This document shows, piece after piece, positions 1 through 64,000 of a stretch of 64,000 nt of DNA. This stretch comes from Mustelus asterias. Taxonomy: Eukaryota. Numbering within the stretch: the stretch's first letter is position 1; each line of letters opens with the position of its first letter. The stretch is taken from positions 124,001 to 188,000 of the forward strand of contig NW_027590123.1 of the NCBI RefSeq assembly GCF_964213995.1, written 5' to 3'. The translations under genes were made by a program, and so were the position numbers. A model generated the notes under the pieces. The model was not told the origin of the DNA. It did not search any database and saw only the letters and a program-made list of their open reading frames with translations.

Positions 1-346
1 ATTCAAACTACAGTCCTTCAATTATAACAGAATATGTGGCTGTATGTAGCTGCCTCGGCCGTGGTCAACCCCAACACTGCCTTCTTGAACTGCTGCAATG
101 CCTGAGGTATAGGTGACCCAAAGTGCTGTTAGGGAGGGATTTCCAGCTACACATTCCTGACTTTCATTAGAATGTAAGTGGGTTCCAGATTGATATATTC
201 CATTCAACCACACCCAAGGTGAGTTATTCCAATTCCTTTATTGTCCAGGACAATATATTCACAATATCTTTAAAACAGAAATTAAACATTCCCATTTGAT
301 TTCAGGTACTAACATATTCTGTTCGATTGATCTTTATTGTCAATGT

Positions 347-972
347 CAGGCTGGGGTTGTTCCCCTTGGAGCAAAGGAGGTTGAGGGGAGATTTGATAGA
401 GGTGGACAAGATTCTGACAGGTTTAGATAAGGTGGACAAAGAAAATCTGTTCCTATTAGCTGATGGGACAAGGATGACAAGCAAATTTAAAGTTTTGGGT
501 GGGATCACAGAATCAGAGAAACCCTACAGTGCAGAAAGAGGCCATTTGGCCCATCGGGTCTGCACCGACCACAATCCCACCCAGGCCCTACCCCCATATC
601 CCTACACATTTACCCGCTAATCCCTCTAACCTACGCATCTCAGGACTCTAAGGGGCAATTTTTAGCATGCCCAATCAAACTAACCCGCACATCTTTGGAC
701 TGTGGGAGGAAACCAGAGCACCCGGAGGAAACCCACGCAGACACGAGGAGAATGTGCAAACTCCACACAGACTGTGACCCAAGCCGGGAATCGAATCCAG
801 GTCCCTGGAGCTGTGAAGCAGCAGTGCTAACCACTGTGCTACCGTGCTGCCCATGTGAGGAATAATATTTTGATGCAGCGAATGGTAATGATCTGGAACT
901 CGCTGCCTACGAGGGTGGAGGAAGTGGAGACAATAAACAATTACAAAGGAAATTGGATGGGCATTTGGGAGG
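347..972 (+). mobile_element. CR1-clade LINE 3' ORF2 fragment, interrupted by a SINE
   Basis: Translates to LGLFPLEQRRLRGDLIEVDKIL...QRMVMIWNSLP; the same fragment recurs at ~6490-6750 and ~11005-11318 as part of a duplicated unit. Confidence 0.8.
506..853 (-). mobile_element. tRNA-derived V-SINE (HE1-like)
   Basis: Minus strand has a tRNA-like head GGTAGCACAGTGG...GATTCGATTCC, the V-domain GTGTCTGCGTGGGTTTCCTCCGGGTGCTC and a CR1-type tail. Confidence 0.85.
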
Positions 973-1197
973 TTTCAAACAGAAATGCTGACTAAATATC
1001 TCTGAACTTCCGAGCACCCTGTCACTCTGTGATCCTTGTGAAATTTGAAACCAGGTATTCGCAACAAGACAAGAGCATCAGCCATTGGAGGCAAAGTTGT
1101 GAGACCGGTCAGTCCAGCAGAAACAAACCCTCCGACCCTCCCCATTGACCAATATAATTGAAAACAGAAACAATAACAGCAGAATCGACCACTGGAA

Positions 1198-1430
1198 CCA
1201 CTCGTGAACTCGCTGGTGTACCAATAGCTGAGATGAAAGACTGAATCTCTTCTCACACACAGAACAGCTGAACGGTCTCTCCCCAGTGTGAATTCCCTGG
1301 TGTGTCTGCAGGCAGAATAACCGAGAGAACCCCTTTCCACACACAGAGCAGGTGAACGGTTTCCACCCAGTGTGAACTCGCTGGTGTGTCTGCTGGCTGG
1401 ATGAATCACTGAACCGCTTCCCACACAGAG
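1198..1430 (-). pseudogene. Out-of-frame C-terminal fingers 13-15 of ZNF-1
   Basis: [18 protein letters not shown]...LLVHQRVHE lies in another frame; the family stop TGA has become TGG. Confidence 0.8.
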
Positions 1431-2458
1431 TAGGTGAAAGGCCTCTCCCCAATGTGAACTCGCTGGTGCCTCCGCAGGTGGGATGACTGAGTGAATCCCT
1501 TCCCACACAGAGAGCAGGTGAATGGTTTCTCCCCAGTGTGAACTCGCTGGTGTGTCCGCAGGCTGGATGAAGTTATGAATGCCTTCCCACACTGAGAGCA
1601 GGTGAACGGTCTCTCCCCAGTGTGAACTTGCTGGTGTGTCCGCAGGCTGGATGACCGAGTGAATCCCTTTCCACACTGAGAGCAGGTGAACGGTCTCTCC
1701 CCAGTGTGAACTCGCTGGTGTGTCCGCAGGCTGGATGAAGCTCTGAATCCCTCCCCACACTGAGAGCAGGTGAAGGGCCTCTCCCCGGTGTGAACTCGCT
1801 GGTGTCTCCACAGGTTGGAGGACCGAGTGAATTCCTTCCCACACAGAGAGCAGGTGAACGGCCTCTCCCCAGTGTGAACTCGCTGGTGTGTCCGCAGGTT
1901 GGATGAAGCTCTGAATCCCTTCCCACACTGAGAGCAGGTGAACGGCCTCTCCCCAGTATGAACCCGCTGGTGTGTCCGCAGGCTGGAAAACTGACTGAAT
2001 CCCTTCCCACACTGAGAGCAGGTGAATGGCCTTTCCCCAGTGTGAACTCGCTGGTGTCTCCACATGTTCGAGAACCGAGTGAATCCCTCCCCACACTGAG
2101 AGCAGGTGAATGGCCTCTCCCCAGTGTGAACTCGCTGGTGTGTCCGCAGGCTGGACAACTGACTGAATCCCTTCCCACACTGAGAGCAGGTGAATGGCCT
2201 CTCCCCAGTGTGAACTCGCTGGTGTGCCTGCAGATTGGATAACTGAGTGAATTTGTTCCCACACTGAGAGCAGGTGAACGGCCTCTCCCCAGTGTGAACT
2301 CGCTGGTGTGTCTGCAGGCTGGAAGACAGAGTGAATCCCTTCCCACACTGAGAGCAGATGAACGGCCTCTCCCCAGTGTGACTGCGCCGATGAGCGTCCA
2401 GCTGAGATGGGGCTTTGTATCTCTTCCCACAATCCACACATTTCCATGGTTTCTCCAT
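1406..2458 (-). CDS. C2H2 zinc-finger protein ZNF-1 (12 intact fingers, then a frameshift)
   Basis: ATG in CACCATGG at 2458 (MEKPWKC); 12 CxxC...HxxxH units with TGERP linkers; 2-bp loss near 1425. Confidence 0.85.
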
Positions 2459-2978
2459 GGTGCAGGTGTCCTTGCCGCTCTCTTGGGTGGACAATCAGTT
2501 GATGCCTCGTCTAGGCACAACACCAGTATGGTCTCTCCTCACTGTGAATGGTGTGATATTTATTCAGGCTGTGTAACTGGTTAAAGCTCTTTAGTCAGTG
2601 CATTGGAACACTCTCACTCGAGTGTGGCAGTGTGTTGGTGCTTTTCCAGTCACACTGATGTTTGAATTTCTTTTCAAATCGACAGACTGGACAAACATTT
2701 CCCCTTCAAGATTCAAAGGCCGATGATATTTCACTCCTAAGGAATATGACTGCCAGATCTAGACTTGACATTTGAGATTTCAGCCTGTAATTCCTCGTTC
2801 AATATCCTGTAAAATGAGTTAGAAATAGAAATAGAAATTCAGAACAGACAATTCTAGTTTCTATGGAACATTCTTTCCTCTCTCATTGTGCAAAAGCTGT
2901 AAATCTCCATCCCACACACTCTCCCTCCATTCTCACTCTGCTGTATCTGCTGTATGTCTTATGGTCTTATGGTCTTAT

Positions 2979-3038
2979 CTAATATTCACCCTCCCGATTC
3001 TCCTGAAGGTGCTGATTGAAGCTGATTGACAGATCCAT
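2979..3038 (-). other. Conserved 19-codon micro-ORF (MDLSISFNQHLQENREGEY*)
   Basis: ATG in GAGCATGG; homologous copies at 8162-8221, 47730-47789 and 50011-50070. Confidence 0.6.
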
Positions 3039-3282
3039 GCTCACTGCTTCCTGTCCTGGACACAGAAATCATAAGAAATTGGAGCTGCAGTTGGCATTCA
3101 GCCCATCGAACTGCCTCAACCTTTGATTGAGAATTGGCTGATCTACCTCACACTATTTCCATAGGACCAATATTTCCCAAACTATCCCCCCAGGTTGCTC
3201 AATGCCTCAAAAGTTACCAATCTCTCTCTTGAAAATATTTGATGACTGAGGCTCCACAGTCCTCTGGAGCGCAGAATTCAAA

Positions 3283-3690
3283 CACTTTACTCACAGACAA
3301 TGGACCAAGCTCCGCGCAGCCACTGACACCAGGCCCGGACTCTGATTGGCTGGAGGACCAGCGTCCATCCGGTCCTCCACGCGTTGCCATTGGCTAATCT
3401 ACCGCATGTGGACAATGAGTGGGCGGAACCCGAGCCCACGTGAGGATGGGCGGGGCTTTGACCGCCAGCTGCGCTGACCTGCTGTCCAATCCGCAGTGTG
3501 CTGCTTCTGTAACCAGTGATATTGCTGCCAATGGGACACTGTGTGCTGGGAACGCCCCTCTGAGTCATTGTGACGGCACAATGGAGCCCTGCCTGAATCA
3601 GCCAATAGCAATCACTCTACTCCGCGGTGACGTCTCCGGGTTCAGGCGCGCGGACCCGGGAGCCCCGCCCCCACCCATTGTTCCCCCTGT
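3283..3690. promoter_or_regulatory. CpG-rich promoter/first exon of ZNF-1
   Basis: CpG-rich; ATTGG/CCAAT and GGGCGG boxes; dyad at 3351-3379; minus-strand GTGAGT donor at 3294-3289; reverse-complement homolog of ~49130-49500. Confidence 0.7.
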
Positions 3691-3957
3691 CTGTACATTC
3701 CACACATTGTTAGTCCAGTCAGATAGACATATATCTGTCTGGGAGCCTGCATGGAGATTTCCAGCTGTGTCCAGGACACAGAGAGCTGAAAGTGTCCAAT
3801 ACACATCTCTTTAGCCTGTCTTGATGCTCTCTCCACTCACATTGTTTGTATCTTAAAGACTTGATTAGTTGTAAGTTTTCGCATTCCAAGCATTATTCAT
3901 GTAAATTGAGTTTGTGTCTTTCTATGCCCTGTTTGTGAACAGAATTCCCACTCACCT

Positions 3958-4293
3958 GGCGGCACGGTAGCACAGTGGTTAGCACTGCTGCTTCACAGCT
4001 CCAGGGACCTGGGTTCGATTCCCGGCTTGGGTCACTGTCTGTGTGGAGTTTGCACATTCTCTTCGTGTCTGCGTGGGTTTCCTCCGGGTGCTCCGGTTTT
4101 CTCCCACAGTCCAAAGATGTGCGGGTTAGGTTGATTGGCCAGGTTAAAAATTGCCCCTTAGAGTCCTGGGATGCGTAGGTTAGAAGGATTAGCGGGTAAA
4201 TATGTGGGGGTAGGGCCTGGGTGGGATTGTGGTCGGTGCAGACTCGATGGGCCAAATGGCCTCTTTCTGTACTGTAGGGTTTCTCTATTCTCT
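3958..4293 (+). mobile_element. V-SINE (HE1-like), full length
   Basis: tRNA head with A/B boxes, V-domain and CR1 tail; flanked by a duplicated ACCTG. Confidence 0.85.
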
Positions 4294-4329
4294 ACCTGAA
4301 GAAGGGGCTTAAGGCTCCGAAAGCTTGTG
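4293..4329 (+). ncRNA. Minimal hammerhead ribozyme motif
   Basis: CTGAAGA-A-GGGGC-ttaag-GCTCC-GAAA-GC-TT-GTG. Confidence 0.6.
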
Positions 4330-5204
4330 TGGCTTTTGCTACCAAATAAACCTGTTGGACTTTAACCTGGTGTTGTTAAACTTCTTACTGTGTTTACCAC
4401 AGTCAAACGCCGGCATCTCCACTCCAGGACAGGAAGCAGTGAGCATGGATCTGTCAATAAATAGAACGGACAAGAGTTTGATATGCAAAGTGCCAGCATT
4501 GAATCAGTGGACCGAATGACCCCATTCTCGACCCTAATGTCTTGACTGATTTAAAGAGAGAAATTTCAGCTGCTCCACTCTCTCCAACTAACTGAATTGC
4601 CTCATCATGAAATCGTACACTGCAGAAGAGGCCCTTCAGCGCATCGAGTCTTCACCGACACGCAAGAAACACCTGACCTCCCACCGAATCCCATTTACCA
4701 GCACCTGGCCCATAGCCTTAAATGTTCTGACTTGCCAAGTGCCGATCCAGCTACTTTTTAATGATGTGAGTTGCCATTCGTGCAAATCTCCTCTGCACCC
4801 TCTCTAAGAACTTCACATCTTCCCGAAGGTCTGGGGCCCATAAATAGGGTTCCATTCTCGAGAGATAGAATTGAACAGCAGGGATGTTATATTCAAAAAT
4901 TGGCCCACAATAATACCACTTTACACAAGTAAAAAATCAAAACAAACTAGATTGTAAACTTCATCTCTGAATTTTTTTGTTATATTCCATAACTTAATTA
5001 CTTTTATTTGATGAGTTTTTTTAGGGATGGATAACTTCTGTTCTTTATAAACTGCTTCACTCATTTTGTTGATTCTACATGTTCTCAGAGAATCAGAACC
5101 CAGACTTTATCATCCTTATCCTTTTTCCCCTTTTGCCACCACTCCCTCTGTTTTGCGGGAGGGTCGTGGGGTTTCCAATCAGAACTAATCATTTTATCAG
5201 AAAA

Positions 5205-5380
5205 GTTAAATACTGCGGATGCTGGAATCTGAAACAACAACAGAAAATACTGGAAAAGCTCAGCAGGTCTGGCAGCATCTGTGGAGACAGAGTGGAGCCA
5301 ATGTTTCAAGTATGGATGACCCTTCATAAGAGCTGTTATGAAATGTCTTCCAGTCTCGAAACGTTGGCTGTATTCTCTAA
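5205..5380. mobile_element. Degenerate short repeat, probably Penelope-derived
   Basis: AAATACTGCGGATGCTGGAATCTGAAAC...CAGCAGGTCTGGCAGCATCTG with a decayed CTCGAAACGTT; similar sequence at ~42510-42620. Confidence 0.4.
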
Positions 5381-6034
5381 TAATTTTATCAATAAGTTTC
5401 TTGTTCTTAGTTTCCAAATAGCAGGTAAGAGCTCTGATTTTTCACTGGCCATGCTTGGGTAGGATTATAACCATTAGAATCTACTCTCAGAGGTCTGCTT
5501 TTCAGTCCAGTGCGACTTGGAGTATACCGTCACTTCACTGAATATCGGATCACAAGTCCCTCACAGTTCTGATCACAAATTTGGGATAAAATAATTTAAA
5601 CAATGCCTGAGAACGCTTTTTAACTAACTATCTACCACTGTTTGTTGATTGGTCAGACCCCCTTTTTACAGATTCAGGAATCTCAGCCACTGAACACCAG
5701 CCGGTCCTGGAATAAGTTTAATTCTAACTCATTCTGAGTAAATATTCTCACCAGGTCCTCTGTCGGGGCCCTGCGAAGCAGCTTTAATGGTCTGTGATTG
5801 CAGAAACTGAGCAGTCACAGGAATGTGGTCAAGATAGTCCAGTCCCATAATGCCTCACATTCAATCTGCAGTCCTTCAATTATAACAGAATATGTGGCTG
5901 TATGTAGCTGCCTCGGCCATGGTCAACCCCAACACTGCCTTCCTGAACTGCTACAATGCCTGAGGTGTAAGTACACCGTAAGAAGTCTCAAAACACCAAG
6001 TTAAAGTCCAACAGGTTTATTTGGTAGCAAACGC

Positions 6035-6069
6035 CACTAGCTTTCGGAGCGCTGTTCCTTCATCAGGTG
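6035..6069 (-). ncRNA. Minimal hammerhead ribozyme motif
   Basis: Reverse complement reads CAC-CTGATGA-A-GGAAC-agc-GCTCC-GAAA-GC-TA-GTG. Confidence 0.65.
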
Positions 6070-6120
6070 AGTGGGAGTTCTGATTATAAAAAATCCTGTT
6101 TTGTGAACAGAACTCCCACT

Positions 6121-6155
6121 CACCTGACGAAGGAGCAGCGCTCCGAAAGCTAGTG
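6121..6155 (+). ncRNA. Minimal hammerhead ribozyme motif
   Basis: CAC-CTGACGA-A-GGAGC-agc-GCTCC-GAAA-GC-TA-GTG, with stems I and II fully paired. Confidence 0.75.
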
Positions 6156-7007
6156 GCGTTTCCTACCAAATAAACCTGTTGGACTTTAACTTGTTGTCAG
6201 ACTTCTTACTGTGTTTACCCCAGTCCAACACCAGCATCTCCAGGTTGTGTAAGTACATCCACAGTGCTGTGAGGGAAAGATTTCCAGCTACACATTCCAG
6301 ACTTTCACTGGACTGTAGGTGGATACCAGATTGAGATACTCCATTCAACCATACCCAAGGTGAGTTATTCCAATTCCTTTATTGTCCAGGACAATATATT
6401 CACAATATCTTTAAAACAGAATTTAAACATTCCCATTTGATTTCAGGTACGAACATATTCTGTTAGTTTGTTCTTTATTGTCAATGTCAGGCTGGGGTTG
6501 TTCCCCTTGGAGCAAAGGACAAGATTCTGACAGGTTTAGATAAGGTGGACAAAGAAAAGCTGTTCCCATTAGCTGATGGGAGAAGGAGAGGGGGTCACAG
6601 ATATAAAGTTTCGGGTCAGAGATGTAGGGGGGGATGTGAGGAAGAATATTTTGATGCAGCGAATGGTAATGACCTGGAACTCGCTGCCTACGAGGGTGGA
6701 GGAAGTGGAGACAATAAACAATTACAAAGGAAATTGGATGGGCATTTGGGAGGTTTCAAACAGAAATGCTGACTAAATATCTCTGATCTTCCTCACACCC
6801 TGTCACCCTGTGATCCTAGAGAAATTTGAAACCATGTATTCGCAACAAGACTCAAAGAGCATCAGCCCACTGGAGGCCAAGTTGTGAGACTGGTCAGTCC
6901 AGCAGAAAGAAACCCTCCGACCCTCCCCATTGACCAACTGTGAGAATGAACAAAATGCAGTCCTGGATGTAATTGAGAGCAGAAACAATAACAGCAGAAT
7001 CCAACCC

Positions 7008-7675
7008 TGTGAACTTGTTGGTGTCTCAGCAGCTGGGATGAAATTCTGAACCCTTTTTATACACTCAGCAGGTGGACAGTTTCTCCCCAGTGTAACCTCT
7101 CTGATGTCTCAGCAGGTGGGATCACTGAGTGAATTCCTTCCCACACTGAGAGCAGGTGAATGGCCTCTCCCCATGTGAATTCGCTGGTGTCTCTGCAGGC
7201 TGGATGAAGCTCTGAATCTCTTCCCACACTGAGAGCAGGTGAATGGCCTCTCCCCAGTGTGAACTCGCTGGTGTTTCCGCAGGTTGGATAACTGAGTGAA
7301 TCCCTTCCCACACTGAGAGCAGGTAAACGGCCTCTCCCCGCTGTGAACTCGCTGATGTGTCCGCAGGACGGATGACCGAGTGAATCCCTTCCCACACTGA
7401 GAGCAGGTAAACGGCCTCTCCCCGCTGTGAACTCGCTGGTGTCTCTGCAGGTCGGATGACCGAGTGAATCTCTTCTCACACTGAGAGCAGGTGAACGGTC
7501 TCTCCCCAGTGTGAACTTGCTGGTGTGCCCGCAGGACGGATGACTGAATGAATCCCTCCCCACACTGAGAGCAAATGAATGGCCTCTCCCCAGTGTGGTT
7601 GCGCCGATGAGCATCCAGCAGACATGGGGCTCTGTATCCCTTCCCACAGTCCGCACATTTCCATGGTTTCTCCAT
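7008..7675 (-). pseudogene. ZNF-2, truncated C2H2 gene (6 intact fingers, then a frameshift and stops)
   Basis: ATG at 7675; 1-bp deletion near 7172; downstream fingers contain TGA; upstream donor is decayed and the promoter is replaced by CR1/Tx1 sequence. Confidence 0.75.
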
Positions 7676-8161
7676 GGTGCAGGTGTCCTTACCTCTCTCT
7701 TGGGTGGACAATCAGCTGAAGCCTCGTCCACACACAGAACACGAGTACAGTCTCTCCCCACTGTGAATGGTGTGATATTTATTCAGGCTGTGTAACTGGT
7801 TAAAGCTCTTCAGTCAGTGCACTGGAACACACTGACTCGAGTGTGGCCATGTGTTGATGCTTTTTCAGTCAGATTGATGTTTGAAATCTTTTCAAATTTC
7901 CTTCCAGATTCAATGGCCGATGATATTCACGTCCCAAGGAATATGACTCTGCCAGATCTCGATGTGACGTTCGAGATTTTAGCCTGTGATTCCTCTTTCA
8001 ATATCCTGTAAAACAAGTTGACACAAGTCATCACTGTCAGTACAGGATCGAAATTCAGAACAGCCAATTCCAGTTTCTATGGAACATTCTTTCTCTCTCA
8101 TTCCCCAAAAGCTGTAAATCTCCATCCCACACACTCTCCCTCCATTCTCACTCTGCTGTAT

Positions 8162-8221
8162 CTAATATTCACCCTCCCAATTCTCCTGAAGGTGCTGATT
8201 GAGGCTGATTGACAGATCCAT
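8162..8221 (-). other. 19-codon micro-ORF (MDLSISLNQHLQENWEGEY*)
   Basis: Identical to 50011-50070. Confidence 0.6.
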
Positions 8222-8469
8222 GCTCACTGCTTCCTGTCCTGGACAGAGAGAGCTGAAAATTTCCATGCAAACTGCCAGACAGATCTATGCCCATATGACT
8301 GGAGTAAAAATGTGTGGAATATACCGACTGGATTCACTTCCTTTCCCTTCAGTTGCTGCAAGTCCCCAATTTCCCCCAGAATGAGAAAAGAAATGGAAAG
8401 GGGGAAACATTGATTTCCTCCCAGGTGTTGCCATCTTTTTAGGTCAAACCAAATAAACTAACTCAGATC

Positions 8470-8775
8470 AAAGACTATTTCCTCGGGTGGATGGAGCTAT
8501 TACAAGGGGGCATAACTATAGGGTTCGTGGTGGGAGATACAGGAAGGATATCAGAGGTAGGTTCTTTACGCAGAGAGTGGTTGGGGTGTGGAATGGACTG
8601 CCTGCAGTGATAGTGGAGTCAGACACTTTAGGAACATTTACGCGGTTATTGGATAGGCACATGGAGCACACCAGGATGATAGGGAGTGGGATAGCTTGAT
8701 CTTGGTTTCAGATAAAGCTCGGCACAACATCGTGGGCCGAAGGGCCTGTTCTGTGCTGTCCTGTTCTATGTTCTA
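8470..8775 (+). mobile_element. CR1 LINE 3' end
   Basis: TRGHNYRVRGGRYRKDIRGRFFTQRVVGVWNGLP followed by a TTCTATG tail. Confidence 0.8.
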
Positions 8776-8779
8776 AGTC

Positions 8780-9600
8780 AGGACAAAGTAAAAGGGGCAG
8801 CTCCCCAAAAAGGAGGGGGAACAGCCCGAACAGAAATCAAAATACAAAGGAAACTTAAAAACATCAAATTAAAATGTGATTATTAGGGTCAATAATGCAC
8901 CCCAACCCCTGCGGTGCCCAGCGGGCGCGGAAGTCGTCAACCGCGCCCGTGGACACCGCATGCTCCCTCTCCAGGGACACCTGGCCGCGAACGTAGCCGC
9001 GGTAGAGGGGAAGACAGTCAGGATGGACGGCCCCCTCGATCGCCCGCTGCCTGGACCGGTAAATGGTGCGTATCGCCAGGAGCAGGTTCACGAGGAGGTC
9101 GCCATCCCGACCCTCCCCTCTCCGCACCGGGTGTCCGTAGATCAGGAGCATGGGACTGAAGTGCAAACAAAACACCAATAAAAGGTTCTTTAGGAAAACA
9201 TAAAGGGAGTGCAGCCTAAGACACTCAACATAGACATGGTCCACGGACTCCACAAGGCCGCAGAAAGGGCAGTCTTCGGAGCCCGTGAACCAGTGAATCC
9301 TACGGTTGTGCGGAACTGCTGCATGCATCACCCTCCACCCCAGGTCCCCGACGTAATTGGGGGAGATCCCTCCATAGAGGGACCTCCAGCGGGGACCTCC
9401 GCTGCCCGGCGGCAACAAGGCCCGCCAAGGTGTATCCGGGCGACAGGCGAGGAGGCAGTAGTGGAGGGTGTGCAGCAGCAGCCCGCACAGGAAACGCCTC
9501 CGCGCAGTAGAAAAAGGCACGGAGGGCATTTCCGCGAGGCGGCTCAGGCTGTGGGGCACCTCACCCAGGCTTTGGGCCAATGTGGAATTCCGTCCAAACA
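8780..9600 (-). mobile_element. L1/Tx1-clade LINE 3' fragment (C-terminal zinc knuckle)
   Basis: ORF 8864-9580 contains W..LY...DLGWRVMH...CPFCGLVESVDHVYVEC; the same 3' end occurs at 57165-57360. Confidence 0.75.
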
Positions 9601-9624
9601 GGGGAACGCTCGGGCGGGATCAAG

Positions 9625-9840
9625 CCTCCAATTTTACTTTAAGCTCTCAAACTGTGGACTCCTCAGTCCAAACATGGGCTTCACTGCATTCTTGCTGAGG
9701 GATTTAAATGTTGGAAACACCCCTGGTTTCCAATGGTCCTCTAGGCTTCCAGTCCCACAGCTGGTTCACAGCTCCTGGTCCCACAAGTGGTGGCTTCCAA
9801 GCTAACTGCAGACTGTCCGCTGGAACCAGGTCATTGATTG
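9625..9840 (-). repeat. Unclassified dispersed repeat (possibly LTR-derived)
   Basis: Reverse complement of ~60800-60960 (GTGGGACCAGGAGCTGTGAACCAGCTG...GAGGAGTCCACAG). Confidence 0.5.
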
Positions 9841-11839
9841 GAAAGGACTCAAAGGTTCCGGGGAAAAGGCAGGAGAATGGGATTGAGATTTATCAGCCAT
9901 GATCGAATGGCACAGCAGATTCGATGGGCCGAATAGCCTAATTCTGCTCCTTTATCTTATGGTCTAATTCTAACCAAGGCTCCACCCTGAATCACATATC
10001 CCCATGGTAACAGAGACCAGGTGGAATATCTGACAGATATTTAGCTTCAAAACTAAACCTTTTTCCTGATGTCTTCATGAAGAATTCACCGAATAAAAAC
10101 AGTACAATAATTGTCAGACCCAATGTCTCCAGCTAAAAGACCCAGCTGACCTTTTACAGTTCTTACCTCTCGAGTTTTGACTTCTTAAACCAACATGGGC
10201 CATGCTTTGTGACTGCGAATTCCCTGAGGGTGTTTTCATCAGATTCTCAATCCAGGTTTTCCATTTTTTAAAAGCAATTCTTGCAACTAATTCTTATTTC
10301 TAAAACATAGGAATTATAAAATTAGATTTCTGTAACAAAAACAGGAAGAAATGAAAATGTATCACCTTCATAATATCCCAGTTAGAATATTACAATGTAC
10401 AACATGCTGTATATCTTAACAACAGCCATGATCTTATTGAATGGCGGAGCAGGCTCGAAGGGCCAAATGGCCTACTGCTGTTCCTAAATCCACTGTTTTC
10501 CTGTGTTGATCTATCTTATAACCTGCAACAGACACAATAATCCCTCCATTGTCCACTTCACATTCACAAGTCCAGCTTGGTAACAGCACACTGCTGGGTT
10601 CCATGTCCAGGAATTCAGTCCACTGAAGATGGAAATTACTGCTTGCAGTCTTTTCTGAAACTTTTCTTCTTCCAATAATTATAATCCAAAGTTCCTCCTG
10701 CAAAAGGAGAGTCTTCATTGCTGTTCAGTTGTGAATTTTCAAGTTCTGTTCTGAAAACAGTCTGTACAGAGTTCACATTTTGAAATTTATTTTCTTCCAC
10801 GTTTGTAGTTCCCCCATTGTTTAAATCCAGAGACAATATTCCAGTCAATTCCACATTGAAACCGACTTCTTCTTGCTCAGTTATAGCTGATTCCTTTATT
10901 GTCCAGGACAATATATTCACAATATCTTTAAAACAGAAATTAAACATTCCCATTTGATTTCAGACAGTAACATATTCTGTTAGTTTGTTCTTTATTGTCA
11001 ATGTCAGGCTCGGGTTGTTCCCCTTGGAGCAAAGGAGGTTGAGGGGAGATTTGATAGAGGTGGACAAGATTCTGACAGGTTTAGATAAGGTGGACAAAGA
11101 AAAGCTGTTCCCATTAGCTGAAGGGACAAGGACGAGGGGGGACACAGATTTCTTGTTTTGGGTCAGAGATGCAAGGGGGGGAGGGGAGAGTGGGGGGGGA
11201 TGTAAGGAAGAATATTCTGATGCAGCAAATGGTAATGACCTGGAACTCGCTGCCTACGAGGGTGGAGGAAGTGGAGACAATAAACAATTACAAAGGAAAT
11301 TGGATGGGCATTTGGGATGTTCCAGACAGAACGAAGAACAAAGAAAATTTTGTTTTCTTTAAACAAAAAAAACAAAACAAAACAAAAAAAAACAAAGAAA
11401 ATCCATCAAGACATAATTTGACTGAGTTTGGCAGAAAGGGACCTACACAGGGTTGGAATCGGTGGGAGTTGGGGGGGGGGGGGAACTCTCCGCCGGTTGG
11501 GGATATACCAGGTACAGACGAGGATGGCTGTGGTTGTTCGAGATCAGTCATCACTGCAAGGGTCACTGCAGGGTTCATCTAAAACTCTGCTGGCCATGTT
11601 TAAACTCACATTAAGTGTTATTCCACTATCACCCTTGTGCAGGATGATCCACCCAGTAAGGCAACAACTTAATATTAAAATTCTCATCCTTGGTCTCAAA
11701 TCACTCCATGACCTTGCCTGTCCCAATATCTATAATCTCCTATAAGCACCACAACACTCAATATATTACACTGCTCTAATTCTGGTCTTTAGTTTGTCCC
11801 TGACCTTGCTTCACCATTGCAAGCTCTACCTTCCCCAAT

Positions 11840-12590
11840 GGGATGGAGCAGCAGTATAAAATGAAGGGTACCATTCTTAGCAGTGTAGAGGATCAGAAGG
11901 ACCTTGGGGTCCGGGTCCATAGGACTCTTAAATCGGCCTCGCAGGTGGAGGATGCGGTCAAGAAGGCGTATGGCGTACTAGCCTTCATTAATCGAGGGAT
12001 TGAGTTTAGGAGTCGGGAGATAATGCTGCAGCTTTATAGGACCCTGGTTAGACCCCACTTGGAGTACTGCGCGCAGTTCTGGTCACCTCATTACAGGAAA
12101 GATGTTGAAGCCATTGAAAGGGTGCAGAGGAGATTTACAAGGATGTTGCCTGGATTGGGGGGCATGCCTTATGAGGATAGGTTGAGGGAGCTTGGTCTCT
12201 TCTCCCTGGAGAGACGAAGGATGAGAGGTGACCTGATAGAGGTTTACAAGATGTTGAGGGGTCTGGATAGGGTGGACTCTCAGAGGCTATTTCCAAGGGC
12301 TGAAATGGTTGCTACGAGAGGACACAGGTTTAAGGTGCTGGGGGGTAGGTACAGGGGGGATGTCAGGGGTAAGTTTTTCACTCAGAGGGTGGTGGGTGAG
12401 TGGAATCGGCTGACGTCGGTGGTGGTGGAGGCAAACTCGTTGGGGTCTTTTAAGAGACTTCTGGATGAGTACATGGGATTTAATGGGATTGAGGGCTATA
12501 GATAGGCCTAGAGGTGGGGATGTGATCGGCGCAACTTGTGGGCCGAAGGGCCTGTTTGTGCTGTGGCTTTCTATGTTCTATGTTCTATGT
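11840..12590 (+). mobile_element. Young 5'-truncated CR1 LINE
   Basis: Uninterrupted 220-aa ORF2 C-terminus (LVRPHLEYCAQFWSP...RGDLIEVYK) and a (TTCTATG)n tail. Confidence 0.9.
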
Positions 12591-12999
12591 TCAGTTGCTT
12601 AGTCTCCAACCTCTGGAATACCATCCCTACACGTCTCCAACTCTCCACCTCGCTTTACTCCTTTAACACACCCCTTAAAATCTACCATTTTGACCCAATG
12701 TTTGGTCATCTAACCTAGTATCTTCTTTGTGGCTCAATATCATACTTTACTTTACAATGCTCCTTGGATGTTTTATTACTTTAAGGCGCTCTATAAATAT
12801 ATTTTGTTGTTCCTCATGTCTCCTGGGCCTAATCATTTTCAGCGGCTTCATTAATTACCGTCTCCCCACCGTAGGGTCAGAAACGGGGATGTTCACTGAT
12901 GATTGCAGTGTATATGACCATTCACAACTCTGAATACTGAAGCTGCCTGCATGCAGCGCAGGACCAGGACAACATTGTCAATTCATACTGATACCACAC

Positions 13000-13560
13000 A
13001 ATATACCACAGTAGTGTGGCGACCAGAATTGAACACTAGATTCCAAGTGCGGTCTAACAAAGGTTCAATAAAGCTGCAACATGACGTGCCAATTTTTAAA
13101 CTCAATGCCCCGGCCGATGAAGGCAAGCATGCCGTATGCCTTCTTGATTATCTTCTCCATCTCATTGCCACTTTCAATGACCTGTGTACCTGTACACCCA
13201 GATCCCTCTGCCTATCAATACTCAGAAGGGTTCTGCAATTTACTGTATATTTCCCATCTGTATTAGACCTTCCAAAATGCATTACCTCACATTTGTCCGG
13301 ATTAAACTTCATCTGCCATCTCTCCGCCCAAGTCTCCAACTGATCTATATCCTGCTGTATCCTCTGCCAGTTCCCATCGCTATCCGCAAATCCACCAACC
13401 TTTGTGTCGTCCACAAACTTACTAATCAAACCAGTTACATTTTCCTCCAAATCATTCATATATATTACAAACAGCAAAAGTCCCAGCACTGATCCCTGAG
13501 GAATGTCACTTGTCACAGCCCTCCATTCAGAAATGTACCTTTGCACTGCCAACCTCTGTT
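13000..13560 (-). mobile_element. CR1 LINE RT fragment
   Basis: IPQGSVLGLLLF...KFVDDTK...WQMKFNPDKC. Confidence 0.85.
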
Positions 13561-13803
13561 TTCTTCTGACTAAATATCTCTAAACTTCCTAACACCCTGT
13601 CACTCTGTGATCCTTGTGACATTTGAAACCAGGTATTCACAAAAAGACTCAAAGAGCATCAGCCCACTGGAGGCTGAGACCGGCCAGTCCAGCACAAAGA
13701 AACCCTCTGATCCTCCCCATTGACCAACTGTGAGAATGAACAAAATGCAATCCTGGATGTAATTGAGAGCAGAAACAATAACAGCAGAATCCAACCCCTG
13801 GAA

Positions 13804-14982
13804 TCACTCGTGAACTTGCTGGTGTCTCAGCAGGTGGGATGAAACTCTGAATCTCTTCCCACACTGAGAGCAGGTGAACGGCCTCTCCCCAGTGTGAACT
13901 CGCTGGTGTGCCCGCAGGTTGGATAACCGAGTGAATCCCTTCCCACACTGAGAGCAGGTGAATGGCCTCTCCCCAGTGTGAACTCGCTGGTGTGTCCGCA
14001 GGGTGGATAACCGAGTGAATCCCTTCCCACATTGAGAGCAGGTGAATGGTTTCTCCCCAGTGTGAACTCGCTGGTGTGCCCGCAGGTTGGATGACTGAGT
14101 GAATCCCTTCCCACACTGAGAGCAGGTGAACGGCCTCTCCCTAGTGTGAACCCGCTGGTGTGTCAGCAGGCTGGATGACCGCGTGAATCCCTCCCCACAC
14201 TGAGAGCAGATGAATGGCCTCTCCCCAGTGTGAACCCGCTGGTGAGCCCGCAGCTCGGATGACCGAGTGAATCCCTTCCCACACTGAGAGCAGGTGAACG
14301 GTCTCTCCCCAGTGTGAACTCGCTGGTGTATCCGCAGATCAGATGACCGAGTGAATCTCTTCCCACACTGAGAGCAGGTGAATGGTTTCTCCCCGGTGTG
14401 AACTCGCTGGTGTTTCTGCAGGCTGGATAACTGAGTGAATCCCTCCCCACACTGTGAGCAGGTGAACGGCCTCTCCCCAGTGTGAACTCGCTCGTGTGTC
14501 AGCAGACTGGATGACCGAGTGAATCCCTTCCCACACTGAGAGCAGGTGAATAGCCTCTCCCCAGTGTGAACTCGCTGGTGTGTCCGCAGCTCAGATAACT
14601 GAATGAATCCCTTCCCACACTGAGGGCAGGTGAATGGCCTCTCCCCAGTGTGAACTCGCTGGTGTCTCTGCAGGTTGGATAACTGAGTGAATCCCTTTCC
14701 ACACTGAGAGCAGGTGAATGGCCTCTCTCCAGTGTGAATTCGCTGGTGTCTCTGCAGGTGGGATGACTGAGTGAATCCCTTCCCACACTGAGAGCAGGTG
14801 AATGGCCTCTGCCCAGTGTGAACTTGCTGGTGTATCCGTAAGCTGGATAACTGATTAAATCCCTCCTCACACTGACAGCAGATGAACAGCCTCTCCCCAG
14901 TGTGGCTGCGCCGATGAGCTTCCAGCAGGGATGGGTATCTGTATCTCTTCCCACAGTCCACACATTTCCATGGTTTCTCCAT
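13804..14982 (-). CDS. C2H2 zinc-finger protein ZNF-3 (14 fingers)
   Basis: ATG at 14982 in CACCATGG; 392 aa = 14 x 28; ends HE-TGA; acceptor TTTTACAG with exon start at 15333. Confidence 0.9.
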
Positions 14983-15426
14983 GGTGCAGGTGTCCTTGCC
15001 TCTCTCTTGGATGGACAATTAGTTGAAACTTCGTCCACACACAGAACAAGATTACAGTCTCTACCCGCTGTGAATGGTGTGATATTTATTCAGACTGTGT
15101 AACTGGTTAAAGCTCTTAAGTCAGTGCATTGGAACACTCTCACTCCAGTGTGGCAGTGTGTTGATGCTTTTTCACTCACACTGACATTTCAAATTTTTTC
15201 AAATCGACAGACTGGACAATCATTTCTCCTTCTGGATTCAAAGTCCGATGATATTGAGTTCCCAAGGAATATGACTCTGCCACGTCGAGACGTGACGTTT
15301 GAGATTTCGACCTGTGATTCCTCTTTCAATATCCTGTAAAATGAGTTTCCAAAAGTCATCAGTGTCAGTACAGGATAGAAATTCAGAACAGACAATTTCT
15401 ATGGAACATTCTTTCCTCTCTCATTC

Positions 15427-16570
15427 AGAGGGTGGGTTCTCCCCCGCACATGCACAGCTTCCCCTCTCCCTCGCACATTTTGCAGTCCCGGGCCGGGGGG
15501 AGGGGGAGATCACTGAGCAGCTTCTCGCTCTGGCCGGAGCCGCCAGCCGGTTGCCTGGAAACCTTGGCTCGATGTGGTGCAGGGGGAGGGGAACAATGGG
15601 TGGGGGCGGGGCTCCCGGGTCCGCGCGCCCGGGCCTGCGCACTGGAACCCGGAGACATCACCGCGGAGCAGAGTGATTTCTATTGGCTGATTCAGGCAGG
15701 GCTCTATCGTGGCATCACAATGCGGAAGTTGGCCAATGAGCTTCAGAGTGAAACTTTGCTCTCCGATCACATTCCATTGTGACATCACACCCTCACCCAT
15801 TCCATTGTGACGTCACACCCTCACCCAGTCCATTGTGACGTCACACCCTCACCCAGTCCATTGTGACGTCACACCCTCACCCAGTCCATTGTGACGTCAC
15901 ACTCTCACCCATTCCATTGTGACGTCGCACCCTCACCCAGTCCATTGTGATGTCACACCCTCACCCATTCCATTGTGACGTCACACCCTCACCCAGTCCA
16001 TTGTGACGTCACACCCTCACCCATTCCATTGTGACGTCACACTATCACCCATTCCATTGTGACGTCACACCCTCACCCATTCCATTGTGACGTCAGGGCT
16101 TCCCTCTCCGATCACAATCCCTGCCGGCCTCCCACATGCAGCCTCAATGGCGGCAGTCAGCCCGGGTCTAACACTACAAGCTGCCGCTCCATTTGGTACA
16201 AAGGGGGGGACCGGGAAGTTCATTTCCGGGGTTTGGGTTTGAACAACATGTTTACAAAGTCTCTCCACCCACCCGCCACATTTATCATTCCCCGCACGCC
16301 GCCCTCTACCTCGTATTGATCTCGCTTCCAAGTTAAAACCGGCCGTCCGTCGCCATTACCCGCACTGCGCATGCTTCAGGTTCCGCCCCTCATTCCCTCT
16401 GATTGGTTGGAGGACCAGCCGCTCCCGTTCGGTCCTCCAGCCCCGCCCCCTCTTCCTATTGGTCGGGAGCTGCCGTCAATCAGTCCCCGGGCATTGTGAT
16501 GCGGAGCATGCGCAGTGTCATTGCTGGCCTTGGCGCTTGTTTGTCCCGGAGAAGCGGAGTCAGCGTTAGG
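15427..16570. promoter_or_regulatory. CpG-island bidirectional promoter between ZNF-3 (-) and ZNF-4 (+)
   Basis: CpG-rich; CCAAT and GC boxes; AATGGCGGC (YY1-like) at 16146; TGCGCATGC (NRF1-like) at 16366; dyad at 16408-16439. Confidence 0.75.
15771..16095. repeat. 28-bp minisatellite (~11.6 copies) carrying TGACGTCA (CRE) palindromes
   Basis: Unit A(T/G)TCCATTGTGACGTCACACCCTCACCC; 9 of 12 cores are perfect TGACGTCA. Confidence 0.95.
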
Positions 16571-16927
16571 CGGTGGCTGGGAGGATTTGGAAACACTTTG
16601 TGGATCCGCAAACCCTTCAGAATCATTGTCAGCTCCCTGGTTTGCAGCTGCGGGGCTTCTCCCTCCCTCCCTCCCGGGAACAGGCCCAGGTTAACGGCCC
16701 CATCCTGGCTCAGCCACTGGAGGATGGTTCACATCAGAGGATGGGGGAGGGGGACAATAAATAAGAGGTTACACTTTGGCCTCAAATCAATGAGGACTCT
16801 GATCTCTGGGAAGGAAGGAAACCCTGGGAGGTGGGCGGGGAGGATTCACAAACACCCGCTGGAGGCCCCAATAAGACCCATTGGTTTTATTGTCAGTCTG
16901 CAGACAGGAGCTGGAGAACTGAACCCA

Positions 16928-17205
16928 ATAAGAAGACTCACAACGCCAGGTTAAAGTCCAACAGTTTTATTTGGTCGCAAAAGCCACTCGCTTTCGGAGC
17001 GCTGCTCCTTCGTCAGGTGAGTAGGACTTGTGTTCATAAACGGGGCATATATATTGACACAAACTCAATTTACAAGATAATGGTTGGAATGCAAGTCTTT
17101 ACAGGTAATCAAGTCTTAAAGGTACAGACAATGTGAGTGGAGAGAGGGTTAAGCACAGGTTAAAGAGATGTGTACTGTCTCCAGCCAGGACAGTTAGTGA
17201 GATTT
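16928..17205 (-). mobile_element. Penelope-like terminal-repeat fragment with a hammerhead motif (16985-17019, core U changed to G)
   Basis: CACAACGCCAGGTTAAAGTCCAACAG...; homologous to the ends of 53239-54312. Confidence 0.75.
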
Positions 17206-17710
17206 CCACATCAAGAACTGAACCCAGACAGGAGAGGGAGGGAGAAAACTGGGAGTGGAGGGAAGAAATGGTGGAGATGTTGAGATGGGTTTGGATTTCA
17301 GTCCAGGGGAGGAGGTAGAGTGTGTGGGACGGGGATTTATAGATTTGGGGGAACAAGAGAGGAAAATATGTTCCAGAGAAACTATGAATTGTCTGTTCAG
17401 AATTTCTATCCTGCACTGACAGTGATGGTATTGGTAAACTGTTTTTGCAAGGTATTATGAAGCAGGATTTCCAGATGTGAAACTCAAACCAAACTTCACA
17501 TCAAGATCTGTTTCAGTGATTTGATTCGTCAGAAACTGAATATCGTCAGCCTTTGTCTCCAGAAGGAGAAATGTTTATTCTGTCTGCGGGCAAAGATTTC
17601 AAACATCAGTGTGACTGAAAAAGCACCTAGACACACACACCTGTGAGTTTCCAATGTGCTGAATGTGGAAAGTGGTTTAAAAAGTCTGAAAAATAATCAC
17701 ATCATTCTCA

Positions 17711-19021
17711 GTGAGTAGTGACCCGACTCATATTCTGTGTAAACGTGGCTTCAACTCATCATCCAACCTGGAGTCACACGAGGATACCCGCTCCACAGAG
17801 AAACCATTGAAATGTGGGGACTGTGGGAGGGGATTCAATTACCCGTCCGAATTGGATATTCATCGTCGCATTCACACTGGAGAGAGGCCGTTCACCTGCT
17901 CTGAGTGTGGGAAAGGATTTGCTTACTCATCCAGCCTCTATACACACCGGCGTGTTCACACCGGTGAGAGGCCATTCGCCTGCCTCGAATGTGGGAGGGG
18001 ATGTCATGCTATATCAAGCCTCCTGATTCACCGGCAGGTTCACTCCGATCAGAGACTGTTTCAGTGTTCTGAATGTGAGAAAAGCTTTAAAAGCACAAAG
18101 GACCTCCTGAGACACCAGCGCACTCACATGGCGGTGAGACCGTTCACCTGCTCAGTGTGTGGGAAGGGATTCACTCAGTCATCCCACCTTCTGACACACC
18201 ATCTTGTTCACACTGATCAGAGACCATTTCAATGTTCTGACTGTGAGAAGAGATTTAAAAGTAAAAATGATTTACAAGTCCATCAGCGCACTCACACTGG
18301 GGAGAAGCCATTCACCTGCTCCGTGTGTGAGAGGAGATTCGGACGTTTATCCCAGCTGCAAACACACCAGCGAGTTCACTCTGATAAGAGACCATTTCAG
18401 TGTTCTGACTGTGAGAAGAGCTTTAAAAGTAAACAGGATTTGGTGACACACCAGCGAGTTCACACTGGGGAGAAACCGTTCACCTGCTCGGTGTGTGGGC
18501 TGGGATTCACCCATTCATCCCACTGTCTGAGACACCAGCGAGTTCACACCGGGGAGAAGACATTTATTTGCTCTGTGTGTGGGAAGGGATTCACTGATTC
18601 GCCCCACCTTCTGATACACGAGCGAATTCACACTGGGGAGAAACCCTTCGCTTGCTCCACATGTGGGAAACGATTCACTCAGCCACCCCAGCTCATTGCA
18701 CATCAACTGGTCCACACTGATCAGAGACCTTTTAAGTGTTCTGACTGTGAGAAAAGTTTTAAAAGCACGAAGGACCTGCTGAGACACCAGCAAATTCACA
18801 CTGGGGAGAGATCATTCACCTGCTCCATGTGTGGGAAAAGGTTCACTCAGTCATCCCACCTGCTGAGACACCAGCAGATTCACACAGGAGAGAGATCGTT
18901 CACCTGCTCCGTATGTGGGAAGAGATTTGCTCGGTCAGCCAATCTGCTGAGACACCAGCAAGTTCACAAGTCACTGCAGGGATTGGATTCTGCTGTTGCT
19001 GCTAACCCCATGCAGGACTGA
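17711..19021 (+). CDS. C2H2 zinc-finger protein ZNF-4 (14 fingers; no AUG before codon 140)
   Basis: Open 436-codon frame; the family start TMEKP reads STEKP; the family stop has become TCA, adding a short tail. Confidence 0.7.
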   Translation: MSSDPTHILCKRGFNSSSNLESHEDTRSTEKPLKCGDCGRGFNYPSELDIHRRIHTGERPFTCSECGKGFAYSSSLYTHRRVHTGERPFACLECGRGCHAISSLLIHRQVHSDQRLFQCSECEKSFKSTKDLLRHQRTHMAVRPFTCSVCGKGFTQSSHLLTHHLVHTDQRPFQCSDCEKRFKSKNDLQVHQRTHTGEKPFTCSVCERRFGRLSQLQTHQRVHSDKRPFQCSDCEKSFKSKQDLVTHQRVHTGEKPFTCSVCGLGFTHSSHCLRHQRVHTGEKTFICSVCGKGFTDSPHLLIHERIHTGEKPFACSTCGKRFTQPPQLIAHQLVHTDQRPFKCSDCEKSFKSTKDLLRHQQIHTGERSFTCSMCGKRFTQSSHLLRHQQIHTGERSFTCSVCGKRFARSANLLRHQQVHKSLQGLDSAVAANPMQD

Positions 19022-19049
19022 ATCATGTTCATTCTGTTATTAAGGAGGC

Positions 19050-20320
19050 TGGGAGGGTGGAACACATAGATAATCTCTGTACAATCAGGCAGAGTCAACA
19101 TGGTTTTGTGCAAGGGAAATCACCTTTAATTGATTTATTGGATTTCTTTGAGGAAGTTACAAGCAATGTGGATAAAGTGGAACCTGTGGATGTGGTGTAT
19201 TTAGATTTCCAGCAGGCATTTGACACATCAAAGTTTACCACACTAAATAAGAATTCGTAGCATAAGGCATATTAGCATCCCATCCACATCGGTTCTTTGT
19301 ATTAGCATGGATAGAGGATTGATTAGCTAATGGGAAACAGAGAGGAGGGAGAAAGGAGTAATTTTTGGGATGGCAAGATGTAGCTTGTGGAGTGCCACAG
19401 GGATCAGTGCTGGGGCCTCAACTATTGACAAACTATTTTCATGACGTGGATGACAGGATCAAAATTTGCTGATAACACAAAGGTAGGTAGAAAAATGAGA
19501 TGTGAATGACCATAACAAGCCTGCAAAGCGACATAGTGAATGAGTGGGTTAGAAGTTGGCAGCTGGAACAAGATTTTTGGATAATGTGAACTTGTCCATT
19601 TGGACAGGAAGGATGGAAAAGCAGTTGATTATTTAAAGAGAGCGATTGCAGGTACAGAGGGATCTGGGTGTCCTGGTACTGTAATCAGGAAACGTTAGTG
19701 TGTGGACACAGCAAATGATTAGAAAGGTAAATGAATTATTGTTTATTGCAGGGATGTTTTGCTGCATTTGTTCAGGGTATTGGTGAGACCACATCAAGAG
19801 TACTGTGTATAGTTTTGGTCTCCTTACGTAAGAGAGGACTTGTGTGAGAAGTAGTTCAGAGAAGGTTTACTTGACTGATTCGTGGGATGAGGGAGTTATC
19901 ATACAAGGAAAAGTTGGACATGTTCGGCCTGTATCTATTGGGGTTTAGAAGAATGAGAGAGGATCTGATTGAAACATATAAAATTCAGAGGGGACTTGAC
20001 AGATGTTGATTGTAGAGAGAGGAGAACTAGAGGCACAGTTTAAAAATAAGGGGTCTCCCATTTAAGACTGGGATGAGGAGAAACCTTTTCTCTCAGAGGG
20101 TTGTTACAGTGTGGAATTCTCTTTCACAGAGAGTGGTGGAGGCTCGCTCACTGAATATTCTGAAGTCTGAATTTAATAGATTCTTGATTGACAAGAGAGC
20201 CAAAGGGTACGAGGGGTAAGAAGGAAAGTGGAGTTCAGACCACAATCAGATCAGCCAGGATCCTATTGAATAGTGGAGCAGGCTCGAGGGGCCGAGTGGC
20301 CTTCTCCTGCTCCTAATTCA
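19050..20320 (+). mobile_element. Degenerate CR1 LINE
   Basis: QHGFVQGKS...VDVVYLDFQQAFD, PQGSVLGP and RFT motifs with frameshifts, plus a 3' tail. Confidence 0.8.
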
Positions 20321-21099
20321 CATGTTCACATTGTGAGAGTTGGAGTTTGTTTCTACTGACTTTCATTTCCCATAAATCTGAGCTGCAGCTTAATCTACAG
20401 AATAGAATCAAATAAATCTTGATGATAAACTGATTGATCAGCCAGAGTCTAACTGAATGACAGAGCAGACTGGAAGGGCTGAACCTCCTCCAGTTCCTGT
20501 GTAGTTTCTCCCCAGGATTCTCCCACTCTCTAACTCTGCTCCAGTGCTGGTTTCTGATGAAGTCTCTTCTCCCCAGGTCTCCCATCACTTTCCATTCATC
20601 AGCTGGTGTCTGAGTCCAAGTTTACCAGGAGCAGGAGGAGGTCATTTATCCCTCGAGCCTGTTCTGTCATTCACTGAGGTCAGGGCTGATCTTGAGACCT
20701 AACTCCATTTACCCAGATATTGTTTTAATCTTGACTTCCCCAGTCTGTTACAATGTGATTTAAAAATAACTTTCATTTCCATCAGACCGTTAATGTAGGA
20801 GAGTGTCCCAAAGTGAATCTCAGAAACATTAACTGACACTGAGTCAAAGAAGGGGATGTTAGGAGGGCTGACTAGAGACTTGGTGCAGTGTAAAGGGTTC
20901 ATGTTAAATTTGTAAATATTCTACACAGTGATGTATGATCAGATGACAAGAGCGTGCTGAGAGATGGTTCTCTGTGAAGCCTCGTGCTGATCTTGTATTG
21001 TACATAGTTCGAAGAATGTGCAATTAAAGGTTACGTTTATCAGCAGCCTTGCCTCCAGCAGTCTCTGTAGATTCTGACCAATTTCCTTCTTCACTTGAT

Positions 21100-22328
21100 C
21101 TAAACCCACAAGGCTGTGTTCTCAGCCCCCTTCTATACTCCTTATACACCTATGACTGTGTGGCCAAATTCCCCTCCAACTTGATTTTCAAGTTTGCTGA
21201 TGACACCGTAGTGGGTCGGGTCTCAAACAATGACGAGACAGAGTACAGGAATGAGATAGAGAATCTGGTGAACTGGTGCGGCAATGATAATCTCTCCCTC
21301 AATGTCAACAAAATGAAGGAGATTGTCATCAATTTCAGGAAGCATAGAGGAGAACATGCCCCTGTCTACATCAATGGAGATGAAGTAGAAAGGGTCGAGA
21401 GCTTCAAGTGTCCAGTTCACCAACAACCTGGCCTGGTACCCCCATGCTGACACTATAGAACAAAGAACAAAGAAAATTATAGTGCACGAACAGGCCCTTT
21501 GGCCCTTCAAGCCTGCACCGACCATGCTGCCCGACTTAACTAAACCCTCTACCCTTCCGGGGACCATATCACTCTATTCCCATCCTATTCATGTACTTGT
21601 CAAGATGCCCCTTAGAAGTCACTACCGTATCTGCTTCCACTACCTCCCCCGGCAACGAGTTCCAGGCACCCACTACTCTCTGTGTAAAAAATCTGCCTTG
21701 TACATCTCCTTTAAGCCTTGCCCCTCGCACATTAAACCTATGGCCCCGAGTAATTGACTTAGTTAAGGAAGCCCACCAATTCCTCTACTTTCTTAGAAGA
21801 CTAAGGAAATTTGGGATGTCAGCTACGACTCTCACCAACTTTTACAGATGCACCACAGAAAGCATTTTTTCTGGTTGTATCACAGCTTGATATGGCTCCT
21901 GCTCTGACCCAAGACCGCAAGGAACTGCAAAAGGTCATGAAATCCATCACGCAAACCAGTCTCCCATCCATTGACTCTGACTACACTTCCCGCTGCCTCG
22001 GCAAAGTAGCCAGCATAATTAAGGACCCCACGTACCCCGATCATTCTCTCTTTCACCTTCTTCCCTTGGGAAAAAGATACAAAAGTCTGAGATCACGTAC
22101 CAACCGACTCAAGAACAGCTTCTTTCCTGCTGCTGTCAGTCTTTTGAATGGACCTACCTTGCATTAAGTTGATCTTTCACCACACCTTAGCTATGACTGT
22201 AACACTACATTCTGCACTCTCTCGTTTCCTTCCCTATGAACAGTATGCTTTGTCTGTATAGCGCGCAAGAAACAATACTTTTCACTATGGTAATACATGG
22301 GACGATAATAAATCAAATCAAATCAAAC
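21100..22328 (+). mobile_element. Rex1/Babar-type LINE 3' part with a nested CR1 tail (~21458-21760, -)
   Basis: PQGCVLSPLLYSLYTYDC...KFADDT...LSLNVNK, RLKNSFFP and an AATAAATC(AAATC)n end. Confidence 0.75.
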
Positions 22329-22625
22329 CTGCCATAATGGTGTTCACCTCTATCAGATCTCCCCTCCACCTCCTCCGTTCCAAGTAGAACAATTTCAGCT
22401 TCTCGAACCTGAGCTTGGAGTTAAAATTCTTCATTGCTGGAACCATTCTGATAAGTCTCCTCTGCACCTTCTCAAGGACCATCCCATCCTTCCTGAAGTG
22501 TGCTGACTGGATATGAACACAATACTCACATTGTGGTTTAAACAGTGCTTTATGAAGCTTCAGCGTAACAACCTGCTTTTAACAGAATGGCCCTATTGAA
22601 AACCAATGTATTATCTCAATGTGCA

Positions 22626-22946
22626 ATCATAGAATCCTACAGTGCAGAAGGAGGCCATCAAGTCTCCCACAATCTGACCACAATCCCACTCAGGCCCTAT
22701 CCCCATAACCCCATGCATTGACAATAGTTAGTCCCCCTGACACTAAGGGGTAATTTAGCATGGCCAATCCATGCAATCCACACACCTTTGGACTGTGGGA
22801 GGAAACCAGAGCACCCGGAGGAAATGCACGCAGACACGGGGAGAATGTGCAAACTCCACACAGACAGTAACCCAAGCTGGGAATTGAACCCGGGTCCCTG
22901 GTGCTGTGAGGCAGCAGTGGTAACAACTGTGCCACCGTGCTGGCCC
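22626..22946 (-). mobile_element. V-SINE (HE1-like)
   Basis: tRNA head and V-domain on the minus strand. Confidence 0.8.
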
Positions 22947-24114
22947 AATGAGTTGTAACTTGCTTATTTCTTTTATATTAAGTGTAGATGGGTTGCGGTG
23001 GGACCCTGTGTGGAGACTGTCTCATGGTGGTAACATGGAACATCGAGGGTGATAGAAGAACCCAGACCGAGGATATCTGAAGAACTGCACTGAACTGCAT
23101 TGTGGGTTCAAAATGGAGTGCATGCTGGTCAATGTAGTCAAGTCGCCGCCTTGTCGGAATTAGCAATGTCTGCAAAATGAATTAAATTGTGCAAGAGAAC
23201 TGGCCTCAAACTGTGAGAATGTGTTTGTTTGAGCTAATAAAGATGTCTGTAGCAGCTTGGGGATTGAAACAGTGTCAGAGGTAACACAGTGGAGTCAGGC
23301 TGGCTCTATTCCTTCAAGTATAACCGTGTAATAGGCCCAGGACGTAAGAACAAAGGAGAAGGCAATGCTGTCATTGAAATTCAATTGGCTAAAACAGATA
23401 TTACCTTATTTTTTATTCATTTACAGAGGCCAAAGCCCACAGCCTTTCCTGAATAATAAAACGTGGCGTCACCGGCTAGGCCAGCATTTATTGCCCATCT
23501 CTAATTGGCCTAGGGAAGCTGTTGGTGAGCTGCCTTCTAGAACTGCTGCAATCCCTGTGGTGTAGGTACCCCATAGTGCTGTTAGGGAGGGAGTTCCAGG
23601 ATTCTGACCCAGTGACAGCGAAGGAACAGCGATATATTTCAAAGTCAAGATGGTGAGTGTTACAATCCCAGTTGATGTTATAGCTGGATAGGAAGATCCC
23701 AGAATGGAACCCTGGCTCAAAAGACCATAACTTTTATTTTCTTTGAAAACATAGAGGAACAGAGTCACAGGACTGCCAATTAGATTTTAACAATAAAATA
23801 TTTATTAAATACGAAGAGTTTGATCATAAGACAAGACTTCTTCACTCCCACTTACCTTCACAAATGTACACAGATTTCAAGGATAACACAGGTAGAAAAT
23901 TTCTTATGCTATAATGTTCTCAGTAAACACACAGTCCCTTTAAACCCACAGGTTGACTGTAATCAGATAACCCCCACTCTGAAGTTAAGTGGCAGATGCA
24001 ACTCAATCGATCCTCTGTGGATTTCACCTCAAATTTCCCCTGAAATTATTGTCACACGAGTGTTTCCAAACTCCGCTCTCAGAAAGGTACTTTACAATCT
24101 TCTTCCAAAACAAT

Positions 24115-24640
24115 GGATGATGTCACCCAGTGGCAGCATGGGAAATGGGAGGGGCCAAGGAAAGATCCTTGGGGGACACAAAGTTCAAGGACTTTGGAGA
24201 GGAAAGGGAGGTTGGAGTTGGGACAGTAGTTTGTAACGACAGTGCGGTTAAGGGTTTTTTCCTTAGGATGGATGATGAGGGTGAATTACAGGTGAGATGG
24301 AGAGTATCAAAAAAGACAGGTCCATTAACAGTACCAGGTAATGCGGGGAAGTTGGGTTATCAGTGGTTTAGTGGGAAAAGGGTAAAGGGAGTTGAAAGCA
24401 GGTCTCATGGACAAGATGGGCAATGAGAGGGACTGACAGGAAATAGGAGAGAAACTGGAAAAAGATGTGAGTTCAGAGCTTGGATACAGAGGAGCTTTAC
24501 AGAAAGTCTGGCCCAGAGGCTAGTGGAAGGGAGGGAAGCAGCAGAGGCAGCTGATCAGATTGTCTCAATCTTAGTGACAAAAAAACTCCATGAGCTCCTC
24601 ACACTTTGTTGTTGGAGGTGAAGATGGAGGAGACAAGAGA
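24115..24640 (-). mobile_element. Old L2 LINE fragment shared with the flank of ZNF-7
   Basis: VPQGSFLGP..F..LPLG motif; homologous to ~36020-36640. Confidence 0.6.
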
Positions 24641-24845
24641 AAGTCCTTCAAAAGGAACTAACTTGTGTTAGAGATATTAAAAGGTTTTGACACAGCATGT
24701 TTAAATCAAAGACAACATATTTGATTTTTGTCCCAAATATTAGCCTCTATAACTGACCTGAAGTTTATTAACATCAGCAGAAATAGACCCTAATGGACAT
24801 AGCTCAGTTTTCAATCTGATTGACAACACAATCCAATCTCTGGAG

Positions 24846-25883
24846 TTAATTGTGAATTCGCTGGTGTCTCAGCAGGTTGGATGTCTGAGTAAATCCCATC
24901 CCACACACAGAACACGTGAATGGTCTCTCCCCGGTGTGAACTCGCTGGTGTGTCAGCAGGTTGGATGACTGAGTGAATCTCTTCCCACAATCATTGCAGA
25001 TGAACAGTCTCTCCCCAGTGTGAACTCGCTGGTGTCTTAGCAGTGCTGATGATTGAGTGAATCTCTTCCCACACCTGGAGCAGGTGAATGGTCTCTCTCC
25101 AGTGTGAACTCGCTGGTGTCTCAGCAGAATGTATGACTGAGTGAATCCTTCCCCACACTCAGAGCATGTGAACGGTCTATCCCCCGTGTGAGTGCGCTGG
25201 TGAACGGTGAGATGAGATGATCGCTTGAACCCAGTTCCGCAGTGAGACCACCTGAACGGTCTCTCGTCAGTGTGAACTTGTTGATGGTACATCAGTTCCT
25301 GAGAGGTTTTATAACACTTCCCACAGCCCAGACATTTAAACGGTCTCTCGTCAGTGTGATTTCTTTGGTGTGTCGTCAGGTTGGATAAATTAATAAATCC
25401 TTTCCCACACTCAGAGCAGGTGAACGGTCTCTGCCTAGTGTGAACTCGCTGGTGTGTCAGCAGGGTGGATTGGTGAGTGAATCCCTGCCCACAGTCAGAG
25501 CAGATGAAAGGTCTCTCCCCAGTGTGAATTCGCTGGTGTGTCAGCAGGGTGTATGATTCAGTGAATCCCATCCCACACATAGAGCAGGTGAATGGCCTCT
25601 GCCCAGTGTGTGTGCGCTGGTGTGTCAGCAGGGTGGATGACTTAGTGAATCCCTTCCCGCAGTCAGAGCAGGTGAACGGCCTCTCCCCTGTGTGACTGCG
25701 CTGATGAGTTTCCAGCTGGGATGGGTAATTGAATCCCTTCCCACAGTCCTCACATTTCCACGGCTTCTCCCCATCATGACTGCATTTATGTTTTGACAGG
25801 CCAGATGATCGATTGAATCCTTGTCCACACACAGAACACAAGTATGATTTATTTCCACTGTGAACGGTGCTTTTTCCTTCCAT
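24846..25883 (-). CDS. C2H2 zinc-finger protein ZNF-5 (MEGK type; 12 fingers, finger 8 has C>W)
   Basis: ATG at 25883 ([10 protein letters not shown]); acceptor TTTCACAG with exon start at 25989. Confidence 0.88.
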
Positions 25884-26629
25884 GTTCAAAATATGACAAT
25901 GTTCAGGTTACGATAAATTGGTCGACTTTATCAGCCCCTGATGTGATGTTTGGTTTGTTTCCCAATTGCAAATCGTCCTCTTCTAAACCCTGTGAAATTG
26001 ATTTGAAATAGAAAAAAAGGAGTGAGAAAGAACCTACAAAAACACAAAGGCAGGTTGTGAAATTGAGCTGAATGAATCTGATAATATGTGGGGCCAGCAC
26101 GAGGAAAAAGTGACCATGAAACATGCTTGATTCAATTGATGCACTCATGTGCTTCAGGGAAGGAAACTTGCCAACTGGTCTGGACTCTGCACTGAATCTC
26201 CAACAAAGCTTCCCACCCAAGTCCTATGCCCATAACCCCACATATTTATCACGTTACTTCCCCTAATATCTTGGGGCACTAAGAGGCAATTTAGCATGGC
26301 AATCCAGCTAACCTGCACATCATTGGACTGAGAGGAAACCGGAGCACCTGGATGAAAACCCACGCAGACAAGAGGGGACAGAGTCACACATGGCTGGAGC
26401 TGTGAGACAGCAGTGCTAACAACTTGCCACCCCTTTTCAAAGAACTGCAACAATTTTGAGGAATATCTAGGAATATTATATTTTGTTAAAGAGACTGTAT
26501 GATACAAATGATTGTATCGTTGCTCTGCCTCATCAGTAAGAAATTGGAAGTGAAAGAGCGAAGCAGTTTGATGGACAAGTTGTTCACATTCTGTCACTCG
26601 GGCGAATTTCAAAATCATTGCCCCTCATA

Positions 26630-27110
26630 AAGAGGGCGGCTGCGCATGCGCTTCTAATAGAGGGCTATTGCTCCTAATAAAGATGGCAACCGCGCATGCG
26701 CCATATTGGTAGTGCCCGGATAAAAATGGCGGCAGTTAACCCGGGTTTGTCGCGGGAAGAAAGCAGCGGCCTTGCTCTGTGCAAACGGCCGGGACCATCT
26801 TCGGATAGCGGTCGGTTTTTTTTGCAGAGGTTTGTTGTTCATGATTACGAAGCCTCTCTAATCCCTCCGCCTGATTCATCGCTGCCTCCGCCCGCCATTC
26901 CCACTTTTTCTGATTGTGGATTCGAGAAATCCTCTCTCCATCGCCATTAATCACACTGCGCATGCTTCACTCAGCCCCGCCCCTCATTCAGTCTGGTTGG
27001 AGGACCAGCCGCTGCCGCTCGCTCCTCCAGCCCCGCCCCTTCCTGCTATTGGACCGGAGCTGCCGTCAATCAGTCCCCGGGCATTGTGAGGTGTCAGGTG
27101 AGAGGTCAGT
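26630..27110. promoter_or_regulatory. CpG-island bidirectional promoter between ZNF-5 (-) and ZNF-6 (+)
   Basis: TGCGCATGCGC (NRF1) at 26641; AAAATGGCGGC (YY1) at ~26723; GC boxes; dyad at 26998-27029; CAG/GTGAGA donor at ~27098. Confidence 0.75.
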
Positions 27111-27208
27111 GTCGTCAGGGGGGGGGGGGGTTACGACTCACTATCACTGTCCGCCACTTCAAACGCCAACAAAGAGAGCAGGGGAACGCTGACCAAGTGG
27201 CAATGTCA

Positions 27209-27450
27209 GTGTAAGAGTTTTAACAACACCAGGTTAAAGTCCAACAGGTTTATTTGGTAGCAAATACCATTAGCTTTCGGAACACTGCCCCTTCGTCAGA
27301 TGGAGTGGAAATCTGCTCTCAAACAGGGCACAGAGCGCTCTGAAAGCTAGTGGCTTTTGCTACCAAATAAACCTGTTGGACTTTAACCTGGTGTTGTGAG
27401 ACTTCTTACTGTGTTCACCCCAGTCCAACGCCGGGCATCTCCACATCATG
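27209..27450. mobile_element. Palindromic Penelope-like terminal-repeat insertion with a hammerhead (27267-27303, -)
   Basis: Inverted arms; reverse complement reads CCAT-CTGACGA-A-GGGGC-agt-GTTCC-GAAA-GC-TA-ATGG. Confidence 0.75.
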
Positions 27451-27799
27451 ACTGCATAAGTAATACAGAGAGACAGCACATTGTTATGGGGACAGGGCTT
27501 GAAATCCATTCAATCAATAAAATCTCGAATTCAAAATTAGTCTCAATGATGGTGACTGAGGCTCCTCTGAGAAAATCAGTTCTGGACACAAGGTTAACGT
27601 CTGTGATTCTGTCTGGTCAGTCAGGGTGGTTCAGATTCATGTTGTCACAAGTAATTCATGAAATTATCTGCTTGACAGATGCATGAACAGGAAGCGAACA
27701 GAGAGATGGAAACAGCGTATCGGTGCAGGCTTGGTGTGCCGAAGGGCCTTTTCCTGTACTGCATTGTTCTTTGTCCGAGCACATTGATAGATCTGTGGA

Positions 27800-29070
27800 C
27801 ATAGGAATATAAGAATTAGGAGCAGAAGTAGGCAAATTCAGCCCTTCGAGCCTGCTCCGCCATTCAATCAGATCATGGCTGATCTCTCCCTGGTCTCAAA
27901 TTCACCTCCCCACCTCTTCCCCATATAAAAAACATAACATAAGAACTAGGAGCAGGAGTAGGCCATCTGGCCCCTCGAATCTGCTCCACCATTCAATAAG
28001 ATCATGGCTGATCTTTTTGTGGACTCAACTCCACTAACCCATCCGCTCACCATAACCCTTAACTCCTTTATTGTTCAAAAATGTATCTATCCTTGCCTTA
28101 AAAACATTCAATGAGGGAGCCTCAACTGCTTCACTGGGCAGGGAATTCCACAGATTCACAACCCTTTGTGTGAAGAAGTTCCTCCTCAACTCAGTCCTAA
28201 ATCTGCTTCCCCTTATTTTGAGGCTATGCCCCCTAGTTCTAGTTTCACCCGCCATTGGAATCAACTTCCCTGCTTCTATCTTATTTATTCCCTTCATAAT
28301 CTTATATATTTCGATAAGATCTCCCCTCATTCTTCTGAATTCCAATGAGTCTAGCCCCAGTCTACTCAGTCTCTCCTCATAAGCCAACCCTCTCAACTCC
28401 GGAATCAACCTAGTGAATCTCCTCTGCACCCCCTTCAGTGCCAGTATATCCTTTCTCAAGTAAGGAGACCAAAACTGTACACAGTACTCCAGGTGTGGCC
28501 TCAGCAGCACCTTATACAGCTGCAACATAACCTCACTGTTTTTAAACTCCATCCCTCTAGCAATGAAGGACAAAATTCCATTTGCCTTCTTCATTACCTG
28601 CTGCACCTGCAAACCTACTCCTTGAGATTCCTGCACAAGGACACCCAGGTCCCTCTGCACGGCAGCATGCTGCAATTTTTTTACCATTTAAATAATAGTC
28701 CATTTTGCTGTTATTCCTACCAAAATGGATGACCTCACATTTACCAACATTGTACTCCATCTGCTAGACCCTCGCCCACTCACTTTGACTATCTATATCC
28801 CTTTGCAGACTTTCAGTGTCCTCTTTGCTCTGCCACTCATCTTATTGTCATCTGCGAATTTTGACACACTACACTTGGTCCCCAACTCCAAATCATCGAT
28901 GTAAATGGTAAACATCCACTTACATTTTTAAAATTAGAAATATATCTATCTCCTTGAAACATTCAACGCTTCAGACTGCACAGCGCTATGAGCAGCGAGT
29001 TCCACAAATTCACCACCCTCTGAATGAAGTAGTTCCTCCTCATCTCAGTTTTAAATCTACTGTCTCTCGA
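27800..29070 (-). mobile_element. Nested CR1 LINE fragments
   Basis: ORF 28034-28687 contains LLRPHLEYCVQFWSP...RGDLIEIYK; two 3' tails. Confidence 0.85.
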
Positions 29071-29309
29071 CTTGTACCTGTGACCTTTTACACTCCAACA
29101 TCCCTCTGTTCTTCTGCAATTTTCACAGTCCTGCCATTTATCAGTAATCCTTTGCCTTGTTTTCCCCTCCAGTTTTCTGCCTCACTATCAAGCGCACACA
29201 TTTTTTTGTGTCATTGGTGAACCTATATTTAACTTCAAATCAATTATATAAACCAGGAATGAAGGACCTAGCAATGATCCCTATGAAACCCCTTCTGGAA
29301 ACAGCCTTT

Positions 29310-29680
29310 TAATTTTCTTTATTCTTTGTGGGGTGTGGGTGTCACTGGCAAGACCAGCATTGTTGCTCAGTCCTAATGGCTCTTAAGCTGAGTGACTTGC
29401 TGTGCTTTTTCAGAGCGCAGTTCTGGAAGTCAACCACAATGCTGTGGGTCTGGATTCACATGTAGGCCAGATCAGGTAAGGGCATTGGTGAACAGGATGG
29501 GTTTTTACAACAATTGCCAATGATTTCATGTTCACCCAGGGACTAGTTTGCAATTCCAGATTTATTAATTCAATTTAATTTCCACCAGCGGCCATGGTTG
29601 GATTTGAATGTATTCCCCAGACCATTACCCTGAGCCTCTGGATTAACAGCCCAATTACATAACCACTGCATCACCATCTT
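29310..29680 (-). mobile_element. tRNA-derived SINE, Deu-domain/SacSINE1-like
   Basis: tRNA-like head, then a CTGGCCTACATGTGAATCCAGACCCACAGCA-type body and a tail; related to 32985-33170. Confidence 0.55.
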
Positions 29681-30509
29681 CCAGTCACAAAAAAACACAC
29701 ATCAACTGTCATTCATCACTTCGTGCAACTGAGGCAATTTTGAATCCAAAATGTAACTTGCTCTTGGATCTTTATTTTGCTGCCCAGTCCACCATGTGGA
29801 ACCTTGTCGATATGGAGAGAACGTTTCCATTTGCGGGAGAATCCAAAACGGGGGCAGAAATACAAGATAGTTACTGTTAAATCCACTTAGGAAATAAGGA
29901 GATGTTATTTTACTCAGAATAATTAGAATGTGGAATTCATTACCAAAGGAAGTGGTTGTGGCAAAAGGCTGAGATCCTTTCAAAAGGAAACTAAACGAGT
30001 ACACGAGAGAGAGAGAGAGAGAGGAATAGAAAAACCAACTGAAAGATTGAGCTGAGGGAGATGCAATGGAGGAGAAGTGTGTGGAGTTTCAACACCAGCA
30101 GAGACAAGCTGGGCAGAATGACCTGTTTTTATTCTATATGTTCTATGTAATTTTATATAAACTCTATTGACAGGGTATTAGAAGAGGAGGATTTACAGAC
30201 AGGAAAGTAAAACCAATTATGAGGATCTTATCGTGACTCAATTTATCAGGACCTGAATATTTGAATGTGGAAGGAGAAATGTTTGTCTGTTCTGTCTGTG
30301 GGAGAAGATTTCAAATATCAATGTGACTGGAAAAGCACCGACACACACACACCGAGTGAGAGTGTTCCAGTGAGCTGACTGTGGAAAGACTTTTATCCAG
30401 TTACACAGCCTGAAAATCATTCACAGCGAGGAGAGATCGTACACATTCTGTGTGTGGACCAGGCTTCAACTGATCATCCAACCTGGAGAGACATAAGAAC
30501 AACTGCACC

Positions 30510-31436
30510 ATGGAGAAACCGTGGAAATGTGAGGACTGTGGGAAGGAATTCAAATACCAGTCACGGCTGGAATATCATCAACACACTCACACTGGGGAGA
30601 AACCATTCCCCTGCTCCACGTGTGGGAAGGGATTCACTCGGTCAACTGACCTTCTGAGACACCAGCACATTCACACTGAGGAGAGACCGTTCACTTGCTC
30701 CACATGTGGGAAGGGATTCATTAATTCATCTGATCTTCGGGTACACCAGCGAGTTCACACTGGGGAGAGACCATTCACCTGCACCGCATGTGGGAGGGAA
30801 TTCACTCAGTCAGCCCACCTGCTGACACACCAGCGAGTTCACACCGGAGAGAGACCATTCACCTGCTCTGTGTGTGGGAAGGGATTCTCTCGGTCGACCC
30901 ACCTCACTGCCCACCAACTGGTTCACTCTGATCAGAGATCTTTTCGCTGTTCTGACTGTGAGAAGAGCTTTAAAAGCAGGTACCAGATGCTGACACACCA
31001 ACGTACCCACACTGGAGACAGGCCATTCACCTGTTCCAAATGTGGGAAGGGATTCATTCATTCATCTGACTTTCTGATACACCAGCGAATTCACACTGGG
31101 GAACGACCATACGCCTGCTCCATGTGTGGCAAGAATTTCTCTCGATTATCCCGCCTTGCTGTTCACAAACTGGTTCACACTGATCTGAGACCTTTTAAAT
31201 GTTCTGATTGTGAAAAATGTTTTAAAAGCAAACGTGAGGTGCTGTCACACCAACGTACCCACATTGGGGAGAGGCCGTTCACCTGCTCCAAATGTGGGAA
31301 AAGATTCGCCAATTCATCCAACTTTCTGAGACACCAGCGAGTTCACACTGGGGAGAGGTTGTTTACCTGCTGTGTCTGTGGGAAGGGATTTGCTCAGTCA
31401 AACAACCTGGTTCGACACCAGCAAGTTCACAAGTGA
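30510..31436 (+). CDS. C2H2 zinc-finger protein ZNF-6 (11 fingers)
   Basis: CACCATGG start; 308 aa = 11 x 28; acceptor with exon start at 30174. Confidence 0.9.
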
Positions 31437-31889
31437 CTGTAGGAGTTGGATTCTGCTGTTATTGCTGCTGTTAATCACATTTGGGACTAAACCATCTTCA
31501 TTCTGACTATTTGTGTTATTTCTGCTGATAATAATTGAACTGAAGTTTAATATTCTGGGTATATCTCAAATTAATCAGCTTTGGTTTAAACACATTGTTG
31601 TAGATTTTGTCTTTCCCACCTGAGTGTTTAACATCACCTGTCTGGAGCTCAAGAAAGGACAGTCTTGGGGAGGATCATATGGCAGGAACAGAACTTCAGC
31701 CTGTACACAGTCCAGGAGCACAATGACCATACGCATCTTGTCCCTGTGATAAAATCAAACAGTGTTTATTCTCCGTCTAGTTATCTGACCTTTTAGTTTT
31801 GTACAGTTTACACTCACCTCCATGGTAACACATATTGTGTTTCCTTCCCTCATTTCCAATTTGCCAGTATCAGATTTGTTTTTTCCAAT

Positions 31890-32720
31890 CTATCGAGAAC
31901 ACGATGTGGACCTTCCCAATTTTCCACCTGGCCCACCTTTTTTTAACAATGTTTTTGACATAACCTCATCACCTGTTGAATGATTAATGTGTGAGGTGTT
32001 CCTCCATGGAGGTGTTGAGATGGGCAGCATCCAACCTCTCCACTGTCTGTAGCAGGGAGGATGCTAAGATTTGTTGGAAATTCTGGAAAACTGCTCATGA
32101 GTCTGTCGAGTAGCATTGGGGAGTGGGACCCCAGTGAGAATCACAATCTGGATTAGCTAACCCGTCATGACCTGAAATGGACTGTGACCGGGATCATGAA
32201 TAGGAGGGGAGTGAATGGTCATTGAGACACCAGGCAAGGCAGTGACCCAGTCATTGGCCTTAACGAGATCATCAGCTCCCTTCACGATGGCTTTTTTCAA
32301 TGTTGTTTCTCCAGAGTTATTGAAGCTCTCAACCATCCCACCAGATTGCAGGTAGATTTGGGAATGTTGTTCCAGACCCACAGCTGCTGCATTGCTTCTG
32401 CAGTGAAATGAGAACCATTGTCACTCTGCCCTTTTCCAGAAAGCCCCATCTGGTAAAGATCTGTTCCCACAAGGTTTTAGCTGTAGTGACTGCTGCATTG
32501 TTTTTACAAACAGCGCAAGCTTCAGTCCAATAAGTAAACATATATATAACTGCCGGTCCCCTCTTAATGTGGAGGGTGGGTCTGTATAATCAACCTGCAG
32601 TGTTTCCTCGGGAACATCAATAATATGGGACGTGTTATGGAACAATACATTTCACAGGGTCTTATTAGTTTGAACACAGATGAGGCACAGTTTCAGGAGG
32701 TGATGGACATTCTGATGCAT
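31890..32720 (-). mobile_element. Decayed LTR-retrotransposon/retroviral integrase
   Basis: LQVDYT, FTYWTEA...TTAKTLWEQIFTRWG, QSGGMVE, DWVTALP and WEGPHRV motifs spread across frames. Confidence 0.65.
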
Positions 32721-32984
32721 CCTCAGCCACTGATGGTATCATAATTATGTATAATATTGAGCACTCAAAAAACAGAAATATTCCCTGCTTTGATCCATCA
32801 AATATACTAATTCTTTTTGAAGCTATCGAGGATTGACTGAAGTAAAATTTAAACGCTGCTTGTGATAGAAAACCTCATTATATCAAATACGTGAGATGCT
32901 ATGAGGGATGAAAGAAAGTTTCCTCTGGTCTGCACCCTCTTTGGCCACAGTCATGGGACTTGGCTTCGCATCCAGCCATTTCAG

Positions 32985-33170
32985 AAAAGAAATCTGGTTC
33001 ACTAATATTCTTCAGGGAAGGAAATCTGCCGTCCTTACCTGGTCTGGCCCACATGTGACTCCAGAGCCACAGCAATGTGGTTGACTCTCAACAGCCCTCA
33101 GGCAATTAGAGATGGGCAGTAAATGCTGGCCAGCCAGCAACACCCATGTCCCATGAATGCATTTTAAAAA
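32985..33170 (+). mobile_element. Deu-type SINE 3' fragment
   Basis: CAGGGAAGGAAATCTGCCGTCCTTACCTGGTCTGGCC...AAATGCTGGCC. Confidence 0.55.
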
Positions 33171-33705
33171 GTCACATCAGGGTGAGAGTCCTGACAAGTT
33201 TTTAAATCAGGTTTAATTGGACTCTATCATATCGGTGACATTGATTGTGTTTTGGATGGAATCCCTTCCAAAGCAGCTTTCCTGGTGAGTCATTCTGCCT
33301 GGTTCTTACCATCACTCTCTTCACTAACTCCTGCTGCTGATCTACCTTCACCTGACAAATAGCAGTTTATTGTGGACTCTAACCAGCAACATCCCCAATC
33401 ATTCAGAGTTGGATTGATGAGGAGTGGCTTCCTTTCTGCTGTGGAGAAGCTGCGTTTCAGAATATTTAGTAGTTACATCAGTAACGATTTGAAGGGCTGT
33501 GATCACAATAATGTGAGATTTCTGGGCTAACTGTTGCAGTTGTGGTGGATATTTAGTAAGGACACTACAACTGCTACAGAGAATCAAAGACACAGCTCCA
33601 GTCTGATACAGACCTTGTTCATAAAACTGAGACCTGATCACATAAGCCCCAGGTCAATCTCACAGTGATTTGTCTTTAACAGGTCCATTGGACACGACCC
33701 CTTTC

Positions 33706-33910
33706 AAGTTTTAAAGTTTAAACATTTGTGTCACAAGTAGGCTTACATTAACATTGCAATGATGTTTCTGTGAGAATCCCCTAGTCGCCACACTCCGGCG
33801 CCTGTTCGGGTTCACTGAGGGAGAATTTAGCACGACCAATGCACCCAACCAACACATCTTTCGGACTGTGGGAGGAAACTGGAGCACCTGGAGGAAACCC
33901 ATACTGACAA
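33706..33910 (-). mobile_element. V-SINE fragment with an alternative 3' tail
   Basis: V-domain followed by CCCGAACAGGCGCCGGAGTGTGGCGACTAGGGGA, the same tail as 62690-62980. Confidence 0.65.
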
Positions 33911-34134
33911 GTACATGGGATTCTTTCATTCTGAAACATCCCAGCTAAGTGATAATTATGAAGATTCAGGACATGAATGCACAATTCTAGAATTCATCCT
34001 CTCTTAACACAACAGAATACTTCCTTAGCCCTTTATTGATAAAGTCACTGTAGTGTATGGGGTCTGCAGAAATATTCAATTAAACTCTACCAGGCACTTT
34101 GTGTGCTTAACTAGCCAATGGACACTGATTCCCC

Positions 34135-35800
34135 TTTGTGTTCACTGTGGAGAAAGACATGACTTGGGAACCTTGGAAAGTTAGTGCCGATTATATTGGG
34201 GAAGTTCGCATTACAATAGAGGAGGTGATGGATGTGTCAAAATGTATGAAGGTGGATAAATCTCCTGGCCCTGACCAGGTATATCCAAGAACACAGTGTG
34301 AGGCTAGAGAAGAAATTGCGGGAGCCCTGGCTGAGATACTTGCATCATTGTTAGCCACGGTGAGGTACCAGTTGACTGGAGGGTAGCAAATATTGTGGCC
34401 TTATTTAAGAAGGGCTGCAAAGAAAAACCTGGGAATTATAGACCGGTAAGTCTAACATCTGTGGTGGGTAAGTTACTAGAGAGGATTCTGAGGGATAAGA
34501 TATACAGACATTTGGAAAGATAGGGTTTGATTCGGAGTAGTCAGCACGGCTTTGTGCATGGGAGATCATGCCTCACAAATTTGTTAGAGTTCTTTGATGA
34601 AGTGACCAGGAGATTGACGAGGGTAGGGCGGTAGATAGTCTATATGGACTTCAGTAAGGCCTTTAATTAAGTTCTACATGGTGGGCTGCTCTGGAAGGTT
34701 AGATCACATGGAATCCAGGGAGAGCTGACAAATTGGATATACAATTGGCTTGATGGTAGGAAGCAGAGGATAATGGTGGAAGGATGCATCTCGGACTGGG
34801 CGCCTGTGACTAGTGGTGTGCCTCAGGGGTCAGTGCTGGGCCCATTGCTGTTTGAAATTGATATCAGCGATTTGGATGAGAATGTACAAGGCATGATCAG
34901 TAAGTTTGCAGATGACAGTAAAATAGGTGCTATTGTAGACGGTGAGGAAGTTTATCAACAATTGCAGCAGGATCTTGATCAGCTGGGGAAGTGGGCTGAG
35001 AAATGGCAAATGGAGTTCAATACAAATAAGTGTGAGGTGTTGCATTTTGGAAAGTCAAATCAAGGTTGGGCTTTCATGGTGAATTGCAGGAGTATCGTGG
35101 AACAGAGGGACTTCGGAGGTCAGATCTATGGTTTTCTAAAGGTGGAGTCATAGGTAGATAGGACAGTGAAGACTTTTGGTGTGCTGGCCTTCATCAGTCA
35201 GTGCATTAATTATAGTAGTTTGGAAGTATGTTGCAGTTGTACAGGACATTGGTGACGCCACACCCGGAGTACTGTGTTCAATTTTGGTCGCCTTGCTACA
35301 GGAAAGATGTTACTAAACTGGAAAGAGTGCAGAAGAGATTTACAAGAATGTTGCCAGGACTCAAGGGACTGAGTTAGGGAAAGATTAGACAGGCTAGGAC
35401 TTTTTTCTTTGGAGCATAGGAGACTGAGGGGTGATCTTATAGAGGTGTATAATATCATGAGTGGCATTGATAGAGTAAATGCACTTATTATTTTTCCCAG
35501 GGTTGGGGAATTGAAAACTAGAGGGCATAGGTTTAAGTTAAGAGGGGAAAGAATCAATGGGAACCTGAGGAGCAACCTTTTTAAACAGAGGGTGGTATGT
35601 ATGTGGAATGAGCTGCTGGAGGAGTTGAGGCAGGAACATTGACAACATTTAAAAGCCATTTGCACAGAAGCATGGATAGGAAAGGTTTAGAGGGCGATGG
35701 GCCAAATGCAGGCAAATGGGGTTAGTTTAGATGGGCATTGGCATGGACCAATTTGGGCTGAAGAGCCTTGCTCCGTGCTGTAAACTCTATGATTCTATGA
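34135..35800 (+). mobile_element. CR1 LINE RT region (degenerate)
   Basis: KSPGPD, VPQGSVLGPLLF, KFADD and RRLRGDLIEVY motifs, plus a tail. Confidence 0.85.
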
Positions 35801-35819
35801 CCACATACACTGGGCAGTT

Positions 35820-36640
35820 AGGGAACGGAATTTGTCGTGGTGACTGAAGACTTTGGTCTTCCTGAATTTTAACTGCAGGAAATTTCTGCTCATTCAGTAC
35901 TGGATGTGGGATGAGCAGTTTGATAATTTAGTAACAGTGGAGGAATGGAGAGGGATGGGAGTGAGGTAGAGCTGGGTGTTGTCAGTGTACAGGTGAAAAC
36001 TAACACGGTGCTTTTGGATAATGTCACCCAGTGGCAGCATGTGGATGAGAAATAGGAGGGGCCAAGGATAGATCCTTGGGGGACACTGAGTTCAGGGGTT
36101 TTGGAGAGGAAAGGCAGGTTGGAGATGGCACAATAATTCGCAAAGGTGGTGCAGTCAAAAGATTTGATGACGGTGGATTTAAGAGAGACAGTGCCAGAAG
36201 AGAGAGAGTAGGGTTGTATTTTTCAAATCTGTATGTAAGGTAGAGAGGTGGGGAGAACACAGAGGCAGATATAGAGATAAAGACTGAGCGAGAGATGGGG
36301 AGAGAAACACAGATGGCAATACTCTGAGATAAAGAGGGGGAAAGACAACAATAAATAATGAAGGAGCGACAGTGGGTGAGCTAGAGGGGGAGAGAGAGAG
36401 AGAGAGAGCTATTGACATGGGGAAGTTGGTTGTCCTGCAGGTTAGTGAGATTAGGATCAAAGGGAGATGTGAGTTCAGAACCTGGACAAAAACAGACAGT
36501 TTACCCCAGTGGTCCAGTGGAAGGGAGGAAGCAGCGGAAGCAGCTGATCAGATTGTCTCAATGTTTGTGTCAAAGAACCTCCTGAGCTCTTCTCAGTTGT
36601 TGGAGGTGAGGATGCAGGAGACAGGGGAGAGGGAGAGCCC
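35820..36640 (-). mobile_element. L2 LINE fragments
   Basis: VPQGSILAP.LF...LPLGDII...HLYTDNTQLY. Confidence 0.6.
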
Positions 36641-36843
36641 TTCAGAAGAATCTGATTTGTGTTAGAGATATTTTTTAAAAACTGGCCAGTGTTTGATTAA
36701 AATGAATCTAATTTAATTGTATTTTGAATCCAGAATACTATCTGTTGTAACTGGATAGGAGTTTATGAACATCAGCAGCAACAGACCCCAATGAACATGG
36801 TTCAGGCCTGGATGCGATTAACAGTAAGATCCAATCTCTTTAG

Positions 36844-37713
36844 TTACTTGTGAACCTGTTGGTGCATCAGTAGGTTGGGAAACTTAGTGAATCCCTCTCC
36901 ACACTTGGAGCAGATGAACAGCCTCTCCCCAGTGTGAACTCGCTGGTGTCGATGAAGAGTGGATGACTGAGTGAATCTCTTCCCACACTTGGAGCAGATG
37001 AATGGTCTCTCCCCAGTGTGAACTCGCTGGTGTCTCTGCAGAGTGGATGACTGAGTGAATCCCTCCCCGCACTCTGAACAGGTGAATGGTTTCTCTCCAC
37101 TGTGAGTGCGTTGGTGTACAGTGAGATGTGATAAACGTCTGAATCCTGTCCCACAGTGTGAGCACCTGAACGGCCTCTCCTCAGTGTGAAGACGTTGATG
37201 GTACATAAGTTCCTGGGAAGTTTTAAAAGATTTCCCACAATCTGGGCATTGAAAAGGTCTCACGTCAGTGTGAACTTGTTGGTGTGTCATCAGGTTGGCT
37301 GAAAAAGTGAATCCCTTCCCACACTGAGAGCAGATGAATGGTCTCTTGCCGGTGTGAACTCGCTGGTGGGTCAGCAGGTTGGATGACTGAGTGAATCCTT
37401 TCCCACAATCGGAGCAGGTGAATGGTCTCTCCCCAGTGTGAGTGCGCCGGTGTGTCAGCAGGGTGGAAGATTTAGTAAATCCCTTCCCGCAGTCCGAGCA
37501 GGTGAATGGTTTCTCCCCGGTGTGACTGCGATGATGAATTTCCAACTGGGATGGGTAATCGAATCCCTTCCCACAGTCCCCACATTTCCACGGCTTCTCC
37601 TCAGTGTGGTGACATTGATGTTCTGACAGGCCAGATGGTTGGTTGAAGTCTCGTCCATACACAGAACATGTGTATAGTTTCTCCCCACTGTGAACAGGGC
37701 GTTTTCCTTCCAT
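36844..37713 (-). CDS. C2H2 zinc-finger protein ZNF-7 (MEGK type; 10 fingers, first has C>Y)
   Basis: Paralog of ZNF-5 (shared KTSQELMYH and [10 protein letters not shown] fingers); exon start at 37820. Confidence 0.88.
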
Positions 37714-38654
37714 GATTAAAATCCAATGATATTCAGGGTACGATAAAATAATTGACTCTCAGATTTTGATGTGATGTTTAGTTTCCTGTTCCACGACTGC
37801 AAACCTTCCCTTCTGTTACTCTGAAAAATTGATTTAAAACAGAAAAAAGGAAGTGAGAGAGAACCCCCCAAACACAAAGGCACGTTGTGAAATTGAGCTG
37901 AATGAATCTGGGGCCGGCACGAGAAGAAAGTGACCATGAAAGCTGCTGGATTGTTGTAAAAACCCAACTGATTCACTAATGTCCTACAGGGAAGGGAACC
38001 TACCACCTGGTCTGGACAAGACTTTGGCCTCTGAGGGAGGAGAAGGAGGGAGAGAGGGAGGAAGAGAGAAGTGGAGAGGCAGGAGGCGAAGAAGAGGGAT
38101 TTTATACATAAACCACTCAGCCAGAACTTTGACCGAATCATTAAACACTGAACCTCCTCACCTCAAAGGACCAGGGCAGCGGGATTATGTGAACACTATC
38201 ACCTGCAAGTTCTCCAACACATACACTGCACTGACTTGTCTGACAATCCACTTGCATATTAGGAAGTACAAAGCCATTGCCTTCAGTCTCTTCTACAAAC
38301 TCCATCCCCTGGACATGGACTCCATCCCTCCCACTGGTAATGGTCTGAGGCTCAACCAGACTGTTCACAGCCAGGGAGTATTTTGTGTAACTGAGATGAG
38401 CTTCCAACCACATATCAACATCACCCAGAGCATCTATTTCCACGTCACTGACGTCATTGACTCCACCCCAGTCTCAGCTGACCTGCGACTGAAACAATCA
38501 TTCTTTCCTTTGTTACCTCTAGATGTAATTATCCAAACGCACTCCCAGCCGGCCTCCCACATTCAACCTCTCTGTAAACTTGAGCTCATCCAAACCTCTG
38601 CTGCCCATGTGCTTACTCACATCAAGTCTTGTTCACCCATCACCCCTGTGCGCA

Positions 38655-39072
38655 CTACAAAAGGAACTACAAAAGGTTGTGAATGTAGCCCAATCCATCA
38701 CGCAACCCAGCCTCCCATCCATTGACTCTGTCTACACTTCTCGCTGCCTTGGCAGAGCAACCAGCATAATTAAGGATCCCACGCAACCCAGACATTCTCT
38801 CTTCCACCTTCTTCCTTTGGGAAAAAGATACAAAAGTCTGAGGTCACGTACCAACCAACTCAAGAACAGCTTCTTCCCTGCTGCTGTCAGACTTTTGAAT
38901 GGACTTACCTTGCATTAAGTTGATCTTTCTCTACACTCTAGTTATGACTGTAACACGACATTCTGCACTCTCTCGTTTTCCTTCTCTATTTGTATAGCTT
39001 TGTATAGCACGCAAGAAACAATATTTTTCACTGTATGTTAATACATGTGACAATAATAAATCAAATCAAAAA
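38655..39072 (+). mobile_element. Rex1/Babar LINE 3' end inserted in an L2 fragment (~38140-39530)
   Basis: ELQKVV...LKNSFFPAAVRLLN; closely similar to 21915-22325. Confidence 0.75.
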
Positions 39073-39539
39073 TCATGACCTACAAAGGTTCCAGATCAAT
39101 AAACAAACTATTTCTTTTTAAATTCTCAAGCTTATTTTAAAATTCTTCCATGGCTCCTACCTATCTCTGTAATCTCCTCGAGACTCTCAAAACTCAGAGA
39201 TAGAATCATCGAATTCCTAAATGTGGAAGGAGGCCATTTGGCCCATTGATCCTGCACTGACAACAATTCCACCCAGACCCTATCCCCATAACCCCATATT
39301 TACCCTGCTAATCCCCCTGACACTAAGGGGCAATTTAGCATGGCCAATCCACCTAACCTGCACATCTGTGGAGTTGGATCTTTGGAGATCTCTGTACTCT
39401 TCTTTCCCTGACCATTCCTTATTTTAAACTGTTTGACCTTTGGAGGCTGCATCTTCAGCTGCCAAGCCCACAAGCTGTGAAATTTCCTTCCTAAACCTCT
39501 CCCGCATCTCTCCCTCACCTTCCTCCTATAAGATTCTCA

Positions 39540-40480
39540 AAGAAGAAAGAAAATTACAGCACAGGAACAGGCCCTTCGGCCCTCCAAGCCTGCAGCGACC
39601 ATGCTGCCTGACTGAACTAAAACCCCCGACCCTTCTGGGACCGTATCCCTCTATTCCCATCTCATTCATGTATTTGTCAAGATGCCCTTAAAAGTCATGA
39701 TTGTATCTGCTTCCACTATCTCCCCCAGCAGCAAGTTCCAGGCACCCAACACCCTCTGTCTAAAAAAAAATTTGCCTCATGCATCTCCTTTAAACCTTGC
39801 CCCTCGCAGCTTAAACCTATGCCCCCCAGTAATTGACTCTTCCATCCTGGGAAAAAGCTTCTGACTATCCACTCTGTCCATGCCCCTCATAATCTTGTAA
39901 ACTTCTATCAGGTCGCCCCTCAACCTCCGTCGTTCTAGTGAGAACAAACCAAGTTTCTCCAACCTCTCCTCATAGCTAATGCCCTCCACACCAGGCAACA
40001 TCCTGGTAAATCTTTTCTGTACCCTCTCCAAAGCACCCACATCCTTCTGGTAGTGTGGCGACCAGAATTGAACACTATCTTCCAAGTACAGCCTAACTAA
40101 GGTTCGATAAAGCTGCAACATGATTTGCCAATTTTTAAACTCAATGCCCCGGCCGATGAAGGCAAGCATGCCTTCTGCCTTCTTGACTACCTTTTCCATC
40201 TGCGTTGCCACTTTCAATGACCTGTGTATCTATACACCCAGATCCCTCTGCCTATGAATACTCTTAAGGGTTCTGCCATTTACTGTACATTTCCTATCTG
40301 TATTAGACCTTCCAAAATGCATTACCTCACATTTGTCAGGACTAAACGCCATTTGCCAACTCTCCACCCAAGTCTCCAACTGATCTATATTCTGCTGTAT
40401 CCTCTGATGGTCCTCATCGCTATCCGCAAATCCATCAAACTTTGTGTAGTCTGCAAACTTACTAATCACACCAGTTATCT
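39540..40480 (-). mobile_element. CR1 LINE 3' fragment
   Basis: ORFs 39777-40217 and 40230-40469 carry CR1 motifs. Confidence 0.85.
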
Positions 40481-40839
40481 CCTCAAAACCTCAAATCAAA
40501 CCTCAACCATCTGTCCTCATAACTCTTTATATGACTGTGTCAAATGTTGCCTCATAAAACTCTGTGAAATACCCTGAAATGTTCCATTGCACAAAAAAAA
40601 AGTGCTGTCCAATACACGTTGTTATTACTAATTTGGAGATATTTCACTGTTCCTTCATCGTCACTGGGTGAATAATCTGTATCTCCTTATCTAACAGCAT
40701 TGTGGCAGCACCTTCACCACACAGACTGCAACGGTTCAAGAAGATCAAAATTAATCTTCTCCACATGTAACTGGAGAGGGGAGTATTTGCTGCTGGTCTT
40801 GTTAATGATGCCTAAATTCCAAAATTAAATTTTAAACAT

Positions 40840-42020
40840 ATAGAAATAGAAACATAGAAAAACTACAGCACAAAACAGGCCCTTCGACCCCACAAGTTGT
40901 GCCGAACATATCCCTACCTTTTAGGCCTACCTATAACCCTCCATCCTATTAAGTCCCATGTACTCATCCAGGGGTCTCTTAAAAGACCCTATTGAGTTTG
41001 CCTCCACCACCGCTGACGGCAGCCGATTCCACTCGCCCACCACCCCCTAACATTTCCCCTGTACCTACCCACCAGCACCTTAAACCTGTGTCCTCTCGTA
41101 GCAGCCATTTCCACCCTGGGAAAAAGCCTCTAAGAGTCCACCCGATCTATGCCTCTCAACATCTTATATACCTCTATGAGGTCTCCTCTCATCCTACGTC
41201 TCTCCAAGAAGAAAAGACCGAGCTCCCTCAGCCTATCCTCATAAGGCATGCCACTCAATCCAGGCAACATCCTTGTAAATCTCCTCTGCACCCTTTCAAC
41301 CTTTTCCACATCCTTCCTGTAATGAGGCGACCAGAACTGAGCACAGTACTCCAAGTGGGGTCTGACGAGGGTCTTATATAGCTGCATCATTATCCCCGGA
41401 CTCCTAAACTCAATCCCTCGATTGATAAAGGCCAGCACACCATATGCCTTCTTAACCACCTCCTCCACCTGCGGGGCCGATTTTAGAGTCCTATGGACCC
41501 GGACCCCAAGGTCCTTCTGATCCTCTACGGTACTAAGAGTCTTTCCCTTTATATTGTACTCCTTCATCCCATTTGACCTGCCAAAATGGACCACTACGCA
41601 TTTATCTGGGTTGAAGTCCATCTGCCACTTCTCCGTCCAGTCTTGCATCCTATCTATGTCCCTCTGTAACTTCTGACATCCCTCCAGACTATCCACAACC
41701 CCACCAACCTTCGTGTCGTCGGCAAACTTACCAACCCACCCCTCTACTTCCTCTTCCAGGTCATTTATGAAAATGACAAACAGCAAGGGTCCCAGAACAG
41801 ATCCCTGGGGCACACCACTGGTGACCGACCTCCATTTAGAAAAAGACCCATCTATACCAACTCTCTGCCTCCTTTGGGCAAGCCAGTTCTGGATCCACAG
41901 GGCAGCAGCCCCTTGGATCCCATGCCCTCTCACTTTTTCTCGAAGCCTTGCATGGGGGACCTTATCGAACGCCTTGCTAAAATCCATATAAACCACATCT
42001 ACCGCCTTCCCTTCGTCAAC
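40840..42020 (-). mobile_element. Young CR1 LINE 3' fragment
   Basis: 304-aa ORF with YMDFSKAFDKVPH...VPQGSVLGP...KFADDTK; same family as 11840-12590. Confidence 0.9.
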
Positions 42021-44339
42021 GTATGTGTGAAACAGAAAAATCACATCTGCAGAAATACCTGTTCCTCGAACAATATCCTTTTCCTTTGTACAGATAGTGA
42101 TTGTTTCACAACCTGATCTCCCTAGAATCTAACTCTCCTGACAATTTCACATTGGAAATTGCTGGATCCGACTGAGTTCATAAGTTTTTGCGGTTAAACC
42201 CAACCGCTTCTCCTATATCTCCATTCCAGCTCCAACTGATACAACAAGGAAAAGGGAACTGGACAAGACCCCGGAGAGAAAGAAAATGCTGGGTTGCGAG
42301 GAAAAGGCAGGGGAATGGGTCTAACTGCCTTGTCCTTGCAGAGAGCCACAAGGGTGCAACATGCTAAAGGACAGCACTTGTATTGTAATCATTCTGTGAT
42401 GCTATGAATCAATGAAAAAGGACCTGCACTGGAGGCAAGGGTCCACCCTGATATAGATTAGTTCTTAAGTAGTTCCTCTCAATTACTAGACTCAGAAATG
42501 TCTGCAATAAAATAAAAGCCCAATACTGATGCTGCTGGAAATCTGAATTAAAAAGAGCTAATATTGGAAATATTCAGCAGGTCAGGCAGTAGCTGGGGTG
42601 AGAAAGACAGAATCAATGATCCAGGGTGTGCAGAATGAACTATGTGGAATAAAAATGGTGCCAAATGTAATGTAACCTCAGAAATAGGAGAAGTGGACGA
42701 GAACACAGGAAAAACAATTCCTGACTATTCACGATACTGTGGGAAGCTGGTAAGCCAGCAGCGCATCATTCATTACAAATGGGAACCTTCTTTAGACACA
42801 ACTGGCAGAAGTGACAGTGAAATACTGAACACAGCTGAGATACACCCATTATTAGAGAGAGGAGTTAGACACTGGCCGAGAGATGATCAGGGAAAGCAGA
42901 GGTGAAACAGAGCAATGAATGCACATGGAGTCAGATCCACAGTAAAGGAGTCAGACCAGCCCCAAAGACATGGAACCTCTCACAGAGAACAAAGCTCAGC
43001 ACGAACAACTCTCAATTGAAGAACAATGGTCACAAACATACATCTGTGAAACAATTTCACTGTTATAAATTTAAACTCTCCTGTTGGAGCCTGCAGCTGG
43101 AAAGATATCAGAAACACTGGAGTCAGAGAAAAGTCTCCCAGTTGAGGAAATACCTGGGGAGCGGGGGTGATGTCACTGTGGAATTGTGGGTGTGTGATGA
43201 GATCACAGACAGGTACACAGAACATCTGGGTCTGTGCAAACCAGTGATCACCACACATTATGGAGGATGTGAGGCTCCTTAAGAGGGTGCAGAGGAGATT
43301 GACCTGAATGAATCCAGGGATTATAATTACAATGTTAGGCTGGAGAAACTGGCATTATTCTCCTTGGAGCAAAGGAGATTGAGGCAAGATTTGGCAGAGG
43401 TGTACAAATTTATGATAGGTTTAGATAAGGTAGATAAAGTTTAACTATTCCCATTACACGACAAAGATGCGCGGGTTAGGTTGATTGGCCATGCTTGAAT
43501 TGCCCCTTAGTGTCCTGAGATGTGTAGGTTAGAGGGATTAGTGGGTAAAATATGTAGGGATATGGGGGTAGGGCCTGGGTGGGATTGTGGTTGGTGCAGA
43601 CTCGATGGGCCGAATGGCCTCTTTCTGTACTGCAGGGTTTCTATGATTTCTATGACACAGATTGAAGATTTTGAAAAAGATCTACCGGGGGATATGAGGA
43701 AGAAATTTTACGCAGTGAGTGGTAATAACCTGGAACCCGATGCTTCCACTCAAAGACCGATAACATCCAGGTGCTGTTAATCGAATGGCGCTCTCAGATA
43801 TTGATGACCTTTCCATAAATCCTCTTCCAATATCCTGTAAAAGAAATTTACAAATCCCAGCACTGTCAGTTCAGAAATGCAATTCAGAAGAGACAAACAT
43901 TTTTCTTGGTATTAGTTTTGCTGGGTGTAAATTCTCCCCTTCTTACTCCCTGTAAAAGGAGTTTCCAAATCCATCACCGTCAGTCCGGGATGGAAATTCA
44001 CCATATTCTCTTCTGCTGACAGGGAGCACTGCCCACATGCCCTTCTGCACTTTGCCCAGTGAAAGTTGGTGGTCAATAACCTGGGTCTGTGATCAGGACA
44101 CATCCCACAGCTCATGCCTCGTTCATTGCCAAGGCGTGACTGGTAGCAGACTTGCAGATCTTTAGACACATGGGGAAGGACATCCCATGAGACAGTGGGA
44201 TCTGGAGAGCAGGATTTATTTTTCTTTCCTTCTCTGCCACCGCTCTGCCTCATCAATAAGACATTGGGACTCAGAGGATTGATGCAATTTGATGGACAAG
44301 TTGTCTCCATTCTGAACAATGGGAAACAAGCTCCTCCCA

Positions 44340-44835
44340 CTCGACAACTTGCCCCCTCCAAAGATGGCGGCCACGTTGCAGCCATGTTCCACATTATCCC
44401 CGTTGTACATTGGCCCCAATAAAGATGGCGGCCGTTAACCCGGACCGATCACTCGGAGCTGGAGACCCACTCAGTGCAGCTGGAGGAACCTGGAAGCTCT
44501 TTTTCGAGGATTGCGGTGACACAACATGTTTAGGAAACATCTCCGCCCGGTAGCTGGATCCATCGCTCCCTCCCATCCACTATTTTGTCCTAGATATTGT
44601 GGATCATAACAATCACCTCGCCAACCGCCATTAACCACACTGCGCATGCTTCACTCCCAGCCCGGCCCCGCCCCTCATTCACTCCCGGCTCCGCCCCTCA
44701 TTCACTCCCATTGCTTGGAGGACCAGCCGCTCCCGCGCGGTCTTCCAGCCCCGCCCCGCCCCGCCCCTCTCTCTCTATTGGTCCGAAGCTGCCGTCAATC
44801 AGCCAGACATTGTGACGATTTCAGATGGTGAGAGT
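44340..44835. promoter_or_regulatory. CpG promoter homologous to 26630-27110 (probably drives ZNF-7)
   Basis: Two AAGATGGCGGC YY1 sites (44361, 44422); TGCGCATGC at 44641; GC boxes; dyad at 44716-44747. Confidence 0.7.
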
Positions 44836-44867
44836 GGCCACAGACTCAGGCTGACTTGCTGATTATT

Positions 44868-45270
44868 GTTAAGAAGTCTCACAACACCAGGTTAAAGTCC
44901 AACAGTTTTATTTGGTAGCAAAAGCCACAAGCTTTCGGAACAGGCTGTTCCTTCATCAGGTGGGTGGGAGTTCTGATCACAAACAGGGCACAAAGACACA
45001 AACTCAATTTACATGAATAATAATTGGAATGCGAGTCTTTACAACTAATCAAGCCTGAAAGGTACAGACAATGTGAGTGGAGGGAGCATTAAGCACAGGT
45101 TAAAGAGATGTGTATTGTCTCCAGACAGGACAGCCAGTGAGATTTTGCACATCCAGGCAAGTTGTGGGGGTTACAGATAGTGTGACATGAACCCAATATC
45201 CTGGTTGAGGCCGTCCTCATGTGTGCGGAACCTGGCTATCAGTCTCTGCTCAGCGACTCTGCACTGCCGT
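44868..45270 (-). mobile_element. Penelope-like 3' fragment with a hammerhead (44925-44963)
   Basis: End of the ORF plus the terminal repeat; reverse complement reads CCAC-CTGATGA-A-GGAAC-agcct-GTTCC-GAAA-GC-TT-GTGG. Confidence 0.8.
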
Positions 45271-45854
45271 GAACCTCCACTCCACAAACAAGCCATCCAG
45301 CCAACTGAGCTAACTCTTGTCAACATATAATAATCCCTGAAATATTAGCTATTGCCTATCTCCCATTATACCTTTTGATGCAGTTTCCCAATCCATCTCA
45401 GATACAGGATCTCATATTTTAGTTCTCTTCTGTGAGAAACACCCAGATAAATTAAACAAAAGAACCATATAAGTACCACAGCCCATCTCCATGGAAATGT
45501 CACATACTTCAGTGGGGTTCCAAACAGAATTACGAATGAAATATCTTTGAACTGACAAACGTGCTTCACTCTTGTGATCCTTGTGAAATTTGAAGACAAG
45601 AAATGTGCTCTTCCAGGCTCAAAGAGCATCAGCCCACTGGAGGCTGAGACCGGCCAGTCCAGCATCAAGAAACCCTCTGACTCTCCCCGTTGACCAACTG
45701 AGAGAATAAACAAAATGCAGTCCTGGACACAAGTGAGAGCAGAAACAATAACAGCAGAATCCAAACCCTGGAATCACTTGTGAACTCGCTGGTGTCTCAG
45801 CAGATGGAATGAGTAAGCAATTCCATTCCCACGTTGAGAGCAGGTGAACGACCC

Positions 45855-47288
45855 CTACTCTGTGTGAACTCGCCAGTGTTTCCGCAGGGAGGATGAATCA
45901 CTGAATATCTTCCCACATTGAGAGCAGGTGAACGGTTTCTCTCCAGTGTGGATTTGCTGGTGTGTCTGTAGTTTGAAAAGCCAAGAGAAGACCTTCCCAC
46001 AGTGAGAGCAGGTGAATGGTCTCTCCCCAGTGTGGATTCGCTGGTGTATCTGCAGGTTGGATAACTGAGTGAATCCCTTCCCACATTGAAAGCAGGTGAA
46101 TGGTCTCTCCCCAGTGTGAATGCGCTGGTGTATTTGCAGAGCGGATGAATCACTGAATCCCTTCCCACACTGAGAGCAGGTGAATGGCCTCTCCCCAGTG
46201 TGAACCCGCTGATGTCTCAATAGATTGGCTGACATGGTGAATCCCTTCCCACACACAGAGCAGGTGAATGGCCTCTCCCCAGTGTGAACTCTCTGGTGTG
46301 TCAGCAGGTGGGATGAGAGAGGGAATCTCTTCCCACACTGGGAGCAGATAAATGGCTTCTGCCCAGTATGAACTTGCTGGTGTCTCTGCAGGGTTGATGG
46401 ATCAGTGAATGCCTTCCCGCACACAGAGCAGGTGAACGGCCTCTCCCCGCTGTGAACTCGCTGGTGTCTCCACAGGTGGGATGAATCACTGAACCGCTTC
46501 CCACACTGAGAGCAGGTGAATGGCCTCTCCCCAGTGTGAACTCGCTGGTGTACCCGCAGGTGGGATGAATAACTGAATCCCTTCCCACACTGAGAGCAGG
46601 TGAACGGTTTCTCCCCAGTGTGAACTCGCCGGTGAGTCTGCAGGGAGGATGACTGAGTGAATCCCTCCCCACACTGAGAGCAGGTGAACGGTTTCTCCCC
46701 AGTGTGAACCCGCTGGTGTATCCGCAGGTGGGATGACTGAGTGAATCCCTTCCCACACTGAGAGCAGGTGAACGGTTTTTCCCTGGTGTGAACTTGCTGG
46801 TGTATCAGCAGGGAGGATGAATCACTGAATCCCTTTCCACACTGAGAACAGGTGAACGGTTTCTCCCCGGTGTGAACTCGCTTGTGGGACTGTAGGAAGG
46901 ATAGCCGAGTGAATCCCTTCCCACACTCAGCGCACGTGAATGGCCTCTCCCCAGTGTGAACTCGCTGGTGTGTCTGCAGGTGGGATGACTGAGTGAATCC
47001 CTTCCCACACTGAGAGCAGGTGAATGGTCTCTCTCCAGTGTGAACTCTCTTGTGGCACTGTAGGAAGGATAGCCGAGTGAATCCCTTCCCACACTGAGAG
47101 CAGGTGAACGGCCTCTCCCCAGTGTGAACTCGCTGGTGTGTCAGCAGGTGGGATGACTGAGTGAATCCCTTCCCACACTGAGGGCAGGTAAATGGCTTCT
47201 CCCCAGTGTGAATGCGCTGATGGATTTCCAGTTGTGACGAAAACCTGAATTCCTTCCCACAGTCCCCACATTTCCATGGTTTCTCCAT
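45855..47288 (-). CDS. C2H2 zinc-finger protein ZNF-8 (17 fingers; 18th lost by a nonsense change)
   Basis: CACCATGG at 47288; TAG in the last linker; a decayed finger and the ancestral HK-TGA (45774-45776) follow. Confidence 0.9.
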
Positions 47289-47729
47289 GGTGCTGGTGTC
47301 CTTGTGTCTCTCCAAGTTGGACGATCAGTTGAAGCTTCATCCACACACAGAACGCAGGTACAGTTGCTCGTTTTTGTGAATGGTGTGATATTTCTTCAGG
47401 CTGTGTCACTGGTTAAAGCTCTTTCCACAGTCAGTTCACTGGAACACTCTCACTCGGGTGTGTGTGTGTCTCGGTGCTTTTCCAATCACACTGATGTTTG
47501 AAATCTTTTGAAACCGACAGACCGTGACTCTGTCAGATCGAGATGTGACATTTGAGATTTCTGTCTGTGATTCCTCCTCTTCTGATATCCTTTAAAAACA
47601 ATTTACAAAAAACATCACAGTCAGAACAGACAATTCTCGCTTCTATGGGAACATCCTTTCCTCTGTCATTAATGAAAATCTGTAAATCTCCATCCCACAC
47701 ATTGTCCCTCCATTCTCACGCTGCCGGAT

Positions 47730-47789
47730 CTAACATTCAGCCACCCAACACTCCTGATGGTGCTGATTCAGGATGAATGACAGATCCAT
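47730..47789 (-). other. 19-codon micro-ORF (MDLSFILNQHHQECWVAEC*)
   Basis: Diverged copy with the same start, length and stop. Confidence 0.55.
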
Positions 47790-48153
47790 GCTCACTGCTT
47801 CCTGTCCTGGACAGCGAGGTCGGAACAAATAGAGTTGTCCTATCTAGAGAGGCTAAATAGTCTGGGTCTGTATTCCTCGGAGTTTAGAGGAGTGAGGATG
47901 ACTTTATTCAAACATATAATTTGATTGATTTGATTCATTATTGTCACACATATTAACATACAGTGAAAAGTATTGTTTCTTGCGCACTATACAGACAAAG
48001 CATACCATTCATAGAGAAGGAAACAAGAGAGTGCAGAATGTAGTGTTACAGTCTGTAGAGAAAGGTGTAGAGAAAGAGCAACCTAATGCAAGGTAAGTCC
48101 ATTCAAAAGTCTGACAGCAGCAGGGACAGAAGCTGTTCTTGAGTCGCTTGACA

Positions 48154-48501
48154 GGGGCGGCACGATAGCACAGTGCTTAGCACTGCTGCTTCACGGCTCC
48201 AAGGACCTGGGTTCGATTCCTAGCTTGGGTCACTGTCTGTATGGAGTTTGCACATTCTCCTCGTGTCTGCGTGGGTTTCCTCCAGGTGCTCCGGTTTCCT
48301 CCCACAGTCCAAAGATGTGCGGGTTAGGTTGATTGACCATGATAAAAATTGCCCCTTAGAGTCCTGAGATGCGTATGCTAGAGGGATTAGCGGGTAAATA
48401 TGTAGGGATATAGGGGTAGGGCCTGGGTGGGATTGTGGTCGGTGTAGACTCGATGGGCCGAATGGCCTCTTTCTGTACTGTAGGGTTTCTATGTTTCTAT
48501 G
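48154..48501 (+). mobile_element. V-SINE (HE1-like) beside a Rex1-type tail (47920-48150, -)
   Basis: tRNA head, V-domain and CR1 tail. Confidence 0.85.
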
Positions 48502-48849
48502 AAGTTAAAGGGCCAGTCATTTAAAACTGAGGTGCGGTGAAATTTCTTCTCACAGAGGGTGGTGAATCTCTGGAATTCTCTGCTCCAAAGGATGGTAGAG
48601 GCTGAATCATTAGAAATATTTAAAATGGAGGTGGATAAATATTTGATAGATTGAGGAATAGAGGGCGATGGGGAAATGGCTCACAGAAGGAGGCCGGCAT
48701 TGATGAGCCAGGATTGTACTGAATGGCAGGGTCGCTTGAAGGGCCTGGTGGCCTCTCCTGCTTCTATTTCTTGTGATCAGTTGCTGCAAGTCCCCAATTT
48801 CCCCCAGAATGAGAAAAGAAATGGAAAGGGGGAGAAAATAAAGTGTTTT

Positions 48850-49600
48850 ACTCACAGATGTTGGTCTCTTTTAAGGTCAAACCAAATAAACAAACAGGAG
48901 GAAGTTTCAGTCAGTCTGAAGCGCAATCTTCTTTCACACAAAGCCCGTCCTGTGATTGGCTGGAGGACCAGAGTCCTTCCGGTCCTCCAATTCTTCCCAT
49001 TGGTCAACACCTCAGCGTGAAGGTCAGGGGGCGGGCTCTCCCCTGCACATGCGCGGTTCCCCCTCTCCCTCAGGGCCGGGTGCCTGGAAACCTTGGCTCG
49101 AGGAGGTGCCGGGGGAGGGGGCACAAAGGGTGGGGACGGGGCTCCCATGTCCGGGCGTCCGGGCCTGCGCACTGGGATCCAAGGATGTTGGCGCGGAGCA
49201 GAGTGATTGCTGTTGGATTGAGTCGTCACAATGACTCCGAGGGGCGTTCCCAGCACACAGTGTCCCATTGGCAGCAATATCACTGGTTACAGAAGCAGCA
49301 CACTGCGGATTGGGCACCAGCTCAGCGCGGCTGGCGGTCAAAGCCCCGCCCACCCCCACGTGGGCCCGGGTTCCGCCCCCTTATTGTCTACATGCGGCAG
49401 ATTGACCAATGGCAATGCGTGGAGGACCAGATCAGCCCTGGTCCTCCAGCCAGTCAGAGTCTGGGCCTTGTGTCAATGGCTGCACGAATGTTCCTCCATT
49501 GTTTGTCCAGAAAACTGCTGCCCATCCTCCTCCTCTCTCTGAACAAAGATTGAGCTTCAGATAGATTCAAACTTCCTCCTGTGGCCAACATCTGTGAGTA
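48850..49600. promoter_or_regulatory. Bidirectional CpG promoter and first exons of ZNF-8 (-) and ZNF-9 (+)
   Basis: Mirror-image GTGAGT donors (48855-48850 on -, 49594-49599 on +); two opposed CCAAT-dyad modules (48961, 49420); GC boxes. Confidence 0.8.
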
Positions 49601-50010
49601 AAACACTTTCTTTTTGCATTCTGGGAAAAATTGGGGACTTGCAGCAACTGAAGGGAAAGGAAATGAATCCAGTCTGTACATTTCACACATTTTTAGTCCA
49701 GTGATTTGATTTATTATTGTCAAGTGTATTAACATACAGTGAAAAGTATTGTTTCTTGCGCACTATGCAGACAAAGCATACCGTACAGAGGGAAGGAAAG
49801 GAGAGAGTGCAGAATGTAGTGTTACAGTCACAACTAGGGTGCAGAGAGAATCGAGGTTTCAAAGCATAGAACAAGTGTCAGAGATAAAATTAGATGGTAT
49901 GCTTGGCACAGCTTGCAAGAAGTCACCTCGCTCCGGTGCCATCTTGAGTATATCTGTCTGGCAGCCTGCATGGAGATTTTCAACTGTGTCCAGGACAGGA
50001 AGTAGTGAAC

Positions 50011-50070
50011 ATGGATCTGTCAATCAGCCTCAATCAGCACCTTCAGGAGAATTGGGAGGGTGAATATTAG
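50011..50070 (+). other. 19-codon micro-ORF (MDLSISLNQHLQENWEGEY*)
   Basis: ATG in AACATGG; identical to 8162-8221. Confidence 0.6.
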
Positions 50071-50505
50071 ATACAGCAGAGTGAGAATGGAGGGAGAGTG
50101 TGTATGGGATGGAGATTTAGAGCTTCTGGGGATTGAGAATTGTTAGTTCTGAATTTCTATCCTGTACTGACCGTGATGGCATTTGTAAACTACATTTACA
50201 GGATATTGTGACAGGAGCATTTACTGACAGAAATCTCAGACGTGACGTTCTAGATTTGACAGAGTCACTTGATTCCTTGGGACCTGAATATCATCGGTCT
50301 TTGAATCTAGAAGGAGGAATGTTTGCCCAGTCTCACCCAAGTGAGAGTGTTCCAGTGCACTAACTGTGGAAAGAATATCAACCAGTTACAGAGGCTGAAA
50401 AACCATCACACCATTCATAGCGGGGACAGACTGTACATGTGTTTGTTGTGTCGATGAGGCTTCAACTGTTAAACTGACCTGGATTGATACAGCGAGACCT
50501 AAAAC

Positions 50506-51432
50506 ATGAAGAAACCGTGGAAATGTGGGGACTGTGAGAAGACATTCAAAGCTCCATCAGAGCTGGAAAACCATTGGCGCATTCACACTGGAGAGAGGCC
50601 ATTCATCTGCTCTCAGTGTGGGAAGGGATTCACTCAGTCAACCACCCTGCAGAGACACCAGCAAGTTCACACTGGGGAGAGGCCATTCATCTGCTCTCAG
50701 TGTGGGAAGGGATTCACTCAGTCAACCACCCTGCAGAGACACCAGCAAGTTCACACTGGGGAGAGGCCATTCACCTGCTCTCAGTGTGGGAAGGGATTCA
50801 CTCTGTCATCACACCTGTTGAGACACAAGCAAGTTCACACAGGGGAGAGGCCATTCACCTGCTCTCAGTGTGGTAAAGGATTCAGTAATTCATTCAACCT
50901 TCAGACACACCAGCGAGTTCACACTGGGGAGAGACCATTCACCTGTTCTCAATGTGGGAAGCGATTCAGTGATTCATCCAACCTGCAGACACACCAGCGA
51001 ATTCACACTGGGGAGAGACCGTTCATCTGCTCTCAGTGTGGGAAGGGATTCACTCTTTTATGCAACCTGTTAAGACACAAGCGAGTTCACACCGGAGAGA
51101 AGCCATTCACCTGCTCTCATTGTGGGAAAGGATTCAGTGATTCTTCCGGCATGCAGACCCACCAGCGAGTTCACACTGGGGAGAGACCATTCATCTGCTC
51201 TGACTGTGGGAAGGGATTCACTCTGTCATCCCACCTGTTGAGACACCAGCGAGTTCACACCAGTGAGTGGCCCTTCTCCTGCTCTCGGTGTGGGAAGGGA
51301 TTTAATGATTCATCCAACCTGGAGAGACACCAGCGAGTTCACACTGGGGAGAGGCCATTCACCTGCTCTCAGTGTGGGAAGGGATTCACTCTTTTATCCA
51401 TCCTGTTGAGACACAAGCGAGTTCACAAGTGA
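50506..51432 (+). CDS. C2H2 zinc-finger protein ZNF-9 (11 fingers)
   Basis: MKKPWKC start; 308 aa; exon start at 50202 after TACTGAC...TTTACAG. Confidence 0.9.
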
Positions 51433-52234
51433 TTACAGGTGCTGGAATCTGATATTATTTCCACTCTCAATTATCTCCAGGACTGCATATTGTTCATTCT
51501 CAATGGGGAGGATTACTTGATGTTGGACTGGCCGGTCTCACGACTTTGCCTCCAGTGGGCTGATGCTCTTTGAGTCTTGTTGCAAATACCTGCTTTCAGA
51601 CTTTACAAGGATCACAGAATGAAAGGGTGTTAGGAAGTTAAGAGATATTTAGTTCTTATTTCTGTTTGGAACCCCCAAAGCATGCCACATTGCCATGGAG
51701 ATGGGCTGTGGTTGTTACATGGTTCTTTTGTTGAATTTACCCGAGGTGTTTCTCTCAGAAGCGATTTTAGACCAGGGGTAGGCCACTTGGCTCCTTGATC
51801 CTGCTCCACCAAGACTGAGGTTCTTGAGCAAATTGACATAGGAAAGGACAAGGCCTTTAAAATGGATAAATCTCCAGGTTCAGATGAATTGTACCCGAGG
51901 CTGCAGTGGGAGTCAAGGGAGGAGATTGCAGGGACTCAGACCCAAATTTTCAATTCCTCTCTGGCGACGGGACAGGTGCCAGACGACTGGAGAACAGCTA
52001 ATGTGGTTCCGCTATTTAAGGAGAATTGTAGAGACAAACCAGGCAACTACAGACCAGTGAGCCACACGTCAGTGGTAGGGAAACTATTGAAGAAACCTCT
52101 GAAGGAAAGTATCTATCTCCATTTGGAGAGGGAAAGCTTGATCAGGGATAGTCAGCATAGCTTCGTCAGAGGAAGGTCATGCCTAACAAATTTGATTGAA
52201 TTTTTTGAGGAGGTGACCAGATGTGTCAACGAGG

Positions 52235-53089
52235 TATGGAAGGGGATCCCTAATCAACCAATAAGATTTAGAGGCAGAATGCAGTCTTTAAGAGGACAGG
52301 AAATCAGTAAAGAGTTAAATGATTATTGGGCAAGCTAAAACAGTTTACACATATGTAAATGCAGAAAGTGAATCAAAACAAGTAATTATTATTTAAAACA
52401 TATACGCTAATATTTTAAATGTATTTTAATGTATTGTACACTTTGGTCAAGCAAAGGTACCAAAAGGCATGGTGGTAAATGACATTAGTTTAAAGTCAAA
52501 GGTCTGGGAACTGGTTAATCAGCAATTGTCTTATCGGGTGGGATTCCAATGAGGGTACGTATTCTGCAACATTTATGAATAGATGTATTCACTGCCCAGA
52601 CACAAGGATAGACATGCCCCTGGATGCAGGATCACATGTCCATTCAACTTGGCAGTGAGCTGGAGGGAACGTCCTTGAGGTAGCGTCTGCTGTTACCAGG
52701 CAACAGAGATGTAGTTAGAGCCAAAAAGGGAAAGACGTCCGGATTTGAAGGACGAATAGAATCTCACCATGATATTAAGTATCATATGGTTGGCTGAGGT
52801 ACTTGACAGAGATTTGTATTGATGTATGACTGGTAAACAAAATTGATTTTAAGCTAATGAATTCATTATGAAAAAGTATAATTGATCTTTATTTGATTCT
52901 GTACTTCAGATCTTTCAGAGTGGTTCTATGGCTCTATTCCTTCGAGCTATTTAAACCTTTTGGAAGTCTCCGGTCAGCTGTGCTTTTGTTTTCTTTTGTT
53001 TTATGTTCAATAAATTTTGTTACATCTTTGTGAGTTTTGAATTGTCTAAGTTAAGTCACAATTGGCCGCCTTGAAATTTCCCCACAACA
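52235..53089 (+). mobile_element. Putative solo LTR (855 bp)
   Basis: Interrupts the CR1 RT; 5-bp TSD CGAGG; ends ...ACA; TATAA at ~52877 and AATAAA at 53009; starts TA rather than TG. Confidence 0.65.
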
Positions 53090-53238
53090 CGAGGGTAGTG
53101 CAGTCGATGTAGTTTGTATGGATTTCAGCAAAGCCTTTGACAATGTCCCACATGGGAGACTTGTAAAGAAGGTATATTCACATGGGATCCAGGGTAATTT
53201 GATAAAGTGGATTCAAAATTGGCTCAGTTGTAGGACAC

Positions 53239-54312
53239 AGTAAGAGTTTTAACAACACCAGGTTCAAGTCCAACAGGTTTATTAGCTTTCAGAGCGCTGC
53301 TCCTTCATCAGATGGAGTGGATATCTGCTCTCAAACAGGGCACAGAGACACAAAATCAAGTTACAGAATACTGATTAGAATACGAATCTCTACAGCCAAC
53401 CAGGTCTCAAAGATACGGACAATGTGAGAGGAGGGAGCATTAGGGAGTTGTTTGAAGGTTGTTTGCCTTCAAACAACCACACAATCTCAAACAGACCATT
53501 GTCCGCAGCAAACTACCCAGCCTTCAGGAGAACAGTGACCACGGCACCACACAACCCTGCCACAGCAACCTCTGCAAGACGTGCCAGATCATCGACACGT
53601 ATGCCATCATCTCACGTGAGAACACCATCTACCAGGCACACGGTACCTACTCTTGCAACTCGGCCAATGTTGTCTACCTGATACGCTGCAGGAAAGGATG
53701 TCCCGAGGCATGGTGCATTGGGGAAACCATGCAGACGCTATGACAACGGATGAATGAACACCGCTCGACAGGCAAGACTGTTGTCTTCCTGTGGGGGAGC
53801 ACTTCAGCGGTCACGGGCATTCAGCCTCTGATCTTCGGGTAAGCGTTCTCCAAGGCGGCTTTCATGACACACGACAGCGCAGAGTCGCTGAGCAGAAACT
53901 GATAGCCAAGTTCCGCACACATGAGGACGGCCTAAACCGGGATCTTGGGTTTATGTCACACTATCGGTAACCCCCACAGCTTGCCTCCTGGACTTGCAGA
54001 ATCTCACTGGCTGTCCTGTCTGGAGACAATACACATCTCTTTAACCTGTGCTTACTGCTCCCTCCACTCACATTGTCTGTATCTTTAAGACCTGGTTGGC
54101 TGTAGAGATTCGCATTCTAATCAGTATTCTGTAACTTGATTTTGTGTCTCTGTATGCCCTGTTTGAGAGCAGATATCCACTCCATCTGATGAAGGAGCAG
54201 CACTCCGAAAGCTAATGGCATTTGCTACCAAATAAACTTGTTGGACTTTAACCTGGTGTTGCTAAAACTCTTACTGTGTTTACCCCAGTCCAACGCCGGC
54301 ATCTCCACATCA
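53239..54312 (+). mobile_element. Penelope-like retroelement remnant (GIY-YIG endonuclease; inverted 5' and direct 3' terminal repeat)
   Basis: C.SANVVYLIRC...CIGET.QTL*QRMNEH; hammerheads at 53281-53315 (-) and 54182-54218 (+). Confidence 0.85.
54182..54218 (+). ncRNA. Minimal hammerhead ribozyme motif
   Basis: CCAT-CTGATGA-A-GGAG-cagca-CTCC-GAAA-GC-TA-ATGG. Confidence 0.7.
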
Positions 54313-55379
54313 GTTATGGGAGACAGAGGGTGATGACTGATGGCTGCTTTAGTGACTGAAAGTAGGTGTCCTTTGGCATACCACAGGGATCCGTGTTGGG
54401 TCCACTATTATTCGTCATTCATATAAATTACATAGTTATCAATGTAGGCAGTAGGATTAGTAAGTTTGCGGATGATACAAAGATTGGCCAAGTAGTTAAC
54501 AGTGAGGTTGAGTGTCTTGGGCTACAAGATGATAGAGACGAGATGGTCAAATGGGCAGATAAGTGGCAGATGGAATTTAACCCTGACAAGTGTGAGGTGA
54601 TACACTTTTTTGAAGGAGTAATTTGACAAGAAAGTATTCAATGAGTGGTCGGGCACCAGGAAGTTCTGTGGAACAAAGGGACCTTGGTGTGTTTGTCCAC
54701 AGATCTCTGAAAGTGGAAGGGCATGTCAGTAGGGTGGTGAAAAAGGCATATGGGACACTTACCTTTATCAATCGAGGCATAGATTACAAAAGCAGGAAAG
54801 TCATGTTGGAGTTGCACAGAACTTTGGTGAGGCCCCAGCTGGGGTAATGTGTGCAGTTCTGGACACCACATTATCAGCAGGATGTGATTGCACTGGAGGG
54901 GGTGCAGAGGAGATTCACCAGGATGCTGCCTGGGGTGGAACATTTAAGTTATGAAAAGAGGTTGGATAGTCTTGGGTTGTTTCTGTTAGAGCAGAGAAGA
55001 CTGAGGGGCGATCTGATCGAGGTGGACAAGATTATGAGGGACATGGACAGAGTGGATGAGGAGCAGCTGTTCCCCTAAGTTCAAGGATCAGTCACAAAGG
55101 GACACAGGTTCAAGGTGAGGCGCAGGAGGTTTAGGGGGGATGTGAGGAAAAATATTTTTGCCCAGAGGGTGGTGATGGTCTGGAATACGGTGCCTGGGAG
55201 GGAGGTAGAGGCAGGTTGCCTCACACCCTTTATCTGGATGAGCACTTGGCACATTATAACATTCAGGGCTATGGGCCAAGTGCAGGCAGATGTGATTAGA
55301 TGGGAGTTCATGTGTTTCTAATGTGTCGGAGTGGACTCGATGGGCTGAGGGACCTCTTCTGCACTTTATGGTTCTATGA

Positions 55380-57130
55380 AATTAGGAGCAGGCGTAGGCC
55401 ATTTGGTCCTTCGAGCCTCCTCCACCATTCCATGTGATCATGGCTGATCCTCTATCTCAACACCATGCTCCGTGCCCTCTCCATTCCCCTCGACACTTTT
55501 AGAGTCTAGAAATCTATCTATTTCATTCTTTAATATATTGGGTGACTTGGCCTCCACAGCTTTCTGTGGTAGAGAATTCCACAGGTTCACTACCCTCTGA
55601 GTGAAGAGGTTTCTTCTTGTCTCATTCCTAAATGGTCCACCCTGTATTCTGAGACTGTGATCCCTTGTTCCAGACACCCACAGCCAGAGGAAACAACATC
55701 CCTGCATCCAGTCTGTCCGGCCTGTCAGAATTTTATCCGTTTCACTGAAATCCTGTCTCATTCTTCTAAATTCCAGTGAATACAGGCCCAGTCAACCCAA
55801 TCTCTCCACATACGACAATCCTGCCAGCACAGGAATCATATCTGGTGAACCTTTGCTGCATTCGTCTGTGGCAAATATATCATTTCTTAGGTAAGGAGAC
55901 CAAACCTCCAGGTGTGGTCTTAACAAGGCCCTGTACAGCTACAGTGAGACATCCTTGCTCCTGTACTCATGTCCTCTTGCAATGAAGGCCAACAAACCAC
56001 TTCCCTGCCTAACTGCTTCTTGTTTTTGCATGCTTGCTTTCAGTGGCACCCAGGTCCCTTTGTCCATCAACATTTCCCAATCTATCACCTTTTAAATTAT
56101 ACTCTGCTATTCTGTTTCTCCGTCCAAAATGGATAACGTCACATTTATCCATGTTAAACTGCATCTGCCATATATTTATGAGGGGTGTTGATTATGAGGA
56201 GAGACTGAGCAGATTGGGTTTGTACTCGTTGGAATTTAGAAGGCTGAGGGGGGATCTTATAAAGACCTATAAGATAATGAAGGGGCTGGATAGGGTAGAG
56301 GTGGAGAGATTCTTTCCACTTAGAAAGGAAGCTAGAACTAGAGGGCACAGCCTCAAAATAAAGGGGGGTCAGTTTAGGACAGAGTTGAGGAGGAACTTCT
56401 TCTCTCAGAGGGTGGTGAATCTCTGGAATTGTCTGCCCATTGAAGTGGTGGAGGCTTCCTCGTTAAATATGTTTAAATCACGGATAGATGGATTCCTGAT
56501 CGGTAAGGGAATTAGGGGTTATAGGGATCAGGCGGGTAAGTAGAACTGATCCACTTCAGATCAGCCATGATCTTATTGAATGGCGGGGCAGGCTCGAGCG
56601 GCTAGATGGCCGACTCCTGCTCCTATTTCTTATGTTCTTATTTACCCATTCACTCAACTTGTCTAAATCGCCTTGAAGTCTCTTGACATCCTTCTCACCA
56701 CTCACATTCCTGCCAAGTTTCATGTCATCAGCAAACCTGGAAATATTACATTTGGTTCCTTCATCCAAATTATTGATATATATTGTGAGTAGCTGGGGTC
56801 CAAGCACTAACCCCGGCATGACCCCACCAGTCACCACCTGCCACTTTGTAAAAGATCCATTTACTCCCACTTTCTGTTTCATGTCTGCTAACCAATTCTC
56901 AATCCATACCAATATATTACTCCATTCTTTGGTCTTTAATTTTGCACACTAATCTTTTATTTGAGTCTCGATCAAAAGCTTTCTGAAAATCTAAATACAC
57001 CACATCCACTGGTTCACCTTATCTATTTTACTGATGACGTCCTCAAAAATCTCCAGTATGTTTCTCAGGCGTGATTTCTCTTTCGTAAATCCATGTTGTC
57101 TTTGTCTAATCCCTTTGATGTTTTCTAGGT
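55380..57130 (-). mobile_element. CR1 LINE (-) with a nested younger CR1 3' end (+, ~56176-56640)
   Basis: RFADD motif on -, RRLRGDLIKTYK on +. Confidence 0.8.
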
Positions 57131-57164
57131 ATTTTCAACAAATTCTGGTCTAGGATCTGAGCAT

Positions 57165-57360
57165 TCGGTGTCCCAGGGCACCATTAACACCTTCTGTGTC
57201 TGCTGGGCACCGCAGGGAGACTGGGGTGCATTCTTGACCCCTTTAATCACATTTGATTTGATGCTTTCCTTTCCTTTCCGCTTTGTCTTTTGTTTTGGGT
57301 GGTTGCCCTCCTTTTGGGAGATGCCCATTTTAATTTGTTCCCTCGTTAATTTGATTTAGT
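57165..57360 (+). mobile_element. Tx1-like LINE 3' end
   Basis: WAPQG.. motif and a 3' UTR homologous to the reverse complement of 8780-8960. Confidence 0.6.
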
Positions 57361-58030
57361 GTATTTGGTTGGCCAAAAAGATTGAATCTAAACATAAGTT
57401 TTTAGTCTAGCAGTTTACATCTAGATTTTCAGGGCTGCATCCTCGACAAGAAGCAGTGAGCATGGAGCTGTCAATCAGCATGAATTGTCACTCTCTGGGG
57501 AATTGGGAGGCTGAACATTGGGACAGCAGAGTGAGAACAGAGAGGGAATCTGTGGGATGGAGATTTACAACTTTACTTAGAATGAGAGAGGAAAGAATGT
57601 TCCACAGAAACTAGAATTGACTGTTCCGAATTTCTATTCCAACTGACGGTGATGACTTTTGTAAACTCCTTTTGCAGGACATTAGGAAGCAGAAAATTCA
57701 AAGCAGACGTCATGTCAAGACCAACCAGAATCACTCACTTCACTAGGAGCTGAATATCATCGGCCTTTGACTCTCAAAGGATAAATGTTTGTCTGTTCAG
57801 TTTGCTTCAAAAGATTTGAAACACCAGTGTGATTGGAAAAGCACCAAGACCCGCTGCACACACCCGAGTGAGAGTGTTCCAGTGAACTGACTGTGGAAGA
57901 GTTTAAAGTGGTGACAGAGTCTGTTAAAACCTCGCACCATTCACAATGCGGAGAGATAGTACATGTGTTTTGTGTTGATGAGGTTTTAGCTGATCCTTGA
58001 ACTTGGGAGAGGCACAAGGACACCTGCAGT

Positions 58031-58537
58031 GTGGAGAAACGGTGGAAATGTGGGGACTGTGGGAGGGGATTTTGTACACCCTCTGCACTGGAAACTCATC
58101 AACGCAGTCATGTCGGAGAGAGGCCGTTCACCTGCTCGGACTGTGGGAAGGGATTTGCGCAGCTGTCCAACTTACTGAGACATCAGCGAGTTCACACTGG
58201 GGAGAGACCGTTCACCTGTTCTGACTGTGGGAAGGGATTCAGTGATTCATCCAACCTGCAGTCACACCAGCGAATTCACACTGGGGAGAGGCCGTTCACC
58301 TGCAATGAGTGTGGGAAGGGATTCAGTCATTTATCTAATTTGCTGAGGCACCAGCGAGCTGACAGCAGGGAGAGAACTGCCACCTGCTCTCAGTGTGAGA
58401 AACGATTCCGTGATTCGTACACCCTGCGCTTACACCAGCGAGTTCACACTGGGGAGAGGCCATTCACCTGCTCCGACTGTGGTAAAGGATTCACTCAGTT
58501 ATCCAACCTGCTGAGACACCAGCAAATCCATAAGTGA
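58031..58537 (+). pseudogene. ZNF-10 (6 fingers; start changed to GTG; finger 4 lacks its last His)
   Basis: CAGTGTGGAGAAAC in place of CACCATGGAGAAAC; HQRADS; no CpG promoter directly upstream. Confidence 0.6.
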
Positions 58538-58819
58538 TGACAGGAATTGGATTCTGCTGTTACTGCTGCTGTTAATCGCATCCAGGACTGAACCATGTTC
58601 ATTCAGACAGTGGGTGAAGTGGGAGGGTCAGAGGGTTTCTCTCTGTTGGACTGGCCGCTCTCATGACTTTGGATCCAATGGGCTGATGCACTTTGAGCCT
58701 GGGAGTGCACACTTCCACAAAATGATCCACAAAAACTAATGGAATGTTTTACCCTGGATAATAAATAGTGTTTTTCTACCACTACAGGTTGATCTAAAAT
58801 AAATACATTTGTCTCTGTT

Positions 58820-60370
58820 CCATTGAGTCTGCAGCACAGGGCCAGGCCAGTCGGCCCAATTGGTCTATGTCAGTATTTATGCTCCACATGAGCCTCCACC
58901 CACCCCCCTCCATCTCCCCCATCAGCATATCTTTCTATTCCTTTCTCCCTCCTGTATGTATCCAGCTTCCCCTTCAATGTATTCATGCTGTTCACCTCAA
59001 CCACTCGCTGTGATAGTGAGTTCCACATTCTCACCACTCGCTGGTAAAGAGGTTTCTCACTGAACTCCCTATTGGATTATTGAACCCCTTCATAATCTTA
59101 AAGACTTCCATCAGGTCACCCTTCAGTTTTCTCTTTTCTAGAGAAAAGCGGCCCCAGCCTTTCCTGAGGGTTAAATGCTCTCAGTTCTGGGATTATTCTT
59201 GTGAATCTTTGTTGCCCCTTCTCCAGTGCCTCTATTACACTTTTCGAAATGGAGATTATGAATGTTGACAGTGCTCCCAGTGTAGTCTAACTCTGGCTCT
59301 GAACCAGTTGAACAGAACCTCCCTGCTTTTCAATTCTATCCCTCTAGAATGGAACCCTGTATATGGGCCATTGAAGGAAAGTTCTTTGAGAGGCTGGAGA
59401 GTGGATTTATAAGAATGGCACCAGGGATGAGGGATTGGAAATCTTGAAATTTCTCTCCTTAAATCAGAGAGTCATTAGTGTAAGAAATGAGGCCATTCAC
59501 CTGCTGAATCTGTGCCAGCTCTGGAGAGCAAACCAGTCAGTCCCATTGTCCCAATATATCCCCGTAACCCTGGAAGTTTATTTCCCACAACTTCATTCCC
59601 AAAATGTTTGTTTTCTCTCCTTCCATTCCCCTCATGGGCAGAGTGTTCCAGGTCATTGCCACTCGCAGTGTAAAAATATTCTTCCTCACAGCCCCCTTAC
59701 ATTTCTTGACCAAAATCTTCAATCTGTGCCCCCTCCTCCTTGCACCATCGGCTAATAGGAACAGGTTTTCTTTGTTCACCTTGTCTAAACATAAACTTCT
59801 GCACCTCCATCAAATCACCCTGCAACCCCCTTTTCTCCAGAAAGAACAAGCCCACTTTCTCCAACCTAACCTTGTAGCTACAATAGAAACAAAATGCTTG
59901 GGTTCAGGGGAATGGCACCAAGCCATAATGCTCCTTTGGAGAGCTGGTGCAGATGCGATGGGCCAAATAGCCTCCTCCTCCCCCTTAACAATTCTGCAAT
60001 TCCTCAACCCTGGAACCATTCTGGTAAATCTCCTCTGCACCCTCTCAATGACCCTCACACCCTAAAGTGCAGTGACCAAAACTGGACATAAAACTCTAGT
60101 TGTGGCCTAACCAGAGTTTTATAAACATTCAGCATACCTTTGCTGCCTTTGTAATCAATATTTTTATATCTGAAGCCCAAGATCCCATTTGTTTTGCTGA
60201 TTTTTCTCCTGATAGCTCTGCAAACCTTCAATGAGCTCTGCACATGAATCCCCAGTTCCCTCTGTCCCTGCTCATTCTTTAGAACTTGTCATTCAGTCTA
60301 TATTCCCTCTCCCTGTCCCTTGTGCCAAATCACATCCGTTACACTTGTCCTTATTCAATTCTATCTGCCA
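58820..60370 (-). mobile_element. Degenerate CR1 fragments
   Basis: ERVQRRFTRMVPG and LVRPQLE...QFWS motifs. Confidence 0.7.
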
Positions 60371-61124
60371 CTTCCAGAGGAGATTTGTATTAAATGAAAC
60401 ATAGAGAGAAGAGGAGACGCTGCTTTCTTTAATGTCATCCACAATTGAAGACAAGCCTCTGCCTTTCAATGCATGAGGCTCAAAGAGCACAGACAGAGGT
60501 CACTCAGCCCATTGTGCTCCTGCCAGCTATTGCAACTATCTAGTTTCATCATTCATATGTTTTGGAAAATAACGTTTAGGTCGGAGATTGGAATTCTTTT
60601 AAATGAAGAGACATGGAAACTGGTAAACACACCTCTGATGTAAATGCATGGGAAACAGGCCTGTGTTAATTAAAGTTAAGAGGCAGCCTTTGTTGATTCA
60701 ACAAGTCAGAGCTGATGGTGAGGACACGTAAACAATGAATGACCCCTCATGACTTTTTCTTTGCCTCACAGGAGGTTTGCAGGCAGCTTGGTCAATCAGC
60801 AGGAACTGTGGGACCAGGAGCTGTGAACCAGCTGTGAAACTAGAAGCCAAGAGGGTCATTAGGAACCAGGGGTGTTCCCAATGTTTAAATCCCTCAACAA
60901 GAAGGCAGTGAAGCCCATGCTTAAACTGAGGAGTCCACAGTTTTGAGATCTCAATGGAAAGGTTGACTTTTTTTTAGCCAAAAACCAATAGCAGCTCCCC
61001 TGTAAGATCTTGGAGCTTGGAGAATATCTGGAAAACTGAGGATAATTAAATTGAATTCTGGGAGCTTTGGCATACCTTCAGGATGGTCCCAGGAACAGAA
61101 GTGAATGAACCTTAAAGATATTAG

Positions 61125-61897
61125 CAGGACTTACTCAGTTAATGGTAGGGCGTTGGGGAGAGTTATAAAAAAAGAGAGATCTAGGGGTACATGTTCATTG
61201 CTCCTTGAAAGTGGAGTCACAGGTGGACAGAGTGGTGAAGAAGGCATTCGGCATGCTTAGTTTCATCAGTCAGAACATTGAATACAGGAGTTGGGACGTC
61301 TTGTTGAAGTTGTACAAGACATTGATAAGGCCACACTTGGAATAGGGTGACCAGAACTGTGTACAGTTCTGGTCACCCTATTATAGAAAGGACATTATTA
61401 AACTAGAAAGAGTGCAGAAAAGATTTACTAGGATGCTTCCAGGACTTGATGGATTGAGTTATAAGGAGAGGCTGGATAGACTGGGACTTTTTTCTCTGGA
61501 GTGTAGAAGGCTGAGGGGTGATCTTATAGAGGTCTATAAAATAATGAAGGGCATAGATCAGCTAGATTGTCAATATCTTTTCCCAAAGGTCGGGGAGTCT
61601 AAAACTAGAGGGCATACGTTTAAGGTGAGAGGGGAGAGATACAGAAGTTTCCAGAGGGGCAATTTTTTCACACAGAGGGTGGTGAGTGTCTGGAACAAGC
61701 TGCCAGAGGTAGTAGTAGAGGCGGGAAACTTTGTCTTTTAAAAAGCATTTAGACAGTTACATGGGTAAGATGGGTATAGAGAGAGATGGGCCAAATGCGG
61801 GCAATTGGGACTAGCTTCGGAGTTTTAAAAAAAAGGGCGGTTATGGACAAGTTGGGCCGAAGGGCCTGTTTCCATGCTGTAAACCTCTATGACTATA
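61125..61897 (+). mobile_element. CR1 LINE 3' fragment
   Basis: RFTRMLPGL...RRLRGDLIEVYK...FFTQRVV. Confidence 0.85.
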
Positions 61898-62489
61898 TTA
61901 AATACAAGGGAACTCTGGTTGGTGGCAAGATTTAAAATGTAGAACTGGGTTCATACCATAAATCTTTATAAACTAAAGTGCTGGTTTTTAATATTGTTTT
62001 ATAAATAAATTTTGGTCTTGTTTAAAAATGTGGAATCTTGGAGCATAATTCTTTGTTAATCACTGGCTATTTGAATTTCTCAATCGTTAACAATCCAGAC
62101 TGGTGTCATCACAATACACAGCAACATATTTCACAATGAATCGAAGAAAAAATATGATTTTCCTTATTTTGTACAAAGTGTTACATGACAAGACAGCCTC
62201 TTCTAGGATCCCCACTTAATTTCTCAATTTAAGCACTTCTTTTCATGAAACAATCTGATAATTGATTATGAAAAATGGAACAAATTGTATCCCTACTAAA
62301 GCAGGAAGTCCATCGCCCGGCACAGAGGGTAATTAGGGATTTCTGCCATGGACCAATTGACAGGGATTCTACCCTCCAACCATCTGAAGTGAATTCTTTC
62401 CCTGAATCGTCCAGGCCAGTGCAGTTATCAACTTGTAGTTTGGCTGATCAGCTGAGATTTTCTGCAGCATTTCATCGGTCACCGTGTGA

Positions 62490-63030
62490 TTCCTTTCAGA
62501 GCCCATCACTGAAAGGACTTTCAGCTGCCGTGTTCATGACCAGAATACTCATGTTTTCACACACGTCTCCAAACTCATCATTAACAAATTCCCCTTCATT
62601 ATCAGTCAGAAACTTAGCTGGTGCCCCAGGTCCAGTCCCTATCCATTTCTCCATGACTTTGTCTCGAATCACCCTTTTGTCCTTGACATGGGGCGACACG
62701 GGAGCACAGTGGTTAATACTGCTGATTCACAGTGCCAATGGCCTGGGTTCGATTCCCGGCTTGGGTCACTGTCTGTGTGGAGTTTGCACGTTCTCCCTGT
62801 GTCTGCGCGGGTTTCCTCCGGCTGCTCTGTTTTACTCCCACATTCTTAAAGACGTGTTGGTTAGGTGCGTTAACCCGAACAGGTGCCAGACTGTGGCAAC
62901 TAGGGGACTTTCACAGTAACTTCATTGCAGTGTTAATGTAAGCCTTGCTTGTGACTAATAAATAAACTTTAAAACTTTAAGCGTATTATTGGAGAAAGAC
63001 TAAATCGAGTTACCATGTCTTTAAGGTTCT
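62490..63030 (-). mobile_element. LTR-retrotransposon integrase core relic (Copia-like), split by a SINE
   Basis: DMVTRFS / WIGTGPGAPAKFLTDNEGEF...TAAESPFSDG. Confidence 0.6.
62690..62980 (+). mobile_element. V-SINE with an alternative tail
   Basis: tRNA head and V-domain, with a tail ending AATAAATAAACTTT. Confidence 0.75.
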
Positions 63031-63626
63031 GAATAAAAATATTTCTTGTCTTTGTCTTGTACCTTTAGACCCACTGCAACTTCCTCATGAGCTAAAGGAA
63101 GGATGTAATGGTAGCCTCCGATACCTTTCACACATTCCACACTTTGCGCTAATCTGTCCAAGAGCCTCATGTACTCTTCATCATCACCCTGCTTCTTTTA
63201 GCAGGATTTTTAATCTTTTTTAAAAATGGGCGAGTAGTTGGTTGTGCAGTTTTAAGACAATTTGCATTTTTTCCTCTGGTTCTTTTCACCTGAAGAATTA
63301 ACAACCCTTTCTAATTGGAGATAGAAATCAGTGGAACCTCTCAGCCACTGAATTGTAGATTTTGCATCAGAGATCAATTAAGCATTGATGGAAAAGTTCA
63401 TAATTTTATTGTGAACAAGTTCCTGTTGAGAGTTCTTGAATTATGTGTGAAGATCACAGATGGTGCATTTAAAAAGGGACACTGCAGCCCAAAGGTCAAT
63501 GACATCTCCAGAATATTAAACTCCAGACTGTTATGTGGTTTGTTGATATCCACAGAAACAAACCAAATATTGTCAGACTGTCAGTCCAGGAACAGCAACA
63601 ATAACAGCAGAATCTAACCTCTGGAT

Positions 63627-64000
63627 TCACTTATGAATGTGCTGGTGTGTCAGCAGGTGGGATGACCGTGTGAATGCCTTTCCACACTCAGAGCAGATGA
63701 ATGGCCTTTCCCCAGTGTGAACTTGCTGATGTGCTTTGAGGTCAGATGACTGCCTGAACCTCTTTCCACAGGAAGTACAGCTGAATGGTTTCTCCTCAGT
63801 GTGAACTCGCTGGTGTCTTAGAAGGTGGGATGACCGAGTGAATCCCTTCCTACACACAGAGCAGATGAATGGCCTCTCCCCAGTGTGAATTTGCTGGTGT
63901 TCATCGAGCTCAGATGACTGCCTGAACCTCTTTCCACAGGAAGTACAACTGAATGCCTTCTCCACAGTGTGAATTCTCTGGTGTGTGCAAAGTCCCGAAG
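63627..64000 (-). CDS. C2H2 zinc-finger protein ZNF-11, 3' part (continues beyond the window)
   Basis: 4 complete fingers plus a partial one; the frame stays open to the window edge; HK-TGA followed by the shared 3' module. Confidence 0.85.

What the first reader, a model, noticed from the sequence alone, without database searches (positions are those of the whole stretch)
1406..64000. Modular cluster of effector-less C2H2 ZNF genes amplified as head-to-head pairs
Seen: 11 finger arrays with no N-terminal domain in the coding exon. Three divergent pairs (ZNF-3/4, 5/6, 8/9) share CpG promoters, and two promoters have lost their partner. Scaffold residues are near-invariant while recognition-helix residues vary. 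Known: KRAB-ZNF clusters repress TEs in tetrapods, and KRAB-ZFPs are not reported from cartilaginous fish. Inference: this is an independent, rapidly turning-over chondrichthyan ZNF system, possibly TE-targeting, whose duplication unit is promoter + micro-ORF + fossil leader + array + 3' module.
Basis: partly seen in the sequence, partly recalled or inferred. Interest (0 to 1): 0.78.

Follow-up and report, generated by a model that had tools for sequence, protein, structure and literature searches.

The report
Shark finger-only zinc-finger gene cluster
This stretch of shark DNA holds 11 of more than 2,000 related zinc-finger gene copies whose old front end has decayed, so they likely make bare DNA-binding finger arrays with no silencing domain; they spread mainly as multi-gene blocks, and whether they police transposons is untested.

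Summary
In detail: 11 tandem C2H2 arrays, three divergent pairs on CpG-rich promoters, and two promoters with a gene on one side only. In 0 of 47 class I genes is the frame open from the splice acceptor to the array, 37 of 47 share one stop 19 codons upstream, and a Kozak ATG opens MEKPWK (2,128 exact genome matches). The same start appears in sawshark and bamboo-shark gene models.

The proposed duplication unit is only partly right. Recent copies are blocks of 55-60 kb holding eight or nine genes, head-to-head excess is modest (23 vs 18.5 expected), partners swap, and the 'micro-ORF' sits in an optional 128-nt element conserved without codon periodicity. Scaffold codons are under purifying selection (ω 0.54). 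Recognition codons have ω 1.1-1.3 with an interval spanning 1, so positive selection is not shown. Expression and TE targeting are untested.

Shark ZNF expansions are already counted in Wells 2023. I found no paper on this architecture. The scan reported this family before on other DNA of this genome.

The parts
1406..2458 (-). Z1: class I ORF MEKPWK..., 12 fingers, frameshifted tail (2 more fingers at 1204-1350 out of frame)
2459..2806 (-). Z1 fossil finger leader (acceptor to ATG), frame closed
2898..3056 (-). Z1 copy of the conserved element with the 19-codon micro-ORF
3290..3700 (-). Orphan type-A CpG promoter and predicted non-coding exon 1 of Z1 (donor near 3290; palindromic GGAGGACC..GGTCCTCC core at about 3350)
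   Evidence: exon status inferred
7109..7675 (-). Z2: 6 fingers, frameshifted end; likely pseudogene
8111..8238 (-). Z2 copy of the 128-nt conserved element (micro-ORF 8221-8162)
8440..9630 (-). LINE 3' fragments (Tx1-like label from earlier notes, plus a CR1-like piece) in place of Z2 exon 1 and promoter; donor degenerate
13804..14982 (-). Z3: class I ORF, 14 fingers; lacks the conserved element
15460..16560 (.). Z3/Z4 composite promoter: partial type-A arm, 28-bp tandem repeat with TGACGTCA (15770-16095), type-B arm
17690..19021 (+). Z4: 14-finger open frame with no ATG at the cap (first Met at residue 147 of the frame); likely truncated or non-coding
24846..25883 (-). Z5: class [13 protein letters not shown]..., 11-12 fingers
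26630..27110 (.). Z5/Z6 type-B CpG promoter (YY1-like, NRF1-like, GC-box and CCAAT motifs; motif names recalled)
30510..31436 (+). Z6: class I ORF, 11 fingers, preceded by a stop-bearing fossil finger (30288)
36844..37713 (-). Z7: class II ORF, 9 canonical fingers; paralogue of Z5
44340..44830 (.). Orphan type-B promoter, the nearest upstream of Z7; + strand partner absent
45855..47288 (-). Z8: class I ORF, 17 fingers
47289..47589 (-). Z8 fossil leader
47680..47806 (-). Z8 diverged copy of the conserved element
48849..49601 (.). Z8/Z9 type-A promoter: two inverted homologous arms (48933-49007 vs 49476-49402, 76%), each with its own palindromic core and a predicted non-coding exon 1 ending CAACATCT|GTGAGT
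49994..50121 (+). Z9 conserved element; micro-ORF MDLSISLNQHLQENWEGEY at 50011-50070
50202..50505 (+). Z9 fossil leader
50506..51432 (+). Z9: class I ORF MKKPWK..., 11 fingers
58001..58537 (+). Z10: 5-6 fingers, GTG at the start position, no promoter core nearby; likely pseudogene
63627..64000 (-). Z11: 3' part of an 8-finger class I gene that starts beyond the window

Best explanation
The window is a slice of a very large shark tandem C2H2 zinc-finger family (over 2,000 start-site matches) whose ancestral N-terminal fingers decayed into a closed leader, so the genes likely make finger-only proteins that are predicted to bind DNA, likely repeats and transposons, by occupancy or through finger-docked partners rather than a KRAB-type domain. 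Shown from sequence: the closed leader, the Kozak ATG at the cap finger, purifying selection on the scaffold, finger gain and loss within arrays, pseudogenisation, and spread as multi-gene segmental blocks within a promoter-dense cluster where divergent pairs are modestly enriched. Inferred: non-coding exon 1 spliced to the leader exon (about 80%); translation from MEKPWK/MEGK, likely damped by upstream ATGs (70%); sequence-specific DNA binding by most intact members (75%); binding biased to TEs (45%); actual repression of TEs (30%).
For: The frame from acceptor to array is closed in 47 of 47 class I genes. A stop sits at codon -19 in 37 of 47. Kozak -3 purine holds in 46 of 47 and +4 G in 45 of 47, and 0 of 47 have a candidate acceptor between the stop and the ATG. 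There are 2,128 exact matches to the class I start and 184 to one class II start. The same start is in gene models of Pristiophorus and Chiloscyllium, and the N-terminal extensions in four other shark models share no domain. Scaffold ω is 0.54 (family bootstrap 0.46-0.82), versus 1.1-1.3 at recognition positions. There are 417 distinct fingerprints among 778 fingers. Blocks of 55-60 kb are duplicated on C109 and C157, as in young mouse KZFP clusters (PMC11952569 section 6). ZNF number correlates with retroelement number across metazoans independently of accessory domain (PMC10547256). The finger-only human ZNF146/OZF binds L1 (PMC8896011).
Against: No direct splice, start-site, translation or binding data were obtained. 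Recognition-position ω is not significantly above 1 (95% intervals 0.39-1.47 and 0.60-1.58), and the excess comes mostly from one homogeneous family and two pairs, where finger shuffling inflates differences (array pS 0.062-0.075 vs flank 0.032). Many copies are broken: 26 of 76 arrays on C91 and 9 of 18 on C71 have a stop or frameshift among fingers, and 5 of 13 Z8 copies carry a stop. In 4 of 10 class II genes the frame is open back to about the acceptor, and 30 of 87 arrays fell outside both classes and were not tested for frame closure. OZF loss did not derepress L1 in HEK293 cells. 46 of 47 leaders carry upstream ATGs, so the main ORF may be poorly translated.
Confidence: 0.6

Rival explanations
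1. Mostly neutral expansion: recombination between segmental duplicates and LINEs multiplies the genes, selection only keeps the fingers folded, and binding specificity drifts without a target.
For: Recognition-position ω is compatible with 1. About a third to a half of arrays are broken. Copying is in large blocks that include LINE debris; LINE RT-like fragments cover at least 13.1 of 64 kb. Finger number in recent copies varies from 8 to 25.
Against: Scaffold ω is about 0.5. The Kozak start and cap finger are kept across distant shark orders. A promoter core and a 128-nt element are conserved. Wells 2023 found no such correlation for olfactory receptors as a control family.
Confidence: 0.22
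2. The proteins act on something other than TEs: RNA binding, satellite or ZNF-cluster heterochromatin, or host promoters, including cross-regulation through the shared promoter palindrome or the 128-nt element.
For: Every promoter in the window carries a GGAGGACC..GGTCCTCC palindrome, and an element found in 1,155 exact copies is conserved at all codon phases. Both are candidate binding sites. C2H2 fingers also bind RNA and protein (own knowledge).
Against: Canonical TGE[RK]PF linkers and variable -1, +3 and +6 residues fit double-stranded DNA reading with diverse targets.
Confidence: 0.12
3. A hidden upstream effector exon (KRAB-, FiNZ- or KRAB-like) is spliced onto the arrays, making these ordinary effector-ZNF genes.
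For: KRAB-ZNF and FiNZ genes keep the effector in a separate upstream exon (PMC10547256). The conserved element has splice-like signals and one open frame (TGSSEH...). In 4 of 10 class II genes the frame is open to about the acceptor.
Against: The leader frame is closed in 47 of 47 class I genes with no alternative acceptor. The element has no codon periodicity (0.953/0.944/0.947), and its peptide matched only 2 unnamed short ORFs among 11 candidates. The predicted type-A exon 1 has no ATG in Z1 or Z8, and in Z9 its ATGs stop before the donor. PF01352 had no match in G000 (weak, because the control genomes gave none either).
Confidence: 0.06

Closest known systems
KRAB zinc-finger (KZFP) gene clusters of sarcopterygians
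   Same: Clustered tandem C2H2 arrays in one 3' exon, birth-and-death turnover, variable fingerprints, expansion by multi-gene segmental blocks (PMC11952569 section 6).
   Different: No KRAB exon. The leader is closed, so no upstream domain can be fused through the main acceptor. TRIM28 recruitment and TE binding are untested.
FiNZ-ZNFs of cyprinids (PMC10547256) and KRAB-like ZNFs of ray-finned fish (PMC11603059)
   Same: Lineage-specific, KRAB-less, hundreds of clustered genes in a fish genome.
   Different: FiNZ and KRAB-like genes keep an upstream-exon domain and have knock-down or co-IP support. Here the front end decayed, and positive selection was not shown.
Human ZNF146/OZF (PMC8896011)
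   Same: A finger-only protein with no identifiable effector; it binds LINE-1.
   Different: OZF is a single conserved gene. This is a family of thousands with rapid turnover and a start codon inside a former linker. OZF loss did not derepress L1 in HEK293.

Membership tests
KRAB-ZNF | KRAB domain (PF01352) in an upstream exon, in frame with the array | tested here: not met
   No PF01352 match in G000 (weak control); leader frame closed in 47 of 47 class I genes; none in 9 upstream ORFs
KRAB-ZNF | Tandem C2H2 array with TGEKP-type linkers in a single 3' exon | tested here: met
KRAB-ZNF | Clustered, expanding by segmental duplication, many pseudogenes | tested here: met
KRAB-ZNF | Positive selection on base-contacting residues | tested here: inconclusive
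   ω 1.13 (0.39-1.47) and 1.29 (0.60-1.58); counting method, no site model
KRAB-ZNF | Binds TEs and represses through TRIM28/SETDB1 | not testable with these tools
   needs ChIP/CUT&Tag and knock-down
FiNZ-ZNF / KRAB-like ZNF of ray-finned fish | Conserved acidic N-terminal domain exon in frame with the array | tested here: not met
   frame closed; no conserved N-terminus among six shark models with or without extensions; no FiNZ profile was scanned
Finger-only ZNF (OZF-like architecture) | ORF made only of C2H2 fingers | tested here: met
   8 of 11 window genes have an ATG 6 or 15 codons before the first finger; 9 of 11 arrays scanned, and the listed Pfam hits lie on the finger arrays with no KRAB, SCAN or BTB among them (best 25 shown)
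Finger-only ZNF (OZF-like architecture) | Expressed and translated as such | tested here: inconclusive
   only contigs of guessed-RNA runs of other organisms were laid; no splice joint was listed and the table was cut

The most novel reading that the evidence does not exclude
Sharks run a transposon-defence repertoire of more than 2,000 bare finger arrays that silences without KRAB, FiNZ or any separate effector, using the W-K-C-x-D-C cap finger as a dock or sheer occupancy. The repertoire is co-regulated through a shared promoter palindrome and a 128-nt uORF element, and is counter-attacked by LINEs that home into the genes' first exon.
Probability: 0.2. Interest if true: 0.75.

Novelty: new variant of a known kind. 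Interest (0 to 1): 0.45.

Why it matters
Cartilaginous fish lack KRAB-ZNFs yet carry some of the largest tandem-ZNF counts among vertebrates. If thousands of finger-only proteins control transposons there, an effector domain is not needed for this kind of defence, and sharks give an outgroup for how KRAB and FiNZ systems arose. The shared start sequence (2,128 exact copies) makes a family-wide knock-down like the zebrafish FiNZ morpholino test feasible. If the neutral rival holds, the family would instead caution against reading ZNF-TE correlations as function.

Tried and rejected
Rfam at gathering scores: 0 matches in the window. The 128-nt element as a structured RNA: rejected, z = +1.65, 196 of 200 shuffles fold as well. 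The element as a coding micro-exon: no codon-phase bias in 38 copies, its acceptor AG is not kept in all copies, and no named protein carries its peptide (weak search).

Expression: no RNA holder was listed for the stretch. Contigs of four guessed-RNA runs of other organisms, laid at 80% on 48700-50640, gave no GT-AG joint among the 15 joints shown (118 not shown). Some contigs cross the element or the acceptor unspliced and two run from the leader into the array; this is not used as evidence. Z8's splicing could not be examined.

A genome-wide count of the -19 stop by exact pattern was too narrow (8 vs 0 matches). An 'invariant' cap finger is not seen: its recognition positions are as variable as internal ones, and 11-12 cap fingers were too few for ω. 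No window protein is in the protein collection by exact sequence (0 of 4). A paper on ZNF head-to-head enrichment was not found. No binding-motif predictor was available, so TE enrichment was not computed. No structure or complex prediction was run.
Full report
What is there. A six-frame scan finds 11 C2H2 arrays in the order Z1-, Z2-, Z3-, Z4+, Z5-, Z6+, Z7-, Z8-, Z9+, Z10+, Z11-, separated by LINE and SINE debris (LINE RT-like fragments cover at least 13.1 kb). Eight genes have an ATG 6 codons (class I, MEKPWK) or 15 codons (class II, MEGK; Z5, Z7) before the first finger. Z4 and Z10 have lost that ATG, Z1 and Z2 end in frameshifts, and Z11 starts outside the window. Nine arrays were scanned against Pfam: the listed hits lie on the finger arrays, with no KRAB, SCAN or BTB among the best 25 shown. 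Nine ORFs from promoter and upstream regions match nothing. Named homologues of the gene starts are from sharks, which is the basis for calling this a shark genome.

Scale. The cluster continues: 76 arrays of three or more fingers in 864 kb of contig C91 and 18 in 200 kb of C71. Genome-wide there are 2,128 exact matches to the Kozak-plus-MEKPWKC start, 184 to one class II start and 1,155 to a 35-nt piece of the upstream element; reversed-pattern controls gave 0, and some matches may be haplotigs. Wells et al. 2023 (PMC10547256; I read the abstract, introduction, first results sections, passages and eight supplement rows; supplement files 3-5 were not searched) already list 475-3,586 tandem-ZNF ORFs for eight cartilaginous fish assemblies, but the main text never mentions sharks.

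Is it effector-less? Of 87 regional arrays with four or more fingers, 47 are class I, 10 class II, 9 begin with a recognisable fossil finger and 21 are other; only class I was tested fully. Upstream of the ATG lies about 300 nt of decayed finger-coding sequence behind a conserved acceptor (AG in 39 of 47). The frame from that acceptor to the array is closed in 47 of 47, and 37 of 47 share a stop at codon -19. The ATG has a -3 purine in 46 and a +4 G in 45. None has a pyrimidine-tract acceptor between stop and ATG. So an upstream domain cannot be spliced on through the normal route. The predicted type-A exon 1 ends in CAACATCT|GTGAGT or a variant and is non-coding in Z1, Z8 and Z9. In class II, 4 of 10 frames reach back to about the acceptor, but they read unrelated peptides. 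Automated models from Pristiophorus and Chiloscyllium start at MEKPWK, and extensions in the Mustelus, Cetorhinus, Scyliorhinus and Heterodontus models share no domain. The start therefore predates the split of these shark orders (their relationships are recalled). One ray model lacks the cap. PF01352 found nothing in the genome, but the control rang nowhere either. The whale-shark paper reports KRAB families lost in cartilaginous fishes (PMC8455134, passages), and PMC11603059 (passages) finds only PRDM9 there. No transcript evidence was obtained, so exon structure is inferred.

Head-to-head pairs. The three pairs and two orphan promoters are real. All carry a palindromic GGAGGACC..GGTCCTCC core. 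On C91 this core occurs in 16 of 23 head-to-head, 13 of 29 tandem and 2 of 23 tail-to-tail intervals; on C71 in 3 of 6, 3 of 5 and 1 of 6 (81 and 27 matches against 3 and 1 in reversed controls, each palindrome usually counted twice). The pairs are not one cassette. Z8/Z9 has two inverted homologous arms (type A, likely an old inverted duplication), Z5/Z6 has type B, and Z3/Z4 joins a partial A arm, a 28-bp TGACGTCA tandem repeat and a B arm. Head-to-head adjacency is only modestly enriched: 23 of 75 vs 18.5 shuffled (p = 0.03) on C91 and 6 of 17 vs 4.0 (p = 0.05) on C71, with shorter gaps (median 4.1 kb vs 6.1 and 7.8 kb on C91). Of 20 other copies of promoter A, 11 have divergent arrays on both sides within 10 kb (9 of 12 close, 2 of 8 distant). 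The recent duplication unit is larger: window 13,000 to beyond 64,000 recurs colinearly at mostly 93-98% on C109 and C157, and the Z4-Z6 part also on C145 and C650. Five copies cannot all be haplotypes. Z8 with its promoter sits beside a different partner on C71 and two other contigs. This block mode is what PMC11952569 (abstract and section 6) describes for mouse KZFP clusters.

The 'micro-ORF'. MDLSISLNQHLQENWEGEY lies in a 128-nt element just upstream of the leader acceptor. Among 38 copies picked by the element, median pairwise identity is 95%, against 80% for the next 107 nt and 70% for the leader. Among genes picked by their start codon, 24 of 48 carry it in full, at a median 98% to the Z2 copy versus 86% for the leader. 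Conservation is equal at all three codon phases and extends beyond the stop, and the element does not fold. It is best read as a nucleotide-level regulatory element, or a conversion hot spot, that contains a uORF; it is optional. In the window it is in Z1, Z2, Z8, Z9 and, degenerate, Z10.

Selection. Entropy is high at -1, +3 and +6 and low in linkers. In 17 families of recent paralogues (178-188 reference fingers; finger pairs differing by more than 8 or 12 nt dropped; the six positions fixed by my detection pattern excluded), ω is 0.54 for scaffold positions (family bootstrap 0.46-0.82 and 0.48-0.75). At -1, +2, +3 and +6 it is 1.13 (0.39-1.47) or 1.29 (0.60-1.58); an uncorrected count gave 0.62-1.13. 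The arrays are thus not neutral as a whole, but positive selection is not shown. The Z8 family alone gives 0.92, and the excess comes from the homogeneous Z3 family and two pairs. Array synonymous divergence is twice the flank divergence and finger number varies (Z8 13-17, Z3 8-25), pointing to unequal crossing-over. Five of 13 Z8 copies carry a stop.

Mechanism. Most likely (0.6) this is a birth-and-death repertoire of finger-only DNA-binding proteins. They would be transcribed from CpG-rich, often divergent promoters and translated from a start recruited inside an old linker, likely at low level because 46 of 47 leaders contain upstream ATGs. Zebrafish ZNF mRNAs are also damped by ribosome collision (PMC11620358, abstract only). 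TE-biased binding (0.45) rests on analogy: the metazoan-wide correlation and OZF binding to L1, although OZF loss did not derepress L1 (PMC8896011, passages). Rivals are near-neutral expansion (0.22), non-TE roles (0.12) and a hidden effector exon (0.06).

Novelty. Searches of PMC and bioRxiv returned no paper describing this shark architecture. Subscription papers such as Thomas and Schneider 2011 and Imbeault 2017 were not read, and unread supplements may bear on the point. It works like KRAB/FiNZ clusters in evolution but is not a member of either. The scan has reported the same family on at least six other windows of this genome; my reading was formed before I saw them, though I reuse their wording 'finger-only'. 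What this window adds is the block-duplication test, the modest size of the head-to-head excess, the non-coding character of the micro-ORF element and the null result on positive selection. Following two earlier notes, I also found that 8 of 15 copies of a LINE 3' end run directly into type-A exon 1 sequence. Verdict: real, a new variant of a known kind, function untested; interest 0.45.

Noticed in passing
window 8440-9630 (-), about 48864-48895 (-), 57160-57390 (+); G000:C91 97577, 313912, 432578-462665; C109:1167943: The 3' end of a LINE (called Tx1-like in earlier notes; class not tested here) ends in or next to exon 1 of type-A ZNF genes. 8 of 15 hits run directly into exon-1 sequence. 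Z2's promoter is replaced by it, Z8's exon 1 holds a ~30-nt tail remnant absent from Z9, and Z10 has an old copy.
   Followed up: partly
window 15770-16095: 28-bp tandem repeat, 11.6 copies, most with a TGACGTCA (CRE-like, name recalled) palindrome, inside the Z3/Z4 promoter.
   Followed up: no
window ~3350, ~16406, ~26996, ~44714, ~48958, ~49418: The palindrome GGAGGACC-N~14-GGTCCTCC is shared by both promoter types; no factor assigned.
   Followed up: partly
window 49994-50121 and 1,155 exact partial copies in G000: Optional 128-nt element, 95-98% conserved between otherwise diverged genes, with a strong-context 19-codon uORF and splice-like signals; role unexplained.
   Followed up: partly
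window 53463-54313: CpG-rich repeat with several 92-94% copies on C71 and an ORF-like stretch resembling a GIY-YIG/Penelope-type element (label recalled); absent from the C109 and C157 copies of the block, so likely a recent insertion.
   Followed up: no
first finger of class I genes, second finger of class II: A distinct cap finger (W-K-C-x-D-C, Pro at +1 in 67%, Glu at +5 in 56% of 84 first fingers) is kept across shark orders, but its recognition positions vary.
   Followed up: partly
G000:C91 about 560,000-795,000: A gap of about 240 kb without finger arrays inside the cluster.
   Followed up: no
P0020 (named gene model) and window 11804-12502: An automated shark model fuses a ZNF array to a CR1-like LINE ORF matching the window's; likely an annotation artefact or exonisation.
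   Followed up: no

Follow-up and report, generated by a model that had tools for sequence, protein, structure and literature searches.

How might a truncated zinc-finger gene come to found a gene family? In the KRAB-ZNF clusters of tetrapods, paralogs lie side by side with TGEKP-linked finger arrays, the spacer and the array share one last exon, fingers are gained and lost, and degenerate fingers occur (PMC2865497, PMC3126818), finger loss being common (PMC3126818). In human ZNF252, eleven complete and degenerate fingers lie in the 3' UTR after a stop codon, and KRAB has become uncoupled from the array (PMC2865497). The closest KRAB-less expansion is that of the cyprinid FiNZ-ZNFs, a lineage-specific group with a common 5' signature, an upstream exon and an array exon, set apart by a 28-aa domain that is both conserved and translated (Wells et al. 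2023; PMC10547256). FiNZ is described there as cyprinid-specific, and neither 'shark' nor 'cartilaginous' occurs in the main text of that paper (PMC10547256).

The window analysed here, a 64-kb stretch of DNA from the shark Mustelus asterias, holds a cluster of tandem C2H2 poly-zinc-finger genes that shares all of the listed features of the KRAB-ZNF clusters, the single last exon being predicted. The cluster is built of C-x2-C-x12-H-x3-H repeats with TGEKP-type linkers, and its 117 finger motif matches are spread over 11 arrays (Table 1). The open reading frames of Z1 to Z10 (ZNF-1 to ZNF-10 in the numbering of the earlier note, a first reading of the same DNA) each encode 5-17 intact fingers, and the eleventh array (63627-63998, minus strand) is cut by the window end, its leader falling outside. 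Homology upstream of the paralogs, together with congruent leader and array trees, indicates that whole gene units were duplicated, and the relatives matched by protein searches are from sharks and rays. The 3' flanks of Z1 (1-1200) and Z2 (approximately 5860-7020) resemble copies of each other, which suggests a duplication unit of approximately 6 kb. The cluster is interspersed with other sequence: a 251-codon open frame with a weak zf-RVT match (8864-9619, minus strand, E 0.0017) that is likely a LINE fragment, further reverse-transcriptase-like fragments (11804-12505, 28034-28687 and 41130-42128) that we take to be CR1-like, and a presumably SINE-like repeat in two copies of opposite orientation (approximately 630-850 and 3955-4280).

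Table 1. Features of the zinc-finger cluster in the 64-kb window (positions count from the first nucleotide of the window; ends of fossil fingers are approximate)
Feature	Position	Strand	Remarks
Z1 ORF	1406..2458	-	350 aa, 12 intact fingers; 2 further fingers past late frameshift
Z1 ATG	2456..2458	-	predicted start, at Gly position of finger-3/finger-4 linker; context CACCATGG
Z1 fossil finger 3	2459..2536	-	stop TGA 2497-2495; second His gone
Z1 fossil finger 2	2537..2617	-	4-nt deletion common to Z1, Z2, Z3
Z1 fossil finger 1	2618..2698	-	EMF-motif ATG at 2698; stop TGA 2652-2650
Z1 fossil acidic spacer	2699..2806	-	exon head; predicted acceptor AG 2808-2807
Z1 predicted intron	2807..2989	-	GT-AG
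Z1 predicted upstream exon	2990..3055	-	66 nt; AUG at 3038 opens 18-19-codon uORF; open in spacer frame
CpG island	3201..3700	.	likely Z1 promoter
Z2	7109..8005	-	leader 8005-7676; ATG 7675; 188 aa, 6 fingers
Z3	13804..15333	-	leader 15333-14983; ATG 14982; 392 aa, 14 fingers
Z4	17451..19021	+	leader to 17794; ACA in place of ATG at 17795; finger-3 stop codon is TCA; 14 intact fingers
Z5 (MEGK type)	24846..25989	-	dead head 25989-25884; ATG 25883; finger 3 translated (CGA); 345 aa, 11 fingers
Z6	30174..31436	+	leader 30174-30509, finger 1 best preserved; ATG 30510; 308 aa, 11 fingers
Z7 (MEGK type)	36844..37820	-	dead head; ATG 37713; finger-3 codon CAA; 289 aa, 9 fingers
Z8	45855..47589	-	leader 47589-47289; ATG 47288; 477 aa, 17 fingers
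Z9	50202..51432	+	leader without finger 1; ATG 50506 in AAACATGA; 308 aa, 11 fingers
Z10	57678..58537	+	leader to 58030; GTG at 58031; 168 aa, 5 fingers

The earlier note had proposed that the leaders upstream of the arrays are decayed zinc fingers, about three to a leader, and this finger ancestry is confirmed. A finger profile was built from 97 of the 109 intact fingers in the window, leaving out 10 first WKC-type fingers, the MEGK first finger and one leader finger, and it matches two to three finger-register stretches in all eight MEK-type leaders, with best scores from 7.9 bits (Z1, the weakest) to 25.5 bits. For each of the eight leaders, none of 200 dinucleotide shuffles matched the best or the summed score, and with the same profile the highest scores were 1.2 bits for reverse complements and 2.7 bits for upstream 300-mers. 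Three leaders were submitted to Pfam zf-C2H2 (cut-off 25.2 bits, stops read as X), of which Z8 (29.5) and Z6 (27.2) pass and Z9 (15.6) fails. Like other degenerate C2H2 fingers, the leaders combine profile similarity with stops, frameshifts and lost ligands, among them the second histidine of fossil finger 3. The count of three is less general than the ancestry, because finger 1 has been deleted from the Z9 leader and its start is gone from those of Z2 and Z8. As to where the leaders begin, an acceptor-like site, TTTTACAG, does precede position 2806 in Z1 on the minus strand, and the six other leader intervals named earlier agree with predicted acceptors.

What lay in front of the fingers has also decayed. 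An acidic spacer of approximately 40 codons precedes finger 1 and is likewise fossil in the MEK-type leaders; a search of the ESM Atlas with the spacer gave no usable match. In gene models of the horn shark (P0060, P0160), of Mustelus (P0202) and of skates (P0191, P0204), the spacer is uninterrupted and continues in the frame of the MEGK-type array. An ancestor likely lost its first fingers, as had been claimed, and the loss was larger than claimed, taking the spacer too.

The breaks in the leaders are largely the same breaks. Finger 1 carries a TGA in 7/7 leaders that retain it, fingers 1 and 2 are mutually out of frame in the majority alignment (majority columns 245 nt), and a stop occupies the finger-3 codon in six of the eight MEK-type leaders. 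That codon is TGA in Z1, Z2, Z6, Z8 and Z10, TAA in Z3, TCA in Z4 and TGT in Z9, compared with CGA in Z5 and CAA in Z7, so the contrast first drawn between CGA in Z5 and TGA in the others holds for Z5 and for 5/8 of the others, with Z3, Z4 and Z9 departing from it. CGA in Z5 and CAA in Z7 are the pattern expected of CpG decay on the two strands, and the finger-3 stop would be derived from CGA by that route. Could the stops have arisen repeatedly at CpG hot spots after amplification, with no single truncated founder? The several states of the finger-3 codon (CGA, CAA, TGA, TAA, TCA, TGT) would suit such recurrence, as would the horn-shark model P0060, which is open at this codon inside a MEK-like gene. 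However, the copies also have the finger-1/finger-2 frameshift and the linker AUG in common, the finger-1 TGA has no CAA-type alternative in 7/7 leaders, and leader and array trees broadly agree, and we regard recurrence as very unlikely. The earlier suggestion that breaks and AUG were inherited before amplification is upheld by the sharing of stops, frameshift and AUG among paralogs and by the broad congruence of the two trees.

We consider it probable that the family founder lost its N-terminal reading frame, gained an AUG in a linker and was then copied together with its decayed spacer and three fingers, kept as a neutral 5' UTR. In such a founder, the acidic spacer and three C2H2 fingers would have been broken by stops and a frameshift, a new AUG in the finger-3/4 linker would have become the likely start, and the dead part would have been copied along as likely neutral 5' UTR. 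Stop codons in a last exon escape exon-junction-dependent NMD; with the leader predicted to lie in the same last exon as the array, its stops would escape too and the mRNA would survive. Leaky scanning, or reinitiation once short uORFs have been translated, would bring ribosomes to the AUG, and the resulting protein would consist of fingers only, lacking an effector domain.

The start context CACCATGG is found in five of the eight MEK-type genes, Z1, Z2, Z3, Z6 and Z8, and Z9 has its ATG at the same position in AAACATGA; the linker-derived ATG that the earlier note saw in these six genes is present in them, and the same position holds GTG in Z10 and ACA in Z4. Around the glycine codon, a purine at -3 and G at +4 are present in 91 of 101 intact linkers, so the Kozak flanks preexisted and the AUG alone had to arise. 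Since that codon is GGG in 64/82 linkers, reaching ATG takes two changes. An ACG intermediate is plausible, although none was seen, and could account for ATG, for ACA in Z4 and for threonine forms through CpG decay; a route through GTG or AGG is also possible. Judged from the sequence, translation would start at the linker AUG. A metagenome scan for the start motif gave 0 matches. Z4, with its 14 fingers, and five horn-shark threonine models all have no AUG, so either other starts must exist or these copies are silent. Nine codons upstream of the start position (17768-17797, plus strand), Z4 has a CTG in frame, flanked by A at -3 and by G at +4, and the horn-shark model P0181 has a methionine start at the place of this CTG.

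For Z1, the predicted order from the 5' end is a CpG island, a 66-nt exon, an intron, and a last exon comprising spacer, fossil fingers 1-3 and array. An isolated fragment of this predicted 66-nt exon lies on the opposite strand beside a repeat (approximately 4420-4460, plus strand), and the Z3 leader adjoins 5' sequence unlike that of Z1 and Z2. Further CpG islands lie between the head-to-head pairs Z3/Z4 (15401-16700) and Z8/Z9 (49051-49450) and are possibly bidirectional promoters. Contigs of four of 22 runs (from four organisms; the runs are guessed to be RNA and may be DNA) were aligned to 2380-3850. They cover the Z1 leader, and pieces from X3 and X14 run from fossil finger 3 across the ATG into finger 4; the finger-3 TGA appears in the loose-end contig consensus of X2, X3 and X14 (4, 5 and 19 contigs, from other organisms). 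Of the 15 joints inspected out of 83, none has GT-AG ends and none matches the predicted intron; these joints were read as unaligned paralog sequence. One X14 contig (depth 183) crosses the predicted acceptor unspliced; the little or no contig cover of bins 3080-3179 speaks neither for nor against the model. Given that no such joint is among those inspected, the unspliced contig and the guessed nature of the runs, the exon model is tentative, and the leader is best described as a presumptive 5' UTR, consistent with the contig data. The crude acceptor score was discarded as a locator, the predicted acceptor not being singled out in most genes.

Could the leader instead be mostly intron, with an unseen upstream effector exon spliced in just past the finger-3 stop and the ATG a mere internal methionine? 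No splice joint backs the predicted exon model, Z4 and the threonine-type horn-shark models keep their arrays with no AUG, and several NCBI models join the frame past the stop and ahead of the methionine. However, the entry points of these NCBI models differ and each follows unrelated sequence, and contigs continue from finger 3 into finger 4. By the crude, poorly discriminating measure, AG sites no more than 45 nt from the start reach 7.6-11.5, below the best site in 8/8 leaders. Pfam gave no KRAB, SCAN or BTB match (E<=0.05) for 150 of the 154 sense ORFs that measure 42 aa or more and lie in the 2.6 kb upstream of the ten genes, a search that short or distant exons would escape, and none of eight related shark and ray models has KRAB, SCAN or BTB at E<=0.01. 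We regard an intronic leader as unlikely.

Is the presumably untranslated front end of these genes decaying freely, and does the decay stop at the ATG? For eight paralogs, with pairs that are not independent, dN/dS in the fossil fingers is 0.76 (95% codon bootstrap 0.52-1.10), and 0.71 (0.46-1.12) in fingers 2-3 alone, compared with 0.46 (0.29-0.70) in the first two coding fingers, an interval that overlaps that of the leader. Pairwise comparison, in which counts are likewise not independent, gives 107 indel events in fingers 1-3, 73% of them not multiples of three, and none in the coding part, where 64/64 zinc ligands of the first two fingers are kept. The divergence of leader and intron, a comparison already proposed, was measured as JC distance in the five genes whose introns are homologous, giving 0.27 for fingers 1-3, 0.33 for the spacer, 0.19 for the intron and 0.14 for the upstream exon. 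The leader, lying above both intron and upstream exon, is therefore not the constrained part; its dN/dS, its off-frame indels and a JC distance not below that of the intron all accord with neutral behavior. Upstream exon and intron are closer than the leader among paralogs (2807-3055, near 8005-8240, 47590-47810, 49990-50200 and 57450-57680), for which constraint, gene conversion and bias in selecting the subset are alternative explanations.

That the genes as a whole are pseudogenes decaying from the 5' end, with an incidental ATG, might be suspected from the late frameshifts in the Z1 and Z2 arrays and from the missing AUG of Z4 and Z10. Yet decay halts sharply at the ATG: the next two fingers show the absence of indels, the full set of ligands and the lower dN/dS given above, and the reading frames remain open for 168-477 codons. 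The main ORFs are not pseudogene-like, and we regard general decay as highly improbable, although the single copies Z2, Z4 and Z10 may be dying.

The neutral reading must also be weighed against co-option of the fossil for translational control, in which output would be set by uORFs (18-19 codons from the upstream exon, or approximately 15 codons up to the finger-1 stop) or by UGA-C read-through. In 5/5 genes that keep the upstream exon, its uORF is retained and its AUG is flanked by A at -3 and by G at +4, this exon is the slowest-evolving part, and the finger-1 TGA is invariant (7/7), with stops persisting across shark orders. Special conservation of the finger-1 stop can be rejected, because 7/60 leader codons are equally invariant. 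The finger-1 AUG has been deleted in two of eight leaders (Z2 and Z8), uORF lengths vary, and frameshifts preclude read-through into the array in most copies. The persistence of the stops could plausibly be neutral given the low mutation rate of a shark, 7e-10 per base per generation (PMC10587355); at that rate, and with an assumed generation time of several years, neutral DNA would be recognisable after 200 Myr. Co-option for translational control thus appears improbable, and a neutral 5' UTR is the reading that we prefer.

The heads of the MEGK-type genes Z5 and Z7 are homologous to the MEK heads, with 13 of 16 comparisons beating all 300 shuffles; fingers 1-2 are absent, the head is joined directly to the tail of finger 2, and the ATG sits at the end of the spacer. 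It was correctly noted earlier that Z5 still translates the equivalent of finger 3, which is open in this gene, but it does not represent the intact ancestor, since fingers 1-2 are missing. Because MEGK genes have the common exon head, no fingers 1-2 and an AUG within the spacer, they would, in the simplest reading of the sequences, be the product of a second, separate truncation in which fingers 1-2 were deleted and an AUG arose in the spacer. A gain of two fingers by the MEK genes instead is less parsimonious.

How old is the truncation? The evidence from other sharks consists of gene models rather than genomic DNA. The finger-1 stop is precisely where the sawshark model P0143 ends, and the end of the white-shark model P0182 falls precisely on the stop of finger 3; the sawshark P0173 and horn-shark P0005 models begin with MEKPWKC, and the linker methionine is found internally in white- and basking-shark models. 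Among 18 MEK-family sites tallied, nine have Met, seven Thr (two in a skate model), one Ala and one Ile, and the horn-shark model P0060 retains Arg at the finger-3 stop position. These identical breaks suggest that the founder of the family probably lost its front and probably began translation at the new start codon. A protein with spacer and fingers 1-3 open into the array was found in 0/317 fetched proteins (21 with family motifs, the searches being crowded by unrelated zinc fingers), a weak sign of its absence, so the ancestral gene can only be inferred. The ENA proteins P0138 and P0208 were rejected as open fingers, since they have Trp at several stop positions, likely TGA translated as Trp. 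Several shark models (P0001, P0005, P0060, P0062, P0072 and P0224) fuse several zinc-finger genes through intergenic sequence, and some fused models read the leader in the wrong frame; these fusions are likely annotation artefacts, and wrong-frame reading of the leader would explain chimeric public gene models.

The sawshark is a squalomorph and the other sharks compared are galeomorphs, including the horn shark, which we take to be one. A 2026 preprint dates the group of sharks and rays except hexanchiforms to 256 Ma and places most order splits in the Early-Middle Jurassic (10.64898/2026.02.13.705779). Combining those dates with a state common to squalomorph and galeomorphs, the truncation is likely approximately 200-250 Myr old and would predate the squalomorph-galeomorph split: it appears to be old rather than local.

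Unlike in the KRAB-ZNFs, then, no KRAB or SCAN was found in the upstream ORFs searched for the shark genes, their spacer and first fingers are non-coding, and this non-coding front appears to be founder-wide rather than confined to a single gene. As in ZNF252, former fingers lie untranslated past an in-frame stop and the N-terminal domain has been lost, but the fossils of ZNF252 are 3', in one gene of one lineage (PMC2865497), whereas those of the shark genes are 5' of the ORF, require a new start, and are common to paralogs and to several shark orders. The 5' signature of FiNZ is a translated domain (PMC10547256), whereas that of the shark genes cannot be translated in these copies. We found no description of leaders of this kind in the literature searched, whose coverage excluded most subscription journals. 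More generally, an N-terminal truncation can be rescued by downstream initiation or by reinitiation after an early stop, and here too an in-frame AUG with a good context lies downstream of an early stop. Unlike in rescue generally, the shark AUG has been fixed as the likely normal start of a family, its Kozak flanks come from linker codons, and the event likely happened twice (MEK and MEGK). The single steps, a nonsense change, a downstream start and duplication, are ordinary, and the shark case is a variation on the known birth-and-death evolution of zinc fingers, notable for its age, 5' position, ready-made Kozak flanks and likely double origin.

The cluster shows how a truncated gene can found a large transcription-factor family. 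With Kozak flanks in nine-tenths of canonical linkers, finger arrays are prone to acquiring internal starts. As FiNZ does for the cyprinid family, the fossil leader would provide a diagnostic tag for the shark one, and it would also be a near-neutral clock attached to every paralog. A bolder and rather unlikely extension is that a major shark ZNF expansion runs on headless, fingers-only proteins made twice independently by internal starts (in linker and in spacer), with effector loss favoured and leader uORFs setting translation family-wide; were it true, headless proteins would be a way of obtaining sequence-specific chromatin binders without KRAB. The question raised is whether fingers-only proteins act on transposons, the lineage being one in which losses of KRAB gene families are reported to be enriched (PMC8455134).

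Follow-up and report, generated by a model that had tools for sequence, protein, structure and literature searches.

Between the head-to-head zinc-finger genes ZNF-3 and ZNF-4 of Mustelus asterias lies a tandem array built from a palindrome that contains the CRE TGACGTCA. The locus raises two questions: where the repeated unit came from, and whether a row of CREB/ATF sites in this position sets the expression of either gene. According to the original prediction, the array amplifies a promoter motif inside a bidirectional promoter and provides copy-number- and methylation-tunable control of both genes. We analysed it within its window, a 64,000-nucleotide stretch of contig NW_027590123.1 that holds at least ten multi-finger C2H2 frames amid reverse-transcriptase and other repeat remnants.

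The array occupies positions 15770-16095 (no strand assigned), where Tandem Repeats Finder reports a 28-bp period, 11.6 copies, 94% match and 0% indels. A core scan located 12 cores spaced exactly 28 bp apart. Nine are perfect TGACGTCA, starting at 15808, 15836, 15864, 15892, 15976, 16004, 16032, 16060 and 16088, and 8/12 have the full 12-bp palindrome; the period, both core counts and the predominance of the extended palindrome are as predicted. The units abut without spacers, and this is the sole array of its 28-bp unit within the window. With head-to-tail units in the range of ~10-60 bp and near-identical copies, the array is a genuine minisatellite. Private differences between its units argue against a simple assembly duplication, and a T/G variant common to several units is interspersed among them (order TTGGGTGTGTTT), which is a sign of unequal exchange or conversion in minisatellites. 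A CRISPR array or a microbial or vector repeat was considered and rejected, there being no spacers between units and no Rfam match; comparison with 72,556 plasmids, 50,697 phages and bacterial and archaeal genomes gave no match either. Structured RNAs and tRNAs were absent from the window (Rfam gathering threshold; ARAGORN).

Full TGACGTCA occurs 10 times in the window against 0.59 ± 0.79 expected, a count that 0 of 100 shuffles reached. Because nine of these ten are copies of one unit, a per-unit test is fairer, and in that test a full CRE appeared in 42 of 200,000 shuffled circular units. The 28-bp spacing places every third site on the same helical face (84 bp = 8.0 turns). Three cores are variant, reading TGACATCA in unit 1 (G>A), TGATGTCA in unit 7 (C>T) and TGACGTCG in unit 6 (A>G). 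Two CpG-deamination variants had been predicted, and units 1 and 7 fit that description, but the change in unit 6, which is not CpG decay, had been overlooked. Core CpGs are intact in 10 of the 12 units. Six private substitutions fall across the 28 columns, two at the core CpG and four elsewhere (P = 0.067 versus uniform placement; 0.047 among the five transitions alone). At P ~ 0.07 for two of six changes, CpG decay is not significant.

The array also has a strong tendency to fold. As paired 12-bp hairpins it reaches −58.6 kcal/mol, compared with −11.4 ± 9.5 for arrays of shuffled units, none of 200 of which folded as stably. Fold z-scores of −9.2 and −7.9 are inflated by the tandem structure, and the unit-shuffled control was therefore used instead. 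Such a hairpin-prone array has a mutational route to expansion without need of selection. A canonical G-quadruplex on the G-rich strand was rejected, with no short-loop motif, a G4Hunter mean of 0.72 (maximum 1.04) and only four long-loop arrangements.

Self-comparison of the window revealed two promoter families, class A and class B. The intact, two-armed class B reference (48855-49594, no strand assigned) consists of a donor, a dyad with CCAAT boxes, a central palindrome (49216-49233), a second dyad and a second donor, and a partial class B promoter lies upstream of ZNF-1 (3293-3688). Class A paralogues are found at 26500-27100 and 44240-44830. Homology to these copies shows the ZNF-3/ZNF-4 interval to be a chimera, in which a class B promoter remnant is fused to a class A promoter. 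The remnant (15425-15722, minus strand) is homologous to 49024-49233 and, inverted, to 3566-3686. It retains a GC box at 15604, a minus-strand CCAAT ending at 15686 and, in degenerate form, the 18-bp imperfect palindrome of class B (15705-15722, no strand assigned), and the homology stops exactly at 15722, ~50 bp from the array. A unique linker follows (15723-15769, plus strand), with an ETS-like site at 15723 and a CCAAT at 15733. On the far side of the array, the class A segment (16147-16513, plus strand) is homologous to 26726-27089 and 44425-44815 and carries a YY1-like site at 16147, NRF1-like sites at 16367 and 16506-16513, GC boxes, two minus-strand CCAAT boxes, a palindromic dyad at 16408-16439 and a single CATTGTGA at 16492. 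The ETS-, YY1-, NRF1-like and similar names denote resemblance to consensus sites. The class A core next to ZNF-4 is well kept (84.7% over 157 bp), and the join between class B (15425-15722) and class A (16147-16499) is taken up by the array, flanked on either side by ~50 bp of unique sequence.

At the left junction, the end of the ZNF-3 intron is joined directly to DNA homologous to 49024, with 2 bp of microhomology. The deletion there (15425) took the left dyad, both CCAAT boxes, exon 1 and the donor, all of which the paralogue ZNF-8 has kept. A TATA box (TATAWAW or TATAA) is absent on both strands between 15300 and 17000, and the flanks of the array have CpG observed/expected ratios of 0.64 and 0.78, versus 0.36 for the window. 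The interval thus combines head-to-head genes with a CpG-island-like, TATA-less composition and NRF1/YY1/CCAAT/GC-box/ETS-type motifs, a motif set described as typical of bidirectional promoters (PMC3082894). The predicted location inside a bidirectional ZNF promoter stands as far as gene orientation and CpG richness are concerned, although the interval is chimeric and both of its sides are damaged. A bidirectional promoter would have two working starts less than 1 kb apart, and on the ZNF-3 side the ancestral core, exon 1 and donor are deleted.

Some further features of the cluster's promoters deserve mention. No promoter element of the cluster is as well conserved as a palindromic dyad (TGGAGGACC followed by its reverse complement) with flanking CCAAT boxes, which is common to both promoter classes and lies at 16408-16439, 3351-3379, 48961-48989, 49420-49448, 26998 and 44716. 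At 3686-3690, the ZNF-1 promoter lacks one class B arm and is fused directly to intron-like DNA, a deletion like that at 15425. A second, smaller duplication of promoter motifs is present in the class A promoter at 44 kb, where a GC-box segment (44661-44709) has undergone a 23-bp tandem duplication.

Outside the array, CATTGTGA is found singly in promoters at 3566, 16492, 27082, 44808, 49226 (minus strand) and 15715-15722 (minus strand), and outside promoters at 20329, 57941 and 62131. The single-motif positions originally given were correct to within 2 bp, but the promoter copy at 15715-15722 had been missed. These 9 copies compare with 4.7 ± 2.4 by chance, which is not far above expectation, and the six promoter copies are paralogous, representing only two independent ancestral positions (two paralogous sets). 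None of the six contains a full CRE; a half-site overlaps the motif in three (3571, 44813 and 49228). The block common to the six promoter copies and the array is CATTGTGA itself, and the CRE half varies among paralogues. Inside the array, CATTGTGA is intact in 12/12 units, versus 9/12 for the CRE.

The closest relative of the unit is the single-copy class B palindrome upstream of ZNF-1 (3554-3585, no strand assigned), which has a half-CRE only. The unit matches the minus strand of 3569-3585 at 16 of 17 bases, a match equalled by 2 of 300 shuffled units, and elsewhere in the window it has no further relative of 17 bases with one mismatch. In the opposite orientation, almost all of the unit aligns with 3554-3580 (24 of 31 columns; 5 of 1000 shuffles). 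Two-unit alignments to the class B palindrome are outscored by only 2 and 5 of 1000 shuffles in the two orientations. Since the alignments are good on both strands, the source copy may have had either orientation. The idea that the array amplifies a promoter motif therefore survives in the 16/17 match, but the motif is not a full CRE in any of its single-copy paralogues, which have at most a half-site. An exact 13-bp direct repeat brackets the array (15759-15771 and 16104-16116, plus strand), and 0 of 1000 shuffles reach its flank-to-flank score; it is as expected from duplication or from templated insertion at a break. The array shows no poly-A tail or terminal repeats as transposon hallmarks, and there is no second close copy in the window.

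Other sources of the unit were considered and rejected. A scan of 7 of the 28 unit rotations at up to 9 mismatches returned one match inside an array of the 84-bp finger repeat (46213), at 9 mismatches. The isolated CRE at 38449 was discarded as the single-copy ancestor, being part of a LINE-like remnant with flanks unlike the unit. Nor do the linker and right flank align significantly with the class B palindrome as additional parts of it (206-888 of 1000 shuffles).

Two separate resemblances were recorded. The right flank of the array (16107-16145) resembles part of 38400-38660 (82% over 39 bp, E = 2.8e-4). The translation of that stretch looks like the end of a broken LINE ORF2, presumably L2-like, and the window's only full CRE outside the array (38449) lies in it. 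The minus strand at 43150-43205 has a pair of degenerate copies resembling the unit, in which a 10-bp palindrome shows CpG decay, followed by a donor-like site; their score is 40, versus a control maximum of 38 (0 of 100). If this match reflects common descent, it is possible that the unit arose from an older dispersed repeat rather than purely locally.

The state of the flanking genes bears on what the array could regulate. The last exon of ZNF-3 (13804-15333, minus strand) has an intact acceptor, an exon start at 15333, an ATG at 14982 and an open frame (13804-15018) with 14 C2H2 fingers. In a selection test on ZNF-3, non-synonymous to synonymous changes numbered 14:4 in the recognition helices versus 10:8 in the framework, which is not significant alone (P = 0.29), so the test does not demonstrate that ZNF-3 is functional. 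The ZNF-4 open frame (17690-19021, plus strand) also has 14 C2H2 fingers. It reads ACA where five paralogues have the start ATG, and the first in-frame Met, at 18128, leaves 10 of the 14 fingers; the donor found ~15 bp after CATTGTGA in both class A paralogues is missing on this side. At 17440-17800 the ZNF-4 acceptor is altered relative to the paralogues, and in-frame ATGs at 17654 and 17663 lie upstream of a stop. Among the best 120 of 4,225 homologues of ZNF-4, the two highest identities are to the sharks Heptranchias (59%) and Heterodontus (55%), followed by sawshark (53%), sawfish (52%) and two amphibian matches (53%), with most others at 35-51%. Two of five N-terminal finger patterns of the cluster were matched, solely in Heptranchias and Heterodontus proteins among the same best 120 of 4,225, a pattern that points to a cartilaginous fish.

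Elsewhere in the cluster, the finger arrays at 1406-2494, 7109-7711, 13804-15018 and 50503-51432 are themselves minisatellite-like, with an 84-bp period and 82-87% match. Recognition-helix changes are mostly non-synonymous (47:12, versus 28:30 in the framework; P = 0.0005, from 4 of 10 genes pooled after the counts had been seen). ZNF-2 (7109-8490) looks pseudogenised, with its frame out of register after six fingers, an altered donor and a promoter arm cut by a repeat insertion. The last-exon acceptor region is present in two tandem copies at 43820-44000, with no finger exon attached nearby. A 251-aa open frame at 8864-9619 (minus strand), in a CpG-rich stretch, has no Pfam match and may be the C-terminal end of a non-LTR retrotransposon ORF2. 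A repeat end, presumably Penelope-like, forms head-to-head inverted pairs at 5973-6214 and 27211-27409 and recurs at 16929-17215, 44870-45271 and 53870-54310; each of the three class A promoters has copies of it a short way downstream.

Nine consensus CREs in CpG-rich DNA are expected to be bound by factor in vertebrate cells, and the array has the multiple full consensus sites of a CREB/ATF homotypic cluster (TGACGTCA in 9/12 cores). Induction by cAMP through a CRE generally needs a downstream TATA box, which the array region lacks. A working cluster would be expected within ~200 bp of a core promoter. The array sites lie farther than this from ZNF-4, at 313-593 bp from the class A dyad and ~385-665 bp from the presumed start; on the ZNF-3 side, the array is 122 bp from the remnant CCAAT. 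As to methylation, CpGs in paralogue pairs were kept or decayed at 34:12 in promoter versus 5:11 in non-promoter sequence (Fisher P = 0.006; three of five promoter pairs, to limit overlap, and three of six non-promoter pairs). Two SINE pairs left out of this comparison keep most of their CpGs (9:5 and 11:3), at lower divergence, and consequently the CpG-retention signal is soft and the argument for hypomethylation weakened.

Published measurements set expectations for such a cluster. The predicted methylation sensitivity of CRE binding is documented at the insulin promoter, where CRE methylation blocks CREB/ATF2 occupancy in vivo (PMC2735004). In synthetic CRE clusters, expression rises non-linearly to a plateau within 6 sites, mainly under forskolin and modestly without it, and output drops 1.5-2.2-fold when the sites are moved from 67-96 to 147-176 bp off the promoter (10.1101/625434). 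In a human genomic reporter, 1-7 CREB sites had no significant effect, and CREB homotypic clusters are rare, with 66 in the human genome (PMC6360817). Of 2,672 human genic VNTRs tested, 6.1% were associated with expression (PMC8024321). Tunable control of ZNF-3 and ZNF-4 is therefore weakly supported: nine consensus CREs do lie between head-to-head genes, but the lack of a TATA box, the distance and the non-significant CpG decay all count against it.

Our leading reading, which we hold tentatively and at somewhat less than even confidence, is that a promoter element was locally amplified, that CREB/ATF could bind the product, and that any effect would be modest and saturating. The array is real, and is probably an ordinary promoter minisatellite at fused promoters. 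In the proposed sequence of events, a class B remnant and a class A promoter were fused between ZNF-3 and ZNF-4, as homology shows. A ~28-bp piece with the class B palindrome would then have been duplicated beside the junction, its core being a full CRE already or becoming one by a single substitution; we consider this step likely. Owing to the self-complementary core, neighbouring units could pair as 12-bp hairpins, and slippage and unequal exchange would have carried the array to 12 copies with interspersed variants. In the last and weakest step, the CpG-island-like setting would leave the sites largely unmethylated and bound by CREB/ATF-family dimers. The array would then serve as an accessory element upstream, working in either orientation, whose effect is modest, saturating and for the most part constitutive; an effect on ZNF-3, with the CCAAT remnant near by, is more plausible than one on ZNF-4. 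It would not be a finely graded cAMP or methylation rheostat. The ancestral factor may have been one other than CREB, since a full CRE is missing from every single-copy paralogue.

Nearly as likely as this best reading is that the array is a neutral passenger in a decaying corner of a fast-turnover ZNF cluster, a possibility to which we give about one chance in three: palindromic units expand easily, bZIP sites are palindromes, and the units may look CRE-like without any selected effect. ZNF-3 is without its core promoter and exon 1, ZNF-4 is without its paralogues' ATG and first donor, and there may be nothing functional left to regulate, since both flanking genes are damaged. Damage is seen at further promoters and genes of the window as well (the second arm of ZNF-1, and ZNF-2). 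Four of the six private changes lie outside CpG and three of the 12 cores are damaged, giving no sign of CRE protection, and an association with expression is found for only ~6.1% of 2,672 tested human genic VNTRs (PMC8024321). Against neutrality stand the intact ZNF-3 frame with its 14 fingers and acceptor, the conserved class A core (84.7% over 157 bp) and the nine consensus CREs, which would be expected to bind factor in CpG-rich DNA in vertebrate cells. The opposite extreme, a copy-number- and methylation-tuned, cAMP-responsive rheostat setting both genes, appears improbable to us. It draws on the nine CREs between head-to-head genes, on the two variants of CpG-decay type, on the blocking of CREB/ATF2 by methylation at the insulin promoter (PMC2735004), on the setting of output by CRE number under forskolin (10.1101/625434) and on MSR1, a promoter minisatellite whose copy number can alter expression strongly (PMC4725990). 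However, reporter output plateaus within 6 sites and falls 1.5-2.2-fold between ~80 and ~160 bp (10.1101/625434), and the array sites are 385-665 bp off the presumed ZNF-4 start; the CpG decay is non-significant, and no TATA box is present.

It is about equally improbable that the array is itself transcribed, from a leftward start in the class A core (~16350-16390), so that it lies in the first intron or 5′ leader of ZNF-3 and acts, if at all, through donor choice or upstream ORFs. The class A dyad/CCAAT module is oriented like the left arm of class B, from which a leftward gene is driven, and between the head-to-head ZNF-5 and ZNF-6 no promoter module was found other than the class A promoter at 26.5-27.1 kb. 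On the minus strand, a strong-context ATG precedes 12/12 cores, 10 of these ATGs open 6-codon ORFs, and 10 units have a donor-like GT; an unspliced leader would have 38 upstream ATGs (19 in strong context), versus 7 (1 in strong context) with the array spliced out. The donor-like sites, however, fit 6 of 9 consensus positions only, a level common by chance in the same scan, and no leftward donor is conserved among the class A paralogues. We give even less weight to another factor reading the ancestral palindrome, whether a SOX-type HMG protein on CATTGT, which we assume to be a SOX-type site, or a lineage-specific zinc-finger protein. CATTGTGA is the part spared in every unit and invariant across the six promoter copies and the array, and variation among paralogues is confined to the CRE half, but the invariance of CATTGTGA was partly ascertained by searching for that very motif, and with 6 private changes over 28 columns, a spared 8-bp block is unremarkable. 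An extension of the amplified-element reading seems doubtful though somewhat better placed: after loss of the ZNF-3 core and exon 1, the half-CRE palindrome would have been upgraded to a full CRE and amplified twelve-fold beside the surviving CCAAT and GC boxes, as a replacement promoter restarting the orphaned but still intact 14-finger gene, with CREB/ATF and copy number as its controls.

Minisatellites that multiply the binding sites in a promoter form a familiar class, and not a new one. The human eVNTRs, such as the ZNF232 promoter VNTR, likewise place a minisatellite in the promoter of a zinc-finger gene and have been proposed to multiply factor sites (PMC8024321; 10.1101/2020.12.16.423078). 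They have been shown to be polymorphic and associated with expression (PMC8024321), whereas the present array is known from one haplotype. It also differs from them in belonging to what is probably a cartilaginous fish, and in having a unit that can be followed back to an element of a paralogous promoter. MSR1 beside the PRPF31 core promoter is likewise a repeat with a unit of tens of bases adjoining a core promoter, where copy number could alter output; it recurs at many human promoters with measured effects (PMC4725990), whereas the array here is a single one in a 64-kb window, with a CRE palindrome unit. Homotypic CRE clusters also contain several TGACGTCA in a row, and the array's 20-bp gap is within the range tested in reporters; the synthetic clusters were placed at most ~180 bp from a minimal promoter and tested to 6-7 sites (PMC6360817; 10.1101/625434). 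The array, in contrast, has 9 perfect sites in a true tandem repeat, in TATA-less DNA, far from the better-preserved core. Vertebrate CpG-island bidirectional promoters are similarly head-to-head, CpG-rich and TATA-less, with the same NRF1/YY1/CCAAT/GC-box/ETS-like motifs (PMC3082894; PMC4730256), but the array's interval is chimeric, with the ancestral core and first exon of one gene deleted.

The cluster as a whole resembles the tandem C2H2-ZNF clusters of metazoans (PMC10547256) and those of the catshark (10.1101/2024.05.23.595469), with fast-turnover multi-finger genes among transposable elements; the catshark genome has ZNF clusters of recent duplicates (10.1101/2024.05.23.595469). The word 'minisatellite' is absent from the main texts of both papers. 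In two papers with both TGACGTCA and minisatellites, the motif was found in primers (PMC13050634) and in a cited title (PMC2735004), and an HTLV-1 paper (PMC4926191) gave no passage on CRE-bearing repeats. We found no report of a natural CRE minisatellite in a ZNF promoter, or of this array, in the literature searched, which comprised main texts and few subscription journals.

Two properties nevertheless make the locus slightly more informative. CRE clusters seldom occur in nature and the effect of CRE number differs between reporter studies, for which an array of 12 natural units offers convenient test material. In addition, the origin of the repeat is open to reconstruction, since this 64-kb stretch still contains, as paralogues, both the unit's single-copy ancestor and an intact example of the promoter architecture. 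If the array rescues ZNF-3 expression, it would illustrate one way for rapidly evolving ZNF clusters to change how duplicated genes are regulated. If the replacement-promoter reading is true, the locus would be a natural instance, and one that can be traced, in which a tandem repeat rebuilt a promoter out of its own components.
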